Assembly: GCA_035389045.1 (NCBI GenBank)
Contig: DAOORA010000001.1
Location: 9,458 to 73,457, forward strand
Length of the DNA stretch: 64,000 nucleotides
Direction: 5' to 3'
From: Bacteroidales bacterium
GTDB lineage: Bacteria; Bacteroidota; Bacteroidia; Bacteroidales; CAIWKO01
Part shown: positions 1-64,000 of the stretch, one piece after another
How the letters are laid out: every line of letters begins with the position of its first letter
Numbering within the stretch: position 1 is the stretch's first letter
Notes under the pieces: model-generated
What the model was told of the DNA's origin: nothing
Database searches by the model: none
Seen by the model: the letters and a program-made list of their open reading frames with translations, nothing else
Position numbers and translations under genes: made by a program

Positions 1-2667
1 TTTAACCAGGGATGCTGGGGACCCGAAGGCAGCGCCACGGTGACCATTAATGCTGTTCCCGGTGTGGTGTCTGTGAGCGGCGATACGGTACAATGCGGTG
101 GCACTGTTACCTTACAGGCTTCAGGCGGGCTGGGAGGAACTCTTTACTGGCAGGGAATGACCAGCGGGGGCATGTCCACTGCTACAGCTTCCTCCTCACA
201 AACGGTCGACACATCAGGAACATACTATTTTCGTTCTTATAACCAGGGATGCTGGGGCAGTGAAGGAAGCGCCACGGTAACCATTGAGCCGGCAATAGGC
301 TCCCCGGTATTTATTCCCGGTCCGGACACCTCACGCTGTCAGGGCGCCGGTACCGTCAGTTATACGGCATCGTCTGCCAACAGTACCTACATTGCATACA
401 GCCTGGATGCAACCAGTCTTGCGGCAGGTAACACCATAGACACTGCTACAGGTTTTGTGAACTTCACTGCCGGATGGAGCGGAATTTCTGTCATCACGGC
501 AACAGCCTATGGTTGCGGCGGCCCCCAAACGGTAAGCCATACCGTCATGACCATTGCCAACGTCCAGGTAGGGGTATCTGTCTTGGTATTCCCCTCAGAT
601 ACAATTTGTTCCGGCGAAACTGTCACTTTTACGGCCGTTCCGGCAAGCGGGATAATCAATCCGTTTTATCAATGGTACCTCAATGGAGATGAAACCGGCA
701 GTAATATTCCTTCATTTACAAGTTCAACGCTGAATATACACGATACCATATTTTGCAGACTGATTTCCGATGCATTCTGTGTGACAGGAAACCCTGCCTC
801 ATCAAACTCCATTGTAATGACTGTAAACCCTGGCATTAATGCTTCACTGAGCATTTCAACACCCGACAACCCTGCCTGTGAAAATTCAAACGTTACTTTT
901 TCGGCTTCCCCTGTTCATGGCGGCACCAATCCGGTTTATCAATGGTATCTGAACCATGTAGCGACTGGTAACGGAAGCAGCGCGTATTCATGTGATTCCC
1001 TGGCAAACGGGGATACGATCAGTTGTGTACTCCATTCAAATGAGGCTTGTGTGATGAACAACCCTGTCTTTTCGAATACAGTTCACATGGTGATCAATCA
1101 GACACCAATAGCTGATGCCGGAACGGATACAACCTATTCCGGAACGCCAATCCTGATCGGCAATCCATCAAACGGCCCGGGAACCATCAGCTGGTCGCCG
1201 GCCACAGGATTAAATAATCCGACACTGGCCCAGCCTGCAGCTTCACCGTCCATTACGACAACCTATACGTTAACTGTTGACCACAACGGCTGTGTAAATT
1301 CCGATACGGTTAAAATCATTGCCGGCGGAGCAGTATATACCATCTCCGGCAAAACACGTTATTTAAATATGGCAATTCCGGGTATTGTGGGCGTTCCCCC
1401 GACGTATAATTCTGTACTATATAATATCGATAAGGTTATTGTGATACTGAAAGACTATATGGGTGCAGAACTGGCCAGAGACACCAGCGATGCGCTCGGG
1501 AATTTTCAGTTCATAAATATTGCGGATGGGAACTATGCGCTGTTTTATGATAAATACACCCAGGATACCATGCAGTGGGGTAATGATGTAAATGCCATAG
1601 ATGTGGCATTAATAAAACATCTCATCGGTTGTGACACTCTTATAGATCCTTCCAGAAATTTTTCATCCAAATATAAAAAAGCTGCCAATGTTGACAACAA
1701 CGCTTCGATAAATTCCATTGATATTTCCAGGATCAAAGCTAAAATAGGCTCGCCTTACAACACGGTCAAGAATTTCCCGCAAGGTAACTGGATAGCTCTT
1801 GATACCGCTGTTATCGTGGCCGGTTCCGACCTGAACATTATCCTGAAAACCATTTGTTACGGCGATTATAATGCTTCATGTGTCAAATACCGCGATTCGC
1901 TGGTTAACTGGGGCGGTGCAAAATCATTGTCTTCGGAGATCATTGTTACATCTGACGAATATGTCACGACCAGTGATCCCTCATATTTTGAAGTACCCCT
2001 GAGGATCAGTACCAAAATCAATGAGTTCTCCGCCATGAGCCTTGAACTAAACTACCCCTCTAAAGATTTCAGGCTGGTAAGCGCTGTTATGCCCAACACC
2101 ACTGACAAAAACGGGATAGTGAAGATCAACCCCACCCTCGAAGAGATCATTGCTGATGACAATGACCTGCTGGTGACGGATGAAGATGGCGTGATCCGGG
2201 TCGTATATGCCACCACAAACCATTATGATGTAGCTGCTAATGACAAGATGATCATTTTGGGTTTTGCTCCGGCCAATACACCCGACCTCGGAGAAGTTGA
2301 ATTTTCACTCAGCGGTACGGGTGTTCTCGGAGACCAGTATGGTAATGAAAATGAAGACGCATACCTGATCATGCCCAAAGTCTTTATTCAGGGGGCTGAA
2401 ACAGGATTTGAATTCTCGGGTTATCCTAACCCGTTCTACGGTGAAGCCACACTGAATTACAACATCCCGGAAAACGGGAACGTAAAACTTACCTTATATA
2501 ATGCCATCGGCGAACTGGTGAATGAGCTTGTAAATGAAAGTCAGATGAGCGGAAAACACGCTGTTGAGTTTTCACCAAAGTCGATGCCGGCCGGCATGTA
2601 CACGTTTAAACTGGAATTTGAAGGGCAGAACATTTCCAAATGCCTGGTATTGAAGCTTGTTCACTGA
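1..2667 (+). CDS. Large secreted multidomain protein (5' partial): tandem Cys-containing Ig-like repeats, dockerin-like and cohesin-like modules, T9SS C-terminal sorting domain
   Basis: Frame 1 is open from base 1. FNQGCWGPEGSATVTINAVPG repeats the internal YNQGCWGSEGSATVTIEPA, so the GTG at 40 is not the true start. Internal repeats of type C.G..VTF.A.P..G..NP.YQWYLN. ANVDNNASINSIDISRIKAKIG resembles a dockerin Ca-binding repeat. C-terminus GYPNPFYGEATLNYNIPENGNVKLTLYNAIGELV...GMYTFKLEF is typical of a Por/T9SS CTD. Confidence 0.8.
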   Translation, partial: FNQGCWGPEGSATVTINAVPGVVSVSGDTVQCGGTVTLQASGGLGGTLYWQGMTSGGMSTATASSSQTVDTSGTYYFRSYNQGCWGSEGSATVTIEPAIGSPVFIPGPDTSRCQGAGTVSYTASSANSTYIAYSLDATSLAAGNTIDTATGFVNFTAGWSGISVITATAYGCGGPQTVSHTVMTIANVQVGVSVLVFPSDTICSGETVTFTAVPASGIINPFYQWYLNGDETGSNIPSFTSSTLNIHDTIFCRLISDAFCVTGNPASSNSIVMTVNPGINASLSISTPDNPACENSNVTFSASPVHGGTNPVYQWYLNHVATGNGSSAYSCDSLANGDTISCVLHSNEACVMNNPVFSNTVHMVINQTPIADAGTDTTYSGTPILIGNPSNGPGTISWSPATGLNNPTLAQPAASPSITTTYTLTVDHNGCVNSDTVKIIAGGAVYTISGKTRYLNMAIPGIVGVPPTYNSVLYNIDKVIVILKDYMGAELARDTSDALGNFQFINIADGNYALFYDKYTQDTMQWGNDVNAIDVALIKHLIGCDTLIDPSRNFSSKYKKAANVDNNASINSIDISRIKAKIGSPYNTVKNFPQGNWIALDTAVIVAGSDLNIILKTICYGDYNASCVKYRDSLVNWGGAKSLSSEIIVTSDEYVTTSDPSYFEVPLRISTKINEFSAMSLELNYPSKDFRLVSAVMPNTTDKNGIVKINPTLEEIIADDNDLLVTDEDGVIRVVYATTNHYDVAANDKMIILGFAPANTPDLGEVEFSLSGTGVLGDQYGNENEDAYLIMPKVFIQGAETGFEFSGYPNPFYGEATLNYNIPENGNVKLTLYNAIGELVNELVNESQMSGKHAVEFSPKSMPAGMYTFKLEFEGQNISKCLVLKLVH

Positions 2668-2717
2668 GAATTTAATGTACCGTACAACTTGAAATGTTGT
2701 CGTACTATTACGTGTAT

Positions 2718-3068
2718 TACCGATTGCAATAGTTTAAAAATTAGAAAAGCGTTTATAACTTAATATTGCGCTTTTGTTTCTGTTGTAAACATGAGATTTT
2801 TCTCTTACTTTTTTGCGTGTCCAAAAAAGTAAGCAAAAAAGGACCTCCTGGCGAATGCTTCAGCCCGCTCTCAGAAAACATTGAAAATCTATGCAAAGTA
2901 GTCCTGACGCAGCATAGCTGGTCAGGAAACCCCGCCTGTGGCGGGGCCTTTGCAGATTTTCAAATGTTTTCTGATTCACGCCACCGCCGGCTCGCACGCC
3001 AGGAAATGCCCGCGCGCCAAATATCGGCTAAGCTATCCCGAAAAAAGCCAGATTGTTTCGCAGAAAAC
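2718..3068. repeat. Copy 1 of a tandem roughly 350-nt hairpin-rich element (period about 392-393 bp)
   Basis: Near-identical to 3110-3461. Contains a roughly 27-bp outer stem (tcagaaaacattgaaaatctatgcaaag ... ctttgcagattttcaaatgttttctga, 2871-2974). The stem encloses two 7-bp hairpins (tcctgac/gtcagga and ccccgcc/ggcgggg). An upstream hairpin cttactttttt/aaaaaagtaag is also present. Confidence 0.85.
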
Positions 3069-3109
3069 AAATTCTTAATTATTTGATTATGAGATTTTAA
3101 AGCGAGTTA

Positions 3110-3461
3110 TACCGATTGCCAGTAGTTTAGAAATTAGAAAATCGTTTATAACTTAATATTACGCTTTTGTTTCTGTTATAAACATGAGATTTTTCTCTTA
3201 CTTTTTTGCGTGTCCAAAAAAGTAAGCAAAAAAGGACCTCCTGGCGAATGCTTCAGCCCGCTCTCAGAAAACATTGAAAATCTATGCAAAGTAGTCCTGA
3301 CGCAGCATAGCTGGTCAGGAAACCCCGCCTGTGGCGGGGCCTTTGCAGATTTTCAAATGTTTTCTGATTCACGCCACCGCCGGCCCGCACGCCAGGAAAT
3401 GCCCGCGCGCCTATTATCGGCTAAGCTATCCCGAAAAAAGCCGGATTGTTTCTCAGAAATT
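3110..3461. repeat. Copy 2 of the tandem hairpin-rich element
   Basis: Aligns base for base with copy 1 apart from a few substitutions or indels. The same three-way stem structure lies at about 3264-3367. Confidence 0.85.
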
Positions 3462-3825
3462 CATTACTATGACAAATAACACTCCTTCCATTTTGGAAAA
3501 AAATGAAGGTAAACAAAACATACGTTTCTGTTTTTGAGCAATAAAGAAGCGAAACAAAAGTTGCTGACAGTAAAAATAAACTTATTTGGTGTCTCTTGGA
3601 TTTTATCTCTTCTTAATTTTCTGAAATTATAATTGGTGTCCCAGTGGCGAAGTCAGGAAAGAGGGTGTCCCAAAATATTATTTAAATGATTTTCACCGCC
3701 TTCTTACCCCTTCCATAAAGGGTGGAAGTCGCTGAAAATCAACACCATTCAGGGACGGGGTAATGATGATTTCCAGTAAAGGCTATTTTTGAGACAGCCG
3801 CTTTTTTTCTGAAGGTACCGAAAAT

Positions 3826-5400
3826 CTATTGGTTCACGTTGTGAAGATCCTTCAGCTTTTCCCACGGGCCCAGATCATATTTGCGTATCATCTGCCGGTA
3901 CAACTCTGCATCCTTATTCAGCTTTTTGATATGTTTGTGATAGCTGACCATAGAGAGCAAATGCGAGAATCCCATGTCTACGGCTACTTTTTTTTGCCTG
4001 ATCAGGGCAATCATATACATAAAGAATCTGCGTTTGTATGGTTCCGGACGGAAAACGAACTCATTCAACAGTTTGAGAAGCAACTTAATGATAAAGCCGG
4101 TGCCTGGCCTGCCATCATTGTAAGGCTTTATAAAATATCCGTCGCCAAAAAGTATTTTTGCTTTATAATAGAGGGATTCGTAAGCATACATTTTAGAGAG
4201 TGTTTCAAGGTATTTATCGAACAACGCTATCTGCGACATCTTATAATAATGGATGCATGGAAATAACCCGCCCATCATATCCGTATCTATATCATACATC
4301 CTGCCTTCGGCAGTAAGTCGCTTCTGCAATTCAGAACCAAAAGGAGCGCCAAGAATATTAAAATTGATGTACGACAATCCCGTCCGCTGCGTAAACTCGT
4401 ACAAGCGGTCGAATTCTTCCGGTGTATCATTATCAAAACCTATAACAAATGATGCGGTGATATGTATCCCGTGGGCATGGATCTTTTTGATCGCATCTTC
4501 ATAGATCAGCGCCTCACGGTTTTGTTTTTTCTTTGTTTCAAACAGGCTGCCGGCATTCAATGATTCAAAGCCGATGAGAATATTGAAACAGCCGGCATTA
4601 TTCATTTCCGTCAGCAAATCGTCTTCTTTTGCAATTTCGATGCTCGACATGCAGCCCCATGATATGTTGAGGGGCATCAGTTCTTTCATAAGTTCGTGGG
4701 CATAACGTTTATTAGCCGTCAGGTTATCATCCACAAACAGCATCTTCCTCACCGGAAGAGATTTGATCTCCTGCACCACATTAGAAATTTCACGGTAACG
4801 CATTTTGTTCCCGAACAAATTGGTGACAAGGCAAAACTCACACTTATAAGGGCAGCCACGCGATACCTGTATCCCCACCTGGAAAACTTTTTTCATATCC
4901 ACCAAATCCCAACGGGGAAGTGGTGTCTCTTTAAAGTCGCAATACTCGTGTGTGTCGTAAATTTTCTGAAGGCATCCCTGTTCATAATCCGCCAGGCATT
5001 TCCGCCACGAACCTTCTGCTTCTCCTATCACAATAGCATCGGCATGAAGAACTGCTTCATCGGTCATAAACGAAACGTAGGGGCCTCCGATAATAACTTT
5101 TGCTCCCCGGGATCTGTACCAATCGCCTATTTCGTAGGCTCTTTTAGCCGTGGTTGCCAGGGCTGATATGCCGACTATTTCGGGAATCTCGTCTGGCAGT
5201 GACTCCAGGTCTTCATCAATGATACGAACATCATATTCCGGCGGTGTAATAGCCGCAATCATAGGCATGGCCAGTGAAAGCATGAACTTCTTTTTACCCA
5301 TCATTTTACAGAGTTCTGTCTGCCCGTAATAATTCACAAACTTCTGTCCGGGTAAGACCAGAAAGATACGTTTTCTGCTGTAGGATATTCCGCCCGTCAT
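3826..5400 (-). CDS. B12-binding domain radical SAM protein
   Basis: CX3CX2C motif SRGCPYKCEFC. The N-terminal Rossmann-like region (IFLVLPG..., VIIGGPYVSF) is typical of cobalamin-binding class B radical SAM enzymes. Confidence 0.8.
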   Translation of the reverse strand: MTGGISYSRKRIFLVLPGQKFVNYYGQTELCKMMGKKKFMLSLAMPMIAAITPPEYDVRIIDEDLESLPDEIPEIVGISALATTAKRAYEIGDWYRSRGAKVIIGGPYVSFMTDEAVLHADAIVIGEAEGSWRKCLADYEQGCLQKIYDTHEYCDFKETPLPRWDLVDMKKVFQVGIQVSRGCPYKCEFCLVTNLFGNKMRYREISNVVQEIKSLPVRKMLFVDDNLTANKRYAHELMKELMPLNISWGCMSSIEIAKEDDLLTEMNNAGCFNILIGFESLNAGSLFETKKKQNREALIYEDAIKKIHAHGIHITASFVIGFDNDTPEEFDRLYEFTQRTGLSYINFNILGAPFGSELQKRLTAEGRMYDIDTDMMGGLFPCIHYYKMSQIALFDKYLETLSKMYAYESLYYKAKILFGDGYFIKPYNDGRPGTGFIIKLLLKLLNEFVFRPEPYKRRFFMYMIALIRQKKVAVDMGFSHLLSMVSYHKHIKKLNKDAELYRQMIRKYDLGPWEKLKDLHNVNQ

Positions 5401-5403
5401 AAC

Positions 5404-6513
5404 TTAAAAATAACGAAGTGTAAAACCGGCCTGCATAAATTTACTGACCTCGGTGACAAAGCTCAGGATCATATCGTTTTCATATAATTTCTCCTCTCTC
5501 ATAATTTTATCGAGGCAAATGAACACCATAGGCGGGCCAACATAGCCCATGTCATTCATCCTGGTATAGAGCGTTTCTTTTTTAATCCCCAACTGCCCGC
5601 ACTCCTCTATGATCATTTCAGCAATATGCTTTGAAGGAAAATTCACCTGAAAATATTTTAATGCGGAGAGATCAATGTGGTAAGTTTCGATCATGCGCTT
5701 CAATCCTTTAAAAAAAACCGAACCGTCTGCATCATGAAAATGCAGGCGTAACTGCTCGTTGAACATCTGTGCCAGGTGGTGATCGCCGTGTTCAAACTCC
5801 AGTCTGGGATTCTGCCAGTAGGCAGGGCGCCTGTTGAGCATGGCTGCCGGTTTATTACCTCCTACAGATTCCATGTATACATTTTCGACGAACAGCCCTT
5901 TTTGGACTTCAGCTTTCTGTAAAATCAATGCCCCTGCCCCGTCACACAAAAAATACCTTAAAAACAACTCTTCTTTGGTAAGTAAGGGCTGGTTGTAATA
6001 TTCTGCAATAAGTTCGGAAGAAGAAATTCCCGATGATACGACCAAAGCATTATCATACCTGCCGCAGCGTATAAACTCGTATGCCACCAGCAGCGCTTTA
6101 TAGGCCGAGGTGCAATTAGCATGAATTGAAATCTCGGAACACTCCTCAATGCCAAGCGCCTCCTGTATCCGCACGCTGGCTGTAGGCATCTGATGCTGAT
6201 GTGCGCTGCCATAGGCAATAAAGCTGATCTCCTGTGGTTTCAGCCCGGCCATGTCAAGAGCTTCATGAGCCGCTTTGACCGCCATGGAGACATTGTCTTC
6301 GGTAAATTTCCGGGTATCAGGGTCAATGGCATAATGATAATAGCCGATATCGAGCATTTCTTTCATCAGCGGCCTGATGCGGGAAAGCCATTTTGCCACC
6401 GGTGCAGGGGCATCTGTTATTTCCCCGAGGTAGCTGTCGGTTTCTTCAAAAGAAACCGGCCTGCCCGGCAAAAACCTCCCTGTTCCGGTTATTTTAACCC
6501 TGTTGAACGACAT
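5404..6513 (-). CDS. 3-oxoacyl-ACP synthase III (KASIII/FabH-like) family condensing enzyme
   Basis: N-terminus VKITGTGRFLPGRPVSFEE, candidate active-site Cys context IHANCTSAYKAL, thiolase-fold length of 369 aa. Confidence 0.65.
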   Translation of the reverse strand: MSFNRVKITGTGRFLPGRPVSFEETDSYLGEITDAPAPVAKWLSRIRPLMKEMLDIGYYHYAIDPDTRKFTEDNVSMAVKAAHEALDMAGLKPQEISFIAYGSAHQHQMPTASVRIQEALGIEECSEISIHANCTSAYKALLVAYEFIRCGRYDNALVVSSGISSSELIAEYYNQPLLTKEELFLRYFLCDGAGALILQKAEVQKGLFVENVYMESVGGNKPAAMLNRRPAYWQNPRLEFEHGDHHLAQMFNEQLRLHFHDADGSVFFKGLKRMIETYHIDLSALKYFQVNFPSKHIAEMIIEECGQLGIKKETLYTRMNDMGYVGPPMVFICLDKIMREEKLYENDMILSFVTEVSKFMQAGFTLRYF

Positions 6514-6732
6514 CGTTTATATATATTTTGCCTTTATTTGTATTGGAGTTTTACTAAGAAATAACGAACATAACGTATAAAAACTTATTTTACTCTATAC
6601 TTATTTTTATTGCCGGGACAAATTTACCAAAGATCAGCAACAACTTACAATAACTGACCGTTCTTTTACACATTTCTGTTCCCTGAACTTATACATTATT
6701 CATCACAGAATGACGATTCCTGATTCATGTCC

Positions 6733-7389
6733 TCACATATATTTTCCGATATAATAATTTCTCAGTTTTGGATTATAGTTTTTATATATTTTTTCAGCGA
6801 AATCAACGGCTTTTGCCATAACTTCCTTTCTCCTTACAATCTTATCCACAAGCCCTGTTTGCCGGGCATCCTGTGCGTTCAGGTTTTTTCCCGTAAGCAT
6901 CAGCTCGATTGCAGTTTTTTTATCCGTATAATCCGAAAGATATACAGAACCTCCGCAGCCCGTCATCAGGTTATATCCTGCTTCGGGAAATCCCATGATA
7001 ATATTTTCGGCAGCAATCCGAAAATGGCACGACATGGCCAGTTCCATGGCAGAGCCCAGGCATACTCCTTTAATAGCGGCTATTACAGGTATTCCGGCCA
7101 TGTAAAACCTTTTGAATGTGCGGCTGTTGGCAATATAAAAATCTCTGGCCTGATGCGTGTTTTCTCCGTCAAACGACAGCAGGTCGCGGATGTCCGCCCC
7201 TGAGGAGAAATGCCTGCCTGTTCCGCTGATTATGAGGGCTTTCAGACGTTCATCATGGAAGGCCATATCAGACAACTCGTGGATCTCATAGAAAAAAAGT
7301 TTATTCATACTGTTGGCCGGTGGGCTGTTCAGTTCAATAAACCCGATATGATCTTCGAAACGCCAGTTGATAGTCTGATACTTTACCAT
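6733..7389 (-). CDS. Enoyl-CoA hydratase/isomerase (crotonase) family protein
   Basis: GTGRHFSSGADI oxyanion-hole motif and crotonase-like length. 7-nt overlap with the upstream paralog. Confidence 0.75.
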   Translation of the reverse strand: MVKYQTINWRFEDHIGFIELNSPPANSMNKLFFYEIHELSDMAFHDERLKALIISGTGRHFSSGADIRDLLSFDGENTHQARDFYIANSRTFKRFYMAGIPVIAAIKGVCLGSAMELAMSCHFRIAAENIIMGFPEAGYNLMTGCGGSVYLSDYTDKKTAIELMLTGKNLNAQDARQTGLVDKIVRRKEVMAKAVDFAEKIYKNYNPKLRNYYIGKYM

Positions 7390-8132
7390 ATTTCGGATTT
7401 TCTCCTTTGCGCTTCCTCAAGTGCGAGTTTGCAGAACATTCTTGTTTCTTCATGCAGGGCTTCATGCAGGGGAAGTTTATTGGCATTGTGTATGGCCTGC
7501 ATGATCGAACAGATCACATTTTTGGGCTTGGTGCTGACCATATTCTTCAGATATTTCAATGAAGCTCCCAACACATCATCATCTGAAACATAATGTACAA
7601 TGTTATATTTTAATGCTTTTTCCGCATCAATGATATCGCCTGACAATAAAAGTGAAATCGCATGATGATCTCCTGACTGCTTCACCATGCGTGCAATACC
7701 GCCAAGTCCGGGCATCAGGCCGTGGTTTATCTCCGGGAAGGCAAAAAGCGATTTGGCGGATGCAAAGCGTATGTGACACGCCATGGCAATTTCGAGGCCG
7801 CCACCCAGGCAGGCGCCGGTAATGGCAGCTACGACTGGTATTTTCAGTCCAAAGATATGATCCAGCAGTTGTGATCCGGCTGTCATCTCTTTTGTCAAAA
7901 TATCAGCATCGCAGGCGGTTTCAAAAAGTTTTTCCAGGTCGGCCCCGGCAGAAAAATGCCTGCCCGTACCCGTAATGATAACACCTTTTATGTCTTCATC
8001 TTCTGCAATACTATTCAATTTGTCCACACTAATAAATGCTGGTGATGGCAGATAATTCTGCGGAGGATTGTTTATTCTGATGACAGCAATACACCCATTC
8101 TTTTCGACAACGACATTTGCAGTTTCTTTCAA
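7383..8132 (-). CDS. Enoyl-CoA hydratase/isomerase (crotonase) family protein
   Basis: GTGRHFSAGADL and ACLGGGLEIAMACH motifs. Confidence 0.8.
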   Translation of the reverse strand: MKETANVVVEKNGCIAVIRINNPPQNYLPSPAFISVDKLNSIAEDEDIKGVIITGTGRHFSAGADLEKLFETACDADILTKEMTAGSQLLDHIFGLKIPVVAAITGACLGGGLEIAMACHIRFASAKSLFAFPEINHGLMPGLGGIARMVKQSGDHHAISLLLSGDIIDAEKALKYNIVHYVSDDDVLGASLKYLKNMVSTKPKNVICSIMQAIHNANKLPLHEALHEETRMFCKLALEEAQRRKSEIW

Positions 8133-8527
8133 TTCATGCTGTTTTTGGTGAGTAAAACTTCATATTCGGGGGATATTCCGCAAGGTATCCTTTCACTGTT
8201 TAACGGTATTGTTTTTACGGTAGTGTGGGAGAGTTTCTGTCCGTTGTCAGCATTGAACATATATTGCTTAAAGACAATATAGGGGCCTGAGAACTCCACT
8301 TTGCTTTTTATCAGGATGTTATCAAACAAGCGGGCTTCTTTAGAATAACGGATATTGATTTCTGTTACTACCAATAAAATTTTTTCTGACTTTAATTTTT
8401 CGAGCAGACCTGTTTCACGCATGATTTCCCATCTTGCCTGCTCATAATAATTCAGATAAACAGCATTGTTCACATGGTCGTAGGAGTCCAACTCATAACC
8501 TCTGACGGATAAGCGATATTCGAACAT
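8129..8527 (-). CDS. Acyl-CoA/acyl-ACP thioesterase, 4HBT (YbgC-like hotdog) family
   Basis: YELDSYDHVNNAVYLNYYEQARWEIM matches the hotdog thioesterase signature. 132 aa. Confidence 0.75.
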   Translation of the reverse strand: MFEYRLSVRGYELDSYDHVNNAVYLNYYEQARWEIMRETGLLEKLKSEKILLVVTEINIRYSKEARLFDNILIKSKVEFSGPYIVFKQYMFNADNGQKLSHTTVKTIPLNSERIPCGISPEYEVLLTKNSMN

Positions 8528-8548
8528 TTTTTCTGGTAAGATATTATT

Positions 8549-8953
8549 TTAGAGTTTGGGGGCCAATCCGATGAGCTCATCCACCCTGGATTTCGCTATC
8601 TGCGACCATTTCGGGTCAATGAATCTGTTTCCATCCCAGGAAAAGTCCACACGGTAAAAATTTTCATTCATAAAAGTCAGTTTTGATTTTGCATCCGGTG
8701 TATGGACAATAAACATCATTTTGCCAGGGTCAATTGTAAAGGCGAAACCGATCAATGTTGCAAGAGGTGCGCAGAAGTTGGTCACTGAGGTTCCCGGGTT
8801 TTCGGCATATAATTCAGTAGCAATAACCACGGTGTGCTGTTCATTCTTTACAATCTTCAACCCGCAACGTGAGGGTACATCCCACTGTCCTTTAAAATCA
8901 TAAACCTCATCGAAATAATCCGAATTGATATCCTTGTTGAAATGTTTGATCAT
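8549..8953 (-). CDS. Hypothetical protein (134 aa) embedded in the biosynthetic cluster
   Basis: Clean ORF in the same orientation and tightly spaced with its neighbours. No motif recognised. Confidence 0.5.
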   Translation of the reverse strand: MIKHFNKDINSDYFDEVYDFKGQWDVPSRCGLKIVKNEQHTVVIATELYAENPGTSVTNFCAPLATLIGFAFTIDPGKMMFIVHTPDAKSKLTFMNENFYRVDFSWDGNRFIDPKWSQIAKSRVDELIGLAPKL

Positions 8954-8974
8954 AGTTATTAAGTAGAATATGTT

Positions 8975-10240
8975 TTACCTGTTAACTTTTTTACCGAAAG
9001 ATCTGTTGGCCAATTCTTCGCGAACAGGCTTATACGTGCCATTGGCAATTTCTTTCATGATCACTGTCCTGAAAAGTTTGAACATTTTTTCAGATTGTGA
9101 TTCATCTTTGTAAAAAGTATCCCATGCATAGTGATACAATTCCTGCAGGCGTTCAGGCGTCATATGCTTTGGTTGGATAACCACTTTTCCTGCATTGAAA
9201 TTGTTCCAGTCGTGATCAATGATCCTGTTCTGCCTGAGCAGGTCGTCATAAGCTTTCGTATGAGGAAAAGGTGTAAGAACTGTGAATTCGGCCAGGTCGA
9301 GGTTTATCTCCAGCAGGAAATCGATAAGGCGTTTGATATCATCTTCGGTATGGTCATCGGTTCCGAGCAGTATGGTGCCTTCGACGGCAATACCATGATC
9401 GTGGTAGCGTTTTATCCTGTCGCGTATATAATCGGAAGTGTCAAATACGGCCTGATAAACAAACCATGCACCGGCCTGTGCTGCCAGGTCGAGCACCTCG
9501 TCGTCATTTTCTATGGGATGTGAACACCAGTTTTTCTTAAACGGAATCATCTCACGGAAAAGGTCCAGTTCCCATTGTTTGTCCTGAGCAAGAGAATTAT
9601 CGACGATAAAAAGCCTGTTGTTATCAATGGTTGCCAATTCTTCAACGACGCGGTCAACAGGCCTGGGACGGAAACATTTTCCGCCGAGGTATGCCACTGC
9701 ACAGGGATAACAATTATACTTACACCCGCGTGAGGCATGAAACAGGTCGACCATGCGCACCCCTTTGTGATAATATTTCTCCTTATTGAGAATATCGCGC
9801 CGGGCAGGGCCTATAGTATTAATATCGGGATGAACAGCAAGATAATTATATACTTTCTGAAGTTTATCATTCCTGAAATCATCGAAAACTTTTTCGAGGC
9901 GGCCTTCTGCTTCTCCCAGAAATATGGAGTCGGCATATTCCAGTGTTTCTTCCGCATGGAGCATAGTAGAGATACCTCCGAAGATCACTTTTTTTCCGCG
10001 TTTGTGGTATTCCGATGCTATCTGCCAGCCGCGTTTTATCTGGCCGGTAAGCATCATCGAAATGCCAATAAAATCGGCATCATCATCAAAAGTAAGTTCA
10101 TCCACGTTCTCATCAACAAATTCAATATGAACATAAGCAGGCAGCGCTGCAGCCATCACAACCGGCCCGTGGGGCGGAAGGTTGAACGTGGTCTGCCCTT
10201 CGAGTTTTTCCCATTTAGGATAAATAAGTTTGAATTTCAT
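8975..10240 (-). CDS. B12-binding domain radical SAM protein (second copy)
   Basis: CX3CX2C motif SRGCKYNCYPC. N-terminal B12-binding-like region (VIFGGISTMLH). Confidence 0.8.
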   Translation of the reverse strand: MKFKLIYPKWEKLEGQTTFNLPPHGPVVMAAALPAYVHIEFVDENVDELTFDDDADFIGISMMLTGQIKRGWQIASEYHKRGKKVIFGGISTMLHAEETLEYADSIFLGEAEGRLEKVFDDFRNDKLQKVYNYLAVHPDINTIGPARRDILNKEKYYHKGVRMVDLFHASRGCKYNCYPCAVAYLGGKCFRPRPVDRVVEELATIDNNRLFIVDNSLAQDKQWELDLFREMIPFKKNWCSHPIENDDEVLDLAAQAGAWFVYQAVFDTSDYIRDRIKRYHDHGIAVEGTILLGTDDHTEDDIKRLIDFLLEINLDLAEFTVLTPFPHTKAYDDLLRQNRIIDHDWNNFNAGKVVIQPKHMTPERLQELYHYAWDTFYKDESQSEKMFKLFRTVIMKEIANGTYKPVREELANRSFGKKVNR

Positions 10241-10248
10241 ATGGTCGT

Positions 10249-11934
10249 TTATTCGTATTTAATAGTTTTCGATTTACAGGCCTCCATTCTTTTTTTCAGA
10301 AGTTCCCTGTCAGCCAGGTATGGTATTGATTTTTCCAATGCTTTCCGATAGTATTCAAGCGCTCTGCCATAACTTTTATTTTTATAATAATATTCACCGG
10401 CAAGATAATAAGGTTGATAAAATTCAGGATTGAGCCCTGTCATTTTTTCCGCATCACCTGCGTTTGCCTGTGTTATATCTGAATTCAGATGATCAACAAA
10501 CGCATCCCTGATTTTTTTATATTCCGCTATCTTGCCGGAATAATCAGACAACATTACTGAATCGGGCAGCAAAGATAATTCAAATTCATACATCTCGGTA
10601 TTTTGCATGAGACATTCTTTTTTCTGAAATATCTTATTTAAATCATAACAAACATAGGTTCCTGCCTGATACGGTGTTGTGGAAACCCAAACGAGGAGTT
10701 GTTCCGGTTTAAAGATCACAGAATGGTGGGCAATAAACTGATTCACTGCAAGTTCATTGGTATATCCTATTTTTTTATCATCCATTCCGTCGGGATTGCG
10801 CAACAATGCAGCAGCGCTGTTTTCATCCATCGGGCTGCTATTCCTGATCAACTGCTCCACCCTTTTAAAACGATATACGGTAGGTGTTTCATTCATTTGC
10901 ATTATATTCAACTTATCGGATGCATATTCAGTACTCTGAAAATGATTGGTACAGATAATATAATTTGAATCATTCTCAAACAGGACCGTCTTTTCAGGGC
11001 TTTTTTCGATGATGCAGGCTTTTTTATCTTTGGCTGAACCTATCATAAAAGATTCAGAAACAAAAACCTGGTAACGCCCGGCAATCCCGAAGGCCTCACG
11101 GATATTCCGGGCATATTGTAATATATGTTTGGCCACCAGCGACACCGGACATGCCGAATGTAAAGGTACCTGCGATTTGGCCGCGTTGATTGTCACGGTC
11201 AGCCCCTGGTCGTTCATGCCGGAAACAACGCCGGTCATCCCGCCCCAGGAGATCATCATGTAGTTATAACCCGAATCAGGTTTTACGAATGAGATTATTT
11301 TATCTTCAGCAAAATCATCGTTGATAAAAAAATCAAAGTTTCTGCCTACCAGCAGGGATGAGTCTTTTGATCGTTCGTCCCAGACGGCAAAAGATGTGCA
11401 GCCCACCAGGTGATAATTCTGCATCATGTGGCCTATGTCATGGGCAGCATGATAATTCAGCATCCGCTGATAGTTGCTTCCAATATATTTATATTGGTCA
11501 TCCGCATATTTAGAAACACCAAATATTTCCTGCAGGAATTCCGGCTTGATATAGGTGTCGATCTTTCTGTTAAAAATATCGATAATAAAATTCAGAAAAC
11601 GCCGGTAACTTTTTGATGGCACAAATTTGTTGATCTGCCGGACAAAGATCTTTTCCTGCTTTCGTGATAAGTCACGGGTAAGTTTGCCTGCGGCCAGACC
11701 TCTGTAATACGCATCACCTTCGGTATACAATTCATACAGTCCTGTCCTGCTTTTATGGAACCACGATTTTCCGCAATACACCAGGGAATCGCCGGAAGAT
11801 ACTGTTTTAAAGCTGCTGGTATCTGTATACGGCACCTGTGGAGGGTCAATGGTTTTACTAGAATTGATCAGTATTATGGCTATGACCGAGATCAAAGCGA
11901 CAGAAAAAAAAACTGTGATCAGTAATTTTTTCAT
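10249..11934 (-). CDS. C45-family (Ntn, acyltransferase/hydrolase-like) protein with N-terminal TM helix and C-terminal TPR
   Basis: LVGCTSFAVWD...GRNFDF nucleophile context. C-terminal YYLAGEYYYKNKSYGRALEYYRKALEK is a TPR. Paralog of 18545-20209. Confidence 0.6.
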   Translation of the reverse strand: MKKLLITVFFSVALISVIAIILINSSKTIDPPQVPYTDTSSFKTVSSGDSLVYCGKSWFHKSRTGLYELYTEGDAYYRGLAAGKLTRDLSRKQEKIFVRQINKFVPSKSYRRFLNFIIDIFNRKIDTYIKPEFLQEIFGVSKYADDQYKYIGSNYQRMLNYHAAHDIGHMMQNYHLVGCTSFAVWDERSKDSSLLVGRNFDFFINDDFAEDKIISFVKPDSGYNYMMISWGGMTGVVSGMNDQGLTVTINAAKSQVPLHSACPVSLVAKHILQYARNIREAFGIAGRYQVFVSESFMIGSAKDKKACIIEKSPEKTVLFENDSNYIICTNHFQSTEYASDKLNIMQMNETPTVYRFKRVEQLIRNSSPMDENSAAALLRNPDGMDDKKIGYTNELAVNQFIAHHSVIFKPEQLLVWVSTTPYQAGTYVCYDLNKIFQKKECLMQNTEMYEFELSLLPDSVMLSDYSGKIAEYKKIRDAFVDHLNSDITQANAGDAEKMTGLNPEFYQPYYLAGEYYYKNKSYGRALEYYRKALEKSIPYLADRELLKKRMEACKSKTIKYE

Positions 11935-13436
11935 TACGGGTTACAACTTTTTATTTTCCCGACAAGGTATTCCAGTCCTAACAACTCTGAACAGGTGGTC
12001 ACGGAACCTATGGTCACGCCAAGCACGCCGTGCAGAATGATATTTTGTCCTGTAAGAAAAAGGTTGGGTATTTTGGTCCGTGGCGATATCAATGTTTTCA
12101 ACGGGTCGTTGCAGTCTCTGAGGACGCCGTATAACGAGCCATCCACCGTACCGGTATAATCACGGTAGGTGAGCGGTGAAGAGGTGTAATACTTATGGAT
12201 ACATTTCCGGAATCCCGGATAACGGAGTTCAACAAGATCGAGCATCTGTCCGGCTTTTTGCTGTTTGAAATCCAGGTAATCATTACTGCGCTTTCCTACC
12301 ACCGTGTTTTCCCACTTTTTCACATCATCAATATTCATATATGACATAACAGTAGCATTACAGGCATATTTGCTCCCGGAAGAAGAGGCCGGTGTTATCA
12401 GAAGAATATTTCCCGGCCAGTTCTGATCAGCTTTTTCATTTGACAACCATACATTTTCATTTCTGTAGAAATACAGGTTATGGTTGAGATATTCAAAGGA
12501 ATCCGGTTTAAAAACGATATAAAGCGTAAAATTAGATGTGGTATTTTCGAGGGTTTTGATTCGCTGGCGATATACACTGCGTAAGAATTTTTCATCCACC
12601 ATACCGATGGTTTGGGCCGGATGGATGGCTGAAATAAAATATCGTGCATCAATCACTTCATCATTGGCAAGTGCTACAGAAGTGAGTCTATTATTATTAA
12701 AAACAAATTTCTCAGCCCTTGCCGAGGTAATTATTTTCCCGCCGTTTAGAATGATCTTAGCAGCTAAAATATCGGCTATTTGGGAACTTCCGTCCACCAC
12801 CTTCCAGGAGCTTTCAATAAAAGAATTATTGACGAGTGCATGAACATAAAGGGGCGTTTTTTCAGGAACACCGGCATATAATGAATTGGTTCCGGCCAGC
12901 ACACGCTGAAGTTTTTTATTGTCTGTGATGGAGGTAAAATAGTCGTAAGCATTTTCCCGGAAAAATTGCAGTTCATTGAGGTGCAGGTTCTTATAACTCA
13001 GGTTATATAAGGGGAAATGCTCACATATTTCATTTAATTTTCTGATATAGTGCACCAAAGCATCTTTCTCATCCGGAAAATACTCCATCAGTCTGCGGAT
13101 AAAATTTTCATGACCCATCGCCAGGTGATACTCCATGGGATCATTTGCAAAACCAATGACATCAAACGCCTCCTGATCCATTCTTTGCAACCTGAGTTTA
13201 TCCATCAGGCCGAAATAGGTAAAATACTGGTTCAGAATCTGTCCTTTGTCAAGGCCGCCGATATAATGAATGCCCGTATCAAAAACACAGTTGTCGCGTT
13301 TGAAATTCTGCAGGCAGCCGCCAATCTGCGAATGTTGTTCGACAATACATACGTTATATCCTTCGGAACTTAAAATATACCCGCACTCTAAACCACCCAG
13401 GCCACTGCCGATGATCACCACATCGTAACTACTCAT
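11934..13436 (-). CDS. NAD(P)/FAD-dependent oxidoreductase, phytoene desaturase (CrtI-like) family
   Basis: Dinucleotide-binding YDVVIIGSGLGGLECGYILSSEGYNVCIVEQHSQIGG. 500 aa. Confidence 0.75.
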   Translation of the reverse strand: MSSYDVVIIGSGLGGLECGYILSSEGYNVCIVEQHSQIGGCLQNFKRDNCVFDTGIHYIGGLDKGQILNQYFTYFGLMDKLRLQRMDQEAFDVIGFANDPMEYHLAMGHENFIRRLMEYFPDEKDALVHYIRKLNEICEHFPLYNLSYKNLHLNELQFFRENAYDYFTSITDNKKLQRVLAGTNSLYAGVPEKTPLYVHALVNNSFIESSWKVVDGSSQIADILAAKIILNGGKIITSARAEKFVFNNNRLTSVALANDEVIDARYFISAIHPAQTIGMVDEKFLRSVYRQRIKTLENTTSNFTLYIVFKPDSFEYLNHNLYFYRNENVWLSNEKADQNWPGNILLITPASSSGSKYACNATVMSYMNIDDVKKWENTVVGKRSNDYLDFKQQKAGQMLDLVELRYPGFRKCIHKYYTSSPLTYRDYTGTVDGSLYGVLRDCNDPLKTLISPRTKIPNLFLTGQNIILHGVLGVTIGSVTTCSELLGLEYLVGKIKSCNP

Positions 13437-16400
13437 AAAGCTTTTTTTTGTTTAATACAAACAACACATTGGAGGTAACCTTATTATCATCAATTATAGC
13501 CATCTCAAGCCCGGATTTGGCAACGACCTCACGGATCATACCGGCAGACAGGAATTGCAATTTGTTTTTACCCGTTTTGTTAAAGCCAAAGTTTGTAGAA
13601 AAAATTTCTGTCAACCTGGTCATCCCATGCCTTTTAACCAGATCCCGGTTGCCGTCTCTGATCAAAATCAACCCACCTTCGTTCAGGTTCGCGATGCATT
13701 GTTCCAACGTTTTTCTCTGGTCATAATGTTCCAGATAATGCAGCACATCGCTCAGGATAATGACGTCCTGATGCTCCATTTTATAACTCAGGATATCTTC
13801 ATGGGCAAAGGATACATTGGCGGGTTTTGACAAACAATGCGACGCCAGGGCGATTTTATCTTCATCAAAATCAATACCCTTAATGGTCCTGTCTTTTGAG
13901 ATCATGCCCAGCATCAATGATATGTAACCGTAACCACATCCGATATCCAGAATCTTAGCTTTCATTGGGATCAGGTTATTGTACAGCTGATAATTCTTTT
14001 CAATTTTTAGTTTGATCCTGGTATACCATTCGATCACAGGGCCTTTGTAAATAAAGTTCTTTATGAGAATATCTTTGTAATGGACAGGCTGTTTATAAAA
14101 GTCAAGGATTTCTCCGAATTCCTTCCTGTAAAGCCGGGTAAGGCCTTTGGCACGTTCCAGGTAGTCCGCACCGTATGCTGTGTTAGCGGGTATAATACGG
14201 TCCAAAAATTTAACAGTTATCGTGCTTCTCTTGCCAAACAGTTCACCCTTAGCCACATAATTGGCTGTTCCATGAATAACAACGGGCAATATATCAAGGT
14301 TCATACTCTCGGCAAGGTAAAAGGCGCCTTTGTGAAAACGATGTATCTGTTGATCCGGCGAACGTGATCCTTCGGGAAAGATGACCACAGAATATCCATC
14401 GCGGAAGTATTCCGTCAACTTTTCCTTTATCATATCGTAACCCGATGATGAGGGCAGGTAGCCGGACATGCGAATGAGAATCCCCCTGATCTTTGAATAG
14501 TACATTTTATCGTTGGTGAGCATGATTATTTTTGGGGTGAACATCAGCAGCAGGGGAATATCTATGCTCGACTGGTGGTTACATATGATAAGGGCAGGTT
14601 TTCTGAATGTCCCGGGTGATAAACCGATAAAACGTTTCTTGGTAAAGAACATCACATACATGGTGCTGCGGCTTACCAGCATCATCATGTAATGAAAAAT
14701 ATATTTTCTTTTTTTCCGGGTTACAGGCAGTATCTTCAGGACGGTCAATCCAAGCACCACGGTCAGAACACACCCTGCTAAATAGTATGAATAACATACA
14801 ATGGCATAGAACAAGCCAAAAAAAGTTACCGGAAATTTTCTGAATTTATTTTTTTTAATGATGAGCCAGCGGAACAGCACCGGCACCAGGGTATACGACA
14901 TGAACACCACAGACAACATACCGATAATGGTCAGCAGGGCAATGGAACGCAAAGCAGGATGCCGTGCCAGGATCAGCACTCCGATACCCACAAACATGGT
15001 GAACGCGGATAAAAATACGGCTGTTTTGTATGAATCCAGTATCCTGACACCTTTTTTGTATTCCTGCAACAATCCATCCATGATAAAGATACTGTAATCG
15101 TCGCCCAGGCCAAAAATAAACGCCGAGATAATGATACTGAAAATATTGAATTGCACATTCAGCAAACCCATGATGCCCATTATCCACACCCAGCTTATCA
15201 GCATCGGGACAAAGGCAATAGCAGCCAGTTCGATGCGGCCGTACGAAAACAACAGGAAGAAAAATACCAGCAGTGACGAGATCAGGAGAACGGTATTAAA
15301 ATCTTTATTGATGGAATCCATAAAATGAGACAACAGGCTGCCGGTCTCAACGATCACCGTATTTTCGGTCTCAGGAATGGCAGCAATCACTGCATCATGA
15401 TTACGGGGATTAATTTTTAACTGAGTGATTACGAAATTATCGTTGCCGGCCTGATTGACAAACTGTCCGGCAAAATTAGTTTTCAGATAATCGAAATCCC
15501 TTTTGCTGATGGCTGTGTATTTCCGGTCAATAACGACAAGAAAATCTTCAAACGCATCATCGGTGAAACCAAGTTTTTGACTGCCGAGTGTCAGGCAGGT
15601 TCTAATTTTTTCCTTACGGTCGTCATTCCAGAAGGATTCCCATTTTTGGATTTTTGCCTTTTGCATGGAATCCGAAAGCAGAACGGAGGATACACCCGAC
15701 ACCTGCCCGATAAGCTGTTTGTGCCTCAAATCAGCTATTTTACGGTTTAAGTTTTCATTCTTTCTGAGGGATTCGTCCAGCGTATTTCCTTTGCTGACAA
15801 TATACATTATCCGCTGCGAATTGCCGGATATCCGGTTCATGGTCTGCTCCGCCTGCTTCAATTTTTCCGAAACATAGCCGAGTTTGCTCAAATCGGTGTC
15901 AAAACTGGCTTTTCGGGCCATGAAAAGAAAAAAAACCGTCAGCACCACAATGCTTATGACGATATAACGGTTCCGGTCGAAATTATAGGATGAAATTTTT
16001 TCAATGATTTTCAGCAAGTGATTATCCGGTGAATCACTGGTTTGCTTTTTGATCCTGATGATAAAAGGCAGGAATATCAACGTAAACAATACGGAACCTA
16101 CCAGGCACAAAGCAGCGACCATTCCAAAATCTCTCAGCACCTGCGACCTGACAAACAACAGCCCCAGAAAGGCACCTATAGTGGTGATACTCCCTATGGT
16201 CAGCGGCGTGGAAAGGTCCTTTATCACCAGCCGCACCGAGCCAACATGCAGGTAATGCGTATAAAAATGTATGGAATAATTTAAAGCAATGCCCAGCACC
16301 AGCGACCCTGCTCCCAGCGCAATGAGCGAAATATCCGGATGTAACAGGAAAACCAGCGCCAGCGAAAACAAGCCTCCGAAAAGCACGGAAAGCAGCATAA

Positions 16401-17298
16401 CAAACAGGGATGACCTACTCCTGAAATACATTCCGAAAAAGATCAGCAGTATCAGCACTGCAATACCCATGGTCAGCATGAAATCCTTTTTCATTTGAGA
16501 GGCATTGGCCACCGAAGCGGCAACAGCGCCGAAGTATTGTATGCTGACGGATTGACTGCCGGCCTTTTTTGAGTTTTCTTCAATAATCTTATCCAGCCCT
16601 TTTATCAGCAAGGTGTTCTGATAGCTCTCGCTCGTCTCATTGGCCGACGTAATGAACATCAGCAGGGTTCTATTATCTTTCGAAAATATATGCCCGTTCA
16701 CAATATTATAATTGCTTCCGACACCCGAAAGGTTCAGTTTCTGAAGTGCAAATCTGCTGAGGCTGAGCGGATCACGAATGATGAACTTTTTCAAGAACAT
16801 ACCTGCAGGGGACACCAGCATTTTATAACTACCGGACAGCGTGGAATCTATATAGTCCGGATCTATCATTTTTTCTATCTGCAAATAATCCTCATCATCC
16901 AGAAAGAATGGCAGGTTATTCCAGATCACTTCATAGGTTCCGGACATTTGTTCTTCATTGATCTTATTGGTGACATCCCTGACCAGGGCAGGATATAACG
17001 AAGTTTTTATATCGCCTTCGAGATCTTCAGCACATGAAATAAGTTTTGCAGGATCAGCATGAGCCGAATCTTTATCACTAATAATAACAATAAGCTTGTC
17101 GTTAGCTTTTATCAACCTGAAAATATCCGTGACATTTTCCAGTTCTTTAGTCCTGGGCAAAAAATCAAGGATATCTTCGCTGAATCTGACGCGTCCGGCC
17201 AAAAAAACAAAAACAGCGACCAGCAGGAATAAGAAAGTAAAAAGCAACCACCTCCGTTTACTGAAGAAATCATATATTTTTAAAAACAAAAAACTCAT
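13429..17298 (-). CDS. Trifunctional fusion: MMPL/RND-like transporter + lysophospholipid (PlsC-type) acyltransferase + class I SAM methyltransferase
   Basis: About 800 aa of multi-TM sequence. Then HX4D motif NHQSSIDIPLL and FPEGSRS, then ILDIGCGYGYISLML (SAM motif I). Confidence 0.8.
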   Translation of the reverse strand: MSFLFLKIYDFFSKRRWLLFTFLFLLVAVFVFLAGRVRFSEDILDFLPRTKELENVTDIFRLIKANDKLIVIISDKDSAHADPAKLISCAEDLEGDIKTSLYPALVRDVTNKINEEQMSGTYEVIWNNLPFFLDDEDYLQIEKMIDPDYIDSTLSGSYKMLVSPAGMFLKKFIIRDPLSLSRFALQKLNLSGVGSNYNIVNGHIFSKDNRTLLMFITSANETSESYQNTLLIKGLDKIIEENSKKAGSQSVSIQYFGAVAASVANASQMKKDFMLTMGIAVLILLIFFGMYFRSRSSLFVMLLSVLFGGLFSLALVFLLHPDISLIALGAGSLVLGIALNYSIHFYTHYLHVGSVRLVIKDLSTPLTIGSITTIGAFLGLLFVRSQVLRDFGMVAALCLVGSVLFTLIFLPFIIRIKKQTSDSPDNHLLKIIEKISSYNFDRNRYIVISIVVLTVFFLFMARKASFDTDLSKLGYVSEKLKQAEQTMNRISGNSQRIMYIVSKGNTLDESLRKNENLNRKIADLRHKQLIGQVSGVSSVLLSDSMQKAKIQKWESFWNDDRKEKIRTCLTLGSQKLGFTDDAFEDFLVVIDRKYTAISKRDFDYLKTNFAGQFVNQAGNDNFVITQLKINPRNHDAVIAAIPETENTVIVETGSLLSHFMDSINKDFNTVLLISSLLVFFFLLFSYGRIELAAIAFVPMLISWVWIMGIMGLLNVQFNIFSIIISAFIFGLGDDYSIFIMDGLLQEYKKGVRILDSYKTAVFLSAFTMFVGIGVLILARHPALRSIALLTIIGMLSVVFMSYTLVPVLFRWLIIKKNKFRKFPVTFFGLFYAIVCYSYYLAGCVLTVVLGLTVLKILPVTRKKRKYIFHYMMMLVSRSTMYVMFFTKKRFIGLSPGTFRKPALIICNHQSSIDIPLLLMFTPKIIMLTNDKMYYSKIRGILIRMSGYLPSSSGYDMIKEKLTEYFRDGYSVVIFPEGSRSPDQQIHRFHKGAFYLAESMNLDILPVVIHGTANYVAKGELFGKRSTITVKFLDRIIPANTAYGADYLERAKGLTRLYRKEFGEILDFYKQPVHYKDILIKNFIYKGPVIEWYTRIKLKIEKNYQLYNNLIPMKAKILDIGCGYGYISLMLGMISKDRTIKGIDFDEDKIALASHCLSKPANVSFAHEDILSYKMEHQDVIILSDVLHYLEHYDQRKTLEQCIANLNEGGLILIRDGNRDLVKRHGMTRLTEIFSTNFGFNKTGKNKLQFLSAGMIREVVAKSGLEMAIIDDNKVTSNVLFVLNKKKLYE

Positions 17299-17327
17299 TC
17301 CGATTGTTTTACTGCCGGTAGTGGCTA

Positions 17328-18569
17328 TTATTGCTCACTGTTTGCCACCACATTATTATTTCTTCTCTTTTTTCTTCGTGCTATTTTAAGGATTATCAGT
17401 GTGACTAAGCCTGCTACCAGCGCAATAAATACTCCAAAAGTCACACTACCGAGGAGGTATTGAATAATATTGATTTTGATCGTAGCCAGCGATATCTGGG
17501 ATGAATAGGGTATATCAACTGCATTATGAGGAATTACCCAACCGCCGAATACATAACTCAGATAAATGATCAACGGGATATTCGGGGTGAGGCTGATATT
17601 ACTTGCCACCAGGGTGATCAGTTTGTTAAGCCGGAATAACATGGCCAGCAACACCGCCACCACCATCTGCCAGCCCCAAATAGGAGCCACACCGATAAAA
17701 ACGCCAAGCATCACCGAAAATGTGATTTTGGCATCCGAGTCGGTATTCTGAATGATGTTTTTCTGAAAAAACTCTTTTACATTTTTTTTGTTGAGTAAAC
17801 TGATAAATCCAAAAGGCCGGAAAATAAGCACCGCCAGAATGAACAGCACGATGTTCAGCAGCGTGATCCTCAAAAAATCGGCAAACGGCCTGAAATGACT
17901 TACCCGTTCATTTTTAGGAGGATAATAAACGCTGACAGGCATGGGGATGACAGCAATCCTTTTCCATGCTGAACGTACCAGCACCTCGACCTCGAACTCA
18001 TATTTGCGCCCGAAAAAACGCTTGTTATGCAGCAAAAACAAAGGATAGGAACGAAAACCCGACTGCGTATCCGGGAGTTTGACGCCCGTATCGATGTAAA
18101 ACCAGAAATTTGAAAAACTGTTACCGAAGCTGCTTGCCCCGGGGATACCTTCCTGCTTCATGTTGCGTGAGCCGACAATGACCGCTTCCGGGTTTTCCGT
18201 AATTTTTTCAAGAAACAAAGGCAGGTCTGAAGGCAGATGCTGTCCATCGGCATCCATTGAAATTCCGTAATCAAAATCATGCCCGTAAGCATACTTTATA
18301 GCTTTTCGCAATGCGTAGCCCTTACCCTGGTTTTTCTCAAAATGAATACTATGTATTCCCGTGAAACCTTCGAGTATTTTTTTTGTCCCATCCGTAGAGC
18401 CGTCATTGACCACAATAATATTCCGTGTAAACGCAAGGGTTTCAGAGATCACCTTCCCTAAAGTACCGGCATTGTTGTATGCCGGTATGATCACACAACA
18501 CCTTAATTTATCAAACATTTCTATGTATTCGGTATTTCCGGGCATTAGTTTGGTGTTCTGTTTTCGCAA
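17328..18569 (-). CDS. Family 2 glycosyltransferase fused to a DUF2062-like membrane domain
   Basis: VIIPAYNNAGTLGKVI...VVNDGSTDGT and SMDADGQH (DxD). C-terminal GVFIGVAPIWGWQMVVAVLLAMLFRLNK. Confidence 0.8.
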   Translation of the reverse strand: MRKQNTKLMPGNTEYIEMFDKLRCCVIIPAYNNAGTLGKVISETLAFTRNIIVVNDGSTDGTKKILEGFTGIHSIHFEKNQGKGYALRKAIKYAYGHDFDYGISMDADGQHLPSDLPLFLEKITENPEAVIVGSRNMKQEGIPGASSFGNSFSNFWFYIDTGVKLPDTQSGFRSYPLFLLHNKRFFGRKYEFEVEVLVRSAWKRIAVIPMPVSVYYPPKNERVSHFRPFADFLRITLLNIVLFILAVLIFRPFGFISLLNKKNVKEFFQKNIIQNTDSDAKITFSVMLGVFIGVAPIWGWQMVVAVLLAMLFRLNKLITLVASNISLTPNIPLIIYLSYVFGGWVIPHNAVDIPYSSQISLATIKINIIQYLLGSVTFGVFIALVAGLVTLIILKIARRKKRRNNNVVANSEQ

Positions 18570-20209
18570 AATTTCATTTTCTTTTTTATCTCCTCCCTTT
18601 CTTGTACGGTGGGAATTTCTTTCCGAAGGGCTGTACGATAGTATCCGGCTGCTTTTACATAATCCTTTTTGTTATAAAAAAAATTTCCGGCAACGCTGTA
18701 TGACAGGTAATAATCGGGATTCAGGCCGGTAAATCCGTCGATCTCCTCCTGAGAAACATCAAAGTTTCCGGGTGTATCCGAAATTTTCTTTTTTAGTTCC
18801 TTGAACCGTTCAAAATCCTCAAATCCGCCGTTGTCCAGGAAATTATCATGTACGATAGCCAAATCCTCCTTAATGATGGTGTCGCCATCCTGAAAATCCT
18901 CTGCCCTGCTGAAAACCTCGTGAAGATCATAACAAATGAACTCGCCCAATCCGAATTCACCGGCCGATATCCACATCTTCAGCTCCACTGGATTAAATAC
19001 CACCGAATGATGAGCCAACAACTGGTTGACGGTTTTTTCGTTCCCGTTACCAATGGATACATCGCCCAGGCCCTTCCTGTCGCGCAGTATTTCCACCGCA
19101 GCCTTCACCGATAATTTCGGGTGGCTTGCCAGAAGTTCTGCCGTTCTTTTGTAACGATACATGGATGCGCTTCCTTCAATATGTTTCAGATTTATGGGAT
19201 CGTTTTTTAAGGCCCCGGACTGGAAATGGTTCGTGCAAATGATCTGCTCCGTCCCGGGATCAAACAATTCGGTCTGGTAGGGCGTTTTTTCAATGATCAG
19301 CGCCCGGTTTTCCCTACCGGAACTCACGAGAAAAGATTCGGAAACAAATATCTTACGTTTTTTTGCGATTTCAATAACTTCATCAATAGTAGACGCATAC
19401 TGGAGCATCTCCCTGATGAGTATGGTAACCGGCGTGGCTGTTTTGGCCATAAGCTTTGATTTTGCCGCATTCACCGTTATGGCCAGTCCTTTGACGTTCA
19501 TGCCGGAAACCGTGCCGATCAAAGCGCCCCATGTTATCATCACAAATCTATGACCTTTATCAGGGGCATAAAAAGTTATTATTTTCTCTTTACAGAATTC
19601 ATCGCCGACATAGAAATCGAAATTACGAGCATGTATGATCTGTTCGTTTTCAGTGCGACCACCCCGCGCAACAAAAGAGGTACACCCCACCAGGTTCATA
19701 TCCTGAAGCATATGCCCAATATCGTGGGCTGCATGATAGTTAAGCACTCTCATATAATTAGGGCCGATCAGCCTGAAATCTTTTGAAGCCGAAAGCGACA
19801 CTCCGTAGATCTCCTGGTCGTATTCATTGCCGATGTATTTTTTCAGTTTTCTGTTGATCCATGCCACCACATACTTCAGAAAGCCAAGGTAAAAACTGTT
19901 TTTGACGATGGCTTTGATTTCGGAAATAAAGATCTTTTCCTGGGTATAGATCAGTTTTTCGGTCAGCCTGCCGTTGACCACCCCACGTTCAAAAGGGGCG
20001 CCGGCCACATACATTTCGTATAAGCCGTGTTTGTTCCTGTTCAGCCAGTTTTTACCAAGATGCACAACAGAGCCGGAACTTGTGACCGTGCGGCTCATCA
20101 TATCCGTATCCGGGACATCAGGCGGAACCTTTATCACCATTACTGCAAACAACGCAACAATAAAACCAACGATAAGTATAGATCCCAGTATAATATATAG
20201 TCCTGTCAA
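18545..20209 (-). CDS. C45-family protein with TM helix and C-terminal TPR (paralog)
   Basis: LVGCTSFVARG...ARNFDF and a C-terminal TPR (NFFYNKKDYVKAAGYYRTALRK). Collinear with 10249-11934. Confidence 0.6.
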   Translation of the reverse strand: MTGLYIILGSILIVGFIVALFAVMVIKVPPDVPDTDMMSRTVTSSGSVVHLGKNWLNRNKHGLYEMYVAGAPFERGVVNGRLTEKLIYTQEKIFISEIKAIVKNSFYLGFLKYVVAWINRKLKKYIGNEYDQEIYGVSLSASKDFRLIGPNYMRVLNYHAAHDIGHMLQDMNLVGCTSFVARGGRTENEQIIHARNFDFYVGDEFCKEKIITFYAPDKGHRFVMITWGALIGTVSGMNVKGLAITVNAAKSKLMAKTATPVTILIREMLQYASTIDEVIEIAKKRKIFVSESFLVSSGRENRALIIEKTPYQTELFDPGTEQIICTNHFQSGALKNDPINLKHIEGSASMYRYKRTAELLASHPKLSVKAAVEILRDRKGLGDVSIGNGNEKTVNQLLAHHSVVFNPVELKMWISAGEFGLGEFICYDLHEVFSRAEDFQDGDTIIKEDLAIVHDNFLDNGGFEDFERFKELKKKISDTPGNFDVSQEEIDGFTGLNPDYYLSYSVAGNFFYNKKDYVKAAGYYRTALRKEIPTVQEREEIKKKMKFCENRTPN

Positions 20210-20402
20210 GATGCCAAATTTTACCGCAAAATTAACCCAATTTTTGTATTGATAAAATCATAATAGCCATAAAGCATTTAAAACAGATATCTGCATAGCC
20301 GACAGCAGCGCAATCAAAAGAGAAATAAACGAAACTGTGTTACCGATTACCGGCATCCTGAAGAACTGCAAAGGCGGTATTATTATATGGTCAGGAATAA
20401 AA

Positions 20403-21182
20403 TTAAACGCTGTGCGGCTCGACGGAAGCTTTTATCACGCCATATTCTTTTCGCATTTCGGTCATCACATTATGGGTGAGTTCCTGGTAGGTATTGCCAT
20501 ACAGGGGGGTATTGACTTTTACAGGATCCAGAAATTTCACAACAGCGATGCCGTTTTTGAAAAAAAACCATTTCTTTTTCAGGATATTTTCGGAATAATA
20601 GATCACCACCGGCTGAATATCGAGATGAAGTTTTTCTGCGAGATAAAAACCTCCTTTATGAAATCTACCGATCTTCTGATCGCGATAAAGAACTCCCTCA
20701 GGGAAAACGAGCAGGGAACACCCCATATCCACAACAGGTTTCAATTGCTTTGCCAGTTTGCCACGATCTTCATATATGGAATAAAAACCGATATATTTTG
20801 TGATAAAAAACTTAGCCCATACATTATTGTGCCAGTTATTATTCAGCACCCTGACAGCAGGGGTCAGCGACAAGGTAAGCGGCACATCAATAAACGACTG
20901 GTGGTTGCATACAAGCAGAGAAGGATGTGAAAAAAGGTCATTTGATTTATTTACATATCTAACTTTTATGTTAAAATGTGTTTTGAGGATGAAGCGGGCA
21001 TAAAACGTTAGCAGGCGGGTATAAACGGTCTGTGCCGATTTTTTCATATTTGAAAAAGGCAAAGGCACCAACAATGAAAAGAACTGGCTGGTAATCATAA
21101 AAATGAGGAAGGAAATCAGTCCCCGTAATCCTATCCACAGTTGTATGAACGGTTTGATACTCATTTGTACCTTTTTCTGCAA
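20403..21182 (-). CDS. Lysophospholipid/1-acyl-glycerol-3-phosphate acyltransferase (PlsC-like)
   Basis: HX4D motif CNHQSFIDVPL and FPEGVLYRD. Start codon uncertain. Confidence 0.7.
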   Translation of the reverse strand: MQKKVQMSIKPFIQLWIGLRGLISFLIFMITSQFFSLLVPLPFSNMKKSAQTVYTRLLTFYARFILKTHFNIKVRYVNKSNDLFSHPSLLVCNHQSFIDVPLTLSLTPAVRVLNNNWHNNVWAKFFITKYIGFYSIYEDRGKLAKQLKPVVDMGCSLLVFPEGVLYRDQKIGRFHKGGFYLAEKLHLDIQPVVIYYSENILKKKWFFFKNGIAVVKFLDPVKVNTPLYGNTYQELTHNVMTEMRKEYGVIKASVEPHSV

Positions 21183-21307
21183 TCGTTATCTGCTGCAAAA
21201 ATACTCGAATCGGTTCAAGTCTGGGCAGTCTCGTAATTATTTTCGGAAAAATGAAGCGAATTTTTTGAAGTTTCTTTTAAAAAAGTATTACTTTTGCACC
21301 TTCAAAA

Positions 21308-21381
21308 GGCCCCGTAGCTCAACTGAATAGAGTATCTGACTACGGATCAGAAGGTTACAGGTTTGAATCCTGTCGGGGTCA
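21308..21381 (+). tRNA. tRNA-Arg (anticodon ACG)
   Basis: Hand-folded cloverleaf. Acceptor GGCCCCG/CGGGGTC, anticodon stem TCTGA/TCAGA with loop CTACGGA, T-arm ACAGG-TTTGAAT-CCTGT. Confidence 0.85.
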
Positions 21382-21387
21382 CTAAAT

Positions 21388-21411
21388 AGAGGGCAAAACC
21401 CTCTTTTTTTT
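21388..21411 (+). terminator. Rho-independent terminator after tRNA-Arg
   Basis: agaggg-caaaa-ccctct stem-loop followed by a T8 run. Confidence 0.7.
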
Positions 21412-21553
21412 GTATTACGTTTATGTCATACGAAGCGAAAAGTTTGGCAAGAATTATACAGGACTTGCACAAAACCTTGATAAAAGGATTAAGGAGCATA
21501 ATAGTGGTTACACAAAATCAATAAAACCATCTATACAATATAGAAGTCAATAG
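21410..21553 (+). pseudogene. Truncated GIY-YIG nuclease family gene (N-terminal about 47 codons only)
   Basis: Translation YYVYVIRSEKFGKNYTGLAQNLDKRIKEHNSGYTKSIKP matches the GIY-(x)n-YTG...R..EHN core. There is no ATG and the ORF stops before the conserved C-terminal half. No continuation seen in other frames. Confidence 0.6.
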
Positions 21554-21674
21554 TATCAGATTTGGTTTCGCCAGTATGACTTTCACTTTCGGGTGTGCTC
21601 GGCGAAAGCGGTACTACAAGGGGAAATAAGAAAAAATCTTGTTTCCCCTTTTTAATTTTATAACACTTAAATTT

Positions 21675-21953
21675 TTATTTCCCTGCAGTACGAATGTTTT
21701 TATACCCTTTATTACTTCTGTATTTTTTCTCAAGATCATGAGCAATCGCTGATGCGTCCTGATGTGATTTATGGACAGAAATAATTTTCACAAGCAGATC
21801 ATCCTTTTCACAATTCCAATGTTTTAAGGCCTTAGTTTTACCAAGGCAATGGTCGATAATTCTGTAAAGCGGTTCAATGGTTACACCATGATACACTTCT
21901 TTCCTGCTATTATTAATAGCCCTGTAAACATACCATTCCTGCTGTGCTGCCAT
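21675..21953 (-). CDS. Small protein with GIY-YIG-like N-terminal pattern (92 aa)
   Basis: WYVYRAINNSRKEVYHGVTIEPLYRIIDH fits Y-x-Y ... Y-x-G-x-T ... R ... H spacing. Weak call. Confidence 0.4.
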   Translation of the reverse strand: MAAQQEWYVYRAINNSRKEVYHGVTIEPLYRIIDHCLGKTKALKHWNCEKDDLLVKIISVHKSHQDASAIAHDLEKKYRSNKGYKNIRTAGK

Positions 21954-21993
21954 AATTGTTTGAATCTGGTTTTTGGCTGTTGTTAAATCAAAA

Positions 21994-22539
21994 TTACAAT
22001 TTTATTTCCGCAAGGAACTTTTCCAGTTTATTATTGTCAAAGTACTGCCCGCCTTCTGGAGATTTAGTGAAAAAATCATTCCCGTCAATAAAAATAGTTT
22101 TATCAAAACCATTTAATATAGGCTCCATAGCATCAAGCGGAAGATGAAATTTTGAACCTATATAAACAGAAGCACCGGGCAAAGAACTTATCCTGTCCTT
22201 GTAGGCAGATTCAACATACGCCTTTGTTAATGGCCTTAAATCCGGAATGGAAAGTATCTTATATGACATTTTTTTTAGTTCGGGAACCAGTTGGACAAGA
22301 TATTCTATTCCCTGCTGTGAATAAGGAAATGCAAGTAACCATAACTGATGATCAGTTGAATGTTTTTTCAGAAAATTATAAACATGCTTATTACATTCAA
22401 CGGTAACTTCATATTCAATGATTTTTGAAAGTAACGTATCCCTTAATTTGCAATAAGAAGAATTATTTTCCAGGCCATGATGATCATCATCCGGGAATTG
22501 CAGAAGCTTATTATCTATGCACCATAATACTTCCCGCAC
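21994..22539 (-). CDS. Hypothetical protein; possibly the distal part of a gene interrupted by an in-frame TAA (see findings)
   Basis: The listed start is a GTG. The same frame continues upstream through a TAA (22591-22593) to an ATG at 22716. The upstream piece contains LYNGGLDGLFFHN. Confidence 0.45.
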   Translation of the reverse strand: MREVLWCIDNKLLQFPDDDHHGLENNSSYCKLRDTLLSKIIEYEVTVECNKHVYNFLKKHSTDHQLWLLAFPYSQQGIEYLVQLVPELKKMSYKILSIPDLRPLTKAYVESAYKDRISSLPGASVYIGSKFHLPLDAMEPILNGFDKTIFIDGNDFFTKSPEGGQYFDNNKLEKFLAEIKL

Positions 22540-22786
22540 AGGGGAATCAAAAGGGAATTTAATGCCGGAGCTGTCAATCAGCCGGGCTAATTAGTCAATA
22601 ATATACGTTTCATTTTTTTCTTTCAACGTCTCTTCCAAATTATGAAAAAAAAGCCCATCGAGGCCACCATTGTATAGTGTGGCTGTTAATAGCGAAAAAT
22701 CATTAACAAGGTTCATAAAAAATGGTTTGGTTAAAATTAATATATTTTAAGCAGATATGAGGATAGTATTTGTCTTGATTCGATAT

Positions 22787-23005
22787 TTATAATCTTGCGC
22801 TGATTTGATTTATACATTCATCCAGTTTTTCATCATCATGAAAAGGATCAATCTGTGTTGCGCGTATATTATCTGCGATTACCGGATGCAAGAAATACAA
22901 TGCATTGAAAAATGCCTGGCCTTTTCTTTGCGATGGATACAAAACCCATATATTCTCTGCAAGGGGATACACTGTTTTGAGCTGTTTTTGGGTTAATTTC
23001 TTCAT
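22787..23005 (-). CDS. Hypothetical small protein (72 aa)
   Basis: Clean ORF 7 nt downstream of the preceding gene. No motif recognised. Confidence 0.45.
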   Translation of the reverse strand: MKKLTQKQLKTVYPLAENIWVLYPSQRKGQAFFNALYFLHPVIADNIRATQIDPFHDDEKLDECINQISARL

Positions 23006-23012
23006 TTTGGTT

Positions 23013-23726
23013 TTATGAAACTATGGCATTATACATGCCGCTTTCATTACGGGTAATAAGACCGGATGATAACGCATTTTCCGGCGTCCCGCCTTCGACA
23101 AACTTAAAGATGAACCAGTCTTTCGGAATCTGAGGGAATACAAGGGTAAAACACAAGGAATTACCGAAACTTTTCAGGTAATGCCTTTCCGGAGCAAGAG
23201 GAATGTTGAAAGCAGAGATCATTTCAAGGCGTTGGCCGCTGATCAGATCAACCAGGTACGATGGCTTGTATATATTTACCCACCAACCGAATTTATATTT
23301 TGGTGATGCAGTATAGCGGCAGTTTAGTGTGGTGTAATGCATGTCCTCAATGGATGTTTTAATGTTAATTCCCGTTTTTAGCTTGACCTTCCTGTCATCA
23401 TCAGCAGGTTTTGTTTTAATAACTGATGTTCTCTCTGCTTTTTCTTTCAACACAGCTATATATTTCCCGGCATCACTGCTCATAACCTGAACCATGTTTA
23501 ATAACATATATTTGTCTTTGCAACTGACCTTCATTTTTTCCATCACCTCCAGCAGAATGACAAGGTTTTTCCTGATTGCCAGCAAATCATGTTGCAGGGT
23601 TGTTATTTCCGAAACGGATGCAGACCTTATTTCTTTTGGGAGGTCGTTGGTGAAATAATCGTTTATTTCCAGTATATCCAACGCAATTTTGAGAAAATCG
23701 GGATCGTATTTGCTTGTTTTTTTCAT
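23013..23726 (-). CDS. Hypothetical protein (237 aa)
   Basis: Clean ORF preceded by a perfect TAatTTTG -7 box and the shared dyad motif. No enzymatic motif recognised. Confidence 0.5.
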   Translation of the reverse strand: MKKTSKYDPDFLKIALDILEINDYFTNDLPKEIRSASVSEITTLQHDLLAIRKNLVILLEVMEKMKVSCKDKYMLLNMVQVMSSDAGKYIAVLKEKAERTSVIKTKPADDDRKVKLKTGINIKTSIEDMHYTTLNCRYTASPKYKFGWWVNIYKPSYLVDLISGQRLEMISAFNIPLAPERHYLKSFGNSLCFTLVFPQIPKDWFIFKFVEGGTPENALSSGLITRNESGMYNAIVS

Positions 23727-23756
23727 AATCTTATCTTTTTATGAGACAAAATTAGG

Positions 23757-23785
23757 ATAGCAAAACGCAAAGGAAGTGTGGTTTG
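23757..23785 (-). promoter_or_regulatory. Shared dyad motif copy 1 (atagcaaaacgcaa-N-tgtggtttg), adjacent to a TAatTTTG -7 box
   Basis: One of four copies of ATAGCAAAACGCAA(N5-6)TG(C/T)GGTTT in the window. On the coding (minus) strand it reads ...TTGCGTTTTGCTATCCTAATTTTG, about 30 nt before the ATG at 23726. Confidence 0.5.
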
Positions 23786-24340
23786 TAATTAAGTTAAATG
23801 AGTGCAGAGTTGATTAAGTTAAATAAGTGCAGAGTTAAATAGTCAAATGGGGAGGATAGGGAGATCCGATAGCTATCGGATGAGAGATTAGGAGATTGGG
23901 AGATTAGTAGATTAGGTCAATAGGTCATCAGTCAATAGTCATCCGCCGCGGCGGAGTCATTAGGAGATTAGGAGATCCGTTAGCAATCGGTTGGGTAGTT
24001 GAGCGATTTAGTTAATTAAGTGCAGCGTTGATTAAGGGGAGAGGTACAAAAAATCAGCGTAAATCAGCGTAATCAGCGGGAGAAGAAAAGGAGAAAATTG
24101 CCCGCAGATAGCGCAGATTAACGCAGAAATGGAAAGGCATAAGTTGAATCAGAGGTATAATTAGGATTAAATAAGGGATTGGGAGATTGGGAGATTGGGA
24201 GATTAGGAGATTAGGAGATCGGGAGAATGGGAGAATAAGTCATTAGTCATTAGTCATTAGTCATCCGCCGCGGCGGAGTCATTAGTCATTAGGAGATTGG
24301 GAGATCCGATAGCTGTCGAATGGGAGATTAGTAGATTAGG
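23786..24340. repeat. Non-coding tract of short word repeats and perfect palindromes
   Basis: Tandem gggagatt/aggagatt octamers (24181-24236) and agtcatt heptamers. ccgccgcggcgg palindromes at 23943-23954 and 24265-24276. gggagatccgatagct(a/g)tcg(g/a)atg(a/g)gagattag occurs twice. taagttaaat(g/a)agtgcagagtt occurs twice. Confidence 0.85.
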
Positions 24341-24365
24341 AAGAAAAAGTTTTTATTAAATCCCT

Positions 24366-25391
24366 TCATTTTTTCTTTGATTTCTGTTTCACTTCTTTCT
24401 GAATCTTTTTAATGGTGTTGAGATAGGCTTCCTCAACAGGCGAAATCGTTTTTACCTGATATTTACGATACTCGGTCTCTGCTTTTTCTATTGCTTCTTC
24501 ATGGCTTATTTTTCCTGCATTTTGCAAGGTTCCCTTGCCATACATGGATGTAAATTTATCAAGCTCGGTTACCCAGTCGCTCATCGTCATGGCGGTATGC
24601 TCCATGGCTCTCATTTCAGCCAGATCAAAGAAGGCCGACACCATCCTGTTGAGCCTTGCCAGTTCATCTTTTTCCAGGTAATTTTTCGCTATTGAAATAT
24701 CTTTTTTTACCGGTAATGCTCCTGAAAAATTCGTTAACCCCATAAATTCTTTATCAGCATTGGCGCGCCGGTAAATTAGCTCTGCGGCTGTCTGCTCATT
24801 TACAGCATAATGCAGTTTGTTTTGAACGGTTTTGAAAAAAGCCAATGACTTTCTGCTTTGGGGGTCATAGTCTATGCTGGTCGCATATAAATCGAGAACT
24901 TGCCTGTATATAACCTTTTCGCTGCTGCGAATATCACGAATGCGGTCTAATAATTCGTGCCAGTAATTACCACCTCCAAGTTCCTTTAACCGCTCATCAT
25001 CCATAGTAAATCCTTTGATGATGTATTCTCTCAAACGTTGTGTTGCCCATTGCCGGAATTGCGTACCCCGCATTGATTTTACTCTATAACCAACGGAAAT
25101 TATTACATCCAGATTATAATATTTCACAGTAACATTTTGTGTCTTTCCTTCAACAGCGCCATGTTGAGTGGTATGTCGGAAATTCCGACACACCACTTTT
25201 TCGTCCAGTTCGTTTTCTTTAAAAATGTTTAGAATATGCTCTGTAATGGTTGATCTGCCTTTCTCAAAAAGGCTTGCCATTTGTTCCTGTGTTAACCATA
25301 CGGTTTCGTCTTCAATCGTAACGTTTAATTGTATTTTATCATCGTTCGTTTTGAAAAGTATAATTTCGGCAGGAAATTTCTTTTTTGTCAT
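24366..25391 (-). CDS. rhuM: RhuM family virulence-associated protein
   Basis: ETVWLTQEQMASLFEKGRSTITEHILNIFKENELDEKVVCRNFRHT...YYNLDVIISVGYRVKSMRGTQFRQWATQRLREYIIKGF is the characteristic RhuM core. Confidence 0.85.
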   Translation of the reverse strand: MTKKKFPAEIILFKTNDDKIQLNVTIEDETVWLTQEQMASLFEKGRSTITEHILNIFKENELDEKVVCRNFRHTTQHGAVEGKTQNVTVKYYNLDVIISVGYRVKSMRGTQFRQWATQRLREYIIKGFTMDDERLKELGGGNYWHELLDRIRDIRSSEKVIYRQVLDLYATSIDYDPQSRKSLAFFKTVQNKLHYAVNEQTAAELIYRRANADKEFMGLTNFSGALPVKKDISIAKNYLEKDELARLNRMVSAFFDLAEMRAMEHTAMTMSDWVTELDKFTSMYGKGTLQNAGKISHEEAIEKAETEYRKYQVKTISPVEEAYLNTIKKIQKEVKQKSKKK

Positions 25392-25487
25392 ATTGTTATC
25401 CTTTTTCTATTTCTGTTCAGTGCGAAGTTCGGAAACTTTGTACAAATGGTCAGCATTTATTGGGAAATTAAATTAAGAACCCTTATG

Positions 25488-25672
25488 CAAGGTTTTATGG
25501 TTGCTTTTTTTAACACAAAGTTCGACGCGGCGGACACAAAGTACAACACAAAGTCGCACAAAGTATACCTGACCGATGCCAATCGGGCCTGAACGCCTGC
25601 CTGCACTGCCGTTTCGGAATCACTGGCATGGTTTACTCCGGAATGGTGGCATACTTTGTTCCGGAATAGTCA
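25488..25672. repeat. Direct repeat copy A (about 185 bp)
   Basis: Aligns with 26106-26298. The core acctgaccgatgccaatcgggcctga.cgcctgcctgcactgccgtttcggaatcactggcat.gtttactccgga is nearly identical. Confidence 0.85.
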
Positions 25673-25673
25673 A

Positions 25674-25958
25674 TTTTTTGGGAGTCATTACAAAACTGTT
25701 TAACCCTGCTTGTTTTCTAAACCCCTCGAATTAGAGGGGTTTAAAATTAGTGTTGTAAATTAATTTCCAGAATCCAGATAGTTCAATAGTATTTCGGTTT
25801 CTCATCCAGTTTTGAATAATAGAATCCATATGTTCAGCATCTTTATGCCTTGCAATATCAGTTACTGAAATAAACTCAGCTTCGGGTGTTTTAAGAATCG
25901 CTATCTCTGTTCCGACTGCATTAATTTTATTGGTTTTTTCCATCTTTAACTGAAGCAT
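25674..25958 (-). pseudogene. KilA-N domain gene remnant (in-frame TAA plus 3' truncation by repeat copy A)
   Basis: MEKTNKINAVGTEIAILK...ISVTDIARHKD...IQNWMRNRNTIEL..FW...NTNFKPL, then stop, then the same frame continues FEGFRKQAGLNSFVMTPKK. KilA-N-type sequence is lost where repeat A begins. Confidence 0.75.
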
Positions 25959-26105
25959 TGGGTTAATACAATTTGAGAATTAACAATACCTCTGTTTGTT
26001 TTGTCGGATAGAGGTACGTCTTTCGCACCGGGGGAAAGGTCGTAACGGTCGAGTACATTAATAAAGAACTGATAAGAAAATTTCACAACTTTAAGAATTC
26101 TCATA

Positions 26106-26298
26106 CAAGGTTTTGTGGTTACTATTTTTAACACAACGTCACAAAGCGCACTACAAAGTCGCACGAAGTACACCACAAAGTCGCACAAAGTTAACCTGAC
26201 CGATGCCAATCGGGCCTGACCGCCTGCCTGCACTGCCGTTTCGGAATCACTGGCATAGTTTACTCCGGATGGTGGTATAATTTGCTCCGGAATAGTCA
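26106..26298. repeat. Direct repeat copy B (about 193 bp)
   Basis: See copy A. It abuts dyad motif copy 2 at its high-coordinate end. Confidence 0.85.
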
Positions 26299-26300
26299 TT

Positions 26301-26328
26301 ATAGCAAAACGCAATGCATTTGCGGTTT
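26301..26328 (-). promoter_or_regulatory. Shared dyad motif copy 2 (atagcaaaacgcaatgcatttgcggttt)
   Basis: Best palindrome of the four: AAAACGCAA-TGCAT-TTGCGGTTT. Confidence 0.45.
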
Positions 26329-26543
26329 AAAATTATTGGAAATAATTGTAAGGAAAAATTACGAAAAACGGGAATTACAGGAAGAAGCAAATTAACAAAA
26401 CAAAGAAGAAGAACAAGTGAATTGGTAAATGAAACAGAATAAAATATTACAATAGCAGGGTCTATGATTATAAAATAGAAATTATCTGCCAAGGATTATC
26501 AGATTAAAATGGCAGTGAAACAGTCTCTTCCAAATAGATAAAA

Positions 26544-27833
26544 TCATTTTACTTCGACTTGTTTTATTTCAAATTTAAAATTAGGAGAATAACTTTGGGA
26601 GATAGGATTGTATTCATCGGGAACAAACTGGACTTTGGGATAGATTAGCTGTGCTTTCATTTTTTCCTTGTTCTTGGGTTTTCTTATGAGACAATCCCTT
26701 TCAAGTTTTGCAATGTCAGCAAAAAGTATGTCGGTGACATTTTCAAGAATCTTCCATTTTGCATCTACAATTGTTATCAAATCATTTTCAAGAACAATAA
26801 AATCAGGTTCTGAAAAACGAGGATAATTTCCTTTTTTTGTAATGAGTTGGTATTCTTCAGATATTTCTTTTACGTTAAAAACTGCGCCATTTATAGTGTT
26901 AATTTTAAGATGATCATAAACTACCCATTCATATAAGTCAGAAGGATTGAAGAATAAGGCAATCATGTTTGGCAATTTCTGAACCTCGGAAGAATAATCT
27001 TCGCTTTTGTAATGTTCCAAACCAATAATGATTAGCAGTGCTTCAAGCACTTCTTTAAGTTCTTGATTTTTTCTGAAAAGTTTTACAATTTTATTGGTAA
27101 TAATATCCCTATCCCTAAAAATAAAGCCTTGTTTGACTTTGTATTTTTTATGAATACAGTTTAAAATGGAATTTGATTTTTGATGCAACAATTCTGATCC
27201 CGTGGTGAAATTGCAGATTTTATCTTTTTTAAACCGCTGTAATGCTTGTTCTGCAATCAAAGCAATTTTTGAGTAAGATTCGATTTCTTTTTTAATTTGG
27301 AAAACATTAGATTTGTCAATACTCAGTACATTGCGTTTAAGATCAATTCTGTTTTCTATTGACTGAGAAGAATAAGAAATGTGCCTGATTCGGGTTTTAT
27401 TGTGTTTGCGAAAAAACTTATCTAGAATATTTAAAGCATGTTCGTATTTGTAGCGGATAAATTCTTCAATTGTATTACTATTTCTTTCTTTAAAATCATT
27501 AAAAATCAAATCAACAATATTACCATTGATGCTTTTTTTATCAATTTCACTGTACTTATCTGATAACTCATAATACTTTGAAAAGAATTTGAAAAAGTTT
27601 TCTTCCTTTTTATTTTCTTCAATGTCTTTGTGGATTTTGGGGATGATAAAAAACTTTATAAATGATTCATCTGTTTTAAATTGATAATACCCAATATAAT
27701 TGTTGGCTGTTTTTTTTGAAATAAAATACAATTTTTTAATTGCGGAATCGGACAGGGTGATATTTTCCCTTTCCAGAAAATCCAGCACATCTTCATTCTC
27801 ATTAATGTAATATGTAGAAGAAGTTTCAGGCAT
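26544..27833 (-). CDS. McrC-like PD-(D/E)xK nuclease subunit
   Basis: C-terminal motif EPDFIVLENDLITIVDAKWK (PD...D-x-K). Overlaps the upstream McrB-like gene by 8 nt. 429 aa. Confidence 0.65.
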   Translation of the reverse strand: MPETSSTYYINENEDVLDFLERENITLSDSAIKKLYFISKKTANNYIGYYQFKTDESFIKFFIIPKIHKDIEENKKEENFFKFFSKYYELSDKYSEIDKKSINGNIVDLIFNDFKERNSNTIEEFIRYKYEHALNILDKFFRKHNKTRIRHISYSSQSIENRIDLKRNVLSIDKSNVFQIKKEIESYSKIALIAEQALQRFKKDKICNFTTGSELLHQKSNSILNCIHKKYKVKQGFIFRDRDIITNKIVKLFRKNQELKEVLEALLIIIGLEHYKSEDYSSEVQKLPNMIALFFNPSDLYEWVVYDHLKINTINGAVFNVKEISEEYQLITKKGNYPRFSEPDFIVLENDLITIVDAKWKILENVTDILFADIAKLERDCLIRKPKNKEKMKAQLIYPKVQFVPDEYNPISQSYSPNFKFEIKQVEVK

Positions 27834-29937
27834 TTTTCAGAAGGTCTCCAAATGCTTTTTTCTGTAAACGATCAATTATTTCTTTATAAGTGCCTTTTAG
27901 AATATCAAGTGATATACTAAATGGCAATGATTTTATCTCATTAAGTACCGGCTGAATTTCTGCTATTTCAATTTCTCTTATATCTTTAAATTCAGTTATA
28001 GCCTTTAACAGAGCTCTGCAAAATGAAGATTCATCCTTAACATTAATCCAATTTGCATGACCTATTATAAAACGATCAGGATGTATTTCCTTCGATGCAA
28101 AATGCTTTAAAATACTAGTATTGAACTTATCAAGAAAAGTCGCAACATCCTTTTCCTTTATTACACCTTTATAGTCAGGATACATCTCAATCAAATCAAA
28201 ACGTCTCAGCAGATTGTCTTCAATTATCTTTTTATCGTCACGATAATTGGAGGTACAGAAGAAATACAGATTGTCTGGAACTATGAGTTTTCGATATTTC
28301 GTTTCTGTGGCAACCAAGTAAGGAATTTTCACATAAAATATTTCTTTCTTTTTAAGTGATGTAAGCAACTCGAAAAATTCATCAATGTCCTTATATTCCT
28401 TGGTTGTGTCAATAAGTTTTTCATCAATAAGCTTTGTAATATTTGTTCTTTTTTCATCTTCTATAAGATAAATCAAGTCTCCAATTAATTCATTCAAACT
28501 GTTCTCCTGAATTTCTTCAAGAACAATAGCAAAAGGTTGGTAGGGTTTGGATATAGCTTCTTTCAGGTGGTGTAATATCAAACCTTGTTTTTCATGATAT
28601 TCAACCTGGCCCCGGGGTGATGATATGCCAATACCTTGCATTAAATCTGCATTTGATGATGCTGAATGAATATTTATTCGTAAAATGTTTGGATGCGTTA
28701 TTGAGTCAAACCCCAATTTTTTTAATAGGCTCACATTAATTAGCCGTGATTTTCCGGTACCTGGTACTCCTTTGAGTAAAATATTTTTATAAGGAAGACC
28801 AGGTTTACCATAAGGAGTAATATCAATTTTAAATGGTTCTTTGGGTTTCTCAAATTCTTGGGTCATTGTTTTTTCTTTGATTTCTTGATGTGTGTCAACT
28901 GAAGGGATGCTGTTATCAATGATTTTGACATCTGACAATTTGGTAAGGGCTTCTCCAATTTGGGATTCTATACTATCAATGTCAGCGGAATGTTTTGTGG
29001 AAACAGAATCGTCTACAAATTCATATGATTCAATAAATGAATCGCCTTCTTTTTGATAAGTTTTTTTTGAACCCTCACCGGACTTATAAGCAATATATAA
29101 CATTGGTCCGGATTTTGGAAAATATTCAAATACTGTTTTGAAATCGGAAAATAGATTATTGAAATTTTCAGCGTCACCATAAAAAACAATAAATCCGTCG
29201 GTATTTAAAACCTTATCAATTGTTGCCCTTACTTTAACAATATGTGTCTCGGTTCCTTTTTCCTTCGATTGTTTTGATTTATAAAAAACGTCATGGTAAT
29301 TGAATATTTTAATATTTTTTAAAATAGCAGCCAAGTCTGATTGCGACAATTCATCAGAATGAACTAATATTTTATGGCCCGAATATTTTACTTTTATTTT
29401 AGCGGTATCAACTCTAATTCCTTTCAAATAATCATCAAAAGAACCATCGAAAATAATAGATTTTTGTTTTTCGATTTTGGAGTCACCTTTTGTATAGGAA
29501 CCTCCTATCTGAGGATTAAAAATTACAACATCGGCTTTTTGTGATTTACCCCATTCAGACACATTAAGGAAATTTAAATTCGATAATTCCGCTTTACCCT
29601 TTGTGAATTCTGTAAGAACATCCTTATTCGATTCAATGTTGATGTCATTAAAGATGATTTTTTTAAATGAATCAATATTGTCCAACACTATATGTGATGT
29701 CAAATTACCGCTTCCAAAAGCGATGTCAAGAAATGTGTATTTGCTGAAATCAATTTTACTGAAAAAATCTATTTTTTTTAATAAATATCCAAAGAAAAGC
29801 GCCCTATCTTTAGCAATATCTTCGGGCACATAATAATATTCCTTGCAAACAGGATTACTGTTTTGTTTATTTGGATTTGACGGTTTATTATTAAAGTTAT
29901 TTATTTGTTGAAAAACCTTGTTTTTATCTGTCGCCAT
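27826..29937 (-). CDS. McrB-like AAA+ NTPase with an N-terminal class I methyltransferase-like domain (degenerate motif IV)
   Basis: C-terminal half: Walker A LLKGVPGTGKS, Walker B-like FAIVLEEIQEN, and FFCTSNYRDDKKIIEDNLLRRF (compare McrB NTAD...RRRF). N-terminal half: motif I FLDIAFGSGNL, IFNDIN, and motif IV position VIFNPQIGG instead of NPP(Y/F). Confidence 0.7.
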   Translation of the reverse strand: MATDKNKVFQQINNFNNKPSNPNKQNSNPVCKEYYYVPEDIAKDRALFFGYLLKKIDFFSKIDFSKYTFLDIAFGSGNLTSHIVLDNIDSFKKIIFNDINIESNKDVLTEFTKGKAELSNLNFLNVSEWGKSQKADVVIFNPQIGGSYTKGDSKIEKQKSIIFDGSFDDYLKGIRVDTAKIKVKYSGHKILVHSDELSQSDLAAILKNIKIFNYHDVFYKSKQSKEKGTETHIVKVRATIDKVLNTDGFIVFYGDAENFNNLFSDFKTVFEYFPKSGPMLYIAYKSGEGSKKTYQKEGDSFIESYEFVDDSVSTKHSADIDSIESQIGEALTKLSDVKIIDNSIPSVDTHQEIKEKTMTQEFEKPKEPFKIDITPYGKPGLPYKNILLKGVPGTGKSRLINVSLLKKLGFDSITHPNILRINIHSASSNADLMQGIGISSPRGQVEYHEKQGLILHHLKEAISKPYQPFAIVLEEIQENSLNELIGDLIYLIEDEKRTNITKLIDEKLIDTTKEYKDIDEFFELLTSLKKKEIFYVKIPYLVATETKYRKLIVPDNLYFFCTSNYRDDKKIIEDNLLRRFDLIEMYPDYKGVIKEKDVATFLDKFNTSILKHFASKEIHPDRFIIGHANWINVKDESSFCRALLKAITEFKDIREIEIAEIQPVLNEIKSLPFSISLDILKGTYKEIIDRLQKKAFGDLLKNA

Positions 29938-29940
29938 ACC

Positions 29941-31302
29941 TTAGCCTTTTAAAGTGTTTTGAATAATAAACTGCGCGTGATTTAAATATAATACTTTTAA
30001 ATGCAAACATAGTTGATTCATCTTTGTAAGCCTTTCAAAGTATTGTTCGAAAAATTGAGAGATTATTTTTTGAATTTCTATTGAGTTATACTTGCTATTA
30101 GAAATTGGAAAATTCACTTTGTACATCTTTATTACACCTGAATTTGCTCTTGGGTCTTTTGATTGAAAGAACATATTTCTGTTAAATAAATCCTTCATTG
30201 TATAATAAAAGTATTTAATAAAAACATCTGTTTTATTAGCTTCTTTAATTAACGCAGCATAATGATGACCGCCTACAACAAAGGGTTTGTTGTGATAAAA
30301 TGCTTTAGAACCCGCATCATTATCTTTGTTAAATGATACACTTTCCTCTTTTATGATGTCACTTTCTTTGGCTGGTTTTATATTTGGAACTGATTCAAGT
30401 GACCCTGTGTAAACATTATATTCACCTCTGTTTTTTGAATTATTGAAATATGATTTTGAGTAATCAGAACTACCACCAGATATATTAGTAAAATTATCTA
30501 TTAGCTTTTCTTCGAAATTAATGTCTTCCAATTTTAATTCAATACCTGATTTCTCACAGAAAGAATTAAATCTTTTGCATGCAGAAGATTGTTTGGAAAA
30601 AACATGCGGGATGATTATTTTATCAATATTTTCAATACACGACAGAATGAAATCAACCCTTTCAATATTTTTCTTATTTAAATTATTGAAATATTCAAAA
30701 AAGTCAACCAAGATTTTCTGAATTTTAAAAGAAGTATAAATATCATCAATAGATTTAGGAATGGTAATGTATCTTTGTTCTTCTGAACCTTTTGTCAAAT
30801 TGCCAAATTCCTTTTTCCCTTCAAGAGTGCGATATATCTCTTTTAAGCTATAGTAAATATATTTAACATCAAAAGCATCTTTAATAACAAGAGCTAAAAT
30901 ATTTTGATTAGTACACATTGGCAAACTATTAATTGCGAGTAATCCTTTACTGGCAGATGCCATTGCTATTAAAATACTATTTGATGGAACAAGCCAAGTC
31001 GAACTTGAATCGTATCCCTTTTTAGTAATAATCTTGGAATATTCAGTAATTATTCCTTTTTCAAATATTTCTTTATTTATATCCCGCCATCCAAAATAGT
31101 TTTTATTATCAACTAAAGAAAAATCGGACGCCCAATATTCAGGAACCTCTGTCTTCGGAGTTCCACCACTTTTTAAAGGCGTTTTGGCAATGTCCTTTAA
31201 TTGAACTTGTGAAAATTTTAAATGAGTAATATCGAAGTCTGGATACTTACCAGTTCTTTGCTGAAACAGTTTAAAGCGATCAATTATTTGCTTATTTACC
31301 AT
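29941..31302 (-). CDS. hsdS: Type I restriction-modification specificity subunit
   Basis: Two target-recognition halves (SGGTPKT...YW; ISGGSSDY), each followed by a conserved helix (QKILVDFFEYF and QKIISQFFEQYF). Overlaps hsdM by 7 nt. Confidence 0.75.
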   Translation of the reverse strand: MVNKQIIDRFKLFQQRTGKYPDFDITHLKFSQVQLKDIAKTPLKSGGTPKTEVPEYWASDFSLVDNKNYFGWRDINKEIFEKGIITEYSKIITKKGYDSSSTWLVPSNSILIAMASASKGLLAINSLPMCTNQNILALVIKDAFDVKYIYYSLKEIYRTLEGKKEFGNLTKGSEEQRYITIPKSIDDIYTSFKIQKILVDFFEYFNNLNKKNIERVDFILSCIENIDKIIIPHVFSKQSSACKRFNSFCEKSGIELKLEDINFEEKLIDNFTNISGGSSDYSKSYFNNSKNRGEYNVYTGSLESVPNIKPAKESDIIKEESVSFNKDNDAGSKAFYHNKPFVVGGHHYAALIKEANKTDVFIKYFYYTMKDLFNRNMFFQSKDPRANSGVIKMYKVNFPISNSKYNSIEIQKIISQFFEQYFERLTKMNQLCLHLKVLYLNHAQFIIQNTLKG

Positions 31303-32879
31303 GCTAAATCAACTAAATTTAACTCATCTAGAATTTTTTTCATTTCCGATTCAATTGCCTCAATATCATGCACTGTAACACTTTCTTTATTACCCACTTC
31401 CTTATTGATATTTATTCCAAAGCAATTTGCAGGATTAATATTTTTACAAATATAGGGATGTTCTTTCTTTTCGTTAAAATATTTCACGATCTTTTTAATT
31501 TCAGCATCTGAGTAGGCATTTTTCATTTTATCCTTTGACGCAGGGTGTGGGCCAAACATAGGCTCAACCGAATTATCTGCTTTAAGAATTTTAATATAAT
31601 CTGATTGTTGAGAATCGAAAAACCAAATGTGTGTGCTAATATCTGTATTGGTAAACATAGCGCTAGGTTGTTCCAGAATGGCTTTTACGATTTTCAGTTC
31701 AAATATTTTATTTCGAATTTTAGATTCAGAGGAAGTGCTGTTCCCTGTTGATGAAAGAGTGCTGGAGCTTATGATAGCGGCCAAAGCTCTCTTTTTTCTC
31801 TTTTTTTCGTTCAACATCATGTTTATAATATGCTGCATAAACAAGAACTGTCCATCACTTTTCTTAGGTGTTACGATATTCTTTCCATTTTTTACAACAA
31901 AAAAATGTGAATCTTTCGATTGCAAGTTTGCCAACACTTTATCATAATCCTGTTTCCAGTCAACCCCAAAAGGAGGATTTGAAATTATAAAATCGAAACT
32001 ATCCTCACCGTTTATACCATTGTAAAAGGCCGGTGCTGTTAGCGTGTTCCCATATGCGATGATGTTTTTTATTCCTTGTACATTACCATCAAGTGAAGTT
32101 ATTTCAAGAAATATCTTTGACAGCATCCATATTTGACCATTGCATTCCTGGCCATATACTTCAATTTTAGCATCTTTTATTTTTTTATGAAAATAATGAG
32201 CCGATTCCATTATCATGCTACCTGTGCCGGATGTAGGATCGTAAATTGCAATAGTGTCATTTACTTTAATATGTTTGAAAGCCATTTCGCATATCAAATG
32301 AATTATAGACTTCTGAGTAAAATGCTGCCCGGTATGGTCACCTGTAAGTTTATTTTTCATGCGAGCAACGGTTTTCTCATAGAGATCCTTGTATTCTTCC
32401 TTTGGAAAACCAATGAAATTTGCTTTGTACGTATATATATCAAGAACCATTTCAAGATAATTATTGGGTAGTTCCTCAATATAGGAATCCAAAGGGAAAA
32501 CTTTTGGATGGTTAATATACGCTAGAATGTTTTCACTTTCGCCGGGATTGTATTTTGCATCCTGTTTGAAATATTTCAAATTGCACCCCAGGTTTTTAAT
32601 ATCTGCAATGATATTTTTGAATGTTTGTTTGGTGTCGGTGGCTTTATATTTTGCATACAAACTATCAGGCAGCCCAAATTGTTTTTTATGTTCAAAATTA
32701 AACTTGAGTTTTTTATTATCAATAAGGAGTTTTAGTGCCATAAATGCCATAATGCGTTGGTCATATGTTGCTGCAGGAACACCAATACCTCTTATAATAT
32801 CAGCATAAGCCCAATAGAAGTCGCCTAACTTTTTTCCCTTTTCAAAAAGTTCTAAGGTGGCTTTTTTGTTTTTTTTCAT
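31296..32879 (-). CDS. hsdM: Type I restriction-modification N6-adenine DNA methyltransferase subunit
   Basis: HsdM_N-like N-terminus (FYWAYADIIRG...FMALKLLID), motif I YDPTSGTGSMIMES, motif IV IISNPPFGVDW. Confidence 0.85.
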   Translation of the reverse strand: MKKNKKATLELFEKGKKLGDFYWAYADIIRGIGVPAATYDQRIMAFMALKLLIDNKKLKFNFEHKKQFGLPDSLYAKYKATDTKQTFKNIIADIKNLGCNLKYFKQDAKYNPGESENILAYINHPKVFPLDSYIEELPNNYLEMVLDIYTYKANFIGFPKEEYKDLYEKTVARMKNKLTGDHTGQHFTQKSIIHLICEMAFKHIKVNDTIAIYDPTSGTGSMIMESAHYFHKKIKDAKIEVYGQECNGQIWMLSKIFLEITSLDGNVQGIKNIIAYGNTLTAPAFYNGINGEDSFDFIISNPPFGVDWKQDYDKVLANLQSKDSHFFVVKNGKNIVTPKKSDGQFLFMQHIINMMLNEKKRKKRALAAIISSSTLSSTGNSTSSESKIRNKIFELKIVKAILEQPSAMFTNTDISTHIWFFDSQQSDYIKILKADNSVEPMFGPHPASKDKMKNAYSDAEIKKIVKYFNEKKEHPYICKNINPANCFGININKEVGNKESVTVHDIEAIESEMKKILDELNLVDLAW

Positions 32880-33172
32880 GGTCTCTTCTTTTTTTGGTAT
32901 TCAATTTTTTGTTCGGCCAAGTGTAATGCATCGGTTCCAAAATCTTCTTCAGCTACTAATTTATATACCTTATCGGCAAGCCAAAGTGTCTGTAGATATG
33001 ATTGCTTAACTTTAAGAATCTGACTTATTTTTTTTAGATGATTTCTGTTAATAGGTTTTTCACCCTTTTCTACTTTACTAATAAATGCTGCATCTACTTC
33101 AATGAATCCCCCCAATTCCCGTTGTGACATTCCCATTTCTTCACGTATCAGTTTAATTTTTTCACCGAGCAT
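32876..33172 (-). CDS. XRE-family HTH regulator (controller-like), first gene of the R-M operon
   Basis: MSQRELGGFIEVDAAFISKVEKGEKPIN is a helix-turn-helix. ATGA overlap with hsdM. Confidence 0.8.
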   Translation of the reverse strand: MLGEKIKLIREEMGMSQRELGGFIEVDAAFISKVEKGEKPINRNHLKKISQILKVKQSYLQTLWLADKVYKLVAEEDFGTDALHLAEQKIEYQKKKRP

Positions 33173-33190
33173 AATTGACTAATTTTATAC

Positions 33191-33208
33191 TTGTCTAATA
33201 TTGGACAA
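33191..33208. promoter_or_regulatory. Candidate operator (inverted repeat TTGTCT-N6-GGACAA) upstream of the XRE gene
   Basis: ttgtctaatattggacaa lies 19-36 nt upstream of the ATG at 33172. Confidence 0.4.
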
Positions 33209-33299
33209 ATATATAAAATTTTATAAGAAAAAAAATTATTTAAAATTTTATTTGTTAGATTTGTTGAAATGGATGTTGTAATAATTGAATAAGATATGA

Positions 33300-33500
33300 G
33301 TGTCGGGGAAAATGTCAGGGAAAATATTAAAATTGATTACAGCAAATAAATGGATCACTATACCCGAAATGACTGCAATTATTGAAGTATCTGAGTGTTC
33401 AATTGAACGAAATATCCAAAAATTGCAGTCGGATAACAAATTGAAAAGAGAAGGCGCTGCCAAAGGGGGTTATTGGTCAATATTGCCGGGGGAAAATTAA
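33300..33500 (+). CDS. Small winged-helix DNA-binding protein
   Basis: KILKLITANKWITIPEMTAIIEVSECSIERNIQKLQSDNKLKREGAAKGGYWSI resembles the C-terminal wHTH of AAA-4/AlbA_2-type regulators. Start is either GTG 33300 or ATG 33312. Confidence 0.55.
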   Translation: MSGKMSGKILKLITANKWITIPEMTAIIEVSECSIERNIQKLQSDNKLKREGAAKGGYWSILPGEN

Positions 33501-33519
33501 TACATAAAATTAATTTATA

Positions 33520-33879
33520 ATGCAAAAAAAAAATCTTTTAAAGTTAGATTTAAGCGAATACAAAAAGAAAATAAAAGCGCTGCCCTTAACAAAGATTAAT
33601 AAATTTGATAATTTACTATCAGACCTTGCAAACTATGCTTATGACACGTATGAGTATGTAATAGAATTACCGGACAACATAGAGAATATTTCAAAAGACC
33701 AAGCGTCAAAAATGATAGAAGATTTGAATGAACTTAATAAGCAGGTAACACCACTGATGGACATTTTGTGTGATATGGATTATGAGAGCAAATACATGGA
33801 CAGGGCAACAGAAGTATTAGGAGGTATTGAAGATGATATCCCCGAACTTATTAAATTGCTGAGCCGTAAGTTAAAATAG
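33520..33879 (+). CDS. Hypothetical protein (119 aa), paralog of 36304-36693
   Basis: Collinear similarity: LDLSEY/LDFSEF, KFDNLL/RFENFL, DILCDMDYESKYMDR/DILYKINYDSKNMDR. An A10 tract covers codons 2-5. Confidence 0.55.
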   Translation: MQKKNLLKLDLSEYKKKIKALPLTKINKFDNLLSDLANYAYDTYEYVIELPDNIENISKDQASKMIEDLNELNKQVTPLMDILCDMDYESKYMDRATEVLGGIEDDIPELIKLLSRKLK

Positions 33880-33896
33880 ATGTTAACGGGATTTAT

Positions 33897-35012
33897 TTAT
33901 TGAGGCGGACAATCAAAAAGTCTCTCTTTGCAAAATCCGAAAAGTGCAGGATCGCCTAGGTTGTCTTTCAAGGAATATGAACATGTTGTACATCTGAACC
34001 AACTGAAAGATTCTTTCTTTTTGAAAATGATATCATCATACTCTTTTTTATAAATTACAAGGGTTTCATGCCCGCAGCAGGGACATTTCTTTATTGCGTG
34101 ATAATATTTGTATTTTGTTTCACATTCAGCATATCTGATGAATCTTCCAATTGGATTTTCATAATACGGCTCATGATATAATATGTTATTTTTTAAAGTT
34201 AAGTCCAGCCCATAAGCCGCACGACCCAATTCTTTAAGGTGCGCCAATTTAAGAAGTTTCACGCGGAGTTCATCAATTTTGGCATCATCATAAAAATCAT
34301 CGGTGTCAAATTTAATAGTATTGATCCCGTCAATTATTTTAATACCGGTAAATGTCTCAAAGTAATGCGGTTTGAAGCCATTAAGAATTGTTTTATCGTT
34401 TTCGAATACTTTTACAACCAAAGGAATAAGTTTTTGTGAAACCAGATAATCGAAGAGTAAAATATTAGGAATGGTTTTCCCATTATGCATTATCCTGTTG
34501 CGCCATCGGGCAAGATAATCCAATGAATCATCAATTAAAAACCTGAATTGATTTGCGACAGCATATTGAGTTTTGTGAAGATTCTTATCATAATACCTTA
34601 CGGCTTCTTTAAAACGTTCATAAGCACTGTTAAACTCTACAGATTCCATTCTTTCTGCCTCTGCCTCATTGTTGCAATATTTTATAGCATCCTTTTCTTT
34701 GCGAGGAAATTTTACTGCAAGAAAAGGGTTAATGCGATTTAAAATATCTTTTAACAGAAGTTCAAAAAACCTGTGAAAACTCAATATGGTTTGAACAATG
34801 CAGTCTGAATTATAAAAATCAAATGAAAGTGTATCGTGCTTCCACATTTTAAAATCAAGAAGCAAATGATACGAGTTTTTTATGTTTTTTACAGTTTGAA
34901 AATAATTAATGAACGCATCATCCAATGATTGATAGTATAGCGGAGGCGTATGCTCTGCATCTTTTGACAACTGACATTCGTTTTTTTTAAAGAAATCTGA
35001 GTTTGTATCCAT
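33897..35012 (-). CDS. HEPN-domain protein with C-terminal zinc ribbon
   Basis: Rx4H motif in LARWRNRIMHNG. C-terminal CPCCGH...CTTCSY is a four-Cys ribbon. 371 aa. Confidence 0.55.
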   Translation of the reverse strand: MDTNSDFFKKNECQLSKDAEHTPPLYYQSLDDAFINYFQTVKNIKNSYHLLLDFKMWKHDTLSFDFYNSDCIVQTILSFHRFFELLLKDILNRINPFLAVKFPRKEKDAIKYCNNEAEAERMESVEFNSAYERFKEAVRYYDKNLHKTQYAVANQFRFLIDDSLDYLARWRNRIMHNGKTIPNILLFDYLVSQKLIPLVVKVFENDKTILNGFKPHYFETFTGIKIIDGINTIKFDTDDFYDDAKIDELRVKLLKLAHLKELGRAAYGLDLTLKNNILYHEPYYENPIGRFIRYAECETKYKYYHAIKKCPCCGHETLVIYKKEYDDIIFKKKESFSWFRCTTCSYSLKDNLGDPALFGFCKERLFDCPPQ

Positions 35013-35064
35013 TTTATATCGTGATTATTTTGTTATCTTAAAGTTTCATTAATCAATGATGAGT

Positions 35065-35154
35065 CCACTCCGAAAAGTATGATTTTCTGCGACTTCCCAT
35101 TGGGATTAAGGACAAAAAGTCGCAGGATAAGATAAACGAAGCTTTTCGGAGTGG
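35065..35154 (-). promoter_or_regulatory. Long nested hairpin in the leader of the HEPN gene
   Basis: Perfect 13-bp arms ccactccgaaaag / cttttcggagtgg enclose 9-bp arms ctgcgactt / aagtcgcag. Located between the promoter-like motif (35303-35330) and the ATG at 35012. Confidence 0.5.
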
Positions 35155-35302
35155 GTTCAATGATAGTATTCATGTGTAAATAATTCTTAGAAGTCAATTC
35201 AAATCTGTATTGAAAAAATACCAGGCAGGTAAAATCATCCCAATAACATTGTTAACGACCTCCTGCCCGGCTAAGTAACAAAACGACACCAGCAAATTTA
35301 TT

Positions 35303-35330
35303 ATAGCAAAACGCAATGTATTTGCTTTTT
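35303..35330 (-). promoter_or_regulatory. Shared dyad motif copy 3, followed on the minus strand by a TAAATTTG -7 box
   Basis: atagcaaaacgcaatgtatttgcttttt. The minus strand reads TTGCGTTTTGCTATAATAAATTTG. Confidence 0.5.
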
Positions 35331-35336
35331 AAAAAA

Positions 35337-35996
35337 TTATCCAGATTCAAGTTCTATATAGGTTTTACCACCCAGGGATTTGATATAATCAATAAGATAG
35401 CCCGTATTAATAAGGCCGTGCAGGTATTCCACCTGTTCGAGAAGGTCGCAATAGTGGCATTTTTTTACTGTAATTTCAATTGTTTTCATTTTCTCACTCC
35501 GGCAGTCATCGCCACATCTGTGCCTTACCGCTTCTTCCGGAAGCTTAAAATCAAAATCGACTGAAGTTGCGTCTGCATATTTTAACTCGGCAAAATCGAG
35601 ACAAGTATAGTCCCGTATCATAAGATCATCACCAACTTCTTTTTTAATGAATTTTTTAGTTTCAAATGAATAACGATCACCAATAAAATCAATACCGGCA
35701 CCTTTCTGTAAAAAATAATCAAAAAGTTTACGGGAAGATTTATCAACAGCGAGAGAAAGAAAAGTAGGCGCATAATGCTTGATATTACAATCAAGGGGTA
35801 AATCCTTATCAATAATGACATCGAATATTTTAACATAGAAATCAAAATCAAAATCGTTATAATGACCGTCAATAATGTTAATAAGAAAGTTTTGTATCCT
35901 ACGCCTTGATGCATTAACAATGAATTTTTCCCAATCAGCAAGGAAGGCATCAAAATCTTTTGATTTAATGTGTTTTACTAAAGTATAGGTTATCAT
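35337..35996 (-). CDS. Hypothetical protein, possible ankyrin-like repeat (219 aa)
   Basis: TFLSLAVDKSSRKLFDYFLQKGAGIDF resembles an ankyrin repeat. Last gene of a four-gene operon (ATGA overlap). Confidence 0.4.
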   Translation of the reverse strand: MITYTLVKHIKSKDFDAFLADWEKFIVNASRRRIQNFLINIIDGHYNDFDFDFYVKIFDVIIDKDLPLDCNIKHYAPTFLSLAVDKSSRKLFDYFLQKGAGIDFIGDRYSFETKKFIKKEVGDDLMIRDYTCLDFAELKYADATSVDFDFKLPEEAVRHRCGDDCRSEKMKTIEITVKKCHYCDLLEQVEYLHGLINTGYLIDYIKSLGGKTYIELESG

Positions 35997-36304
35997 AGTT
36001 TTTTATTATCCCTTTTAGGTTTATTCATTTTATTAAGTTTCCTTATGAGTTCAAATGTTGGTTTAGGAAAAAGCTCATAGTCGCACAAAAGATGCAACCA
36101 TGCCTGGGTTACCGCCTGAGGATCATCGAATAATAATTCTACGGATTTGATTTTGGCAAGGTTGTTATCTGCAAAACGGTGTAAGTGCAAATATTTGCCT
36201 GTATTCAAATCCATAAAAGCATCCACACTGGGGTTGTGATAGCCGGTGAGGAAATTGCAAAGGATTCTTTCAGCGGAACCAGTTATGTAATTTTTGTTGT
36301 TCAT
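35993..36304 (-). CDS. Hypothetical protein (103 aa)
   Basis: Clean ORF with overlapping stop/start on both sides. Confidence 0.45.
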   Translation of the reverse strand: MNNKNYITGSAERILCNFLTGYHNPSVDAFMDLNTGKYLHLHRFADNNLAKIKSVELLFDDPQAVTQAWLHLLCDYELFPKPTFELIRKLNKMNKPKRDNKKL

Positions 36305-36693
36305 TAATCATCATTAAGAGCTTGTCGTTTTTCCAAGGTATTATTAATGTACTTAATGAATTTATCCGATTCATCTTTCAATATTTCAAGCATGTTAATG
36401 ATACGGTCCATGTTTTTACTGTCGTAATTAATTTTATATAGAATATCAAGCGCAGATGAAGACTGGCTATAAATCCGGCCAAGGTCAACAAGCATTTGCT
36501 TCGATTTGTTTTTTGTTACAGGAGATATGACATAGGGCAAAGTATCAATAAGATAATCGTGTGTGTCACCAATTTTATTCTGAAAATTGAACAGAAAATT
36601 CTCAAAGCGAATACCTCCAGCGATTCTGATATGTTTTAATGACCTGATAAATTCTGAAAAGTCAAGTGCCAGGTGTTCGGAATATGGTTTCAT
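36304..36693 (-). CDS. Hypothetical protein (129 aa), paralog of 33520-33879
   Basis: See 33520-33879. Confidence 0.55.
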   Translation of the reverse strand: MKPYSEHLALDFSEFIRSLKHIRIAGGIRFENFLFNFQNKIGDTHDYLIDTLPYVISPVTKNKSKQMLVDLGRIYSQSSSALDILYKINYDSKNMDRIINMLEILKDESDKFIKYINNTLEKRQALNDD

Positions 36694-36705
36694 AAAAATG
36701 ATTTA

Positions 36706-37458
36706 TTATTGCTCCGTATTCAATTGTTTTTTAACGAAATTCATTATTTCCTGTGAGATACTGGATTTGTCAATCTCTTTTTCCCAACGTTCCCTGACAC
36801 TTTCATCAATTTCCTGTTCCTTAATATAATTTAATGCCAGCTCTCTGCATATTCCGAAAAAGAGAGCAGAAATCTGTGATTGTTGCGTTGCATACTGGCC
36901 GAGCCGGTGGGCAAACATGCCATTCAAAAATTTTGGAGGCATTTTCAGGTTAGAATCAGACTCAGCGCATTTTTCAAAGATGGCATGCTCGGCAGTAATT
37001 ACATTTTTTTGCTCAAACTGAGACCTGATTAAGGCATCAGCAATAAGGATACCTGTTTTTATGCCTTCAAGTTTAGTTCTTTCTTTTCTTTCTTCGGGGG
37101 TTTCGGTAAAACCTGAAGGTTCAATTTTCTGATTTAACAATTCAGAATCTGTTAAGGGATTTGAGGAGAAACCGTTTTCAGTGTTCATGTCCTCAGGATT
37201 TGTTTTTGCCATAGTTTTAAATTTTAATTTGTTATTATTTGGGTTTATTACTGTTTCTTTTTCGAATAAATTTAGTTCAGGAACAATATCATTAAAATTG
37301 GCTATAGGATTTGGGGACGGCTTGGCTTTTCTGAATTTTTCACCAAAGCAAAGTTTACACATTGCCGACAAACCATCTTTCATCTTCCTGTTGTTATAGA
37401 AGTCCTCAGAGGGTTTCCATTTGCTACAAGAAGTACATTTTTTTTGTGATACATTCAT
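36706..37458 (-). CDS. Hypothetical protein with N-terminal CxxC...CxxC zinc-ribbon (250 aa)
   Basis: KKCTSCSKWKPSEDFYNNRKMKDGLSAMCKLCFGEKF. The remainder is unassigned. Confidence 0.45.
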   Translation of the reverse strand: MNVSQKKCTSCSKWKPSEDFYNNRKMKDGLSAMCKLCFGEKFRKAKPSPNPIANFNDIVPELNLFEKETVINPNNNKLKFKTMAKTNPEDMNTENGFSSNPLTDSELLNQKIEPSGFTETPEERKERTKLEGIKTGILIADALIRSQFEQKNVITAEHAIFEKCAESDSNLKMPPKFLNGMFAHRLGQYATQQSQISALFFGICRELALNYIKEQEIDESVRERWEKEIDKSSISQEIMNFVKKQLNTEQ

Positions 37459-37498
37459 TATTTAATAAAATTGGAATGTTTTATGATGCAAAATAAAC

Positions 37499-37527
37499 AT
37501 AGCAAAACGCAAAGGACATGCGGTTTG
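37499..37527 (-). promoter_or_regulatory. Shared dyad motif copy 4, about 40 nt upstream of the ATG at 37458
   Basis: atagcaaaacgcaaaggacatgcggtttg. The minus strand continues GCTATGTTTATTTTGC, a near -7 box. Confidence 0.45.
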
Positions 37528-37840
37528 ATTTTTTTAAATTGTGTTTGTCTTTAGAGAAAAATTTATGATGGAACAAGTAAAAAGTAGAAAACCGCTGCTT
37601 TTACGTTTGCACGTTTGCAAAGCATATATAGGAACATTGCAAAGTTCGGCGCATCGATAGCATCATTATAAAAGGTGATGAAGCGGGGTAGTGGGTTTGC
37701 AGTCTCTTTTCTTTGCAGCTTGTACTTTTAAAAAAACCAGTTCTGTAAACGTAAATAACATTACTTTAGTCATGCGAAATCAACAGGTGCAGATCACAAA
37801 GCAAACCCATAAAACTGAAAACATATATATTTACCTGCAT

Positions 37841-38494
37841 ATGAGCAACAGTAACCATTCTAAAGAAAGAAAAACCATGTGGGTGGTTTTGCTCACAGCG
37901 GCTGCCATGATTGTTGAAATAAGCTTTGGCCTGATCACAAAGTCGATGGCGCTGCTGGCCGACGGCATCCATATGGGGTCGCATGTGCTGGCTATTGGCT
38001 TAAGCTGGGCAGCCTATATTGTGGTCAGGCGGCTGGAAAGGAAAAATACGTTTGCGGGTAATTCAAAAAAAATTCTTTCGCTTTCAGGGTATAGCAGCGG
38101 ATTAATGCTGCTGATCTTTGCAGTTTTTATCCTGATTGAGGCCCTAAAACGATTTTTTAACCCCGTAGAGATTCAGTTTAAAGAAGCGATTATTGTTGCC
38201 ATAGCAGGATTACTGATTAATCTCATCAGCGCTCTGATTTTACGACACGATCATGCCCACTCAGACCACAATATCAAAGCAGCCTACTTACATGTGCTTG
38301 CAGACGCACTCACCAGCATAACAGCCATCATCGCATTATTGGGAGCCATGATCTGGCAAATTTTCTGGCTGGATGCAGCAGGCGCTTTTATCGGTTCCTT
38401 CGTTATCATTAAATGGTCCACCGGGCTGTTGAAAGAGTCGGGGAAAGTTTTGCTGGATATCCATGCTGAAAACACTAAGGCTGATAACTTTTAA
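37841..38494 (+). CDS. Cation diffusion facilitator (CDF) family transporter, short form lacking the cytoplasmic C-terminal domain
   Basis: From the ATG at 37841 there are six hydrophobic segments. TM2 has LLADGIHMGSH and TM5 has HVLADALTS (HxxxD). The protein ends about 20 aa after TM6. The listed start at 37691 is unlikely. Confidence 0.7.
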   Translation: MSNSNHSKERKTMWVVLLTAAAMIVEISFGLITKSMALLADGIHMGSHVLAIGLSWAAYIVVRRLERKNTFAGNSKKILSLSGYSSGLMLLIFAVFILIEALKRFFNPVEIQFKEAIIVAIAGLLINLISALILRHDHAHSDHNIKAAYLHVLADALTSITAIIALLGAMIWQIFWLDAAGAFIGSFVIIKWSTGLLKESGKVLLDIHAENTKADNF

Positions 38495-38883
38495 ATTGAT
38501 TTTCTGCGGCTTTTAACTTATGGCCACCTCTAAAAACTTCAAATTTCTTCGTTCGTCTTCGTTCTTCAATTCCTTGCGTTCGGCAGGCTCAGCACAGGCA
38601 TGTACGCAAATCACACTGCGGTTTTCAGAACTTCGACGGCCTCGAACTTTTTTGTTTTAGAGGCGCCCGATCAAGGTTATTAGAGATGCCCTTATTAAAT
38701 AGCGGAATCCTCATAATCTGCGCATAGATTATATATGCCGCAAACACCTCAGTCTTATAAGACAACAGATATTAAACCGCTTATTATAAGATTTTAAAAT
38801 CAATATTATTAACAATTTCTTGATTTTTGCCTCTCAATTTTGTATCTTCGCCATAACAATACAACACCTTAAAAAAATATATC

Positions 38884-40968
38884 ATGAAAAAATTACTAAT
38901 ACCATTTTTATTGCTGACAGGATTTTTTATTTTGATAGAAAGCAACCAGGCCAGGGCGCAGAACAGCTGGAACACAGCTGCTGTTTTTGATGGCAACTGT
39001 TATATTAAAGAAATGGTCGGCGCTCTTAACAATGCTTCGGGGGAAATGACCGTAGAATTCTGGATGAAACCTGCCGCTGATAATTCGAGTTATTCGATCA
39101 TAGGGAAAAATCAATTCAGGATTTTGACAAGCTCCGGCAAAATCCGGGTTCAGGTTAGCGGAACAACGCTGCTTAATTCAACTGCCGAGATCGATACCGG
39201 CCAATGGACCCATGTGGCGGTTACCTTCAGCAACACCAACAATGCCATTAAAATATACCTCAACGGGAGTTTAGACAATACGCTATCAACATTCAGCGGT
39301 TCTTTCGCTGCAACAACAGATACGCTGGTTATTGGTAAAAGCGTCTATGGCGACAACCTGGAAGGCGGACTGGATGAAGTCAGGATATGGAAAACGGTGC
39401 GCACAGCTTCCGAAATTCAGAACAACTTCAAAATACATCTGGGCTGGTATGGAAATACTTACTATGATAACAATTTGATCTATTGCAGGACGTTTGATTT
39501 TGATGTATACAGCCCTGGTTTTTATTTACCTTACGGGGGGGCGACCGGAACCTTTGGGAGTGACATACTGGGCAAAAAGCCTTCCAAAACCGTATTACAT
39601 AACAACAGTATTTTTTTCACCGGCTCCTCATACCTGGAAGCTACTACTTCCAACGACCCGGATATTTCGTTGACCGGCCCTATGACCGTGGAGGCATGGA
39701 TTTATCCTTCAACAATTGGTACAACACAGCCCATACTGGATCTGACACAGGGTGGCGGCGGCTATAAAATGACACTGGAAAGTTCAGGTAAAATTTCCTG
39801 GGCAATGGGAGGCAATCAGGGTACCGGAAACACTGTGCTTACAGCAAATAAATGGTACCATGTTGCTGTAGTCTGCGGCACACCATCCGGCGGAACACAA
39901 ACAGCATACATTTACATTAACGGAACACAGGATGCCGGCTATAATTATAATCAACTGGTTATTAATACAGGAAAACTAAGAGTCGGAACCAACAGCACCG
40001 CCACCAATTTCTTTAGCGGTTATATTGATGAAGTTCGCATATCAAATTATTCAAAGACTCTGACTGAAATTATACGGTATCTGCATACCCCAATCCTTTA
40101 TATAAACAAACCAGACCCTCCCAACATCACTGTAGCCTACAATTTTGACGGAAATATATACTCAGGAACCAGGGATGGCAGCCTGCTAAAAAATTATGGC
40201 TGTCGTTTTTCTTATGCCAATGATCCCTATTCCCCTATGTTTCATATCGGCTACCCACATGAATCACTACTCGACAGTCTCAGTGTTAAACACCCGTTTT
40301 TAACCATACCTTCTACAGGCACTGCTGGATATACGTACGACACTCTGCTGATCAACCAAAGTATTGCTATCGAACCGGATAAAATGAAAGTTTTTGTTTC
40401 ACTTAACCACGGTAACATCCACGACCTGAAAATTGAACTCATTGGCCCCGAAAACGATTCGGTTGTTTTGACAGATCAGGTTTCCCTGCCAACGAAAGAA
40501 ATTACCTGCATATTCTCCGGTCAGGCCGGTGAACTGTTGAGCAGTTCTTTTTTTGATAACGCGCCCATAACAGGCCCTTATGACAACTTTGGTGTTTTCA
40601 ACGGTAAGAACAGCCAGGGAGTATGGAAACTCAAAATCACCGATCTGGCCAACGGCAACACGGGGGTTCTGAACAGCTGGGGGCTGTTATTCAGCGGCGG
40701 TTACTTTTCGGTTAATGAATATGGCTATGATGATAAACCATTGATTTACCCCAATCCTTCCGCAGGAAGATTCGTGGTGGACATGAAAGTATCCTCAAAT
40801 ATCATTAATACACTGGAAGTGTTTAATTTACTTGGCGCAAAGGTTTACCAAACCCAACTTACAGGTATAACATCTGAAATTGATCTCATGGGACAGCCCG
40901 GCGGCGTTTATTTGGCAAGAATCTCTAACGGCACTAAAACATATCTTGAAAAGATTGTAATACAGTAA
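38884..40968 (+). CDS. Secreted LamG (x2) + proprotein-convertase P-domain protein with T9SS C-terminal domain
   Basis: LDEVRIWKTVRTASEIQ and IDEVRISNYSKTLTEI (LamG). HGNIHDLKIELIGP...GVWKLKITD (P-domain). C-terminus IYPNPSAGRFVV...GVYLARISNG. Confidence 0.8.
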   Translation: MKKLLIPFLLLTGFFILIESNQARAQNSWNTAAVFDGNCYIKEMVGALNNASGEMTVEFWMKPAADNSSYSIIGKNQFRILTSSGKIRVQVSGTTLLNSTAEIDTGQWTHVAVTFSNTNNAIKIYLNGSLDNTLSTFSGSFAATTDTLVIGKSVYGDNLEGGLDEVRIWKTVRTASEIQNNFKIHLGWYGNTYYDNNLIYCRTFDFDVYSPGFYLPYGGATGTFGSDILGKKPSKTVLHNNSIFFTGSSYLEATTSNDPDISLTGPMTVEAWIYPSTIGTTQPILDLTQGGGGYKMTLESSGKISWAMGGNQGTGNTVLTANKWYHVAVVCGTPSGGTQTAYIYINGTQDAGYNYNQLVINTGKLRVGTNSTATNFFSGYIDEVRISNYSKTLTEIIRYLHTPILYINKPDPPNITVAYNFDGNIYSGTRDGSLLKNYGCRFSYANDPYSPMFHIGYPHESLLDSLSVKHPFLTIPSTGTAGYTYDTLLINQSIAIEPDKMKVFVSLNHGNIHDLKIELIGPENDSVVLTDQVSLPTKEITCIFSGQAGELLSSSFFDNAPITGPYDNFGVFNGKNSQGVWKLKITDLANGNTGVLNSWGLLFSGGYFSVNEYGYDDKPLIYPNPSAGRFVVDMKVSSNIINTLEVFNLLGAKVYQTQLTGITSEIDLMGQPGGVYLARISNGTKTYLEKIVIQ

Positions 40969-41008
40969 GGTACTTTTGGGTAGGGAATATCGACCATATT
41001 CATTGCAC

Positions 41009-41716
41009 TCAATTCTTTATACAACGGACAGAACATCCATACTTCTTCAAAAAGTTCAGTTTATGGATATCACTGTAATCAAAGCCCATTTCCCAGTACC
41101 AGGCCTTGCTGCTGTCAAATGACGTGGAACACCACCATAATCCATATACCGTCATTTCCTGGAAAGCGCCATCAAAAGAATTGCGGAGGCCACCCGGGAA
41201 AGCTGCAAAACCATGTGTGTCTGACGCACCTGTATTAGGGCTGAGCCAGTGTGTCGTACCTGTTTCCTTGAGTTTACCACCTGCGACACCGGTACCACCC
41301 AGGTAGTCCACCAGTGTCTGCCATTCAGCGCTGCTGGGAATATGCCATCCTTCAGGGGCAAGATTCCGGCTGTCGGTAATGGCATACCAGTTGTAAAGCC
41401 GCCCGTAGGTGTCCGATTGGGCAGCAGTATTACTATAATTACAGTAAGCTCCGGTTCCGAGGTTGATCCATGCAGCATTATCAGTGACATTAGGTATCGC
41501 TGTGCCATCTCGGTATTTGGTCGTCTTCAGGTTTTCCACCATCCATACCTGGCTACCTATGGTGACAAAATGATACACATTGCCGTCGATATCTGTAACG
41601 GTATTCTGAGGGGTGTTGTCATCCTCTTCTTCCTCCTTCTTGCACCCCGTAAATATAATAAAGACAATTCCCATGATGAGTACAGGGAGAAATAATTTTT
41701 TGCTTAATTTTTTCAT
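41009..41716 (-). CDS. FISUMP (Fibrobacter succinogenes major paralogous) domain lipoprotein
   Basis: Lipobox FTGC, then DIDGNVYHFVTIGSQVWMVENLK...YGRLYNWYA...GWHIPS.AEW..L...GGKLK...WW. Confidence 0.8.
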   Translation of the reverse strand: MKKLSKKLFLPVLIMGIVFIIFTGCKKEEEEDDNTPQNTVTDIDGNVYHFVTIGSQVWMVENLKTTKYRDGTAIPNVTDNAAWINLGTGAYCNYSNTAAQSDTYGRLYNWYAITDSRNLAPEGWHIPSSAEWQTLVDYLGGTGVAGGKLKETGTTHWLSPNTGASDTHGFAAFPGGLRNSFDGAFQEMTVYGLWWCSTSFDSSKAWYWEMGFDYSDIHKLNFLKKYGCSVRCIKN

Positions 41717-41860
41717 AGTTAAAAGTTTTATTTGAACAAAATATCAGTAACATCTGTTTTATGATCAAAGATTTGTGTGAGAAATAACATGCCATCGTAG
41801 CAGATTTTATTTCGCATACACAAAGATTTCAACAGGTAAAGAAAAAGTCCTCAGTGTTGG

Positions 41861-42745
41861 TTAAAACGACCGGATGGCACGGACACTATAGGTATTTTCT
41901 TTGTTGCCATAGTGGGAATATCCTCCGCTGAAAGTAGCATAGAACCATGCGTTGCCGGCTCCTGAAGGAGCATATTCGGTGCTCGACCAGTAGTAATTTG
42001 CTGTCATGCCACCTATAGCTGCCCTGTTTAGATAAAGCGTTGTCAGTTCCAGTTTGCTGGGCAGGTACCAATCATCGTATCCACCAAGAACCAGATCATA
42101 ACATATCCGGGCAGCATAGTTTCCGGCTCCCTGAGCACCGACGATGGTATTGGTATTTGTTTTTCCGTCATAATCGCTGGTAGCGCCGGTAACGGTATAA
42201 CTTCCGTTATTCCATACCACACCGGCGCTCTGATCGGCAGGAGTGGCAATCAACCCGTGTGTTTCGCCGGCTACGTAGCCCGGATCACCTGCCTGCAAAA
42301 TATAAGCAATGATCCCTCCCTGGTAATTATCGCCGACCTGCAGTCCGCCGCTCAGTGTTGTAAAACTCACCTGGTTTCCATAAGCAGTGCCGGCACTATT
42401 GGTGGCATATGCACGCACATAATAGGTAGTGCCCGGTGTCAACCCTGTGACACTACTGGTAAAAGATCCCACATCTGTGCCATCTGTTGTTTTGTTATTG
42501 GCTATACTTGGTAACTGCGATGTACTCCAGCACACTCCACGTGCGGTTAAGGATGCGCCCCCGTCACTGGTGATACTGCCGCCACACTTTGCTGTTGTGG
42601 TAGTTATGTTGCTCACAGCAGAAGTCGTTAACACCGGCACGGTAGGATCCTCTTCGGTGTCATTTTTCTTACATCCACTTGCAATAACTATAATTATAGC
42701 AATCATCATCAGGAAAAAAATGGGCATCGGGTTTTTCTTTTTCAT
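41861..42745 (-). CDS. Lipoprotein with DUF1566 (Lcl C-terminal-like) domain
   Basis: MKKKNPMPIFF...ASGC lipobox, so the start was moved to the ATG at 42745. DDWYLPSKLELTTLY and YWSSTEY signature. Confidence 0.65.
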   Translation of the reverse strand: MKKKNPMPIFFLMMIAIIIVIASGCKKNDTEEDPTVPVLTTSAVSNITTTTAKCGGSITSDGGASLTARGVCWSTSQLPSIANNKTTDGTDVGSFTSSVTGLTPGTTYYVRAYATNSAGTAYGNQVSFTTLSGGLQVGDNYQGGIIAYILQAGDPGYVAGETHGLIATPADQSAGVVWNNGSYTVTGATSDYDGKTNTNTIVGAQGAGNYAARICYDLVLGGYDDWYLPSKLELTTLYLNRAAIGGMTANYYWSSTEYAPSGAGNAWFYATFSGGYSHYGNKENTYSVRAIRSF

Positions 42746-42801
42746 AGTCTTAGGTTTAAAATAATAAGGGTGCAAAATACAAAAATTTCTAATCTGTGTG
42801 T

Positions 42802-43332
42802 TTACTTTCTGTCGAAGAATGGGTTTTTAGATGTGGCGGATAAGGGTATACCGTATATAACAGCCGCTTCCTCACCCAGCAGTCCGAGTTCTTTCACGGC
42901 CATTCCCACAGTGTACATCACACGGTTGTCAATATGGTGTGCGGCAGCCACACTAACCGCCGAGCCGATGGCTATGCCCAGGTCACCTGTATTGAAAACA
43001 CAGGGAATAGCGGGGCGTTTCTTTTTTTCTTCACAATTATCAAATCCGCATAGGCTGCAAACCGGCAAACCCAAAGTGTTTATTTTTGCAGCAAGCAGCA
43101 ACATATAAGGAGCCAGCAACATATTCTCTGCATCACGGAGAAAAAAAGCTGCATTAGCCCTGTTGCCGATCTCTTTCATTTTTTTTGAAATCTCAAGAAT
43201 ATCATCTTTCTCAGCAATAGCTAAAATCAGGTTATCCACCCCCCTCGCCTTAGGGGCCGTGCGCGCAGCAACGAGCATTTTTTCAGCAATATTCCTCACC
43301 GTCTGCCTGCTTATTTCGTTTTCCGTAATCAT
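42802..43332 (-). CDS. DUF2148-like (ferredoxin-domain) protein
   Basis: ARTAPKARGVDNL...FFLRDAEN...CSLCGFDNCEE pattern. Confidence 0.55.
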   Translation of the reverse strand: MITENEISRQTVRNIAEKMLVAARTAPKARGVDNLILAIAEKDDILEISKKMKEIGNRANAAFFLRDAENMLLAPYMLLLAAKINTLGLPVCSLCGFDNCEEKKKRPAIPCVFNTGDLGIAIGSAVSVAAAHHIDNRVMYTVGMAVKELGLLGEEAAVIYGIPLSATSKNPFFDRK

Positions 43333-43399
43333 TTTTTCCGAACTCCCTAAATCAATTTATATTTAATACAAGCTATAAGCATATTTTTTATTTCATCCA

Positions 43400-43600
43400 A
43401 TCAACATGCTCTAACATCCAATCTCCCATCCGATTCCGATACCGATTTCAATCGGTACCATCGGAACTATCGAACTCCCAACCCCTCATTCACCTTCATT
43501 AATCCTGCACCCATTCAACTTATTTAGTACGGACATTTCATGAAATGTCCCTATTGCAATTTACCTCCAATCCCCCCAATCACTAATCTCTTATCTCCTT
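43400..43600. repeat. Word-repeat and palindrome tract, reverse-complement relative of 23786-24340
   Basis: catccaatctcccatccgat is the reverse complement of atcggatgggagattggatg. taccgatttcaatcggta. A perfect 20-bp palindrome ggacatttcatgaaatgtcc lies at 43531-43550. ccaatccccccaatcactaatctc. Confidence 0.75.
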
Positions 43601-44254
43601 ATTATCAGTACCCACCACTCTGCCGTTTTCGTATAAAACCTCCTTCTCCACCGTTCCGTCTTCGCAGTACCAGATCTCTTTCCCGTCTTTTTCATTTTTC
43701 ACATAAGGCACTTCGCGTTTCATTTTTCCATTCCAATAATACCCGTAAAGTACACCCTCACCCATACTGAATTTACCTTCACCTACTATTATACCTTTAT
43801 CATCATAGTACTTCCAGTTGCCGTCGTACAGGCCTTTCCTGAATTTCCCCGAAACTTTTATGATCCCGTTGGGATGACGTTCGGTGTAATTCCCATTCAG
43901 TGTGTCGTTCACATAATCTTCTTCTGTAAAAACCACTCCGTTTTCAAAATACACGTTGCTCCTGCCATTACGTAAATTATTCGTATAATATTCAACCCTT
44001 TCGAGCAAACCATTAATGTTCCAGCGTGTCATTTTACCCTCAATCAGTCCGTTCACATAGGTACATTCCATTTGTTTATTAGAATTCAAATAGTACCAGG
44101 TCTGCAATCCATCAAGTTTATCACCCCGATAGGTAAGCTCAGACTTAAGAATGCCATTGGGATAATACTCTTTTTTTGTATTATCACATGAAAGAAACAA
44201 AAAAGGAAAGCTTAATAAAAGAAGTGCGGAAGAGATATGAAAAAAAAACCTCAT
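43583..44254 (-). CDS. MORN-repeat (YwqK-like) lipoprotein
   Basis: Repeats of type Y.NG.....Y.....G....Y..NG. Start moved to MRFFFHISSALLLLSFPFLFLSC (lipobox). Confidence 0.7.
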   Translation of the reverse strand: MRFFFHISSALLLLSFPFLFLSCDNTKKEYYPNGILKSELTYRGDKLDGLQTWYYLNSNKQMECTYVNGLIEGKMTRWNINGLLERVEYYTNNLRNGRSNVYFENGVVFTEEDYVNDTLNGNYTERHPNGIIKVSGKFRKGLYDGNWKYYDDKGIIVGEGKFSMGEGVLYGYYWNGKMKREVPYVKNEKDGKEIWYCEDGTVEKEVLYENGRVVGTDNKEIRD

Positions 44255-44273
44255 ATATTCACTAAAATTAACA

Positions 44274-45515
44274 TCAGGCAACCATTAACAATGACCTGTC
44301 GATCTTGTTGATCTTTTCTTCGGCAAACTGCCTTGTGATATAGAGGTCGCTGGTATCATTCCTCGACGGCATTTCGAACATGGCGTCGGTCATGATAATT
44401 TCAAATATAGAGCGAAGTCCCCTGGCGCCGAGTTTGAATTCTATTGATTTTTCAACGACCAGGTCAAGGGCGGCATCATCATATGTTAGTTTGATGCCAT
44501 CCATTTCGAACAGTTTTATATATTGCTTGGTAAGAGCGTTTTTCGGCTCGGTAAGTATCCGTTTCAGAGTGTCTTTGTCCAGCGGATTCAGGTGGCTGAT
44601 GATAGGCAAACGCCCGACAAGTTCGGGTATGAGGCCATAACTTTTCAGGTCCTGCGGAGCAACATACTGCATCAGGTTTTCTTTATCAATTTTCTGTCGT
44701 TTGGCGCCCGAATTATAGCCTATCATACTGGTCATAAGCCGCGAACCGATTTTATGTTCTATCCCATCGAAAGCGCCTCCGCAGATGAACAGGATGTTTT
44801 CGGTGTTTACCTGTATCATGCGCTGTTCGGGGTGTTTACGGCCTCCCTGTGGCGCCACATTAACCACGGCGCCTTCCAGAAGCTTCAGCATGGCCTGCTG
44901 CACACCTTCGCCCGACACATCGCGGGTGATGGAGGGGTTATCGCTTTTACGTGCAATCTTATCTATTTCATCAATAAAAACAATGCCTTTTTCTGCTTCT
45001 TCCACATTATAGTCGGACACCTGCAGCAGACGCGTAAGCACACTTTCCACATCCTCGCCGACATATCCGGCTTCGGTAAGCACGGTGGCATCGGCAATGC
45101 AGAATGGCACATGCAGCATCTTTGCGATGGTACGCGCCAGCAAGGTCTTCCCTGTGCCGGTCTCGCCCACAAGAATGATGTTGGATTTTTCAATTTCCAC
45201 TTCGTCAGCCGACTTTTTGTTGTTCAGCCGGCTGATACGCTTGTAATGATTATATACAGCCACTGAAAGCACTTTTTTTGCATGATCCTGCCCAATAACA
45301 TATTGATCGAGGTGATGTTTTATCTCAGCGGGCTTTGGAAGTTCAAATTTATGCGTAGTCTTGCTTTTCTTGCGGACATCAAACTCTTCGTTGAGTATCA
45401 TCTGCGCCTGTTCCACACAGCCATCACAGATATGGGCATCAAGTCCGGCGATGAGCAGCCTTACTTCAGCCCTTTTTTTTCCGCAAAAAGAACATCTTTC
45501 GAAATCCTTGGCCAT
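44274..45515 (-). CDS. clpX: ATP-dependent Clp protease ATP-binding subunit ClpX
   Basis: N-terminal zinc finger CSFCGKK...CDGC, Walker [19 protein letters not shown]. Confidence 0.95.
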
Positions 45516-46198
45516 TATTTGTTGTTTTTATTCGATTTATTATAAAGCACTTCATCGATCATGCCGTATTTTTGTGCTTCTTCGGCAGTCATCCAGTAAT
45601 CGCGGTCAGCATCTTTCAGGATTTTCTGGTAGTTCTGTCCTGAATGTTCGGCAATGATATCATAAAGTTCTTTTTTCAGCTTCTGTATCTCGCGGGCGGT
45701 AATTTCAATATCGGAGGCCTGGCCTTCAGCACTGCCCATCGGCTGATGAATAAGGATGCGCGAATGTTTCAGTGCGGTACGCTTGCCTTTTTGCCCTGCA
45801 CATAAGATGATAGCGCCCATAGAGGCTGCCATCCCGGTGCATATCGTTGCCACATCCGAAGAAATATATTGCATGGTATCATATATTCCAAGTCCGGCAT
45901 AAACCGAGCCGCCGGGAGTGTTGAGATAAATCTGGATATCTTTCTTGGCATCAACAGATTCGAGAAACAATAGCTGTGCCTGTATGATATTGGCAATATA
46001 ATCATCAATAGGTGTACCGAGAAAAATGATCCGGTCCATCATCAGGCGTGAAAAAACATCAACTTCACGAAAATTTACCTGACGTTCTTCGATGATGGTA
46101 CGCGTCATGTCATGAGCGGCATTGAACTTGTCGAGGCGCGAACTTGAAATACCAAGATGCCTGACGGCATATTTGCGAAATTCTTTGGAGGTATCCAT
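45515..46198 (-). CDS. clpP: ATP-dependent Clp protease proteolytic subunit ClpP
   Basis: [15 protein letters not shown] (Ser) and ILIHQP (His). Operon with clpX and tig. Confidence 0.95.
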
Positions 46199-46200
46199 GA

Positions 46201-47604
46201 TTATTGTTTTTGAGTGGATATTATTTTAATAAATTCATCATAAGTAATATCAACGTAATTCACGTTGAGTTTATTTTTCATAAAACTCAGAAGTTTGTCG
46301 TCGAATAGCTTGTCGCTGATACGTTTTGCTTCTTCTTCATTCTTCAGAATTTGTGCAGCTATCTGGTCGAGTTGTTTTTCATCCATGCCGTGGTCATGCT
46401 CGTGGTCGCTTTCATTTTCGCCTTCATGGTCATGGTCGTGCGTGTGCGTATTCCGGAAATAGCTTTTCACAAACTCCTTCATTTCATCTTCCGTTACATT
46501 CAGATTATGTTCACTTATCAGTTTATTCTCGATGAGCTGCCATTTAACCACATTTATGTGGTGTTCAAAATCTTCTTCTATCTTCTCTTTGGTCAGATTT
46601 TCATCAGTGGATGTTTCCAGAAGTAATCTTTTCAGAAAAGCTTCGGGAAGTTCAAATGGGGTACTGGTCCGAATGGCATCCGAAGCGTCCTGTATAAATT
46701 TACGATCACATTCTTTGGCATAGTTTGCGGTGGCATCCTTACGGATTTGCTCACGAAGCTGATCCATGTTTTCGATAGTTTCCTGGGGATAAACTTTTTT
46801 GTAGAATTCCTCATTAAGTTCCGCAGCCTTATTGCGCGTGATCTTTTTGATGGTAAACCGGAACAATGAGTTTATGCTATCGAGTTCGTCTGGCTTCTTT
46901 CCGATAAAATAGGCGGCTTCAAAATTACTCCGGGCAATTTTGCGGGGATCGGCATCCACAAAATCACCGACTTTTAATCCAAGAAATTTATCTTTTATTT
47001 CGTTATTCTTAACATACTCTAAGTATATATATGTATCCTGTTTAAATATACCACTTGTTTTAATCGCTCCTGTTTCATCCAGTTCGGCAAAATCACCGGA
47101 GACCATATCTCCATCTTCAATGGTATCAGTATCTTCATAAGTTCCATAGCGCTTACGCATATCGTTCAGGTATTTGTCGACAGTTTCATCAGTGACCATA
47201 ATCCTGTAATGATCTACCCTGACATTTTCAGAAATACCGGGCGTAAATTCTGGAGTAATAGCAATATCAAACCAAAAGCTGAAATTTGTCTCATTATCGA
47301 GATCAAGGGGTTTGTTTTTTTCTTCATTGGCCAGAGGCGTACCCAGCACATTGATCTTATTATCAGAAATATATTTATAAAGTGCTTCGCTGTATGTTTT
47401 GTTCACTACGTCGTAAAGCAGCGATTTTCCATACATTTTTTTCACTAATCCGAAAGGTACATGCCCCGGCCTGAATCCCGGCAGATTGGCTTTCCGCTGG
47501 TATTCTTTCAACTGTTTGTCAACTTTATCCTGATAATCAGCAGGTTCGAGTTCAACTTTTATTGTCGCGGTCAATTCCCCGGTTTTTTCCTGTTCTATGT
47601 TCAT
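46201..47604 (-). CDS. tig: Trigger factor
   Basis: N-terminal GFRPGHVPFGLVKKMYG ribosome-binding signature. Position upstream of clpP-clpX. Confidence 0.9.
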   Translation of the reverse strand: MNIEQEKTGELTATIKVELEPADYQDKVDKQLKEYQRKANLPGFRPGHVPFGLVKKMYGKSLLYDVVNKTYSEALYKYISDNKINVLGTPLANEEKNKPLDLDNETNFSFWFDIAITPEFTPGISENVRVDHYRIMVTDETVDKYLNDMRKRYGTYEDTDTIEDGDMVSGDFAELDETGAIKTSGIFKQDTYIYLEYVKNNEIKDKFLGLKVGDFVDADPRKIARSNFEAAYFIGKKPDELDSINSLFRFTIKKITRNKAAELNEEFYKKVYPQETIENMDQLREQIRKDATANYAKECDRKFIQDASDAIRTSTPFELPEAFLKRLLLETSTDENLTKEKIEEDFEHHINVVKWQLIENKLISEHNLNVTEDEMKEFVKSYFRNTHTHDHDHEGENESDHEHDHGMDEKQLDQIAAQILKNEEEAKRISDKLFDDKLLSFMKNKLNVNYVDITYDEFIKIISTQKQ

Positions 47605-47871
47605 TTGAATTTAGTATTAAGATATTATTGTTTATTGATTAACCAAAATTTTTCAGAACTAAAATTTGTCGATGAAGGAACTTCGGCCATCCGGCAAAAA
47701 ACTTCCTGGTCAGATTTCGTCAACATCCAACGAATTTTCCTTACCATCCTTACATTGTGCGGATGAAGGGACTTCCGCCGGAAGGCGGATAAACCTGTCT
47801 GCCGACAGGCAGGCTTCTCGTCCCGATATTCCTCAAAGAACATAAAACAAATCCAATTCATCCTTACTTTG

Positions 47872-47953
47872 TGCGGATGAAGGGACTCGAACCCCCACGT
47901 CTTTCGACACCAGATCCTAAGTCTGGCGCGGCTACCAATTACGCCACATCCGC
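47872..47953 (-). tRNA. tRNA-Leu (anticodon TAG)
   Basis: Reverse complement GCGGATGTGGCGTAATTGGTAGCCGCGCCAGACTTAGGATCTGGTGTCGAAAGACGTGGGGGTTCGAGTCCCTTCATCCGCA. Acceptor GCGGATG/CATCCGC, anticodon loop CTTAGGA, long variable arm. Confidence 0.85.
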
Positions 47954-48083
47954 AAAACGGAGTGCAAAGATACAAAAATTCAGAATTAATCCGGCACCCG
48001 GTATTTATTTTATCAGGTACTGCCATTAAAGCTACAAACAGCCTGTCAGAAAATACCCTACTTTTGCAGCACGATAACGCGAT

Positions 48084-48938
48084 ATGCTGTACCTCATTTT
48101 TGCCATAGTAACCTCCAGCATTATTTTTATTCTGTTCAAATTTTTTGACAGGTATAAGATCAGCAATATCCAGGCGATAACGGTAAATTACCTCACCGCT
48201 GTTACAGCAGGTTATTTCACCACAAATGAAACCGTTTTGTTTGCGACAATTCCTGATAAACCCTGGTTCAGTATTTCTGTGTTTTCAGGAGTGCTGCTTA
48301 TGCTCACCTTTCTGATCTATGCTTTTTCGGTGCAAAAGGCAGGTATTGCTATCACCGGCGTCTCGGGAAAAATGTCGGTCATCATTCCGGTGCTTCTTGG
48401 TTTTTTCATGTTCCAGGAAAAAATCACCTGGTTGCGCATCACAGGGATCATCCTTGCCATGGCGGCTTTTTACCTGACGCTGAAACGTCCATCACTGCAA
48501 AAGGCACAGGCCAAATATCTGATATTACCAGTATTGCTGTTTCTGGGAAACGGATTTAATGACAGCCTTTTTAAAATTTCACAGGAAAATTTTATACGCA
48601 ACGACTACCAGACATTTCTGATCACTGCATTTTTTATTTCCCTGATGATTGGCATTATACTTTTAACCATACTGTTAACCATTAAAAAAGAAAAACTGCA
48701 CTATAAAAACATTATAGCAGGTGTAATCCTCGGCTTGCTGAACTGGTACGCCACCTATTTTTTCCTTGCAGGACTGGGCCATTATGATGTGAGCGTTTTT
48801 GTTCCTGTGTATAATGCCGGGGTAGTATGCATTGCAGCGCTTAACGGATATTTTTTCTTTAAAGAAAAACTGACCAAAGTGAATATCTTTGGGATAACGC
48901 TGGCAATGATCGCCATAGTTCTTATTGCTCTGCAATAA
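48084..48938 (+). CDS. DMT/EamA-type membrane transporter
   Basis: About 10 hydrophobic segments with two-fold internal organisation. 284 aa. Confidence 0.55.
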   Translation: MLYLIFAIVTSSIIFILFKFFDRYKISNIQAITVNYLTAVTAGYFTTNETVLFATIPDKPWFSISVFSGVLLMLTFLIYAFSVQKAGIAITGVSGKMSVIIPVLLGFFMFQEKITWLRITGIILAMAAFYLTLKRPSLQKAQAKYLILPVLLFLGNGFNDSLFKISQENFIRNDYQTFLITAFFISLMIGIILLTILLTIKKEKLHYKNIIAGVILGLLNWYATYFFLAGLGHYDVSVFVPVYNAGVVCIAALNGYFFFKEKLTKVNIFGITLAMIAIVLIALQ

Positions 48939-48992
48939 AAAAAGGCCTTCCACGGGGAAAGCCTTCAGTATTACAAAGAATAAAAAACCAAT

Positions 48993-49571
48993 TTATTTCG
49001 ACTCGTTATTGAGTTTGGTTTTCACTTCGTTATTTTGTTTATCGAGCTCATCAACCTGCTTTTCCAGGTCATCCAGCTCTTTTTTCGTTCTATCGTATTC
49101 TTCGTCGCTTATCTTTTTATCTTTTTTCTTCTGTTCGAGTTTACCCTTAGCCTCTTTGATCTTTGAACGGGTATCTTCGTTAGTTTTGGCTGTATTGTCT
49201 ACAGCTGTTTTAGAATTCGTGATAGCCTCCTGTTTTGTTTTGGCTTCGGCAGCACGGTGCTGTCCGAATTCTTTGCCTTCAAGGCCTTCTTTATTTTTTC
49301 CGTAGGCATGTCCCTTGCCCTGATTTTCTTTTTCCTTTATTTGTCCGGGTTTTTCTCCTGGTTTGGGAAGTTTTTCCGGAATGGGCTGTGGTTTCGGAGG
49401 TTGACCGGAGATTTCTTTAGGTTTGGGAGGGTTCGGAACATTCTTGGGTTTGGGCATCCCCTGTCCCGGGACCGGAGGCTTGGGAACTCCCTTGCCGTGT
49501 CCCTGCTGGGCATATACCTGTGAACTAAAGACCAAACCAACAATTAACAATGTTATTAATACTTTTTTCAT
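48993..49571 (-). CDS. Secreted Pro/Lys-rich low-complexity protein with Lys/Glu-rich C-terminus
   Basis: Signal peptide MKKVLITLLIVGLVFSSQVYA, PKP-type repeats (PKPPVPGQGMPKPKNVPNPPKPK...PPKPQPIPEKLPKPGEKPG), charged helical tail. Confidence 0.6.
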   Translation of the reverse strand: MKKVLITLLIVGLVFSSQVYAQQGHGKGVPKPPVPGQGMPKPKNVPNPPKPKEISGQPPKPQPIPEKLPKPGEKPGQIKEKENQGKGHAYGKNKEGLEGKEFGQHRAAEAKTKQEAITNSKTAVDNTAKTNEDTRSKIKEAKGKLEQKKKDKKISDEEYDRTKKELDDLEKQVDELDKQNNEVKTKLNNESK

Positions 49572-49581
49572 ATCTGGAATT

Positions 49582-49773
49582 TTAAATATTGTTCAACAAA
49601 CTGTCCGCTTTTTCATTTAACTGATCTGCCTGCGCATTGACATCATCGGCAGTCTTTTGAATTTCTTTCAATTCCGGCGATACGATGGTATCATTCGTAG
49701 CATCGGATTCTCCGCCGCCTCCGCAGGCGGCAAGCATGCAAACACATGCCGCAATTACAAATATTTTTTTCAT
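49582..49773 (-). CDS. Small lipoprotein (63 aa)
   Basis: Lipobox MLAAC followed by GGGGESD. Confidence 0.5.
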   Translation of the reverse strand: MKKIFVIAACVCMLAACGGGGESDATNDTIVSPELKEIQKTADDVNAQADQLNEKADSLLNNI

Positions 49774-49907
49774 GTTTTTTGGTTTTTATGGTGCAAAAAT
49801 ATGTAATATTTTATTACCTATATGAAAGCCTTTCTTTTTCTTATTGTATATTTTTATAATTTTGGCCTGTCAAATTAACTAGTAATAACTGTGTAAAAAT
49901 CTGATCT

Positions 49908-51368
49908 ATGACAGAAAAAATCATGAACGAAAAATATCTTGAAAGCGCTATTAACAGGGCAAAAGAAAAAGGGGTCATCCTCCCTACTTTCAGGCAGATG
50001 CAAAACCCGGAACTGATACCGGAAAAAATTAAAGATAAACTTAAAAATATCGGTTTATGGGATCTTCATCCGCTGAACCTGTTCCGTATAACCTGGAAAA
50101 ACGAACCCAAAACCTCAGGTGGTTTGTTCGGGGATGTGAACTATCTGGAACTGCCAAAAGAGATCACAGGTGTGGATGCACGTATCATATTATTATTAGG
50201 AAAATGGTTTCCCACCGGCGCTCATAAAGTAGGCGCTGCATACGGATGCCTGGTCCCGCGCATTGTCACCGGCCAGTTCGACCCCGCTTTTCATAAAGCC
50301 GTATGGCCGTCTACCGGTAATTATTGCCGCGGAGGGGCTTTCGATTCATATCTGCTGGGAGTTACTGCAGTAGCCATTCTTCCGGAAGAAATGAGCCGCG
50401 AACGTTTTAACTGGCTCAGGGATATCGGCGCTGAAGTAATAGCCACACCGGGCTGTGAGTCGAACGTAAAAGAAATATACGATGCCTGCTGGGATATTCG
50501 CAAAAACCGCAAAGATTGCGTAATTTTCAACCAGTTTGACGAATTCGGCAACCCTTGCTGGCATTACCATATCACAGGAAAAGCCATCGAAGAAGTGGTA
50601 AAAGCTACCGGAGGAAACCTTGCAGCATATGTCAGCGCTACCGGTTCGGCAGGAACCATTGGCGCGGGTGATTATCTGCGCCACCATTATCCCCACCTGA
50701 AAGTGGTCGCTTCGGAAGCTTTGCAATGTCCGACCCTGCTGTTAAACGGCTTCGGCGGACATCGTATTGAAGGTATAGGCGACAAACATGTGCCCTGGGT
50801 TCATAACGTGAAAAATACCGATGTGGTCACCGCTATTGATGATGAAGATTGCATGAGACTTTTGCGACTTTTTAACGAGTCCGAAGGAACAAAACACCTC
50901 ACGGATTCGGGGATCCCGTCCGAAATTGCCAGCCAGCTTAACCTGATCGGTATTTCCGGAATAGGGAATTTATTATCTGCAATTAAAACAGCCCGGTATT
51001 TCGAAATGACCGCTGACGATGTCATCGTGACCTTAGCAACAGACTCTGCCGACATGTACCAATCACGCGTCACAGAACTCCGCGACCAGCGCGGCGAATA
51101 CACTCCAATGCAGGCTGCACGTGATTTTGAAAAATGCATACTCGGAGCTGGAACGGACAACATGAGAGAACTAACTTACTATGACAGAAAGTCCATACAT
51201 AACCTCAAATATTATACATGGGTGGAACAACAGGGAAAGACCTATGAAGAAATTAACCAGTTGTGGTATGACAAAAATTTCTGGCAGGATACTTTTGACC
51301 AGGTACCCATGTGGGACGAAAAAATCAATGAATTCAACGAACGGAGCGGTTTGATTAAAAACCTGTAA
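49908..51368 (+). CDS. PLP-dependent enzyme, fold type II (cysteine synthase/tryptophan synthase beta superfamily), long 486-aa form
   Basis: Candidate PLP-lysine context PTGAHKVGAAYG and phosphate-binding loop SATGSAGTIGAG. Exact function not assignable from sequence alone. Confidence 0.6.
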   Translation: MTEKIMNEKYLESAINRAKEKGVILPTFRQMQNPELIPEKIKDKLKNIGLWDLHPLNLFRITWKNEPKTSGGLFGDVNYLELPKEITGVDARIILLLGKWFPTGAHKVGAAYGCLVPRIVTGQFDPAFHKAVWPSTGNYCRGGAFDSYLLGVTAVAILPEEMSRERFNWLRDIGAEVIATPGCESNVKEIYDACWDIRKNRKDCVIFNQFDEFGNPCWHYHITGKAIEEVVKATGGNLAAYVSATGSAGTIGAGDYLRHHYPHLKVVASEALQCPTLLLNGFGGHRIEGIGDKHVPWVHNVKNTDVVTAIDDEDCMRLLRLFNESEGTKHLTDSGIPSEIASQLNLIGISGIGNLLSAIKTARYFEMTADDVIVTLATDSADMYQSRVTELRDQRGEYTPMQAARDFEKCILGAGTDNMRELTYYDRKSIHNLKYYTWVEQQGKTYEEINQLWYDKNFWQDTFDQVPMWDEKINEFNERSGLIKNL

Positions 51369-51370
51369 AC

Positions 51371-52555
51371 ATGTGTGAATTTATCAGCAATCCCTTGTAT
51401 AAAGACGTTCCCGGCTGGGCAAACCAGAAAACGGCTTTTATGAACGATGATATTTTTAAGTTTCACCGTTTGCTGGATGGTTATGAGCCGACGCCGCTGC
51501 ACACCCTTAACGGCCTTGCAAAAAAAATAGGGATAAGTTCCATCTATATAAAGGATGAATCGTACCGTTTCGGCGTCAAAGCATTTAAACCTCTCGGCGC
51601 TTCTTACACCATATATCGTTTTCTGAAATCAATGTGGGAAAATAAATTCAAAACTGATTTCTCTGTTCTTGATTTTAAAAACCCGGAAAAAATGCATGAT
51701 CTCGGGGCCTTCACATTTTGTGCGGCCACCGATGGCAACCACGGACGCGCCGTGGCTTGGACGGCAAGGATATTAAAGCAGAAAGCTGTGATTTATATGC
51801 CGGCCAACACCGTGACCTCACGGATTAAAAACATTGAAAGCGAAGGCGCAAAAGTTGTTCTGATCGACGGCACTTTTGACGAATGTGTAAGCCACGTGGA
51901 TGCCGATGCAAAAACTAACGGCTGGATCATCATTTCCGACACGGCCTATCCGGGATATATGTATTTCCCACAGTTTATCATGGCCGGTTATTCAACCATT
52001 TTTCGTGAGATGGATAGCATCGTGAACATGCAGAACGAATGCAAGGCAGATATTGTCTTTTTGCAGGCTGGCGTTGGTGGGCTTGCTGCTGCCGGAACAT
52101 GGTACCTGACAAATAAATACGGGAAAACCCGCCCAAAGATCATCTGTCTGGAGCCTACCCGTGCCGATGCCTTTATGGAATCCGTCAAAAACGGGAAACC
52201 GGTACATTCAAAAGGAGATTATAATTCCATCATGGCCGGGCTGAACTGTGGCGTGTCGCTACTAGCCTGGGATTACATAAGCGAGGGAGTGAATTACCTG
52301 ATGACGGTCAGCGATGATTATGCCGAAAAAGCCATGAAACAATATTATTACCCGATGGAAAACGACCCGAGAATAATTGCTGGAGAATCCGGCGCATCGG
52401 GCATGGCGGGACTACTGGCTCTTTTCGGAGAAGATAAATTTTCAGCACAAAGAAATGAACTGGGAATAAATTCAAAAACTTCGGTATTGCTTATCAATTC
52501 CGAAGGAGATACCGATCCGGAAAATTTTAAAAAAGTGGTTACATCAGGTCAATAA
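51371..52555 (+). CDS. dpaL: Diaminopropionate ammonia-lyase (YgeX-like)
   Basis: ESYRFGVKAFKPLGASYTIY resembles the YgeX PLP-lysine region. LQAGVGGLAAAG loop. 394 aa. Confidence 0.65.
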   Translation: MCEFISNPLYKDVPGWANQKTAFMNDDIFKFHRLLDGYEPTPLHTLNGLAKKIGISSIYIKDESYRFGVKAFKPLGASYTIYRFLKSMWENKFKTDFSVLDFKNPEKMHDLGAFTFCAATDGNHGRAVAWTARILKQKAVIYMPANTVTSRIKNIESEGAKVVLIDGTFDECVSHVDADAKTNGWIIISDTAYPGYMYFPQFIMAGYSTIFREMDSIVNMQNECKADIVFLQAGVGGLAAAGTWYLTNKYGKTRPKIICLEPTRADAFMESVKNGKPVHSKGDYNSIMAGLNCGVSLLAWDYISEGVNYLMTVSDDYAEKAMKQYYYPMENDPRIIAGESGASGMAGLLALFGEDKFSAQRNELGINSKTSVLLINSEGDTDPENFKKVVTSGQ

Positions 52556-52703
52556 AATCCGGTTTTCTGAAATGTCTATGTATCGTAATGCCTCTGAAGT
52601 CCATAAGTCTCCTTTAAATTCAACGGATATATCATTGATGCTGTGTCACAAAATCTAAGGGCCCGATGATCTGTCACTGAACCAACAAATAAAAATTTAT
52701 GTT

Positions 52704-55262
52704 ATGATCTCATTCACACTAAACGGAGAAAACATCAGCTACAACGGTGATCCTAAAAGACCGCTGCTGAAATATCTGCGCAACGACAAAGACATCACCT
52801 CATGTAAAGATGGCTGTTCAGGACAGGCATACTGCGGAGCATGCATGGTGGAGATCAACGGAGAAGCCAAATTATCGTGTGTGACACTGATGGAAAAACT
52901 CAACGGCGCCGAAATCATCACCCTGGAAGGCATTCCCGATGACGTAAAAGACATTATTGCCAAAGCTTTCGTTGAAAAAGGAGCTGTACAATGCGGATTC
53001 TGCACCCCCGGATTCATCATGCGCACCAAAGTGCTTTTTCAGAAAAACCCGAATCCGGCAAAGGATGAAATCATAAACGCACTGAATATTAATCTTTGCC
53101 GTTGCACCGGCTATGTAAAGATCATTGATGCCATCGATTTTGCCGTCAGGAAACTCTCCGAAAAAAAACCGGTGGAATTCTCTGAAAAAGTAGCAGCCAT
53201 AGGCACTTCGTACCCAAAATACCAGGCGTATGAAACAGCTATCGCCACACGAAAATTCGTCAACGACCTGAGGTTTGAAGGGATGCTGTTCGGCGCACTG
53301 AAATTCAGCGACCACCCGAAAGCAAAGATCCTCAGTATCGATGTTTCCGCAGCAGAAAAATTCCCGGGTGTCATCAGGGTTGTCACTACCAAAGATATCC
53401 CGGGCCAGCGCTTCACGGGATCTATCATCGCCGACTGGCCCCTGATGATTGCCGAAGGTGAAACAACAAGGTTTATTGGTGATGTGCTGTGCGGAATTAT
53501 TGCCGTTGACGAGGAAACAGCCCGTAAAGCTGTGGAACTTGTCCATGTGGAATACGAGATACTTTATCCGGTTACTGATCCTTACGAAGCCATCAAAGCA
53601 GGCGCTGCACAGGTTCATCCCGACCGCCCCAACCTGATGGATAACTGCATCGTCCGCAGAGGCGGAGATATCCAGGAAGCCATCAGAAATTCAGCATTTG
53701 TTTCGTCGGGTTTTTATACTACCCAGCGAATCGAACATGCTTTTCTCGAACCGGAATCGGCCGTTGCCGTGCCCGAAAATGGGATTATTCACCTGTACAG
53801 CGAGGGACAAGGCATTTATGTTGACCACAAGCAGATCATAAAATTACTGGACATCCCGGTTGACAAACTCCGTGTGACCATGGTGCCCTGCGGCGGTGGA
53901 TTTGGCGGAAAAGAAGACCTCACCGTACAGGGGCATGCAGCCTTGTATACCCACCTGACAGGCAAACCTGTAAAAGTTACGTTGACCCGGGATGAATCCA
54001 TCCGTATGCACCCCAAGCGTCATCCGGTTTTTATGGATATCACCCTCGCCTGCGATGAAAAGGGTATGCTCACAGCTCTTAAGCTCCGTGCTGTTGGTGA
54101 CAGCGGCGCCTATGCTTCGGTCGGTACAAAAGTGATGGAACGCGTGGCAGGCCATGCCAGCGGTGCTTATCATGTCCCGGTAGTTGATCTCGAAGCAAAG
54201 ACAGTTTATACCAACAATATCCCGTGCGGCGCCATGCGAGGCTTTGGGGCCAACCAGGCAGCTTTTGCAATGGAAAATTGTGTGGACGATCTTTGTGAAA
54301 AAGGAAATTTCGACCGCTGGCAATTCAGGTACGACAATGCCCTTACCGAGGGAAAAATGACTGCCACCGGCCAGGTTCTAGAACAGGGAGTTGGGGTAAG
54401 AGCGACACTCCTCGCTGTAAAAGATGAATTTTACAGATCGGAGAATGCCGGGCTGGCCTGCGGAATAAAAAACTGTGGTGTCGGAAACGGCATGATTGAC
54501 TTCAGCCATGCACGGATAGAGATACAATCAGAAAGCCGCATCATCGTCAAACATGGCTGGACCGACATGGGACAAGGCATCAGCAATGTAGTGATCCAGA
54601 TATTATCTTCTGAAACAGGCATCAATCCGGAGATCATTCAGGTGGAAATGGATACCGAAGCCGGACTGGTGACGGGGATGACGACCTCCTCACGAGCCAC
54701 GGTTTTGCTTGGAAATGCCGTAATTGACGCTGCCCGCAAACTGAAAAATGACTTGGATGCTCAAGCTCTTGCGGAACTCACCGGAAAGAAATATACCGGC
54801 TACTCAGAGTGCAACTGGACGACCAAACCGGGGGCTGACGTGGAAAAAATTGTCACCCATTTTGCATACGGCTATGCCACACAGCTAGTGATTATTGACG
54901 AAAAGGGAAAAATAAAAAAAGTAGTTGCCGCCCATGATGCCGGAAAAATAATGAACAAAGCCATGTTTGAGGGACAGATTGAAGGCGCCGTGGTGATGGG
55001 CCTGGGTTATGCGCTGACCGAAGACCTGCCCATGGAGAACGGCTACCTTAAAAGTAGTAAACTAAAAGACTGCAGATTATTAAAAGCCAAAGACATTCCT
55101 GAAATAGTTGTTATCGGCGTAGAAGTGGAAGACAGTTTCGGACCATACGGCGCCAAGGGTATAGGCGAAATTGGGCTGGTGCCGACAGCTGCGGCTGTTA
55201 CCAATGCCTATTACCAGTATGATAAAGTTAGAAGGTATAGTCTACCGATAAACAGGAAATGA
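52704..55262 (+). CDS. Molybdenum hydroxylase (xanthine dehydrogenase family) with fused N-terminal 2x[2Fe-2S] domains; possibly the selenium-dependent type
   Basis: CSGQAYCGACMV, QCGFCTPGF and CRCTGY (two 2Fe-2S sites), followed by an aldehyde oxidase/XDH molybdopterin-binding body. No FAD subunit in the window. Confidence 0.8.
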   Translation: MISFTLNGENISYNGDPKRPLLKYLRNDKDITSCKDGCSGQAYCGACMVEINGEAKLSCVTLMEKLNGAEIITLEGIPDDVKDIIAKAFVEKGAVQCGFCTPGFIMRTKVLFQKNPNPAKDEIINALNINLCRCTGYVKIIDAIDFAVRKLSEKKPVEFSEKVAAIGTSYPKYQAYETAIATRKFVNDLRFEGMLFGALKFSDHPKAKILSIDVSAAEKFPGVIRVVTTKDIPGQRFTGSIIADWPLMIAEGETTRFIGDVLCGIIAVDEETARKAVELVHVEYEILYPVTDPYEAIKAGAAQVHPDRPNLMDNCIVRRGGDIQEAIRNSAFVSSGFYTTQRIEHAFLEPESAVAVPENGIIHLYSEGQGIYVDHKQIIKLLDIPVDKLRVTMVPCGGGFGGKEDLTVQGHAALYTHLTGKPVKVTLTRDESIRMHPKRHPVFMDITLACDEKGMLTALKLRAVGDSGAYASVGTKVMERVAGHASGAYHVPVVDLEAKTVYTNNIPCGAMRGFGANQAAFAMENCVDDLCEKGNFDRWQFRYDNALTEGKMTATGQVLEQGVGVRATLLAVKDEFYRSENAGLACGIKNCGVGNGMIDFSHARIEIQSESRIIVKHGWTDMGQGISNVVIQILSSETGINPEIIQVEMDTEAGLVTGMTTSSRATVLLGNAVIDAARKLKNDLDAQALAELTGKKYTGYSECNWTTKPGADVEKIVTHFAYGYATQLVIIDEKGKIKKVVAAHDAGKIMNKAMFEGQIEGAVVMGLGYALTEDLPMENGYLKSSKLKDCRLLKAKDIPEIVVIGVEVEDSFGPYGAKGIGEIGLVPTAAAVTNAYYQYDKVRRYSLPINRK

Positions 55263-55510
55263 TTGATTATTTGTTAGTCACAGACTAACATTTATAGGAA
55301 GTTCGAAGTCACAGACTTCGAACAACTGACTTCGAACAACTGGAAGATATAGTTTGCCGATAAACAGAAAATGATTTGTTCTTCTTTTGTCTCAGACTAA
55401 ACAGTGGTGCGAAGTTTCCGAACTTCGCACTTTTTAAAATGTAGTTTGTAACTACAAAAACGATATTCTTTCATTAGTCATAGACTAACATTGGCTTAGA
55501 TGAGCAGTAA
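55263..55510. repeat. Array of short perfect hairpins in an intergenic region
   Basis: gttagtcacagactaac (55273-55289), cgaagtcacagacttcg (55304-55320), gcgaagtttccgaacttcgc (55409-55428), tagtttgtaactaca, gttagtcatagactaac. Confidence 0.8.
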
Positions 55511-55521
55511 ATCCATTGAAA

Positions 55522-56988
55522 TCAATCAAGAATAATTATTTTTCTGGTTACTATCCTGTTATCGCAGAATGAAAATAAGGCAAAATAAACCCCGGCATTT
55601 AATTGCCTGATGTCGATCGTTTCATTAGTTCCGGAAAGCGTTTTTGTGAGCACCATCTGTCCTTCGGGATTGAACAGGTTCATGTTCTTCAGAGGAACCA
55701 ATGACGTAATATTCAACATGTCTTTAGCAGGATTTGGATGGATGGACAATAACTTGCATATATCCAGAGAATCATTGATGCCGGCAGTTACCATTGAACC
55801 ACAACTTATTGCGTTCTTTTTGAAATAGACCATGTCCGAATGACGCCCCCACCCATAAGGAGGCATATATGTAACGCTTGACGAGGAATAATACATTCCC
55901 AGACCGGCAACAAGCACCGTATGTGAAATGACAGGAGGTCCCGGCTCACTATTGACACACCAACTGGTATCCAGCGCGCAATACTCATGAAAATAGCTAT
56001 CACTGTTATTGTATAGTGTCCACAATTTCATACCACAGTAATCAACTAAGCCAAGGCGCTTGATACTGTTCCCAACAGGTTTTTCGAAAGGGATCTGTGC
56101 TAATACAATATGACGATAATATTTCAGTTGAACAGTATCAACATGCAGGATCAATGAATCCGCATAAAAATATTCTTTCACAGCGCTGTAAATAACCGAA
56201 TCCGTAGTCTCAGTCCTGCTTAGAATAAAATATTTAACATATCTGCTGTAATTATAAAAAGGCGGTCCGCCCTGCTGATAATATGCTTCATGATATTGAA
56301 ATTCATCCCCGGGCTGATAATCATAAATCATTTCATCAGTAACTTCAGTAAGGCCTCCGGCCGGGGAAACATTTCCGATCAATGTAAGGGGTTTAAGTAC
56401 CTGGGGGAAAGAGTCGATCTGGAAAAACCTCATTAGTCCAAAGTTTTTTGAAATGATGATGTTCTGTTGATTTAAGGGTGAACTGATCGTGTTTCCACCC
56501 GGATCGGCATGCATGATTGTGTAATATCTTGCCGAATCAGCGTTTCCGAATACCCCAAGCGTGTCGGAATTTTGATAAACGAAAAGAAATTTTTGTGATG
56601 CATCCTGAAAAAAGACCTGAGTGTCAGCAGGATTTGTATTGAAATCAAAATGTAGGGTATCACCGGAAAGATTGAAGAACTTATAGGCAGAATTGTTATC
56701 ATGCAGCATTTTTGCACCGGCCCAGGATGGAGTTTTTTGCTGATGACAAAAATAGCTGATGAAATGGCAGGAATCGCCACCAAAAGGTATATCATTCAAC
56801 AGCATAAAATTATAATAAACAGTGTCACTGTTCACTACATCCACCATGTCGAACGACATGCTGTAAGTACGTATTGGTGCGGGGAAATCTATAAAAAGTT
56901 TTTTCGAAGAAGGTGTAAACAGTTTGTAATTTTGGCTAAAGGACATGCAGGAAATAAAAACAAGAAAAATAGCAAACGCTTTCTTCAT
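55522..56988 (-). CDS. Secreted protein with T9SS C-terminal sorting domain
   Basis: Start moved to MKKAFAIFLVFISCMSFSQ. C-terminus LSIHPNPAKDMLNI...NAGVYFALFSF. Confidence 0.7.
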   Translation of the reverse strand: MKKAFAIFLVFISCMSFSQNYKLFTPSSKKLFIDFPAPIRTYSMSFDMVDVVNSDTVYYNFMLLNDIPFGGDSCHFISYFCHQQKTPSWAGAKMLHDNNSAYKFFNLSGDTLHFDFNTNPADTQVFFQDASQKFLFVYQNSDTLGVFGNADSARYYTIMHADPGGNTISSPLNQQNIIISKNFGLMRFFQIDSFPQVLKPLTLIGNVSPAGGLTEVTDEMIYDYQPGDEFQYHEAYYQQGGPPFYNYSRYVKYFILSRTETTDSVIYSAVKEYFYADSLILHVDTVQLKYYRHIVLAQIPFEKPVGNSIKRLGLVDYCGMKLWTLYNNSDSYFHEYCALDTSWCVNSEPGPPVISHTVLVAGLGMYYSSSSVTYMPPYGWGRHSDMVYFKKNAISCGSMVTAGINDSLDICKLLSIHPNPAKDMLNITSLVPLKNMNLFNPEGQMVLTKTLSGTNETIDIRQLNAGVYFALFSFCDNRIVTRKIIILD

Positions 56989-57067
56989 AATCAAAAATTT
57001 ATTTTGCAAATATAAACATATAAACCACAACAAACCAATTCCTTGCAACTCATTTTATTACAAACAG

Positions 57068-57703
57068 TTACCTGATAAAATTAAAATACGCTTTCTTCTC
57101 TTTTTCAGGCGGTTCGATAGTTTCCGACGCGGCTTCTTTCATCTTTAACAGCCATGCCATATTTTTTCCCAGCACACGCATGATCTGTCTGCCTTCAACA
57201 TCTTGTTCAGCCTCACCGGGCGCTGCACCGTGTATCACGTTCCAGTAGTTGGAGGTGGCCAGGATCATCTCTGAATAAGAAAGATAATGGTTTAGACAAT
57301 CAAGGGCAGCCGAACCACCTGTTCTCCGCACTGCTACAACAGCTGCTGCCACCTTATAACGGAAGAAATTTCCATTGGCTCCGGAAACAAAGAACAAGCG
57401 GTCAAGAAAGCTTTTCATCGTACCTGCTATGCCTGAATAATAAACCGGGGAGCCAAGGATAATGCCATCGGCCTCTTTTATCTCCGGTATCCACTGATTC
57501 AGGCCGTCGGTATCTACGGCGCACTTTTCATTACGGTTGATGGCACACCGTCCGCAACCAAGACAGCCATGTATCATTTTATGCCCGATATGGAGTATCT
57601 CAAACTCAATTCCCGCGGCTTTAAGCTCCTCGCCTGCCATGTTCAGCGCATGGAACGTGTTGCCTTCTTTTTTGGGACTGCCGTTTATTGCTATTACTTT
57701 CAT
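57068..57703 (-). CDS. Iron-sulfur flavoprotein / NADPH-dependent FMN reductase family
   Basis: MKVIAINGSPKKEGNT flavodoxin-like N-terminus. Compact Cys motif CLGCGRCAINRNEKC (CX2CX2CX7C). Confidence 0.7.
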   Translation of the reverse strand: MKVIAINGSPKKEGNTFHALNMAGEELKAAGIEFEILHIGHKMIHGCLGCGRCAINRNEKCAVDTDGLNQWIPEIKEADGIILGSPVYYSGIAGTMKSFLDRLFFVSGANGNFFRYKVAAAVVAVRRTGGSAALDCLNHYLSYSEMILATSNYWNVIHGAAPGEAEQDVEGRQIMRVLGKNMAWLLKMKEAASETIEPPEKEKKAYFNFIR

Positions 57704-57947
57704 ATATTATTTTATCTATATTTCTTTGAAATAATTGTTATACCTTGACAAGAGCAGACCGGTATAATGAAAAAGGCACATTGAATCCAGTTTGTCAAAT
57801 TTTCCAGATTTCACTATTATCATCTCCGATAAATTATTCTATGACATAAAATAAAAACATACAGAGTATATGAGCCGAGAGCTTTTATTTTTAACAAATG
57901 CACTGCTGCCGGCTTCCAACCGTCAAGGTTAAAAAAAACAGGATATG

Positions 57948-58601
57948 CTATTTGCAGTTTTTCACAATAAAACTTCCGAGGTTTTTTCCCGCAACCTGAT
58001 ACGAGCCCATAATTCTCAGGCCACCATCATAATTGGCAAAAGAAACAGATGAACCAATTACTTTGTTTACCATAATAACGGCCAGTTCATTTGAAGGATT
58101 AGCCGTTTCGATCAGGGTTGCCTGAAGGTCGATGTACGTATCTTCCCCTACTGACTTCCCCATAACGGAAACCCCGGTATAAACGCCCGGTTCTGTTTTG
58201 ATGGTTTGAATTTTCAGTGTATAAGGGGTAGAAGCCTCCCCTGTCACGGAAGTAGCAACAATGCCCAGCTTTTTTATGGAAACGTTAAACCACTTCATAA
58301 ATTCAGGTTCGAAACGCGCTGTCCTGTCTTCTTTCCATTTTACAGCCCATTCATCGCCCGAACCCGCTTTCATCTTATTCTGTTCCTGGGTTTTCTTGAT
58401 AATGTAGTTTTCTTCCGTCATATCACCTACCAACATGCTATCATAGGAAAATATAACACTCAGGGCTGTCTGCCCTTTTAGGTCTTTTACGCTGCCACTG
58501 GTCAATTTTACAGAACCGTTTATGAATCCCGGCTGGGCATAGCTGATGCCAGAAACAAATACCATGGCAATGATCCATAAAAAAAACCTTTTTGTTTTCA
58601 T
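57948..58601 (-). CDS. Secreted hypothetical protein (217 aa)
   Basis: Signal peptide MKTKRFFLWIIAMVFVSGISYAQ. No motif recognised. Confidence 0.5.
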   Translation of the reverse strand: MKTKRFFLWIIAMVFVSGISYAQPGFINGSVKLTSGSVKDLKGQTALSVIFSYDSMLVGDMTEENYIIKKTQEQNKMKAGSGDEWAVKWKEDRTARFEPEFMKWFNVSIKKLGIVATSVTGEASTPYTLKIQTIKTEPGVYTGVSVMGKSVGEDTYIDLQATLIETANPSNELAVIMVNKVIGSSVSFANYDGGLRIMGSYQVAGKNLGSFIVKNCK

Positions 58602-58768
58602 AAATATTTCTTTTTGGTTTAATGTGATTTTTTACAACAACAAAGATAACATAATATCATCAAAAAAGTTTTTCTGGTTATTAAAACCGTTTTGACCGAC
58701 ACAAAAATAATTGTATTATAAACCTTATTAGCATCGGATTGAACAAAAACAAGAGTGATTGCTGTTCT

Positions 58769-60874
58769 TTATTTCTTCACCAGAATCAGACTTCTGCTTT
58801 TATCATTTATAGAAGCATAAACAAAATACGTTCCGCCTGCATATTTTGACATATCCAGCTTTACACTGTGATTCCCGGGTTTCAGTTCCTCATTAACGGG
58901 CATTTCAAGCTGTTTTCCGTTGGCATCCAGCAATAAAATCTGTACTTTGCTGCTTTCATTCAACTGTAAATCAATGTTTGCGATCTCTTTGACCGGGTTA
59001 GGCCATAAAGAAATCTCAGCCGGATAACCTGATGAAAAATCTTCTGATATTCCGATAATTCCTGATAGTTGACTATGCCACACTCCTTTGATGTCGACGC
59101 CGGCAAACAGCTTCGTTCCCGAAACAGCCAGAGATCCGACAGGCATATGCGGCAAATTTAACGTAACATCAGACCAGGATGCTCCATTATTTGAGCTGGT
59201 ATAGATTCCAGCTACCGTTCCTGCAAAAATGTGATTTCCGGAGGCCGACATGGACAGAATCATAGGCACACCCAGCCCACCGTTTACAGCAGTCCATGAA
59301 CTTCCTGAATTGGAAGAAATAAAAACGCCCGCATTGGTAGATCCTGCAAACACATTACTTCCGGAAATCACCAGCGATCCGACAGCAACGCCCTGTATGC
59401 CGGTTCCCGGGGTCTGCCAGGTAGTCCCGTTGTTTAACGAAACGTAAACGCCTTCCGCTGTTCCTGCATAAATAGTACTCCCGGAAACAGCAAGGGCAGC
59501 CACAATCTGAGATGTCGTCGGGATACTTACACTATTCCATGAAACACCAAAATCAGATGAAACAAAGACACCCCCGTTAGTGGTACCGGCGTATATGTTA
59601 TTTCCGTAACTACACAAAGCATAGATCGCCCCATTGACAAGCCCGGAATTGGCACTGTTCCATGTATTGCCACTGTCTGCTGACCTAAAAACACCCCCGC
59701 CATTAGTGCCGGCAAAAACATAAGAACCTGCCACGGTAAAATCCTGAACCTGCATGTTTGTAATTCCTGCAGTATCCCAGCGCCATGTATAGCCCTCATC
59801 AGGAGATGAAAACAGTCCGGCATTCGCAGTTCCGGCATAAATATTCACACCATTGGCAATAAGAGCAACAGGCGTGGTATTGGGAAGTCCGGTATTGGAA
59901 GAAGCCCAGGTCACACCGTTATCGTCGGTAACCTGAACACCTCCGTTTTGTTCACTTCCGGCAAATACCCTGGCACCAATTGTTTCCATTGAAACAAAAT
60001 TTTTATCACAACGGCGTTTCAGGTTAGGATTACGATCATCCCAGCTTGTTCCGCCATTGTCGGATGTAAACATACCCTGGTTCCAGACACCGGCATAAAG
60101 CCGTGTGCCATTCTGGGTAAGAGCGGTTACTATCGGATACGTTCCGGTATAAGAATCAGGCAAGCCATTGGAGCACCGTACCCAGCTAAAGCCGCTGTTC
60201 AGAGATTTATAAACTCCTGCTCCGGTTCCAGCGTATATGGTCGAACCGGATGTATAAAATGTAAAAACGCCTGCCACTATATTCATAGGTGGCGGCACCG
60301 GCAAAGTAAGACCGGTATTCATTGGCACCCAGCTCAAACCATTATTGACCGATAAAAATGCGCCATTAGGTGTACCCACCCACAGACTGTCTCCCTTTAT
60401 CAGCAATGCCCGTGTCTCTGTTTCTGCTAATCCCGTAACCGGGCTCCAGCTGCTGCCATGGTCAGTTGAAGTAAAAAGACCATGATTATTGGAAGAAAGA
60501 AACAATAAAGAAGATTTATATTGAATATGAAGCACATCAGTTCCTGATGGCAGGCCTGTGTTTGACGGTACCCAGCCGGCACCGCTGTTGGTGGAACGAT
60601 ATACTCCGTCTGAGGTCCCTGCCAAAATAGTTAAACCGTTTACCTCAATGGTCCGGACTTTGATATTTTGCATCCCGTTGTTAATAGGCGTCCAGCTGCT
60701 CCCATGGTTCACTGATTTATACACACCATCAATCGTACCGATATAAATATCGGTTCCATCAAAAGTAAAGCAGCTTATGGCGCCGGAGTATGGCCCCATG
60801 GTCTGCTGCCACTGAGCCGAAACAGTTGAACATATGAGCAGAAAAATACATAATAAAACACATGATTTTTTCAT
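58769..60874 (-). CDS. BNR/Asp-box (sortilin-Vps10/xyloglucanase-like) repeat protein with T9SS C-terminal domain
   Basis: More than ten S-x-(D/N)-x-G-x-(S/T)-W repeats (SVNHGSSWTP, STNSGAGWVP, STDHGSSWSP...). C-terminus LWPNPVKEIANIDL...GGTYFVYASI. Confidence 0.8.
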   Translation of the reverse strand: MKKSCVLLCIFLLICSTVSAQWQQTMGPYSGAISCFTFDGTDIYIGTIDGVYKSVNHGSSWTPINNGMQNIKVRTIEVNGLTILAGTSDGVYRSTNSGAGWVPSNTGLPSGTDVLHIQYKSSLLFLSSNNHGLFTSTDHGSSWSPVTGLAETETRALLIKGDSLWVGTPNGAFLSVNNGLSWVPMNTGLTLPVPPPMNIVAGVFTFYTSGSTIYAGTGAGVYKSLNSGFSWVRCSNGLPDSYTGTYPIVTALTQNGTRLYAGVWNQGMFTSDNGGTSWDDRNPNLKRRCDKNFVSMETIGARVFAGSEQNGGVQVTDDNGVTWASSNTGLPNTTPVALIANGVNIYAGTANAGLFSSPDEGYTWRWDTAGITNMQVQDFTVAGSYVFAGTNGGGVFRSADSGNTWNSANSGLVNGAIYALCSYGNNIYAGTTNGGVFVSSDFGVSWNSVSIPTTSQIVAALAVSGSTIYAGTAEGVYVSLNNGTTWQTPGTGIQGVAVGSLVISGSNVFAGSTNAGVFISSNSGSSWTAVNGGLGVPMILSMSASGNHIFAGTVAGIYTSSNNGASWSDVTLNLPHMPVGSLAVSGTKLFAGVDIKGVWHSQLSGIIGISEDFSSGYPAEISLWPNPVKEIANIDLQLNESSKVQILLLDANGKQLEMPVNEELKPGNHSVKLDMSKYAGGTYFVYASINDKSRSLILVKK

Positions 60875-60960
60875 AGCCAGAAGTATTTATTTGTTGAAAA
60901 TTCAAATTTATAACAATTGATCCGTATTACTATCAATAATGCCGCATTGCTGTACACTTT

Positions 60961-61542
60961 TTAAATATTATGATCTATTTCAATATCATATTTTTCTAAT
61001 AAGCCCGTCACACCGTACAAAGAAAACTTAGCTTTTTTAATCCGGTTATTTTCCGGGTCTATTGAATAATGGCGGGATTGCCTCAGATCGGTCTTCTCGA
61101 TGATCGTATGATAAAATGTGGCTCTCATCATGTCGCAGTCATCAAATACAGTATCCGTAAGATCACATTCGGAGAAGTCTGCCTCCAGAAACATCGATTT
61201 CCTGAAAACCCTTTTTTTAAGTTTGGTTTTATAGAATGAAGAATGGTTCAGGTTGCAATTATTCAGATCGAAAGCAAAACCAAATTCATTACAGTCTTCG
61301 AACCTTAGCCCCATCATTTTGCATTCACGGAATTTTACATCACGGAAAGCTGTATTTACAAGTTTCGCCAGGCTAAGATTACAACAAATAAAATCACAGG
61401 CAGTGAATTTGACATCCGAAAGGTCAGATCCTGAAAAATCACAGTTTTTAAAAACGCAATTTTCATACTCAGCTTTTTCCAGTGGCGACGAGGTATAATT
61501 CTCTTTATCAAAGGTTCTGTTCTCAATATAAATCTTTCCCAT
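60961..61542 (-). CDS. Pentapeptide-repeat protein
   Basis: CDFSGSDLSDVKFTACDFICCNLSLAKLVNTAFRDVKFRECKMMGLRFEDCN shows period-5 repeats. Confidence 0.8.
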   Translation of the reverse strand: MGKIYIENRTFDKENYTSSPLEKAEYENCVFKNCDFSGSDLSDVKFTACDFICCNLSLAKLVNTAFRDVKFRECKMMGLRFEDCNEFGFAFDLNNCNLNHSSFYKTKLKKRVFRKSMFLEADFSECDLTDTVFDDCDMMRATFYHTIIEKTDLRQSRHYSIDPENNRIKKAKFSLYGVTGLLEKYDIEIDHNI

Positions 61543-61705
61543 TTCAGTTAATTACTTGTTTAAGATCATGTTAACATATGTTTTCACCAATGAAATAAAC
61601 GGGCATCAAAATAAAAACACTTTACATTCCACAGAAGACGCCGCACATCAGTAAAAATCAAAGTATTAAAAGGCTTAAACCGGAAAATATCCGGCCATAG
61701 TATTG

Positions 61706-62365
61706 TTAAACATCTACGATTTTATTCTTGATAGCGAATTTGATCAGATCGACAGTGCTTTTTAGTTTAAGTTTTTGCATAATATGATTTTTATGCGACT
61801 CAACGGTACGGATGCTGATAAATAGTCTGTCGGCAATTTCCTGGTTACTGGACCCTTCTGCAAAATGTTTCAGTATTTCTATCTCCCTTGAAGTGAGTTT
61901 ATCCTCTGAACGTTCGGATACCACATCCCCGGTCTTAGCTTTCTGGATATAACTTTTCAGGATGACGTTCGAGACGGATTCGCTGAAATATTCTTCACCG
62001 GTATATATAGCCCTGATGGCATCAATAAGCTCTTTCCGGGTAGTGTTTTTGGGCAAATATCCCTTGGCGCCAGACTTGATTGCATTGAAAATAAAGTCTT
62101 CGCCGGTATACATCGACAAGATAAGAACCTTGATCTTCGGATGTGTTTCCGACAGTCTCTTTGTTATTTCAAGACCAGAAATCTCAGGTAGCGAGATATC
62201 CATGATGATAATATCCGGATCCTGTAATTTAAGCTTTTCCCTGAGCACATGAAAATCTGATGCTTCGCTTATTACATCTATATCCTCAACATCCGTGAGC
62301 AATGATTTGATCCCGTCGCGAACAATCTGATGATCGTCAACCAATATGATTTTTATTTTTTCCAT
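61706..62365 (-). CDS. NarL/LuxR-family response regulator
   Basis: Receiver ILVDDHQIVRDG...DIIIMDISLP. C-terminal LuxR HTH LTSREIEILKHFAEGSSNQEIADRLFISIRTVESHK. Confidence 0.9.
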   Translation of the reverse strand: MEKIKIILVDDHQIVRDGIKSLLTDVEDIDVISEASDFHVLREKLKLQDPDIIIMDISLPEISGLEITKRLSETHPKIKVLILSMYTGEDFIFNAIKSGAKGYLPKNTTRKELIDAIRAIYTGEEYFSESVSNVILKSYIQKAKTGDVVSERSEDKLTSREIEILKHFAEGSSNQEIADRLFISIRTVESHKNHIMQKLKLKSTVDLIKFAIKNKIVDV

Positions 62366-62374
62366 GCATATTTA

Positions 62375-63646
62375 TTATGAATGATTCACAGGAATTTTAA
62401 CCTTCACTTCAGTGCCTTTCCCCAACTCAGAATGAACATTGAAAGTACCTTCAAGCATATTGGCCCGTTCGCGCATATTGTAAATCCCGTTTCCGACATA
62501 TTTATGTGTAGCGTCAAATTTAAAACCTTTTCCGTCATCAGCAATTGAAAGAATATAATAATTTTGCTTCATATCCAGTTTCACTGCAATCGCTGAAGCC
62601 TGAGCATGTTTTACCGAATTGGTGATGGCCTCCTGTGCGATACGGTACAGGTACATGCTGCATTTATTGGTAAGCTGTTTGGGATTTATTTTTTGCTCTG
62701 CTTCAAAGTTTATCATGATGCCTGTATGTTCAGATGTTTCGTTGGATAATTTTCTGAGAGCATTGACAATACCGAATTCTTTCAGCCCGGATGGCATCAG
62801 GTTGTTTGAGATAGACCGGACATCATCAATGGTTTTATTAAGTAATATGCGAAGGTCATTATGCCTCTTGGTGTTCTTTTCGTCGGTTACTTCAATACTT
62901 TCAAGTTTCAGCTTCAGCGCAATCAGCGATTGCCCCAGACCATCATGCAGTTCCCGTGCCAGGCGTTGCCGTTCAATTTCCTGCCCGTCGATCACCCACG
63001 AAAGACGCTTTAATCGTTCCTCCTTTAACTGTTTCTCTACCGCCACCCGCTTTGAAATATCGCGGATCACAGAAGCAATGATCATTTTACTTTTATATTC
63101 AATAGCGCTTTCCTGCACTTCTATGGGTATTTTTTTTCCGTCTTTTTTGATAATTAGTGTTTCGTAGGTAAATGGCTTCAGGGGAATTTTAAAACCGCTT
63201 CCCGTTTGCCTTTCCTGAAATAATTCTTTCACAGGCATGTTTTCCAGTTCTTTTTCCAAGTACCCGGTCAACTTGGAAATGGCCTGATTTACCAATAAAA
63301 TCAAACCATTGTCATGCAATATGATGCCGTCAATGGTTGCATCATAAAAATGCCGGAGTCTTTCCTCGCGTTCTGCTGTCTGATCGCAGCGCTGTTTATA
63401 ATCGGAAATAAGTTTTTTTATTGACCCCGCCTTCTCCTTTGCTCCGGTCAGTAAAGCTATGTTCTTACGGATTTTCATTAAAATAAAATACCGGAAAACA
63501 AAAATAAAAACCAAAGAAAAGCCAATACCCAAAAGTATCCCGTGTATAAATACTGTCATATAAAATATTAGAACCGTCAAATAATCACCAGCAAATATAT
63601 AACTTAGCCGGCAGAAATTGTTCTGCATTTTAAATTTCATTATCAT
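62375..63646 (-). CDS. Membrane sensor histidine kinase (PAS + HisKA_3 + HATPase)
   Basis: H-box RLARELHDGLGQSL, ADDGKGF...GNGIYNMRERA. Two N-terminal TM segments. Exact start uncertain. Confidence 0.85.
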   Translation of the reverse strand: MIMKFKMQNNFCRLSYIFAGDYLTVLIFYMTVFIHGILLGIGFSLVFIFVFRYFILMKIRKNIALLTGAKEKAGSIKKLISDYKQRCDQTAEREERLRHFYDATIDGIILHDNGLILLVNQAISKLTGYLEKELENMPVKELFQERQTGSGFKIPLKPFTYETLIIKKDGKKIPIEVQESAIEYKSKMIIASVIRDISKRVAVEKQLKEERLKRLSWVIDGQEIERQRLARELHDGLGQSLIALKLKLESIEVTDEKNTKRHNDLRILLNKTIDDVRSISNNLMPSGLKEFGIVNALRKLSNETSEHTGIMINFEAEQKINPKQLTNKCSMYLYRIAQEAITNSVKHAQASAIAVKLDMKQNYYILSIADDGKGFKFDATHKYVGNGIYNMRERANMLEGTFNVHSELGKGTEVKVKIPVNHS

Positions 63647-63669
63647 AATTTTTCAAAATCATAAATAAT

Positions 63670-64000
63670 ATGATACTCATCGCCGACAGCGGCTCTACCA
63701 AAACACACTGGAAACTGCTGAAAAAAGACCACACCACCGAAACTTATTATACCAAGGGGCTAAATCCTCATTTTACTGATGAAAGTGCCTTTTCAAAGGT
63801 ATTGACCCATGACCTGAATATCCCCAAAGAAGCCGTGACGGCATTGTATTTTTACGGTTCAGGCTGTGGCACAAAAAAAATGGTGTTGTTTGTAAAGAAC
63901 CACCTGAAAACCTTTTTCGCTTCATCAGATATTTTTGTTTACAGTGATCTTTTTGGCGCAGCCAGGGCTTTGCTGGGAAATAACAGCGGTATTGCCTGTA
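63670..64000 (+). CDS. BadF/BadG/BcrA/BcrD-type ATPase (N-acetylglucosamine kinase-like), 3' partial
   Basis: MILIADSGSTKTHWKLL...YFYGSGCG. The frame stays open to the window end. Confidence 0.65.
   Translation, partial: MILIADSGSTKTHWKLLKKDHTTETYYTKGLNPHFTDESAFSKVLTHDLNIPKEAVTALYFYGSGCGTKKMVLFVKNHLKTFFASSDIFVYSDLFGAARALLGNNSGIAC

Follow-up and report, generated by a model that had tools for sequence, protein, structure and literature searches.

The window analysed in this work, a 64-kb stretch of DNA from the genome of an uncultured anaerobic member of the Bacteroidales, contains a 17-kb operon-like block of 13 co-oriented minus-strand genes, g1 to g13 (positions 3826-21182). An earlier note on this DNA had claimed these thirteen open reading frames, and all of them were found in place, with the domains described for them present in Pfam and NCBIfam. 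The gaps between neighbouring genes range from -25 to +29 nt with two larger exceptions, one of 219 nt between g11 and g12 and one of 193 nt between g2 and g1, the latter being the least secure member of the cluster. The upstream boundary is marked by a plus-strand tRNA-Arg(ACG) gene (21308-21382; ARAGORN and Rfam), past which the GC content changes from 41-45% to 30-38% and the genes identified form a low-GC, defence-type island. The 3' boundary was defined from related loci (L003-L008 and L037), because their downstream flanks are unrelated. Catalytic motifs are intact in both PlsC domains, both C45 proteins, g3, the g4 methyltransferase domain, g5, g7, and g13.

The first six genes make up an export/anchoring module. 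The g1 gene (20403-21164) encodes an ApeD-like membrane acyltransferase of the PlsC/LPLAT type (Pfam Acyltransferase, 51 bits) with hydrophobic segments at its N-terminus, HX4D (H88) and FPEG; its open reading frame spans 20403-21182, and the ATG at 21164 is the likely start. No standalone orthologue was seen in the relatives, in which all 34 matches to g1 lie inside the MMPL fusion gene. Two genes encode C45 proteins (Ntn, acyl-CoA:6-APA acyltransferase-like). One of them, g2 (18545-20209; 80.7 bits on Pfam AAT and 208 bits on NCBIfam C45_proenzyme, whose cutoff is 85), is membrane-anchored by a single N-terminal transmembrane segment, carries the nucleophile motif GCTSF at residue 175, and has a TPR-like C-terminus that is visible by eye only, no TPR being detected by Pfam; its orthologue is located upstream of the GT2 gene in L003. 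The other, g6 (10249-11934; AAT, 74.7 bits; C45_proenzyme, 216 bits), has GCTSF at residue 178, a signal-anchor-like N-terminus, and a C-terminal TPR whose residues 501-535 match consensus TPR structures. Between them, g3 (17328-18569) encodes a GT2 glycosyltransferase with a DUF2062 membrane domain (Pfam Glycos_transf_2, 95 bits; DUF2062, 72 bits), a DAD motif and several transmembrane segments; it is the counterpart of ApeJ and the Flx glycosyltransferase, and its family is found in 56% of the g7 loci with full flanks. The g4 gene (13429-17298) encodes a 1289-aa fusion of an MMPL/RND exporter, a PlsC domain, and a SAM methyltransferase (Pfam MMPL, Acyltransferase, and Methyltransf_31/25/23; NCBIfam HAE3/HpnN-like), with approximately 14 hydrophobic segments and with the PlsC motifs H908-X4-D and FPEG974 as well as a SAM motif I that lies at residue 1116. 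This single protein is predicted to combine the functions of ApeM, ApeD, and ApeB, and the full-length fusion is kept in L003, L007, and L008. The product of g5 (11934-13436; Pfam NAD_binding_8 and Amino_oxidase) is a soluble CrtI/CrtD-like FAD-dependent desaturase/oxidoreductase with a GSGLGG motif, for which the CrtD score was 105 bits, far under the cutoff of 550, and no close solved relative was found; this family is present in 49% of the g7 loci and is often duplicated. It had been stated in the earlier note that the set of acyltransferase, GT2, MMPL, CrtI-like, and thioesterase genes resembles the tailoring and export half of flexirubin-type or aryl-polyene clusters, and for the first four of these this is borne out by the relatives, which pair the same genes with TAL, KS, CLF, KR, DH, ACP, AMP-ligase, and LolA. 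The homologous flxP-U genes and ApeD/J/K/M have been assigned to lipid anchoring and export (PMC3992019, PMC8253772).

The next two genes are the conserved core of the cluster family. The signature enzyme g7 (8975-10240) is a radical-SAM protein with an N-terminal B12-binding-like Rossmann domain and an invariant CX3CX2C motif (C173/C177/C180). It has more than 6000 homologues, the best 120 of which are all at least 73% identical, and its identity across the 80 related loci compared is 70-93%. It reached no NCBIfam family cutoff; by Foldseek its closest structural match is AprD4 (TM 0.70), a dehydratase and not a methylase, followed by MgmA, TsrM, TokK, and CysS. Of the earlier description of g7 and g13 as two B12-radical SAM enzymes, the radical-SAM assignment stood, together with CX3CX2C, whereas the B12-binding Pfam matches of both proteins fall just below the gathering threshold (28.7 and 31.0 against 32.1 bits), and cobalamin use is therefore putative. 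The g8 gene (8549-8953) encodes a 134-aa soluble orphan without a Pfam or NCBIfam match, which genomic context identifies as the obligate neighbour of g7: it comes after g7 in 68 of 82 loci, and among the loci with full flanks the share is 88%. The AF2 model of g8 (pLDDT 83, pTM 0.79) has no PDB fold match at E<=1e-3, and its superfamily, in which an NPGTS motif is conserved, comprises 1351 representative clusters. The conservation of g7 is unusual (at least 70% identity across families), g8 is small with one invariant Cys and Ser, and the superfamily of the g8 domain is also represented in unrelated fusion contexts. These features could be accommodated if g7-g8 were a protein- or peptide-modifying (RiPP-like) pair of radical-SAM enzyme and substrate, or a housekeeping enzyme merely located beside lipid genes. 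We regard this as improbable, since the neighbours of g7-g8 in the 80 loci are always genes of lipid/polyketide biosynthesis and export, in at least five arrangements, since g8 is modelled as a well-folded domain rather than a leader-core peptide, and since no peptidase or RiPP recognition element lies alongside the pair.

The remaining genes form a thioesterase/two-crotonase/KASIII module followed by a second radical-SAM gene. The module is always opened by g9 (8129-8527), a YbgC/FadM-type hotdog acyl-CoA thioesterase (YbgC/4HBT; 53 bits on Pfam 4HBT_2 and 69.3 bits on NCBIfam TIGR00051, just over the cutoff of 68.7). The g10 gene (7383-8132) encodes a full-length crotonase (enoyl-CoA hydratase/isomerase; Pfam ECH_1, 134 bits), with both catalytic Glu positions present by inspection, and g11 (6733-7389) a second, C-terminally short crotonase of 218 aa (ECH_1, 114 bits, profile positions 3-194 of 251), a length conserved in its family; beta-oxidation-type hydratases are the best solved relatives of both. 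The g12 product (5404-6513) is a KASIII-fold enzyme resembling StlD/DarB, with an active site that is Cys-only. The earlier association of the KASIII with DarB stood as far as the nearest family is concerned, the best PDB match being StlD (5gk0, E 1.4e-19), and failed for a bona fide DarB: the scores were 123 bits on the NCBIfam StlD/DarB family (cutoff 450) and 96 bits on the DarB model (cutoff 550), and Cys-Asn-Tyr replaces Cys-His-Asn, with Asn, Tyr, and Gly at the positions of StlD His302, Asn, and Glu154. Therefore, StlD/DarB chemistry is not simply transferable to g12. The motifs HANCTSAY, QVNFPS(K/R)H, and MGY(V/A/L)GPP do not vary among 10 family members, and the best 120 of 1445 homologues are all at least 67% identical. 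The second radical-SAM enzyme, g13 (3826-5400; Pfam Radical_SAM, 53 bits; B12-binding, 31 bits; DUF4070), has a B12-binding-like domain and CX3CX2C at residue 183, and its best NCBIfam matches, HpnJ, PhpK, and BchE, are all far under cutoff. It follows the KASIII gene in L001-L005, L037, and L084 and is absent from L007, L008, L017, and L047, a distribution that suggests a role accessory to the KASIII module. The module itself is a conserved unit. In Rikenellaceae (L017 and L047) it is inverted beside an ACP/BtrH/AMP-ligase module, and in other places a 3-hydroxyacyl-CoA dehydrogenase and a FabF-like KS are added to it; these companions, and a 115-121-aa ORF that is likewise found with the module in other loci, are missing from the window.

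Two other functions have been considered for these genes. The earlier note had associated the paired crotonases with beta-branching, in which g12 would act as an HMG-CoA synthase and g10 and g11 as ECH1/ECH2 to equip a polyketide or lipid with a beta-methyl branch. A thiolase-fold enzyme with two crotonases does superficially resemble HCS cassettes. However, g12 scored 25.8-36.6 bits on HMGS models with cutoffs of 244-360, no PKS ECH1/ECH2 and no CurE/CurF or PksH/PksI-type structure was among the 60 matches listed for each crotonase, and the donor ACP and the decarboxylating KS are absent from the window. With both crotonases of the beta-oxidation type and no HMGS, the beta-branching idea fails and is largely refuted, leaving it a very small probability. 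Alternatively, g9-g13 might be catabolic, shortening side chains in a beta-oxidation-like manner, for instance from 4-coumaroyl-CoA to 4-hydroxybenzoate, and thereby supplying an aryl starter instead of constructing the lipid. This would fit a 4HBT-family thioesterase with two hydratases and a thiolase-superfamily enzyme, the 3-hydroxyacyl-CoA dehydrogenase added in relatives, the TAL and AMP-ligase of related clusters, and the weak match of g11 to p-hydroxycinnamoyl-CoA hydratase/lyase (92.7 bits, where the cutoff is 276). Nevertheless, it is unlikely, since the window has no TAL, ligase, or dehydrogenase, and no KS/ACP is available here to extend an aryl starter; we also know of no KASIII-fold enzyme that acts as a thiolase.

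The core KS and ACP genes had been noted as missing, and this proved to be a consistent trait of the window's architecture. Pfam scans, which included the other large ORFs, found no ACP, KS, KR, or DH in the whole window, and tblastn with representatives of 32 associated families excluded hidden copies of them there. AMP-ligase, TAL, 4CL, LolA, and 3-hydroxyacyl-CoA dehydrogenase were likewise not found in the window, nor was a recognisable DarA aromatase. Furthermore, no TAL, 4CL/AMP-ligase, KS/CLF, KR, DH, or ACP was found in the 10 kb downstream of g13, approximately 6 kb of which lies past the left edge of the window. In 35 of the 41 loci with full flanks, an ACP, KS, or AMP-ligase lies no more than 10 kb away. 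The window is one of the six exceptions, as are the two full-flank relatives closest to it in architecture.

The family of clusters to which the block belongs is distributed over more than 505 species of Bacteroidales, including Tannerella forsythia. Its members place TAL, KS/CLF, KR, DH, ACP, AMP-ligase, LolA, GT2, MMPL, and CrtI-like genes around g7-g8, which makes the family flexirubin/aryl-polyene-like, and they carry further B12-type radical-SAM paralogues. At g7 loci, GT2, MMPL, and CrtI-like genes occur at a frequency of about 50%, ACP, AMP-ligase, and BtrH-like genes at 49-59%, KS/CLF in 17 of 41 loci, and TAL/KR at 20%. Across the loci, g7-g8 is near-universal, genes of the g1-g6 type are found in about half, about 12% have g9-g12, and g13 is even less frequent; the architecture of the window is rare (about 10 loci). 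In L003, from another species, the gene order from the first C45 gene to g13 is the same as in the window at 46-93% identity, and L004-L008 and L037 have parts of it in common. Of the two outcomes that the earlier note had named as refuting it, a characterised pathway among close homologues of the block was not found, no family member being characterised, and the sub-blocks turned out to be modular, with co-conservation that is not uniform. Judged by gene content, the block is a stripped-down, compact, lineage-specific variant, without carrier-protein and ketosynthase genes, of a widespread Bacteroidales cluster family.

The main alternative to a self-contained pathway is a split cluster, in which the block is the tailoring/export half plus a dialkylresorcinol-like module and the flexirubin-type polyene core genes, which may lie elsewhere in the MAG, act in trans. 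Core genes adjoin g7-g8 in most relatives, flexirubin consists of a polyene acid in ester linkage with a DarB-made resorcinol and requires an anchoring/export set, and modules are freely shuffled between genomes, some g12 modules lying apart from g7. In contrast, no core genes were found in the window or in the 10 kb downstream of g13, and L003, L007, and L008 have the same compact layout with unrelated flanks. The Type II and Type V architectures likewise have no KS/CLF/KR/DH within 10 kb, and therefore a polyene is not obligatory for the family. We consider the split cluster a serious possibility, if a rather unlikely one.

The best reading, held tentatively and at somewhat less than even probability, is a CoA-fed route, independent of an ACP, that leads to a lipid tailored by radical-SAM enzymes and exported. 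It is based on the fact that all thioester enzymes of the block belong to families with acyl-CoA-using members; characterised members of this kind are known for the crotonase, YbgC/FadM thioesterase, KASIII, C45 IAT, and PlsC families. On the CoA-fed route, the hydrophobic moiety would be built from acyl-CoA intermediates of primary fatty-acid metabolism without a dedicated carrier protein. The g10 and g11 crotonases would interconvert 3-hydroxyacyl-CoA and 2-enoyl-CoA, and the Cys-only g12 would join or transfer acyl units, possibly by a head-to-head, non-decarboxylative condensation giving a cyclohexanedione-/resorcinol-like or branched product, which g9 would release. Oxygen-independent tailoring by g13, g7 with its partner g8, and g5 could comprise C-methylation, the formation of C-C bonds or a dehydration, as well as desaturation or aromatisation. 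The PlsC domains of g1 and g4, the C45 acyltransferases g2 and g6, and the glycosyltransferase g3 would then join the product to an anchor of the glycero- or glycolipid type, while g4 would methylate it with its methyltransferase domain and export it towards the outer membrane through its MMPL domain. If the signal-anchor-like N-terminus of g6 places this protein facing the periplasm, an acyl-CoA-dependent role for it would not fit. The altered active site of g12, the missing companions of the KASIII module, the sub-threshold B12-binding matches of g7 and g13, and the lack of a g1 orthologue in the relatives also count against this reading. ACP-less DarB-type clusters fed from primary metabolism, namely the bartoloside and the proposed microcarbonin clusters, provide a precedent (PMC6836626).

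The cluster family is related to flexirubin and aryl-polyene clusters; its relation to the "ladderane-type" FASII clusters is looser. The flexirubin clusters of Chitinophaga pinensis (flx) and Flavobacterium johnsoniae (Schoener et al. 2014, PMC3992019), from the same phylum, Bacteroidota, have in common with the window a phospholipid/glycerol acyltransferase, a glycosyltransferase, a predicted exporter, and a DarB-type KASIII, and they add, as do the window's relatives, TAL, KS, KR, DH, ACP, and LolA. The window lacks these as well as 4CL and DarA, and has in addition two radical-SAM enzymes, g8, two C45 proteins, and two crotonases in an anaerobic host. The APE clusters of E. coli and Xenorhabdus (Johnston et al. 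2021, PMC8253772) share with it an ApeD-like LPLAT, an ApeJ-like glycosyltransferase, an ApeK-like thioesterase, an ApeM-like RND exporter, and an ApeB-like methyltransferase, functions proposed to anchor and export the product, three of which are fused in g4. In contrast, the window has no ApeC/O/R KS, ApeE/F ACP, ApeH ligase, ApeI/P DH, ApeQ KR, or ApeL/N Lol-like proteins, and the published APE gene table lists neither radical-SAM nor CrtI-like genes. In the DarAB(C)/StlCD dialkylresorcinol-cyclohexanedione pathway, StlD/DarB is both the best family and the best solved relative of g12, notwithstanding its altered active site and low score and the absence of a recognisable DarA; "DarA-less" DarB homologues are on record, and ACP-less DAR clusters, which take acyl thioesters from primary metabolism, include glycosyltransferases and exporters (PMC6836626). 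The "ladderane-type" clusters of anammox bacteria and Desulfotalea (Rattray et al. 2009, PMC2649909; TIGR04072), also from anaerobes, combine radical-SAM, phytoene-dehydrogenase-like, phenylacetyl-CoA-ligase-like, glycosyltransferase, membrane-protein, and fatty-acid genes, the same kit as in the Type I relatives of the window cluster. However, they belong to a different phylum, the window has no FabF paralogues or ACPs, and the ladderane-cluster B12 radical-SAM enzyme is not orthologous to either g7 or g13, whose scores are 49 and 67 bits, respectively, where the cutoff is 360. Finally, with only 14-17% identity, below every family cutoff, and with no g8-type partner in any of these matches, g7 has the domain order of the structurally characterised class-B-type enzymes AprD4, MgmA, TsrM, TokK, and CysS, in which a Rossmann (B12-binding-like) domain at the N-terminus precedes a radical-SAM core that carries CX3CX2C.

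The block at positions 3826-21182 of the window, whose minus-strand genes are numbered here g1 to g13 in transcription order (from high to low coordinates), is a variant form of an already known type of cluster and belongs to a widespread family to which no product has been assigned. All 13 open reading frames that had been read from the sequence in the earlier note are present, and their domains are backed by Pfam and NCBIfam. They encode a PlsC acyltransferase recognized by Pfam (g1), a C45-family protein (g2, 208 bits with the NCBIfam model C45_proenzyme against a cutoff of 85), a GT2 protein with DUF2062 (g3), a 1289-aa protein in which MMPL, PlsC and SAM methyltransferase domains are fused (g4), a CrtI/CrtD-like flavoprotein (g5), a further C45-family protein (g6, 216 bits against the same cutoff of 85), a radical-SAM enzyme (g7), a 134-aa protein with no Pfam or NCBIfam family match (g8), a YbgC/FadM hotdog thioesterase (g9), two crotonases (g10 and g11), a non-canonical KASIII-like enzyme (g12) and a radical-SAM enzyme with DUF4070 (g13). 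Catalytic motifs are intact across the block (HX4D and FPEG, GCTSF, DAD, GxGxxG, SAM motif I and CX3CX2C), and intergenic spacing is between -25 and +29 nt (21 nt between g7 and g8), with the exceptions of g1-g2 (193 nt) and g11-g12 (219 nt). An assignment of g5 as a bona fide CrtI or CrtD was rejected, as its score was far under the cutoff and no close solved relative was found. The standalone g1 is the weakest member of the block: g1-like matches in relatives all lie within the MMPL fusion gene, in a comparison that reached, in locus L003, as far upstream as the g2 counterpart (L numbers denote relative loci around g7-type or g12-type genes in other genomes).

The block is bounded upstream by a tRNA-Arg(ACG) gene (21308-21382), followed by a low-GC island, and downstream by opposite-strand T9SS cargo genes that run on past the window edge. 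Five Por_Secre_tail proteins are encoded in the window, consistent with Bacteroidota. No cobalamin riboswitch, SAM riboswitch or other RNA element was found near the cluster, where only two tRNAs were detected, and scans for sigma-70 promoters and terminators, which do not cover Bacteroidota promoters, were uninformative. By eye, the Bacteroidetes-type -7 motif TAnnTTTG can be seen upstream of g1 within 21165-21300 (TATTTTTG) and upstream of g12 within 6514-6732 (TAAATTTG), the latter suggesting a possible internal promoter for g12-g13. The low-GC block (30-38%) at 21600-37500, directly past the tRNA, looks like a defense-type island inserted beside it. It contains a RhuM-family gene (24366-25391) that is the PADLOC candidate PDC-S05, a 703-aa AAA_5 ATPase paired with a 429-aa protein (26544-29937), and the specificity subunit and methylase of a Type I restriction-modification system (29941-32879). 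No repeat of the tRNA-Arg 3' end delimiting the island was found. The tRNA/island junction is flanked by short open reading frames at 21410-21553 (plus strand) and 21675-21953 (minus strand), whose N-termini (YVYVIRS... and WYVYRAINN...) appear GIY-YIG-like by eye only.

The most interesting element of the family is the pair formed by the radical-SAM enzyme g7 and the small protein g8. The CX3CX2C motif of g7 (C173/C177/C180) is invariant in 13 sequences, and that of g13 is C183/C187/C190. Both enzymes scored just under the Pfam gathering score for B12 binding (28.7 bits for g7 and 31.0 bits for g13, against 32.1), and nearly all homologues of g7 carry a precomputed PF02310 annotation. The AF2 model of g7 is moderately confident overall (pLDDT 68, pTM 0.71); its N-terminal Rossmann domain is confident, and the structures nearest to g7 are AprD4 (TM 0.70) and then MgmA, TsrM, TokK, CysS and MiaB. 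The architecture of g7, as modeled, is thus of class-B type. Since the best match, AprD4, is a diol dehydratase, methylation and cobalamin use are not to be assumed. Assignments of g7 and g13 to HpnJ, HpnR, BchE, PhpK, TIGR04072 or any other curated radical-SAM family were rejected, all scores being far below cutoff.

The AF2 model of g8 is confident (pLDDT 83, pTM 0.79) and consists of three strands, a helix, three more strands and a helix. A fold search gave no PDB match at E<=1e-3, and all query-normalized TM scores were <=0.35. A profile search placed g8 in a large superfamily of domains without a name, which counted 1351 representative clusters at E<=1e-3 and has a conserved NPGTS(V/I)T motif; its domain sometimes makes up the C-terminus of longer proteins whose N-termini are SWIM-like. 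For instance, it is C-terminal in the 260-380-aa proteins P0338, P0412, P0331, P0399 and P0406, of which the first two begin with a SWIM-zinc-finger-like module, and these remote proteins look GC-rich and Actinobacteria-like. Therefore, the superfamily to which g8 belongs is broad, and it has no Pfam model. The fold and the fusion partners of g8 point to no function: there is no PDB match, and partners that include the SWIM-like modules show no link to lipids.

Homologues of g7 number more than 6000 at E<=1e-10; among the best 120, which belong to Bacteroidales, Lentimicrobiaceae and related MAGs, identity is nowhere below 73%. A genome scan placed g7 in more than 505 species, with carriers that include Tannerella forsythia ATCC 43037, Draconibacterium, Rikenellaceae, Prevotellaceae, Muribaculaceae and Paludibacter. 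A g8 orthologue directly follows g7 in 68 of 82 loci, and in 36 of the 41 loci with complete 10-kb flanks (88%). We defined the family by a g7 orthologue of at least approximately 70% identity, a g8 orthologue next to it, and lipid biosynthesis and export genes within 10 kb; in the window, CrtI, C45, GT2 and MMPL genes lie beside g7-g8. Open reading frames were called and clustered in 80 loci and recurrent families were annotated. Beyond g7-g8, the composition of these loci is modular. In the loci with complete flanks, a BtrH-like protein was found near g7 in 59%, GT2, an ACP and a 159-aa unknown protein (u159) in 56% each, a sulfotransferase in 51%, and MMPL, a CrtI-like protein, an AMP-ligase and an outer-membrane CarboxypepD_reg protein in 49% each, followed by KS (34%), C45 (27%), TAL, KR and an LpxL-like acyltransferase (20-22%) and the KAS3 module (12%).

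At least five architectures can be distinguished. Type I reads ACP-KS-CLF-EamA-LolA-FabA-GT2-MMPL-CrtI-g7-g8-esterase-AMP-ligase, and type II reads GT2-MMPL-CrtI-C45-g7-g8-OMP-OMT-ABC2-u159-BtrH-ACP-sulfotransferase-AMP-ligase. Type III carries TAL, KR, KS, ACP, an LpxL-like acyltransferase and another B12-type radical-SAM gene on one side and ACP-PPTase-MCAT on the other. Type IV, to which the window belongs, is (PlsC-C45)-GT2-MMPL-CrtI-C45-g7-g8-TE-ECH-ECH-KAS3-(rSAM2), in which TE, ECH, KAS3 and rSAM2 correspond to g9, g10/g11, g12 and g13, and in type V, from Rikenellaceae, the TE-ECH-ECH-KAS3 module is inverted beside an ACP/BtrH/AMP-ligase module. Literature searches found no characterized Bacteroidales homologue, and the radical-SAM clusters of a Bacteroidales RiPP-mining paper are unrelated to the family.

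Several other features of these loci were observed. The family is unusually rich in distinct radical-SAM paralogues of B12 type (g7, enzymes of the g13/DUF4070 type, and types of 446, 452 and 471 aa), three or more of which can share one locus (L036, L038, L054, L080, L085 and others), often alongside TAL and a desulfoferrodoxin-like gene. A family of about 205 aa with no Pfam domain (u203) recurs beside g7 clusters in 23 other loci, and a homologue (38% identity) is encoded in the window at 57948-58601 on the minus strand, among T9SS cargo genes 37 kb from the cluster. In the cultured periodontal pathogen T. forsythia (L066 from ATCC 43037 and L034 from strain OH1426), g7 is found at positions 10001-11263 with 70-71% identity, near a BtrH-like gene and ABC transporter genes and, in L034, the 159-aa gene as well, and there is no g8, CrtI, MMPL or KS within 10 kb. 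This reduced locus could be usable for genetics.

The statement in the earlier note that the block has no ACP, KS, KR or DH genes was verified over the entire 64-kb window by Pfam scans of the open reading frames and by tblastn with 32 family representatives, gaps included; CLF, TAL, AMP-ligase, LolA, MCAT and PPTase were likewise not found there. No ketoacyl-synt domain, KS or CLF was detected in the window by Pfam or by tblastn with the KS/CLF representatives of relatives, the three ACP families of relatives had no match in the window at E<1e-3, and no scanned open reading frame had a PP-binding domain. By tblastn, the window has no SDR/KR or FabA/FabZ homologue, crotonases being present instead, no Lyase_aromatic or AMP-binding homologue for supply or activation of an aryl starter, both of which relatives have, and no member of the LolA family, which 20% of relatives have. 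The possibility that the gaps or other parts of the window conceal an ACP, KS or AMP-ligase was rejected, the tblastn search being empty. In comparison, an ACP, KS/CLF or AMP-ligase lies no further than 10 kb from g7 in 35 of the 41 loci with complete flanks, the other six being the window, the window-type loci L003 and L008, the two reduced T. forsythia loci and L057.

The window architecture was found in approximately 10 of 82 loci (L001-L008 and L037, and in inverted form L017 and L047). L003, from another species with 46-93% protein identity, has the order from g2 to g13 in common with the window, and the cluster starts at GT2 in L007 and at CrtI in L037. In L007 and L008, T9SS cargo genes come right after KAS3, which indicates that g13 is an accessory gene; a 522-aa enzyme of g13 type (B12, radical SAM and DUF4070) again follows KAS3 in L084, an otherwise different locus. 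Because the window-type relatives L003 and L008 likewise have no carrier-protein or ketosynthase genes within 10 kb of g7, the absence of these genes is a genuine inherited trait of the architecture and not an accident of assembly. The main rival explanation is that the core genes for a polyene lie elsewhere in the same genome, an arrangement that the modular shuffling among relatives would permit; we give it a fair probability, somewhat lower than that of the CoA-fed pathway set out below.

The earlier note had likened the KASIII to DarB, and this held for the nearest family and not for the identity of the enzyme. The best family of g12 is the StlD/DarB family beta-ketosynthase NF005293 (123 bits against a cutoff of 450), matched over its full length (residues 7-362 to profile positions 2-371), and the DarB model NF053539 gave 96 bits against a cutoff of 550. 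The best solved relative is StlD (5gk0, E 1.4e-19). The Cys of HANCTSAY in g12 aligns to StlD Cys126 and is invariant in 10 family members, but Asn (QVNFPS) is found at the position of StlD His302, the triad Asn (GNTGSAS) is replaced by Tyr (MGYVGPP), and Glu154 by Gly (VSSGISS), all three substitutions being likewise invariant in these family members. The g12 family is large and tightly conserved (1445 matches, the best 120 all at least 67% identical). In the alignment of entry 5gk2, the His302 position is occupied by Ala. Mori et al. in 2016 are said to have found His302, the triad Asn and Glu154 of StlD essential. With the Cys kept and the other residues replaced, g12 has an StlD/DarB-like fold with a different catalytic constellation. 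A role as a decarboxylating, elongating ketosynthase is unlikely for this enzyme.

The further claim, that paired crotonases point to beta-branching chemistry, did not survive. Both g10 and g11 resemble ordinary beta-oxidation enoyl-CoA hydratases (3pea, crotonase, EchA8, PaaF and ECHS1), the 60 PDB matches listed for each being hydratases and isomerases of beta-oxidation type with no structure of the CurE/CurF or PksH/PksI type (PKS ECH1/ECH2) among them, and HMGS models scored only 36.6 and 25.8 bits on g12, against cutoffs of 244 and 360. The donor ACP and decarboxylating KS of an HCS cassette were absent from the window by tblastn. On these scores and matches, such a cassette was rejected. 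In other genomes the module g9-g12 is longer, with TE, ECH, a 115-121-aa open reading frame, ECH and KAS3 followed by a 3-hydroxyacyl-CoA dehydrogenase and a FabF-like KS (in L083, an open reading frame of about 216 aa lies between KAS3 and the dehydrogenase), and it adjoins ACP-PPTase-MCAT, AMP-ligase, OMT and other B12-type radical-SAM genes; the window form is TE-ECH-ECH-KAS3 only. The open reading frame between the crotonase genes (115-122 aa, with no Pfam domain) is present in most relatives (L007, L008, L017, L047, L083 and L085) and absent from the window, L003, L004 and L037.

The thioester-handling families of the block all have characterized members that use acyl-CoA. A CoA-fed, ACP-independent pathway is therefore the most economical reading, and one that we consider quite possible from the gene content, if still tentative. 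In such a pathway, the crotonases g10 and g11 would supply enoyl- or hydroxyacyl-CoA, g12 would join or transfer acyl units with no decarboxylation, and g9 would free the product. Oxygen-independent tailoring may be carried out by g13, g7/g8 and g5, attachment to a lipid anchor and decoration by g1, g2, g3, g6 and the PlsC and methyltransferase domains of g4, and export of the product by the MMPL domain of g4.

A broader and more doubtful proposal is that g7 and g8 form a new two-component radical-SAM system acting on fatty-acid/polyketide-derived ketoacyl lipids, to which the window type would add a Cys-only DarB-like enzyme and a second radical-SAM enzyme, giving an unseen class of outer-membrane glyco- or glycerolipids made entirely from acyl-CoA, neither an ACP nor an elongating ketosynthase taking part. 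Nearly all known radical-SAM chemistry on lipids concerns isoprenoid lipids. In a 2026 review of lipid-modifying radical-SAM enzymes, ladderanes and the product of Jaw5 are the sole ketoacyl lipids for which such a modification is even proposed, and Bacteroidota are not mentioned. If the proposal is true, g7-g8 would be the third ketoacyl-lipid case by the count of that review, after the proposed ladderane enzymes and Jaw5. The enzyme g7 is at least 70% identical across Bacteroidales families and is embedded in lipid/pigment clusters of more than 500 anaerobic species, cultured ones among them; the carriers comprise organisms of the gut, rumen, mouth and digesters as well as T. forsythia. Because the window has the pair where neither an ACP nor a KS is encoded, the range of possible g7-g8 substrates is narrower, and the 17-kb, 13-gene block is a small target for expression in another host. 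Should the product prove to be an outer-membrane lipid, it would be relevant to the envelope biology of anaerobic Bacteroidota and to their traits in oxidative stress or host interaction, and would be the anaerobic counterpart of the flexirubin and aryl-polyene pigments.

Among known systems, enzymes of the DarB/StlD type join a beta-ketoacyl thioester to an alpha,beta-unsaturated acyl thioester, the clusters for bartolosides and the proposed ones for microcarbonin have no ACP and are fed by primary metabolism, and "DarA-less" DarB homologues are presumed to differ in their chemistry (PMC6836626). The catalytic Cys is common to StlD/DarB and g12, whereas the equivalents of His302, Asn and Glu154 are gone in g12, and none of the 13 block proteins was annotated as DarA by Pfam or NCBIfam, a comparison at the level of annotation that leaves g8, with its orphan fold, as the sole unassigned protein. 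The ladderane-type lipid radical-SAM model TIGR04072, with a cutoff of 360 bits, gave 49 bits for g7 and 66.6 bits for g13. Clusters for flexirubins and aryl polyenes contain TAL, KS/CLF, KR, DH, ACP, an aryl-acid ligase, LolA, a glycosyltransferase and an exporter (PMC3992019, PMC8253772). In contrast to these, the window has no KS-CLF pair, ACP, KR/DH, TAL with a 4CL/ApeH-type ligase, or LolA, but it does have their anchoring and export set of LPLAT, glycosyltransferase and RND/MMPL exporter (g1, g3 and g4, with intact motifs and with roles taken from the flexirubin and aryl-polyene counterparts), so that the likeness to their export half first noticed in the sequence is borne out. From anammox bacteria and Desulfotalea, a kit was reported by Rattray et al. 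that consists of radical-SAM, phytoene-dehydrogenase-like and phenylacetyl-CoA-ligase-like proteins, a glycosyltransferase and a membrane protein together with FASII genes (PMC2649909). Since the relatives of the block carry both the flexirubin/aryl-polyene kit and a kit of the Rattray type, the g7-g8 family is a relative of these known kinds of clusters.

What the first reader, a model, noticed from the sequence alone, without database searches (positions are those of the whole stretch)
26544..33208. Type I M+S module coupled to a McrB-like/McrC-like pair in place of HsdR: candidate chimeric restriction system
Seen in sequence: five minus-strand genes are packed with 4-nt, 7-nt and 8-nt overlaps and one 3-nt gap.
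1. XRE HTH regulator (98 aa).
2. HsdM (YDPTSGTGSM, NPPFGVDW).
3. HsdS (two TRDs, repeated QKI..FF helices).
4. A 703-aa McrB-type AAA+ protein (GVPGTGKS, IVLEEIQEN, TSNYRDD...LLRRF).
5. A 429-aa PD-(D/E)xK protein (EPDF...IVDAKWK) resembling McrC.

No SF2-helicase/nuclease HsdR-like ORF exists anywhere in the window. The whole block is much more AT-rich than the flanks.

Established knowledge: type I systems need HsdR for translocation and cleavage. McrBC is an NTP-driven translocating nuclease that normally targets modified DNA. LlaJI-type systems show that McrB/McrC-like proteins can act as the restriction arm of a methyltransferase-protected system.

Inference: the McrBC-like motor and nuclease may replace HsdR in an HsdM/HsdS-guided system. 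I do not recognise that architecture as a described type.
Basis: partly seen in the sequence, partly recalled or inferred. Interest (0 to 1): 0.88.

Follow-up and report, generated by a model that had tools for sequence, protein, structure and literature searches.

The report
Type I methylase guiding McrBC nuclease
A five-gene operon pairs a Type I DNA methylase and its specificity subunit with a McrBC-type motor and nuclease instead of the usual HsdR. The same cassette recurs across bacterial phyla, so it is probably a self-contained restriction system of a kind not yet described in detail.

Summary
Five tightly packed minus-strand genes encode an XRE controller, HsdM, HsdS, a 703-aa McrB-type AAA+ protein and a 429-aa McrC-type nuclease. 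No HsdR is detectable anywhere in the window.

The same HsdM-HsdS-McrB*-McrC* cassette, always without HsdR, occurs in Bacteroidota, Campylobacterota and Proteobacteria. It is often cargo of Tn7-like transposons or sits directly between housekeeping genes.

The main new finding is in the first about 305 residues of the McrB-like protein. They form a diverged N6-adenine-methyltransferase-like domain with SAM-binding motifs kept and motif IV changed from NPPF to NPQI. This domain is found only in McrB relatives that follow hsdM-hsdS (16 of 16). It is absent from relatives that sit beside Type II-like methylases. In some loci it is a separate gene.

I infer that this domain couples the motor-nuclease to the HsdM/HsdS recognition complex, so that unmethylated HsdS-defined sites are cut.

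This is a Type I-guided variant of the methylase-coupled McrBC systems LlaI, LlaJI and BsuMI. No function has been tested. A 2025 Klebsiella study reports active restriction by hsdMS without hsdR next to mcrBC; whether that system is homologous is unknown.

The parts
33191..33208 (-). C-box-like palindrome TTGTCCAATATTAGACAA (8 of 9 pairs), 19 nt upstream of the XRE start codon. It overlaps a Bacteroidetes -7-like element, TATATTTG, at 33206-33213. Putative operator of the controller protein.
   Evidence: Read directly from the sequence. Related palindromes of the form TTGTCCTAAATTGGACA lie upstream of the XRE genes of cassettes L005 and L043. The operator role is inferred.
32876..33172 (-). 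XRE-family HTH protein, 98 aa. Probably the controller (C) protein of the operon. It overlaps hsdM by 4 nt.
   Evidence: Pfam HTH_3, 2.5e-9. PADLOC HTH_VI 2.9e-12 and R-M 'Control_protein' 4.2e-9. An XRE gene in the same position occurs in L005 and L043.
31296..32879 (-). HsdM, 527 aa. A Type I N6-adenine DNA methyltransferase with motif I YDPTSGTGSM and motif IV NPPFGVDW intact.
   Evidence: Pfam N6_Mtase 6.7e-42. PADLOC MTase_I 3e-51. It belongs to a discrete subfamily that is 56-63% identical across phyla.
29941..31302 (-). HsdS, 453 aa. A specificity subunit with two target-recognition regions and two conserved helices (QKILVDFFEYF and QKIISQFFEQYF).
   Evidence: PADLOC Specificity_I 1.3e-20 with two stretches, and other models matching residues 31-212 and 258-420. 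HsdS proteins of other cassettes are only 25-34% identical, as expected for variable recognition domains.
29023..29937 (-). N-terminal domain of the 703-aa protein (residues 1-305). A diverged amino-methyltransferase-like Rossmann domain with no target-recognition domain of its own. Motif I is DIAFGSGNL, motif II is ND, and motif IV is degenerate, NPQI. Proposed adaptor or reader that couples the motor to HsdM/HsdS.
   Evidence: AF2 pLDDT is about 90 in this region. Foldseek hits: M.BseCI 6.3e-6, HsdM 3lkd 1.7e-5, BpuSI and TrmM. Invariant residues in 16 cassettes: D71, G75, N97, D98, N141, P142. Present only in HsdMS-linked relatives. Only 57 representative clusters among 1.84 billion proteins.
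28843..29022 (-). Low-confidence, probably flexible linker (residues about 306-365) between the N-terminal domain and the AAA+ domain.
   Evidence: AF2 pLDDT is below 50 for residues 308-320 and 336-362. Its length varies among homologs, and L012 has an insertion here.
27826..28842 (-). McrB-type AAA+ NTPase domain (residues about 366-703). Walker A is GVPGTGKS, Walker B is VLEEIQ, the McrB signature NxxD is N564-Y-R-D567, and an arginine pair lies in LLRRF.
   Evidence: NCBIfam McrB 2.2e-10. PDB 6hz4 1.1e-8. Foldseek 6ut4 and 6hz4 at 2e-11. These residues are invariant in 51 homologs.
26544..27833 (-). McrC-type protein, 429 aa. N-terminal finger region plus a C-terminal PD-(D/E)xK nuclease with D344, D357 and K359 (EPDF...IVDAKWK). 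It overlaps the mcrB-like gene by 8 nt.
   Evidence: AF2 pLDDT 84. Foldseek TgMcrC 6ut7_G 5.5e-11 and EcMcrC 6hz4_M 2.1e-10. 19 of 57 homologs hit PF10117. D344, D357, K359 and E302 are invariant in 57 homologs.
26310..26324 (-). Terminator-like hairpin followed by a T run, 220 nt downstream of the mcrC-like stop codon. Likely the end of the operon. It is part of a 46-nt element repeated four times in the island.
   Evidence: Terminator scan. Repeat family D4. The scan found no more sites than expected by chance, so this is weak evidence.

Best explanation
This is a self-contained restriction-modification operon in which a Type I methyltransferase core is coupled to a McrBC-type motor-nuclease that takes the place of HsdR.

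Shown by sequence and structure comparison:
- HsdM has intact catalytic motifs.
- HsdS has two recognition regions.
- The 703-aa protein has a McrB-type AAA+ domain with all catalytic signatures.
- The 429-aa protein is McrC-like with an intact PD-(D/E)xK site.
- The 703-aa protein starts with a diverged N6-adenine-methyltransferase-like domain that has no recognition domain of its own.

Inferred mechanism:
1. HsdM2-HsdS methylates a bipartite site and so marks host DNA.
2. The methyltransferase-like N-domain of the McrB-like protein docks on the HsdS (or HsdS-HsdM)-DNA complex in the way an HsdM catalytic domain would. It either senses or depends on the unmethylated state of the target adenine.
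3. The AAA+ domains assemble into a nucleotide-bound hexamer that binds McrC.
4. NTP-driven translocation from unmodified sites ends in double-strand cleavage by McrC, as in McrBC, LlaJI and LlaI.
5. The XRE protein acts as a controller that delays restriction after the operon enters a new cell.
For: 1. Conserved synteny. HsdM-HsdS-McrB*-McrC* lies on one strand in Bacteroidota (window, Algoriphagus L005, Saprospiraceae L015, L043), Campylobacterota (Sulfurovum, Sulfurimonas, Halarcobacter, Malaciobacter, Aliarcobacter, Sulfurospirillum) and Vibrio parahaemolyticus. The hsdS/mcrB* junction overlaps or abuts in 7 of 8 loci measured.

2. No HsdR. There are no hits in the window or in 24 cassette and HsdM-subfamily loci with a locally built HsdR HMM. 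By contrast, 27 of 32 control loci of 10 kb or more that carry generic hsdM have HsdR. All flanking ORFs of 600 aa or more in the cassette loci checked are housekeeping genes, transposition genes or proteins without a Pfam hit; none is HsdR-like.

3. The unit is mobile on its own. It is Tn7-like cargo in L012, L014, L123 and L124, sits in an integrase island in L011, and is inserted tightly between IF-2 or AlaRS genes in L025 and L030.

4. The methyltransferase-like N-domain tracks HsdMS exactly. It is present in all 16 McrB* proteins that follow hsdM-hsdS, and absent from all AAA+-only relatives. Six of these (L020, L036, L037, L039, L040, L045) sit next to C5 or DPPY-type methylase genes.

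5. The N-domain is a separable module. In L047, L048, L050, L123 and L124 it is a stand-alone gene, followed by a divergent McrB-like P-loop protein and a McrC-like nuclease.

6. The cassette HsdM is a discrete subfamily, 56-63% identical across phyla and then a gap to 34% or less. HsdS is only 25-34% identical, as expected for diversifying specificity.

7. Catalytic residues of the McrB-like and McrC-like proteins are invariant.

8. An XRE controller with a conserved palindromic box, typical of true R-M operons, is present.

9. There is precedent. LlaJI, LlaI and BsuMI use McrB/McrC-like proteins to restrict unmodified, methylase-protected sites (PMC12707154; bioRxiv 10.64898/2026.08.31.748284). 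K. pneumoniae NUH66 shows SAM-dependent, site-specific, hsdS-dependent restriction without any HsdR and with mcrBC adjacent (PMC12456054).
Against: - Nothing here is experimental. Restriction, methylation and protein contacts are all inferred.
- The N-domain is only weakly similar in sequence to the cassette HsdM (hhalign probability 21%, E=1e-3). No complex model could be made, so docking on HsdS is a hypothesis.
- The McrB N-domain of canonical systems reads modified bases. A methyltransferase-like pocket could in principle read m6A rather than A.
- The genomes are mostly metagenome bins, so an hsdR elsewhere cannot be excluded.
- The loci are phylogenetically related, so the counts are not independent events.
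- A few loci break the pattern. L034 and L045 have the subfamily HsdM but no HsdS and a different McrB N-domain. L033 is degraded.
- It is not known whether the Klebsiella system is homologous. Its McrBC was recognised by DefenseFinder as a standard Type IV system, whereas PADLOC does not recognise the pair here.
Confidence: 0.68

Rival explanations
1. Two independent systems happen to be adjacent. One is an orphan Type I methyltransferase (HsdM+HsdS) with an epigenetic or protective role. The other is a stand-alone, modification-dependent Type IV McrBC whose N-terminal domain reads a modified base.
For: In E. coli K-12, mcrBC lies next to hsdRMS without functional coupling (own knowledge). 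Bell et al. note frequent McrBC/Type I co-location (PMC11090510). Canonical McrB N-domains are modified-base readers.
Against: - The co-occurrence is strict in both directions.
- The hsdS/mcrB* junction overlaps or abuts in 7 of 8 loci measured across phyla.
- The N-domain is found only in this context, in 57 clusters among 1.84 billion proteins.
- The HsdM subfamily is discrete.
- The four or five genes move together as one unit.
Confidence: 0.1
2. It is an ordinary Type I system whose HsdR is encoded elsewhere in the genome. The McrB/McrC-like pair is an accessory or second-line module.
For: Type I systems with unlinked or shared hsdR genes exist (own knowledge). Only 64 kb of this genome and about 10 kb either side of each relative could be inspected.
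Against: - There is no HsdR in 24 related loci, against 27 of 32 control loci.
- The cassette travels on Tn7-like elements and islands without hsdR, which would leave a transferred copy without restriction.
- The HsdM subfamily was never seen with HsdR.
Confidence: 0.07
3. It is a methylation-marked exclusion or abortive system that does not work by classical cleavage of unmodified sites. For example, the N-domain could be an active second methyltransferase. Alternatively, the motor could block replication as in BREX, or attack host DNA once methylation is disturbed.
For: The SAM-binding motifs of the N-domain are conserved. Weak PADLOC and NCBIfam hits of HsdM and HsdS to MADS components mad2 and mad5 show that methylase-plus-specificity modules serve non-classical defence systems.
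Against: - Motif IV lacks the second proline and the aromatic residue (NPQI or NPT) in all cassettes.
- The McrC nuclease triad is invariant.
- The MADS hits cover only the generic methylase and specificity parts, and no other mad genes are present.
- The closest characterised relatives (LlaJI, LlaI, BsuMI) are cleaving restriction systems.
Confidence: 0.1

Closest known systems
LlaJI (Lactococcus lactis and Helicobacter pylori): a methylase-protected R-M system with McrB-like R1 and McrC-like R2
   Same: A McrB-type AAA+ NTPase with an N-terminal targeting domain plus a McrC-type PD-(D/E)xK nuclease act as the restriction arm of an operon that also encodes the protecting methyltransferases. 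The target is unmodified DNA. AAA+-only relatives of the protein studied here sit in just such contexts (L036, L037, L039, L040).
   Different: LlaJI has two Type II-like methyltransferases, and its R1 binds the site directly through a B3-like domain (PMC12707154, PMC7680126). Here the methylase is a Type I HsdM with a separate HsdS. The N-terminal domain is methyltransferase-like and has no DNA-recognition domain of its own.
LlaI and BsuMI: 'non-canonical McrBC' three-gene restriction modules (R1 DNA-binding, R2 AAA+, R3 nuclease) with methylases and a controller protein
   Same: Both have a separate targeting module, a McrB-like motor and a McrC-like nuclease, with site-specific action, accompanying methylase(s) and a controller protein (LlaI.C). 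The split variants found here (adaptor, P-loop protein, nuclease in L047, L048, L050, L123, L124) have the same three-part logic. The BsuMI pair YdiS/YdjA (9a5m) is among the structural hits for both proteins.
   Different: LlaI.R1 is an ERCC4-like two-domain DNA-binding protein (bioRxiv 10.64898/2026.08.31.748284), not a methyltransferase fold. The methylases are Type II-like and there is no HsdS.
Classical Type I R-M (EcoKI, EcoR124I)
   Same: HsdM with NPPF and SAM motifs. HsdS with two recognition regions and conserved helices. Operon organisation, and HsdS diversification between otherwise similar cassettes. An NTP-driven translocating restriction arm is expected.
   Different: No HsdR (SF2 helicase plus nuclease) is present. 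The motor is a hexameric AAA+ of the McrB family, the nuclease is a separate McrC protein, and coupling is presumably through a pseudo-methyltransferase domain.
Canonical Type IV McrBC (E. coli K-12, T. gammatolerans)
   Same: AAA+ fold, Walker motifs, NxxD signature and arginine pair. McrC finger plus PD-(D/E)xK nuclease with the same D...D-x-K spacing. Adjacent, overlapping genes.
   Different: Canonical McrB N-domains (DUF3578/SRA, YTH, EVE) bind modified bases, and the system has no cognate methylase. Here the N-domain is methyltransferase-like and a cognate methylase and specificity subunit are always present.
K. pneumoniae NUH66 'Type I-like' system (Oo et al. 2025, PMC12456054)
   Same: hsdM and hsdS without any hsdR in a complete genome, with a mcrBC cluster immediately adjacent. 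Restriction is active, SAM-dependent, site-specific, hsdS-dependent and ArdB-sensitive. The authors could not identify the restriction subunit.
   Different: The gene order differs, with mcrBC upstream. That McrBC was recognised by DefenseFinder as a standard Type IV system. Homology to the proteins here could not be tested, because no sequences were available and there were no matches in the E. coli or plasmid collections.

Membership tests
Type I restriction-modification system | HsdM: gamma-class N6-adenine methyltransferase with SAM motif and NPPF/Y motif | tested here: met
   PF02384 at 6.7e-42. The motifs YDPTSGTGSM and NPPFGVDW are present.
Type I restriction-modification system | HsdS: specificity subunit with two target-recognition domains | tested here: met
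   PADLOC Specificity_I at 1.3e-20 with two stretches. There is no Pfam Methylase_S hit for the window protein, but homologous cassettes have PF01420.
Type I restriction-modification system | HsdR: SF2 (DEAD/ResIII) translocase fused to a PD-(D/E)xK nuclease, normally linked to hsdMS | tested here: not met
   No HsdR-like ORF is present in the window or in 24 related loci. The rest of the genome was not testable.
Type IV McrBC | McrB: AAA+ NTPase with Walker A/B, the NxxD signature and an arginine finger | tested here: met
   N564-Y-R-D567 and R578/R579 are invariant.
Type IV McrBC | McrC: finger domain plus PD-(D/E)xK nuclease, encoded next to mcrB | tested here: met
   The genes overlap by 8 nt.
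Type IV McrBC | Modification-dependent targeting: an N-terminal modified-base reader (DUF3578/SRA, YTH, EVE) and no cognate methylase | tested here: not met
   The N-domain is methyltransferase-like, and a cognate HsdM/HsdS is always present. Actual substrate preference is not testable here.
Methylase-coupled non-canonical McrBC R-M (LlaJI, LlaI, BsuMI) | A McrB-like motor and McrC-like nuclease in one operon or locus with protecting methyltransferase(s) | tested here: met
   AAA+-only relatives lie beside C5 or DPPY-type methylase genes.
Methylase-coupled non-canonical McrBC R-M (LlaJI, LlaI, BsuMI) | An autonomous site-specific DNA-binding module (B3-like domain in LlaJI.R1, ERCC4-like protein LlaI.R1) | tested here: not met
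   The N-domain has a methyltransferase fold without a recognition domain. The LlaI.R1 fold is ERCC4-like. Recognition here is presumably supplied by HsdS.
Methylase-coupled non-canonical McrBC R-M (LlaJI, LlaI, BsuMI) | Restriction of unmodified DNA that is blocked by the cognate methylation | not testable with these tools
   This needs phage, plasmid and methylome assays.
MADS (methylation-associated defence system) | Eight-gene mad1-mad8 set, including kinase and ATPase components | tested here: not met
   There are only partial, sub-threshold hits of HsdM to mad2/MAD2 (30 bits against a cut-off of 720) and of HsdS to mad5. No other mad genes are present.

The most novel reading that the evidence does not exclude
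This is a distinct class of restriction-modification system. A Type I specificity subunit guides a hexameric McrB-type AAA+ motor and McrC nuclease through a dedicated pseudo-methyltransferase adaptor. The adaptor occupies an HsdM-like position on HsdS and reads the methylation state of the target adenine. HsdR would then be one of at least two interchangeable restriction engines for the HsdM/HsdS platform. The unexplained 'HsdR-less but active' Type I-like systems, such as the one in K. pneumoniae NUH66, would gain a concrete candidate mechanism.
Probability: 0.45. Interest if true: 0.82.

Novelty: new variant of a known kind. Interest (0 to 1): 0.72.

Why it matters
Type I systems are defined by HsdR. 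'Orphan' hsdMS pairs are routinely annotated as non-restricting methylases, and the McrB/McrC-like pair here is missed by PADLOC and mostly by Pfam.

If the cassette restricts, several things follow:
- A class of defence systems is being miscalled in genome surveys.
- The HsdM/HsdS recognition platform is shown to be modular with respect to its nuclease engine.
- A methyltransferase fold has been re-used as an adaptor or methylation sensor.
- The open question left by the Klebsiella study, where the missing restriction subunit is, gains a directly testable hypothesis.
- It would give a programmable route, through HsdS, to recruit a McrBC-type motor to chosen sequences.

Tried and rejected
- PADLOC scan of 34 flanking large ORFs as a pseudo-alignment. 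The summary shows only the 25 most frequent families, so it could not answer whether any HsdR was present. I replaced it with Pfam on individual ORFs and a locally built HsdR HMM.
- Search for the family in plasmids (tblastn with McrB* and HsdM) and in complete E. coli genomes (blastn with the Vibrio cassette). These gave no match, or only an unrelated AAA ATPase.
- Supplementary data of the Klebsiella paper. None was held, so homology of that system could not be tested.
- Recent duplication of the cassette HsdM as the origin of the N-domain. hhalign aligns motifs I and IV in register but with only 21% probability. I rejected a close relationship and kept only the shared fold.
- MADS membership, suggested by the mad2 and mad5 hits. 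Rejected because the hits are partial and far below cut-off, and no other mad genes are present.
- LlaI.R1/BsuMI.R1 as homologs of the stand-alone adaptor. Rejected because LlaI.R1 is ERCC4-like.
- Sequence-only searches of the 429-aa protein and its family profile against PDB gave nothing. Only Pfam hits of its homologs and the fold comparison identified it as McrC.
- Literature searches for a described HsdMS-McrBC hybrid or a methyltransferase-like McrB N-domain found none.
- No integrase or flanking direct repeat was found for the AT-rich island.

Full report
**1. The observation**

The junctions are a 4-nt overlap, a 7-nt overlap, a 3-nt gap and an 8-nt overlap. All quoted motifs are in the translations.

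GC content is 28-34% over the operon against about 40-48% in the flanks. The AT-rich stretch runs from about 21 to 38 kb and begins at a tRNA-Arg gene. The host is a Bacteroidota metagenome bin (GCA_029561235.1) with many T9SS-sorted proteins.

**2. What the genes are**

- XRE is an HTH_3 protein that also matches R-M 'control protein' models.
- HsdM matches N6_Mtase at 6.7e-42 and PADLOC Type I methyltransferase at 3e-51.
- HsdS has no Pfam hit but matches many PADLOC Type I specificity models in two separate halves.
- Residues about 375-703 of the 703-aa protein are a McrB-type AAA+ domain. Evidence: NCBIfam McrB 2.2e-10, E. coli McrB in PDB 1.1e-8, and an AlphaFold2 model (mean pLDDT 86) whose best structural matches are the T. 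gammatolerans and E. coli McrB hexamers at 2e-11.
- Walker A, Walker B, the NxxD signature (N564-Y-R-D567) and the RR pair are invariant in 51 homologs.
- The 429-aa protein has no direct family or PDB sequence hit. However, 19 of its 57 homologs match PF10117 McrBC. Its model (pLDDT 84) matches McrC of T. gammatolerans and E. coli at 5.5e-11 and 2.1e-10 over most of its length.
- D344, D357 and K359 (PD...DAK) are invariant.

**3. No HsdR**

None of the window ORFs of 500 aa or more is HsdR-like. I built an HsdR HMM from 29 proteins found next to generic hsdM genes in metagenome contigs. Three of them were confirmed by Pfam as HSDR_N, ResIII and T1R_D3.

The HMM has no hit in the six-frame translation of the window or in 24 related cassette and HsdM-subfamily loci. 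It does find HsdR in 27 of 32 control loci of at least 10 kb.

**4. The cassette is conserved and self-contained**

Gene neighbourhoods of homologs show the same order, HsdM-HsdS-McrB*-McrC*, on one strand. It occurs in:
- Bacteroidota: Algoriphagus, a Saprospiraceae bin
- Campylobacterota: Sulfurovum, Sulfurimonas, Halarcobacter, Malaciobacter, Aliarcobacter butzleri, Sulfurospirillum
- Vibrio parahaemolyticus
- several metagenome contigs

The hsdS/mcrB* junction overlaps or abuts in seven of eight loci measured. The exception, L015, carries an inserted gene.

The unit is cargo of Tn7-like transposons (L012, L014, L123, L124) and sits in an integrase island (L011). Elsewhere it lies tightly between housekeeping genes such as those for IF-2, AlaRS or GidA.

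The cassette HsdM proteins are 56-63% identical to the window's across phyla (57-64% by local pairwise alignment). HsdS is only 25-34% identical, the usual signature of diversifying specificity.

**5. The reverse test**

A metagenome scan seeded with the cassette HsdM alignment returned eight loci at 51-62% identity. It then jumped to 34% or less, which is generic Type I methylases. All six high-identity loci with downstream sequence carry a McrB*-related gene. None of the 72 low-identity loci does. The HsdM subfamily and the McrB*/McrC* pair therefore imply each other.

**6. The new element: a methyltransferase-like N-domain**

Residues 1-305 of the 703-aa protein are modelled with high confidence. 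They match N6-adenine DNA methyltransferases: M.BseCI 6.3e-6, the Type I HsdM 3lkd 1.7e-5, BpuSI and TrmM. Pfam sees nothing in this region.

Sixteen cassettes share these invariant residues:
- D71 and G75 (DxxFGSGNL, motif I)
- N97-D98 (motif II)
- N141-P142 (motif IV)

Motif IV reads NPQI, or NPT in two loci, instead of NPP(F/Y/W). The domain has no target-recognition domain. Its relation to the cassette HsdM is only at fold level (hhalign probability 21%, with motifs I and IV in register).

An exhaustive phmmer search of 1.84 billion representative proteins finds only 57 clusters with this domain. It is always N-terminal, in proteins of about 600-810 aa (fused) or about 370-425 aa (stand-alone).

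Its distribution is the strongest argument for function. It is present in all 16 McrB* proteins that follow hsdM-hsdS. It is absent from every AAA+-only relative.
- Six of those relatives sit beside C5 or DPPY-type methylase genes: L020, L036, L037, L039, L040 and L045, which is an LlaJI-like context.
- In L026 and L031 no methylase gene was identified.
- L034 and L045 carry the subfamily HsdM without HsdS, and L033 is degraded.

In L047, L048, L050, L123 and L124 the N-domain is a separate gene. It lies between hsdS and a divergent McrB-like P-loop protein, which is followed by a McrC-like nuclease with a PDF...DAKYK motif. It therefore behaves as a portable adaptor.

**7. Mechanism**

Shown:
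- The methylase motifs are intact.
- HsdS is two-part.
- The McrB and McrC catalytic signatures are intact.
- The N-domain has a methyltransferase fold with SAM-motif conservation and a degenerate catalytic motif.
- The genes are strictly co-inherited.
- HsdR is absent locally.

Inferred:
- HsdM2-HsdS methylates a bipartite site.
- The N-domain docks on HsdS, or on HsdS-HsdM, at unmethylated sites.
- The AAA+ hexamer with McrC then translocates and cleaves.
- The XRE protein is a controller. A palindrome, TTGTCCAATATTAGACAA (33191-33208), overlaps a -7-like TATATTTG. It is conserved as TTGTCCTAAATTGGACA upstream of the XRE genes of L005 and L043.

I put about 0.68 on the general statement that the pair is the restriction arm of an HsdMS-guided system. 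I put about 0.45 on the specific adaptor or reader role of the N-domain.

**8. Comparison with what is known**

Methylase-coupled McrBC-type restriction is established for LlaJI (R1 with a B3-like DNA-binding domain). It is also established for LlaI and BsuMI, which have a separate R1 DNA-binding protein, an R2 motor, an R3 nuclease and a controller protein (PMC12707154; PMC7680126; bioRxiv 10.64898/2026.08.31.748284). LlaI.R1 is ERCC4-like, so the targeting module here is different.

Bell et al. 2024 noted McrBC branches associated 'surprisingly' with predicted DNA methyltransferases. They deferred them to a later paper (PMC11090510).

Oo et al. 2025 showed SAM-dependent, site-specific, hsdS-dependent and ArdB-sensitive restriction in K. 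pneumoniae NUH66. That strain has hsdMS, no hsdR and an adjacent mcrBC. The authors left the restriction subunit unidentified (PMC12456054). I could not test whether that system is homologous to this one.

Nine literature searches found no description of an HsdM/HsdS-McrBC cassette or of a methyltransferase-like McrB N-domain. The library does not hold most subscription-journal papers.

**9. Verdict**

I rate it a new variant of a known kind: a Type I-guided member of the methylase-coupled McrBC systems, with a previously undescribed pseudo-methyltransferase adaptor.

Caveats:
- There are no experiments.
- Most loci are metagenomic and phylogenetically related.
- ORFs in fetched loci were called with a simple script.
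- The HsdR HMM comes from one cluster of HsdR proteins, although Pfam checks of large flanking ORFs agree with it.
- The rest of each genome is unseen.

Noticed in passing
window 21308-38000: The AT-rich block is wider than the operon. It runs from about 21.3 kb, starting right at tRNA-Arg(acg) 21308-21382, to about 38 kb. Besides the operon it holds a GIY-YIG gene, RhuM and several ORFs with no family hit. No integrase or flanking direct repeat was found.
   Followed up: partly
window 23743-23788, 26287-26332, 35289-35334, 37485-37530: Four copies of a roughly 46-nt element (ATAGCAAAACGCAA.G.A..TGCGGTTT). On the minus strand it forms a hairpin followed by a T run. One copy lies just downstream of the mcrC-like gene, so it may be a repeated terminator between gene modules of the island.
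   Followed up: no
window 23880-24344 and 25535-25642 / 26162-26269: Arrays of an 8-nt unit (GGGAGATT and variants) lie in the intergenic region next to RhuM. There is also a 108-nt direct repeat (94% identity) 627 nt apart, between RhuM and the mcrC-like gene.
   Followed up: no
window 24366-25391 (-); L008 7772-8608: A RhuM-family gene (PF13310 at 5e-108; PADLOC candidate PDC-S05) lies 1.1 kb downstream of the operon on the same strand. In the Sulfurovum cassette a RhuM gene is inserted between hsdM and hsdS.
   Followed up: no
L047 9552-13338, L048 11916-15643, L050 3185-6836, L123 7920-11634, L124 9001-12697: Split five-gene variants. The methyltransferase-like domain is a stand-alone protein of 377-424 aa. 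It is followed by a P-loop protein of about 345-379 aa (GQPNTGKS) that is only weakly McrB-like (E=1.6e-6 with filters off), and then by a McrC-like protein of about 465-483 aa with PDF...DAKYK. None of the three tested in L048 has a significant Pfam hit.
   Followed up: partly
L034 1267-9381; L045 506-4251; L049 8845-15579: Mosaic loci carry the cassette-type HsdM but a different continuation. L034 has HsdM, a Schlafen/AlbA_2-HATPase_c_4 protein and a McrB* with another N-domain. L045 has HsdM, a C5-methylase-like gene and a McrB* with another N-domain. L049 has HsdM, two unassigned ORFs (293 and 349 aa), an AAA+-only McrB* and McrC*.
   Followed up: no
L012 14628-16316, L014 13961-15661, L018 14526-16244, L019 14339-16015: In the Arcobacter-type loci a conserved ORF of about 560-570 aa lies on the opposite strand directly after the long (about 725 aa) McrC-like gene. 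The L012 copy has no Pfam hit. It may be another cargo or defence gene, or a part of the system.
   Followed up: no
window 33897-35012 (-): A 371-aa ORF just upstream of the operon has no Pfam, PHROG or PADLOC hit. Its C-terminal Cys-rich region is faintly similar to the Lar restriction-alleviation family (TIGR03655, E=0.012, below cut-off).
   Followed up: no
window 10249-20209: There is a cluster of lipid or secondary-metabolite genes. It includes two AAT-family proteins and a 1289-aa protein that combines MMPL, acyltransferase and SAM-methyltransferase domains. It is unrelated to the finding.
   Followed up: no

Follow-up and report, generated by a model that had tools for sequence, protein, structure and literature searches.

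A Stand-Alone Candidate HEPN RNase with a C-Terminal Zinc Ribbon in a Defense-Rich Island of a Bacteroidales Genome

Introduction

Stand-alone HEPN effectors in defense islands are well known. The 64,000-nucleotide stretch of Bacteroidales DNA analyzed here (the window) contains a gene that raises two questions: whether its product, a helical protein that ends in a zinc ribbon, is such an effector, and whether a neighboring gene or RNA controls it. A preliminary description, made from the sequence alone, had proposed a defense or toxin effector whose regulator could be a structured leader or a convergent gene pair encoding a wHTH and a 119-aa protein. Uncultured anaerobic Bacteroidales are a group whose phage defenses are little tested, and the protein is of interest as a candidate for a single-gene system from them.

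Protein Architecture and Conservation

On the minus strand, an unbroken reading frame begins with an ATG at 35012 and extends to 33897. The AlphaFold2 (AF2) model of the full-length protein (mean pLDDT 92.5, pTM 0.90) is all-α up to residue 300, in agreement with the initial view of the protein as helical, and continues into a three-stranded zinc ribbon. The coding features are:

33897..35012, minus strand: gene for the HEPN-like and zinc-ribbon protein, 371 aa, single copy in its own genome (ORF and translation)
34377..34949, minus strand: N-terminal helical domain, candidate HEPN core, residues 22–212 (AF2 secondary structure and Foldseek search with the domain model)
34749..34763, minus strand: E84-x3-K88, putative counterpart of the acidic Ex3[KR] motif in HEPN helix 2 (conservation; motif definition from PMC3710099)
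34485..34502, minus strand: R171-N-R-I-M-H176, putative catalytic motif of the form R-[N/D]-x3-H, placed at the C-terminus of helix 162–177 (conservation and five HEPN profiles)
34218..34235, minus strand: K260-E-L-G-R-A265, conserved helix of the middle module, which spans residues 207–300 (conservation profile)
33963..34106, minus strand: C-terminal Cys4 zinc ribbon, residues 303–350, with knuckles C310/C313 and C341/C344 (invariant cysteines and AF2 strands)

Residues 167–178 read LARWRNRIMHNG, in which R171 and H176 form an Rx4H motif, and the two CxxC knuckles are CPCCGH at 310–315 and CTTCSY at 341–346. At the motif position, R[ND]xxxH is found in 190/191 full-length relatives (179 RN, 11 RD), and the two knuckles are likewise kept in 190 of the 191. 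A 62-sequence family alignment, which reaches down to about 20% identity, has nine invariant positions: L30, E84, R171, H176, K260, C310, C313, C341, and C344. N172, E261, R264, and A265 are each at least 90% conserved among these 62 diverse members, and K88 is invariant among the 47 closer ones. Given the retention of Rx4H and CxxC in 190 of 191 relatives and the residues that are invariant across the 62, the motifs are not chance occurrences, and the frame and both motifs are as the preliminary description had given them.

The family comprises 89 clusters at 90% identity and at least 255 at 50% identity. It is previously unnamed. Every member is labeled “hypothetical” by PGAP and JGI, Pfam, NCBIfam, PADLOC, and PHROGs gave zero matches to the protein at E values up to 1, and a literature search for this domain architecture in Bacteroides defense found nothing. 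The hosts are mostly Bacteroidota, with some members on Bacillota plasmids. The gene is very rare, and its distribution is patchy; a sample of 400 Bacteroidota species contained it in one further genome, as a fragment. A tblastn search of 50,697 phage records returned no homolog, so a prophage-cargo signal is absent. A 379-aa ORF with a weak HEPN_RiboL-PSP match (L060) was considered as a family member and ruled out, its motif being C-terminal.

The N-Terminal Domain

HEPN domains carry an Rx4–6H signature with a polar residue (N, D, or H) directly after the arginine and, as a second signature, an upstream conserved acidic residue in helix 2, typically within Ex3[KR] (PMC3710099). The protein has both, the first in R171-N172...H176 and the second in E84/K88, which lie together within the predicted helix 69–94. 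In the AF2 model, the candidate HEPN core consists of helix 1 (residues 27–51), helix 2 (69–94), an insert (95–160), helix 3 (162–177), and helix 4 (184–205). The DSSP assignment of the model predicts that the insert after helix 2 is itself helical, that helix 3 ends in R171–H176, and that a loop at 178–183 leads into helix 4. The order of motifs and helices in the model matches the HEPN layout set out in PMC3710099.

A search with the domain-only AF2 model (pLDDT 86.7) against 350,542 PDB chains using Foldseek had HepT HEPN toxins as its best 14 matches without exception (chains of 5yep, 6m6w, 7bxo, 7ae2, 7ae6, 7ae8, and 7ae9). These matches are weak (TM scores, computed over the whole target, reach 0.53; E 1–3), and a coherent list appears only once the N-terminal domain is cut out; the full-length model gave nothing significant against PDB and BFVD, with 5yep turning up in that search too. 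At the sequence level, neither single-sequence nor profile searches of the PDB matched the helical part, the 62 family members had zero matches to Pfam HEPN models at E values up to 0.01, and no HEPN model of Pfam, NCBIfam, PADLOC, or PHROG matched the protein at E values up to 1. Profile–profile alignment with hhalign brought the motifs of five HEPN families (Swt1, Abi_2, DUF4145, RiboL-PSP, HepT) into register with that of the protein at P = 0.0007–0.007, compared with P = 0.21–0.48 for reversed-template controls. HEPN_Swt1 scored best (P = 0.0007, 54 columns), followed by Abi_2 (P = 0.003), and the alignment to DUF4145 (P = 0.007) covers 29 columns only. All of these alignments are confined to the region around the motif and have a probability of at most 26%.

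Given that every Foldseek E value is at least 1 and every hhalign probability at most 26%, our assignment of the HEPN fold draws on the agreement among weak signals and, in addition, on the motifs; we consider it quite probable that the protein is a HEPN RNase. The lack of a significant HEPN model or structure match would also suit a HEPN look-alike, namely a non-catalytic nucleic-acid-binding or regulatory protein in which Rx4H has a structural or ligand-binding role, and HEPN domains without RNase activity do exist (PMC3710099). However, such inactive domains typically lose the arginine or the histidine (PMC3710099), whereas in this family the R, N, and H and the E of helix 2 show little or no variation across at least 190 members, and HEPN toxins form the only coherent set of fold matches. 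We regard a look-alike as very improbable.

The Middle Module and the Zinc Ribbon

The tail has the two CxxC knuckles flanking a hairpin and three-stranded sheet (AF2 strands 304–308, 318–327, and 332–341) that define a Cys4 zinc ribbon. Profile searches of the PDB with this tail returned only generic zinc ribbons, and these weakly (Nop10, eL42, RPA12, L37Ae; E = 0.013–0.12). The distance between the knuckles ranges from 13 to 44 residues across the family, and the intervening β-hairpin differs among members both in length and in sequence. In the conservation profile, the protein is least conserved in this hairpin and in the linkers.

Genomic Context and the Search for a Partner

The gene sits in a foreign, defense-rich island with a GC content of 28–36% (flanks, 40–46%) that adjoins a tRNA-Arg gene. 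An operon encoding an XRE protein and a HsdM/HsdS/McrBC-type (Type I M+S/McrBC) system lies about 0.7 kb away, and the gene for the 119-aa protein converges on the gene, starting 17 nt past its stop. Three features lie upstream:

35293..35330, minus strand: island-specific promoter/operator-like motif consisting of a dyad, TTGCGTTTTGCTAT, and a TAAATTTG box (aligns at four places in the window)
35213..35271, minus strand: long hairpin with a U6 run after it, resembling a terminator on the coding strand and located upstream of the gene but downstream of the motif (folding and sequence)
35065..35154, no strand assigned: nested hairpin of about 100 nt in the leader, a copy of a dispersed palindromic repeat (genome copies)

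The sequence CNTTGCGTTTTGCTAT occurs exactly four times in the 4.46-Mb genome, always on the same strand and always in this island, and the motif is common to the gene and three other units of the island. The promoter-like motif ascribed to the gene at the outset is real, but the terminator-like hairpin, which has no further copy elsewhere in the genome, separates it from the gene; the earlier observation is confirmed in part.

Comparison with other family loci gave no sign of a partner. Clustering of ORFs over 25 genome loci revealed no neighbor family in common, and tblastn searches with all window neighbors, which covered 28 other loci out to 8 kb, found no homolog. The small ORFs beside other members are mutually unrelated (a lipoprotein, junk ORFs). 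On these three results, we rejected a conserved partner gene for the loci covered. The window neighbors include no nucleotidyltransferase match, which upholds the earlier remark that no MNT or antitoxin gene is adjacent, and no nucleotidyltransferase is present among the 25 most frequent Pfam families of 118 neighbors of family loci. The leader is strongly structured (z = −6.1); its nested hairpin has at least 13 copies on other contigs, at 82–90% identity and with unrelated flanks, and an Rfam search over 32.8–37.8 kb gave no match. Because the hairpin is a multi-copy repeat, we rejected it as a gene-specific riboregulator. Both regulators proposed earlier thus fail, since the leader hairpin is a dispersed repeat, neither the wHTH nor the 119-aa protein has a homolog within 8 kb of the 28 other loci, and no other neighbor is conserved. 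A type IX retron (HEPN, wHTH, reverse transcriptase, and ncRNA) was also discarded: the eight ORFs scanned between 32.9 and 37.5 kb have no reverse-transcriptase match, and the structured RNA is the repeat. The central claim of the preliminary description, a stand-alone HEPN-type effector with a Cys4 zinc ribbon, is supported by the two signatures, the HEPN-toxin fold matches, and the lack of a conserved partner.

These results bear on the possibility that the protein is the toxin of a toxin–antitoxin (TA) pair whose antitoxin, be it a rapidly evolving small protein or an RNA encoded in cis, has escaped recognition, and that it serves addiction or stress and not, by itself, phage sensing. The best structural matches are HepT toxins of TA pairs, a small gene (for the 119-aa protein) converges on this one, the leader is strongly structured, and PemK TA toxins lie near two family loci. 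Against this, no neighbor is conserved over the 25 loci, the small ORFs beside other members are unrelated, neither the 119-aa protein nor the wHTH recurs near any other member, the leader hairpin is a dispersed repeat, and nucleotidyltransferases are missing from the 25 commonest neighbor Pfam families. In addition, the tyrosine of the HepT Rx4HxY motif (the AMPylation site) is missing, the protein reading H176-N-G. We consider a TA toxin unlikely.

The restriction genes suggest a different kind of control, in which the protein would be a guard RNase similar to the anticodon nucleases PrrC and RloC, silenced by the Type I M+S/McrBC complex and freed when a phage disables restriction. The proximity of the operon and the shared island-specific promoter/operator motif fit this idea, as do the known pattern of solo HEPN genes inside restriction–modification (R-M) operons (PMC3710099) and a relative, P0210, with a C-5 DNA methylase either fused to it or directly alongside. 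Nevertheless, R-M genes are not conserved neighbors of the family, many members are far from any R-M gene, and the protein, unlike PrrC and RloC, has no ABC-ATPase domain; a guard function seems to us decidedly unlikely.

Elsewhere, the contexts of the family are often defense islets. One other locus encodes TIR/ThsB and PemK, and another encodes FRG and PemK; further loci include a UvrD-like helicase with DUF4238 (a locus that also has a radical-SAM gene) and nSTAND, and raw PADLOC and Pfam tallies, which carry no background rate, add pAgo, AbiEi, PD-T7-4, and AbiJ. Several members lie amid housekeeping genes (RNR, Ddl, an MFS transporter). These neighbors would fit a cellular RNase or RNA-binding protein that acts, for example, in stress-induced RNA turnover or, through the ribbon, in the processing of a particular RNA and that is not an immune effector; ribosomal and RNA-polymerase proteins have zinc ribbons of this broad class with which they bind nucleic acid. 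The extremely sparse and patchy distribution (one fragment in 400 other Bacteroidota genomes), the low-GC island, the presence on plasmids of unrelated phyla, and the recurrence of defense and TA neighbors all speak against such a role, which we judge improbable.

Proposed Function

We infer a role in defense from the contexts and the rarity of the family. The most likely reading, and one that we hold to be somewhat better than an even bet, is that the protein is a latent, auto-inhibited, single-protein abortive-infection HEPN RNase that was acquired with the island. This model predicts that the protein has RNase activity, dimerizes, and inhibits itself, that it responds to a phage trigger, and that the ribbon acts as the sensor. 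The gene would have arrived as part of the low-GC island adjoining the tRNA-Arg gene. Its product would have an active site composed of E84, R171, N172, and H176 in an N-terminal four-helix HEPN core (residues about 22–212), and, by analogy with other HEPN RNases, two subunits would pair, their R-x4-H motifs together making up a single composite site for the metal-independent cleavage of single-stranded RNA. The helical module with its KELGRA helix and the Cys4 ribbon with its variable hairpin may constitute a regulatory or sensor part. We hypothesize that this C-terminal part holds the enzyme off in uninfected cells and that binding of a phage-derived protein or nucleic acid turns it on; the resulting RNA cleavage would halt translation, and the infection would be aborted. 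An antitoxin would not be required.

Comparison with Known Systems

Several known defense proteins share parts of this proposal. AbiD/AbiF, AbiU2, AbiV, and ApeA are single genes with a HEPN RNase effector, as proposed here; they occur in defense islands and beside R-M systems, and they act by abortive infection. Their Pfam and PADLOC models have no match to the protein, however, and none has its type of helical module and ribbon, ApeA having instead a β-rich N-terminal domain. Among the five HEPN families compared, the Abi2/Swt1-like clade gives the best profile–profile scores (HEPN_Swt1, then Abi_2), but PF18731 and PF07751 match none of the 62 family members. An N-terminal HEPN domain followed by a C-terminal zinc ribbon is on record in Npun_R5629 and Plim_2023, as are solo HEPN genes in R-M contexts (Anantharaman et al. 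2013; PMC3710099). Proteins of the Plim_2023 type have two transmembrane helices between the domains, whereas none is predicted in the AF2 model of our protein; the likeness to Npun_R5629 is one of published architecture description only.

The HepT toxins (Shewanella SO_3166, PDB 5yep/6m6w/7bxo; Aphanizomenon HEPN, PDB 7ae2–7ae9) are the best and only coherent fold matches, but they differ from the protein in several respects. The protein has no MNT partner, is three times larger, carries a zinc ribbon, and has no match to the Pfam HepT-like model. Given that its RNRIMHNG sequence lacks a tyrosine two residues after the histidine, the modifiable residue of HepT Rx4HxY, control by AMPylation does not apply to it.

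The closest analog is RAZR (ring-activated zinc-finger RNase; PD-T7-4) of E. coli UMB1727, a one-protein abortive-infection RNase composed of a zinc ribbon and a HEPN domain (Zhang et al., Nature 2026; PMC13017515). In RAZR, the part that varies most is the zinc-finger domain, to which the phage trigger binds, and the HEPN domain was recognized only through remote similarity to the 7AE6 HEPN toxin (PMC13017515). Our protein similarly couples a Cys4 ribbon with a divergent, here predicted, HEPN RNase in one chain without a partner gene; its ribbon hairpin is among its least conserved parts, as the zinc finger is the most variable in RAZR, and 7AE6 is also among the best fold matches of its domain. 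The protein is not a member of RAZR, given the reversed domain order and the different HEPN family: HEPN is N-terminal and the ribbon C-terminal, whereas RAZR has an N-terminal Cys4 zinc finger and a C-terminal DUF4145 HEPN domain. It is also about 150 aa longer, has the conserved helical module at 207–300 as an extra, and carries 60 inserted residues within the HEPN core, and its motif is Rx4H with an asparagine after the arginine, compared with R146...H154 in RAZR. It has no match to DUF4145 (PF13643) or to the PADLOC PD-T7-4 model at E values up to 1, the latter model being functional, having matched two neighbors of other family loci, and no RAZR chain is among the 50 fold matches listed.

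With more reserve, we posit that the family might represent convergent one-protein immune sensors in Bacteroidota and Bacillota, in which a HEPN RNase would be held off by the C-terminal module and ribbon and triggered when the variable hairpin binds a phage protein assembly; such proteins would apply the RAZR principle in the reverse domain order and with a HEPN domain of unrelated lineage, and no current defense-finding model would see them. This would make them a second, independently assembled coupling of a zinc ribbon to a HEPN RNase and would help to sort general features of RAZR-type activation (the ribbon as sensor, the HEPN dimer as effector) from those specific to RAZR. If confirmed, the family, with 255 or more clusters at 50% identity, would be an additional defense family that no current annotation or defense-finder model picks up. 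Most likely, the system is of a known kind with a new domain arrangement and not a new principle.

Probable HEPN Assignment of P0001

P0001, the 371-aa HEPN-like and zinc-ribbon protein, is encoded by a single-copy gene whose reading frame runs uninterrupted on the minus strand from an ATG at 35012 to a stop at 33897. The reading frame and motifs given in the preliminary description are correct: LARWRNRIMHNG spans residues 167–178, with R171 and H176 forming the Rx4H motif, and the C-terminal knuckles CPCCGH and CTTCSY lie at 310–315 and 341–346. Four features have been used to define HEPN domains (Anantharaman et al. 2013; PMC3710099): among them, the four helices form an up-down bundle that often has an insert separating helices 2 and 3, helix 2 bears a second acidic residue, typically within Ex3[KR], and in the Rx4-6H motif the arginine is followed by a polar residue. 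The AlphaFold2 model of full-length P0001 is confident (pLDDT 92.5, pTM 0.90).

Elements of the candidate HEPN region in the AlphaFold2 model of P0001
Residues 27–51, helix 1
Residues 69–94, helix 2, bearing E84-LLL-K88
Residues 95–160, helical insert
Residues 162–177, helix 3, ending in R171-N-R-I-M-H176
Residues 178–183, loop
Residues 184–205, helix 4

Given this predicted layout, P0001 would possess all of the HEPN sequence and topology features. Direct similarity to known HEPN domains is weak. For structural classification with Foldseek, as proposed in the preliminary description, residues 22–212 were modeled separately (pLDDT 86.7) and compared with 350,542 PDB chains; each of the best 14 matches was a HepT HEPN toxin, and these toxins come from two independent systems, that of Shewanella (5yep, 6m6w, 7bxo) and that of Aphanizomenon (7ae2, 7ae6, 7ae8, 7ae9), with a target-normalised TM of up to 0.53, but their E values were 1–3. 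The full-length search gave nothing significant, the HEPN toxin 5yep_B appearing at rank 19. A PDB sequence search with P0001 gave no match. When hhalign was run with alignments of five HEPN families built from Bacteroidota genomes as templates, the motif of each family fell exactly on R171–H176 (P-values against the P0001 family: Swt1, 0.0007; Abi_2, 0.003; RiboL-PSP, 0.005; DUF4145, 0.007; HepT, 0.007; reversed-template controls, 0.21–0.48). None of the Foldseek and hhalign matches to HEPN is significant singly and they are partly motif-driven; combined with the invariant residues described below, they make it likely that P0001 belongs to the HEPN superfamily.

Conservation and Distribution of the HEPN-ZnR Family

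The HEPN core is connected to the ribbon by a helical module (residues 207–300) that resembles nothing known and that carries an invariant lysine, K260, within a KELGRA helix. Residues 303–350 are modeled as a sheet of three strands flanked by the two CxxC knuckles, which are invariant, and a profile of the C-terminal part weakly matches the classical zinc ribbons Nop10, eL42, RPA12, and L37Ae (E = 0.013–0.12). Across 62 members of the family formed by P0001 and its relatives, hereafter HEPN-ZnR, with identities down to approximately 20%, L30, E84, R171, H176, K260, C310, C313, C341, and C344 are invariant, and N172, G178, E261, R264, and A265 are at least 90% conserved. Conservation is highest in helix 69–94, helices 161–206, the KELGRA helix, and both knuckles, and lowest in the 53–68 loop, the 271–286 linker, and the ribbon hairpin (318–338). 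R[ND]xxxH is kept in 190 of 191 full-length members, and the pair of knuckles, spaced 13–44 residues apart, likewise in 190.

P0001 is not an orphan protein. A word-indexed search retrieved 89 clusters at 90% identity, all of about 350–410 aa and all named "hypothetical," and an exhaustive phmmer search of 1.84 billion representatives, with an E cutoff of 0.001, retrieved 255 clusters. At E up to 1, P0001 matches no Pfam, NCBIfam, PADLOC, or PHROGs model, apart from weak hits of zinc-ribbon type to the tail. Labeled members belong to the Bacteroidota (Paludibacteraceae, Chitinophagaceae, Crocinitomicaceae, Flavobacteriales, Cyclobacteriaceae, and others), and distant members (24–27% identity), likewise annotated "hypothetical," are plasmid-borne in Clostridium estertheticum and Paenibacillus polymyxa. 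The distribution is rare and patchy, because only one of 400 other Bacteroidota species genomes sampled contains a HEPN-ZnR gene, and there a fragment. In P0210, a 556-aa metagenome relative, the N-terminal half of the family (residues ~20–242, including the HEPN core) is joined with a C-5 cytosine DNA methylase domain starting at model position 74; this represents a genuine fusion or else a chimeric gene call.

The Leader of the P0001 Gene

The P0001 gene lies within an island of 28–36% GC that begins at a tRNA-Arg and has flanks of 40–46% GC. Its 324-bp leader folds strongly (z = −6.1), has no Rfam match, and is a composite of three elements.

Elements of the leader
35293–35330, minus strand, promoter/operator-like motif of ~38 nt: a dyad, TTGCGTTTTGCTAT, and a TAnnTTTG-like box
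35213–35271, minus strand, long hairpin followed by U6; unique, terminator-like on the coding strand, between the motif and the P0001 gene
35065–35154, nested hairpin of ~100 nt; palindrome with 13-bp outer and 9-bp inner arms

The first element can be aligned at four sites in the island, each preceding a transcription unit (window 23757, 26301, 35303, and 37499, minus strand), and the 4.46-Mb genome contains exactly four copies of its core, all of them in the island and on the same strand. It terminates in TAAATTTG, which fits TAnnTTTG, the Bacteroidetes −7 consensus. This motif is probably a promoter and operator specific to the island, perhaps read by the XRE or wHTH protein of the island. 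The second element may terminate the upstream four-gene operon; it could also attenuate transcripts beginning at the motif, as a candidate leader attenuator, or form the end of an RNA of ~70 nt. The nested hairpin, part of the structured leader previously put forward as a possible regulator, is a dispersed repeat and not a gene-specific regulator: at least 13 copies (82–90% identity), with sharp ends and unrelated flanks, occur on other contigs of the genome (including L028–L034), and it looks like a REP/MITE-like repeat.

Gene Neighborhoods

Clustering of every ORF within 8 kb of 26 HEPN-ZnR loci, drawn from 185,579 species genomes, revealed no recurrent partner family beyond pairs of related loci, and the most widely shared neighbor family occurs in three loci only. 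The wHTH/119-aa pair had been the other proposed regulator; neither protein has a homolog in 28 other HEPN-ZnR loci, which argues against this role, and the remaining window neighbors (XRE and proteins of 219, 103, 129, and 250 aa) have none there either. Small ORFs adjoining other members are mutually unrelated. The neighbor types are a mixture. Defense or toxin–antitoxin genes near members include TIR/ThsB with PemK, FRG with PemK, a UvrD-like helicase with DUF4238 (and a radical-SAM gene in the same locus), nSTAND, and pAgo, AbiEi, PD-T7-4, AbiJ, and GajB-like genes, and one plasmid locus carries an integrase and a protein annotated as HEPN. Other members are flanked by housekeeping genes.

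Several local arrangements were also observed. The 119-aa (33520–33879, plus strand) and 129-aa (36304–36693, minus strand) helical proteins are paralogs (32% identity, E = 1e-18) in oppositely oriented units, one on each side of the P0001 gene, and have neither a family match nor homologs near other members. The four-gene operon opens with the gene for the 250-aa protein (36706–37458, minus strand), whose one assigned part, an N-terminal CxxC...CxxC segment, matches the PHROG endonuclease VII and Lar-like zinc-binding families (E = 5e-9 to 1e-7). In two related Cyclobacteriaceae MAGs (L014, ~3300–10650; L020, ~4500–12670), the HEPN-ZnR gene overlaps the start and stop codons of its neighbors in a run encoding a radical-SAM protein, a UvrD-like ATPase, a 419-aa protein of unknown function, HEPN-ZnR, and DUF4238, possibly a multi-gene defense cassette restricted to that branch.

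Comparison with RAZR

The best-supported reading, which draws on analogy, is that P0001 would be an auto-inhibited single-protein HEPN RNase working in abortive infection. The HEPN RNase would be held inactive within the protein, the zinc ribbon would serve as the sensor, a phage trigger would activate the protein, and its HEPN domains would dimerize. We give some weight to each of four alternatives as well: a toxin of a toxin–antitoxin system whose antitoxin is hidden, a PrrC-like guard of the restriction system next to the P0001 gene, a cellular RNase, and a non-catalytic protein. Solo HEPN genes, and even HEPN and zinc-ribbon fusions, were catalogued in 2013 (Anantharaman et al.; PMC3710099). 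The closest analog is RAZR (PD-T7-4) of Escherichia coli, an experimentally studied protein with a Cys4 zinc ribbon and a divergent HEPN domain (DUF4145), in which specificity is set by the ribbon, to which ring-shaped phage proteins bind, after which RNA is cut by dimers of the HEPN domain (PMC13017515). RAZR has already shown how one HEPN and zinc-ribbon protein works; what is new here is a sizeable, well-conserved family with its own architecture that has no name in any database. The HEPN-ZnR family shares the parts list and stand-alone habit of RAZR; however, its domain order is opposite, it has an additional helical module, its motif is a canonical RNx3H whereas the spacing in RAZR is wider, and it matches neither DUF4145 nor the PADLOC PD-T7-4 model. 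We do not regard the family as a member of RAZR, and at most it may work in a RAZR-like manner, by analogy.
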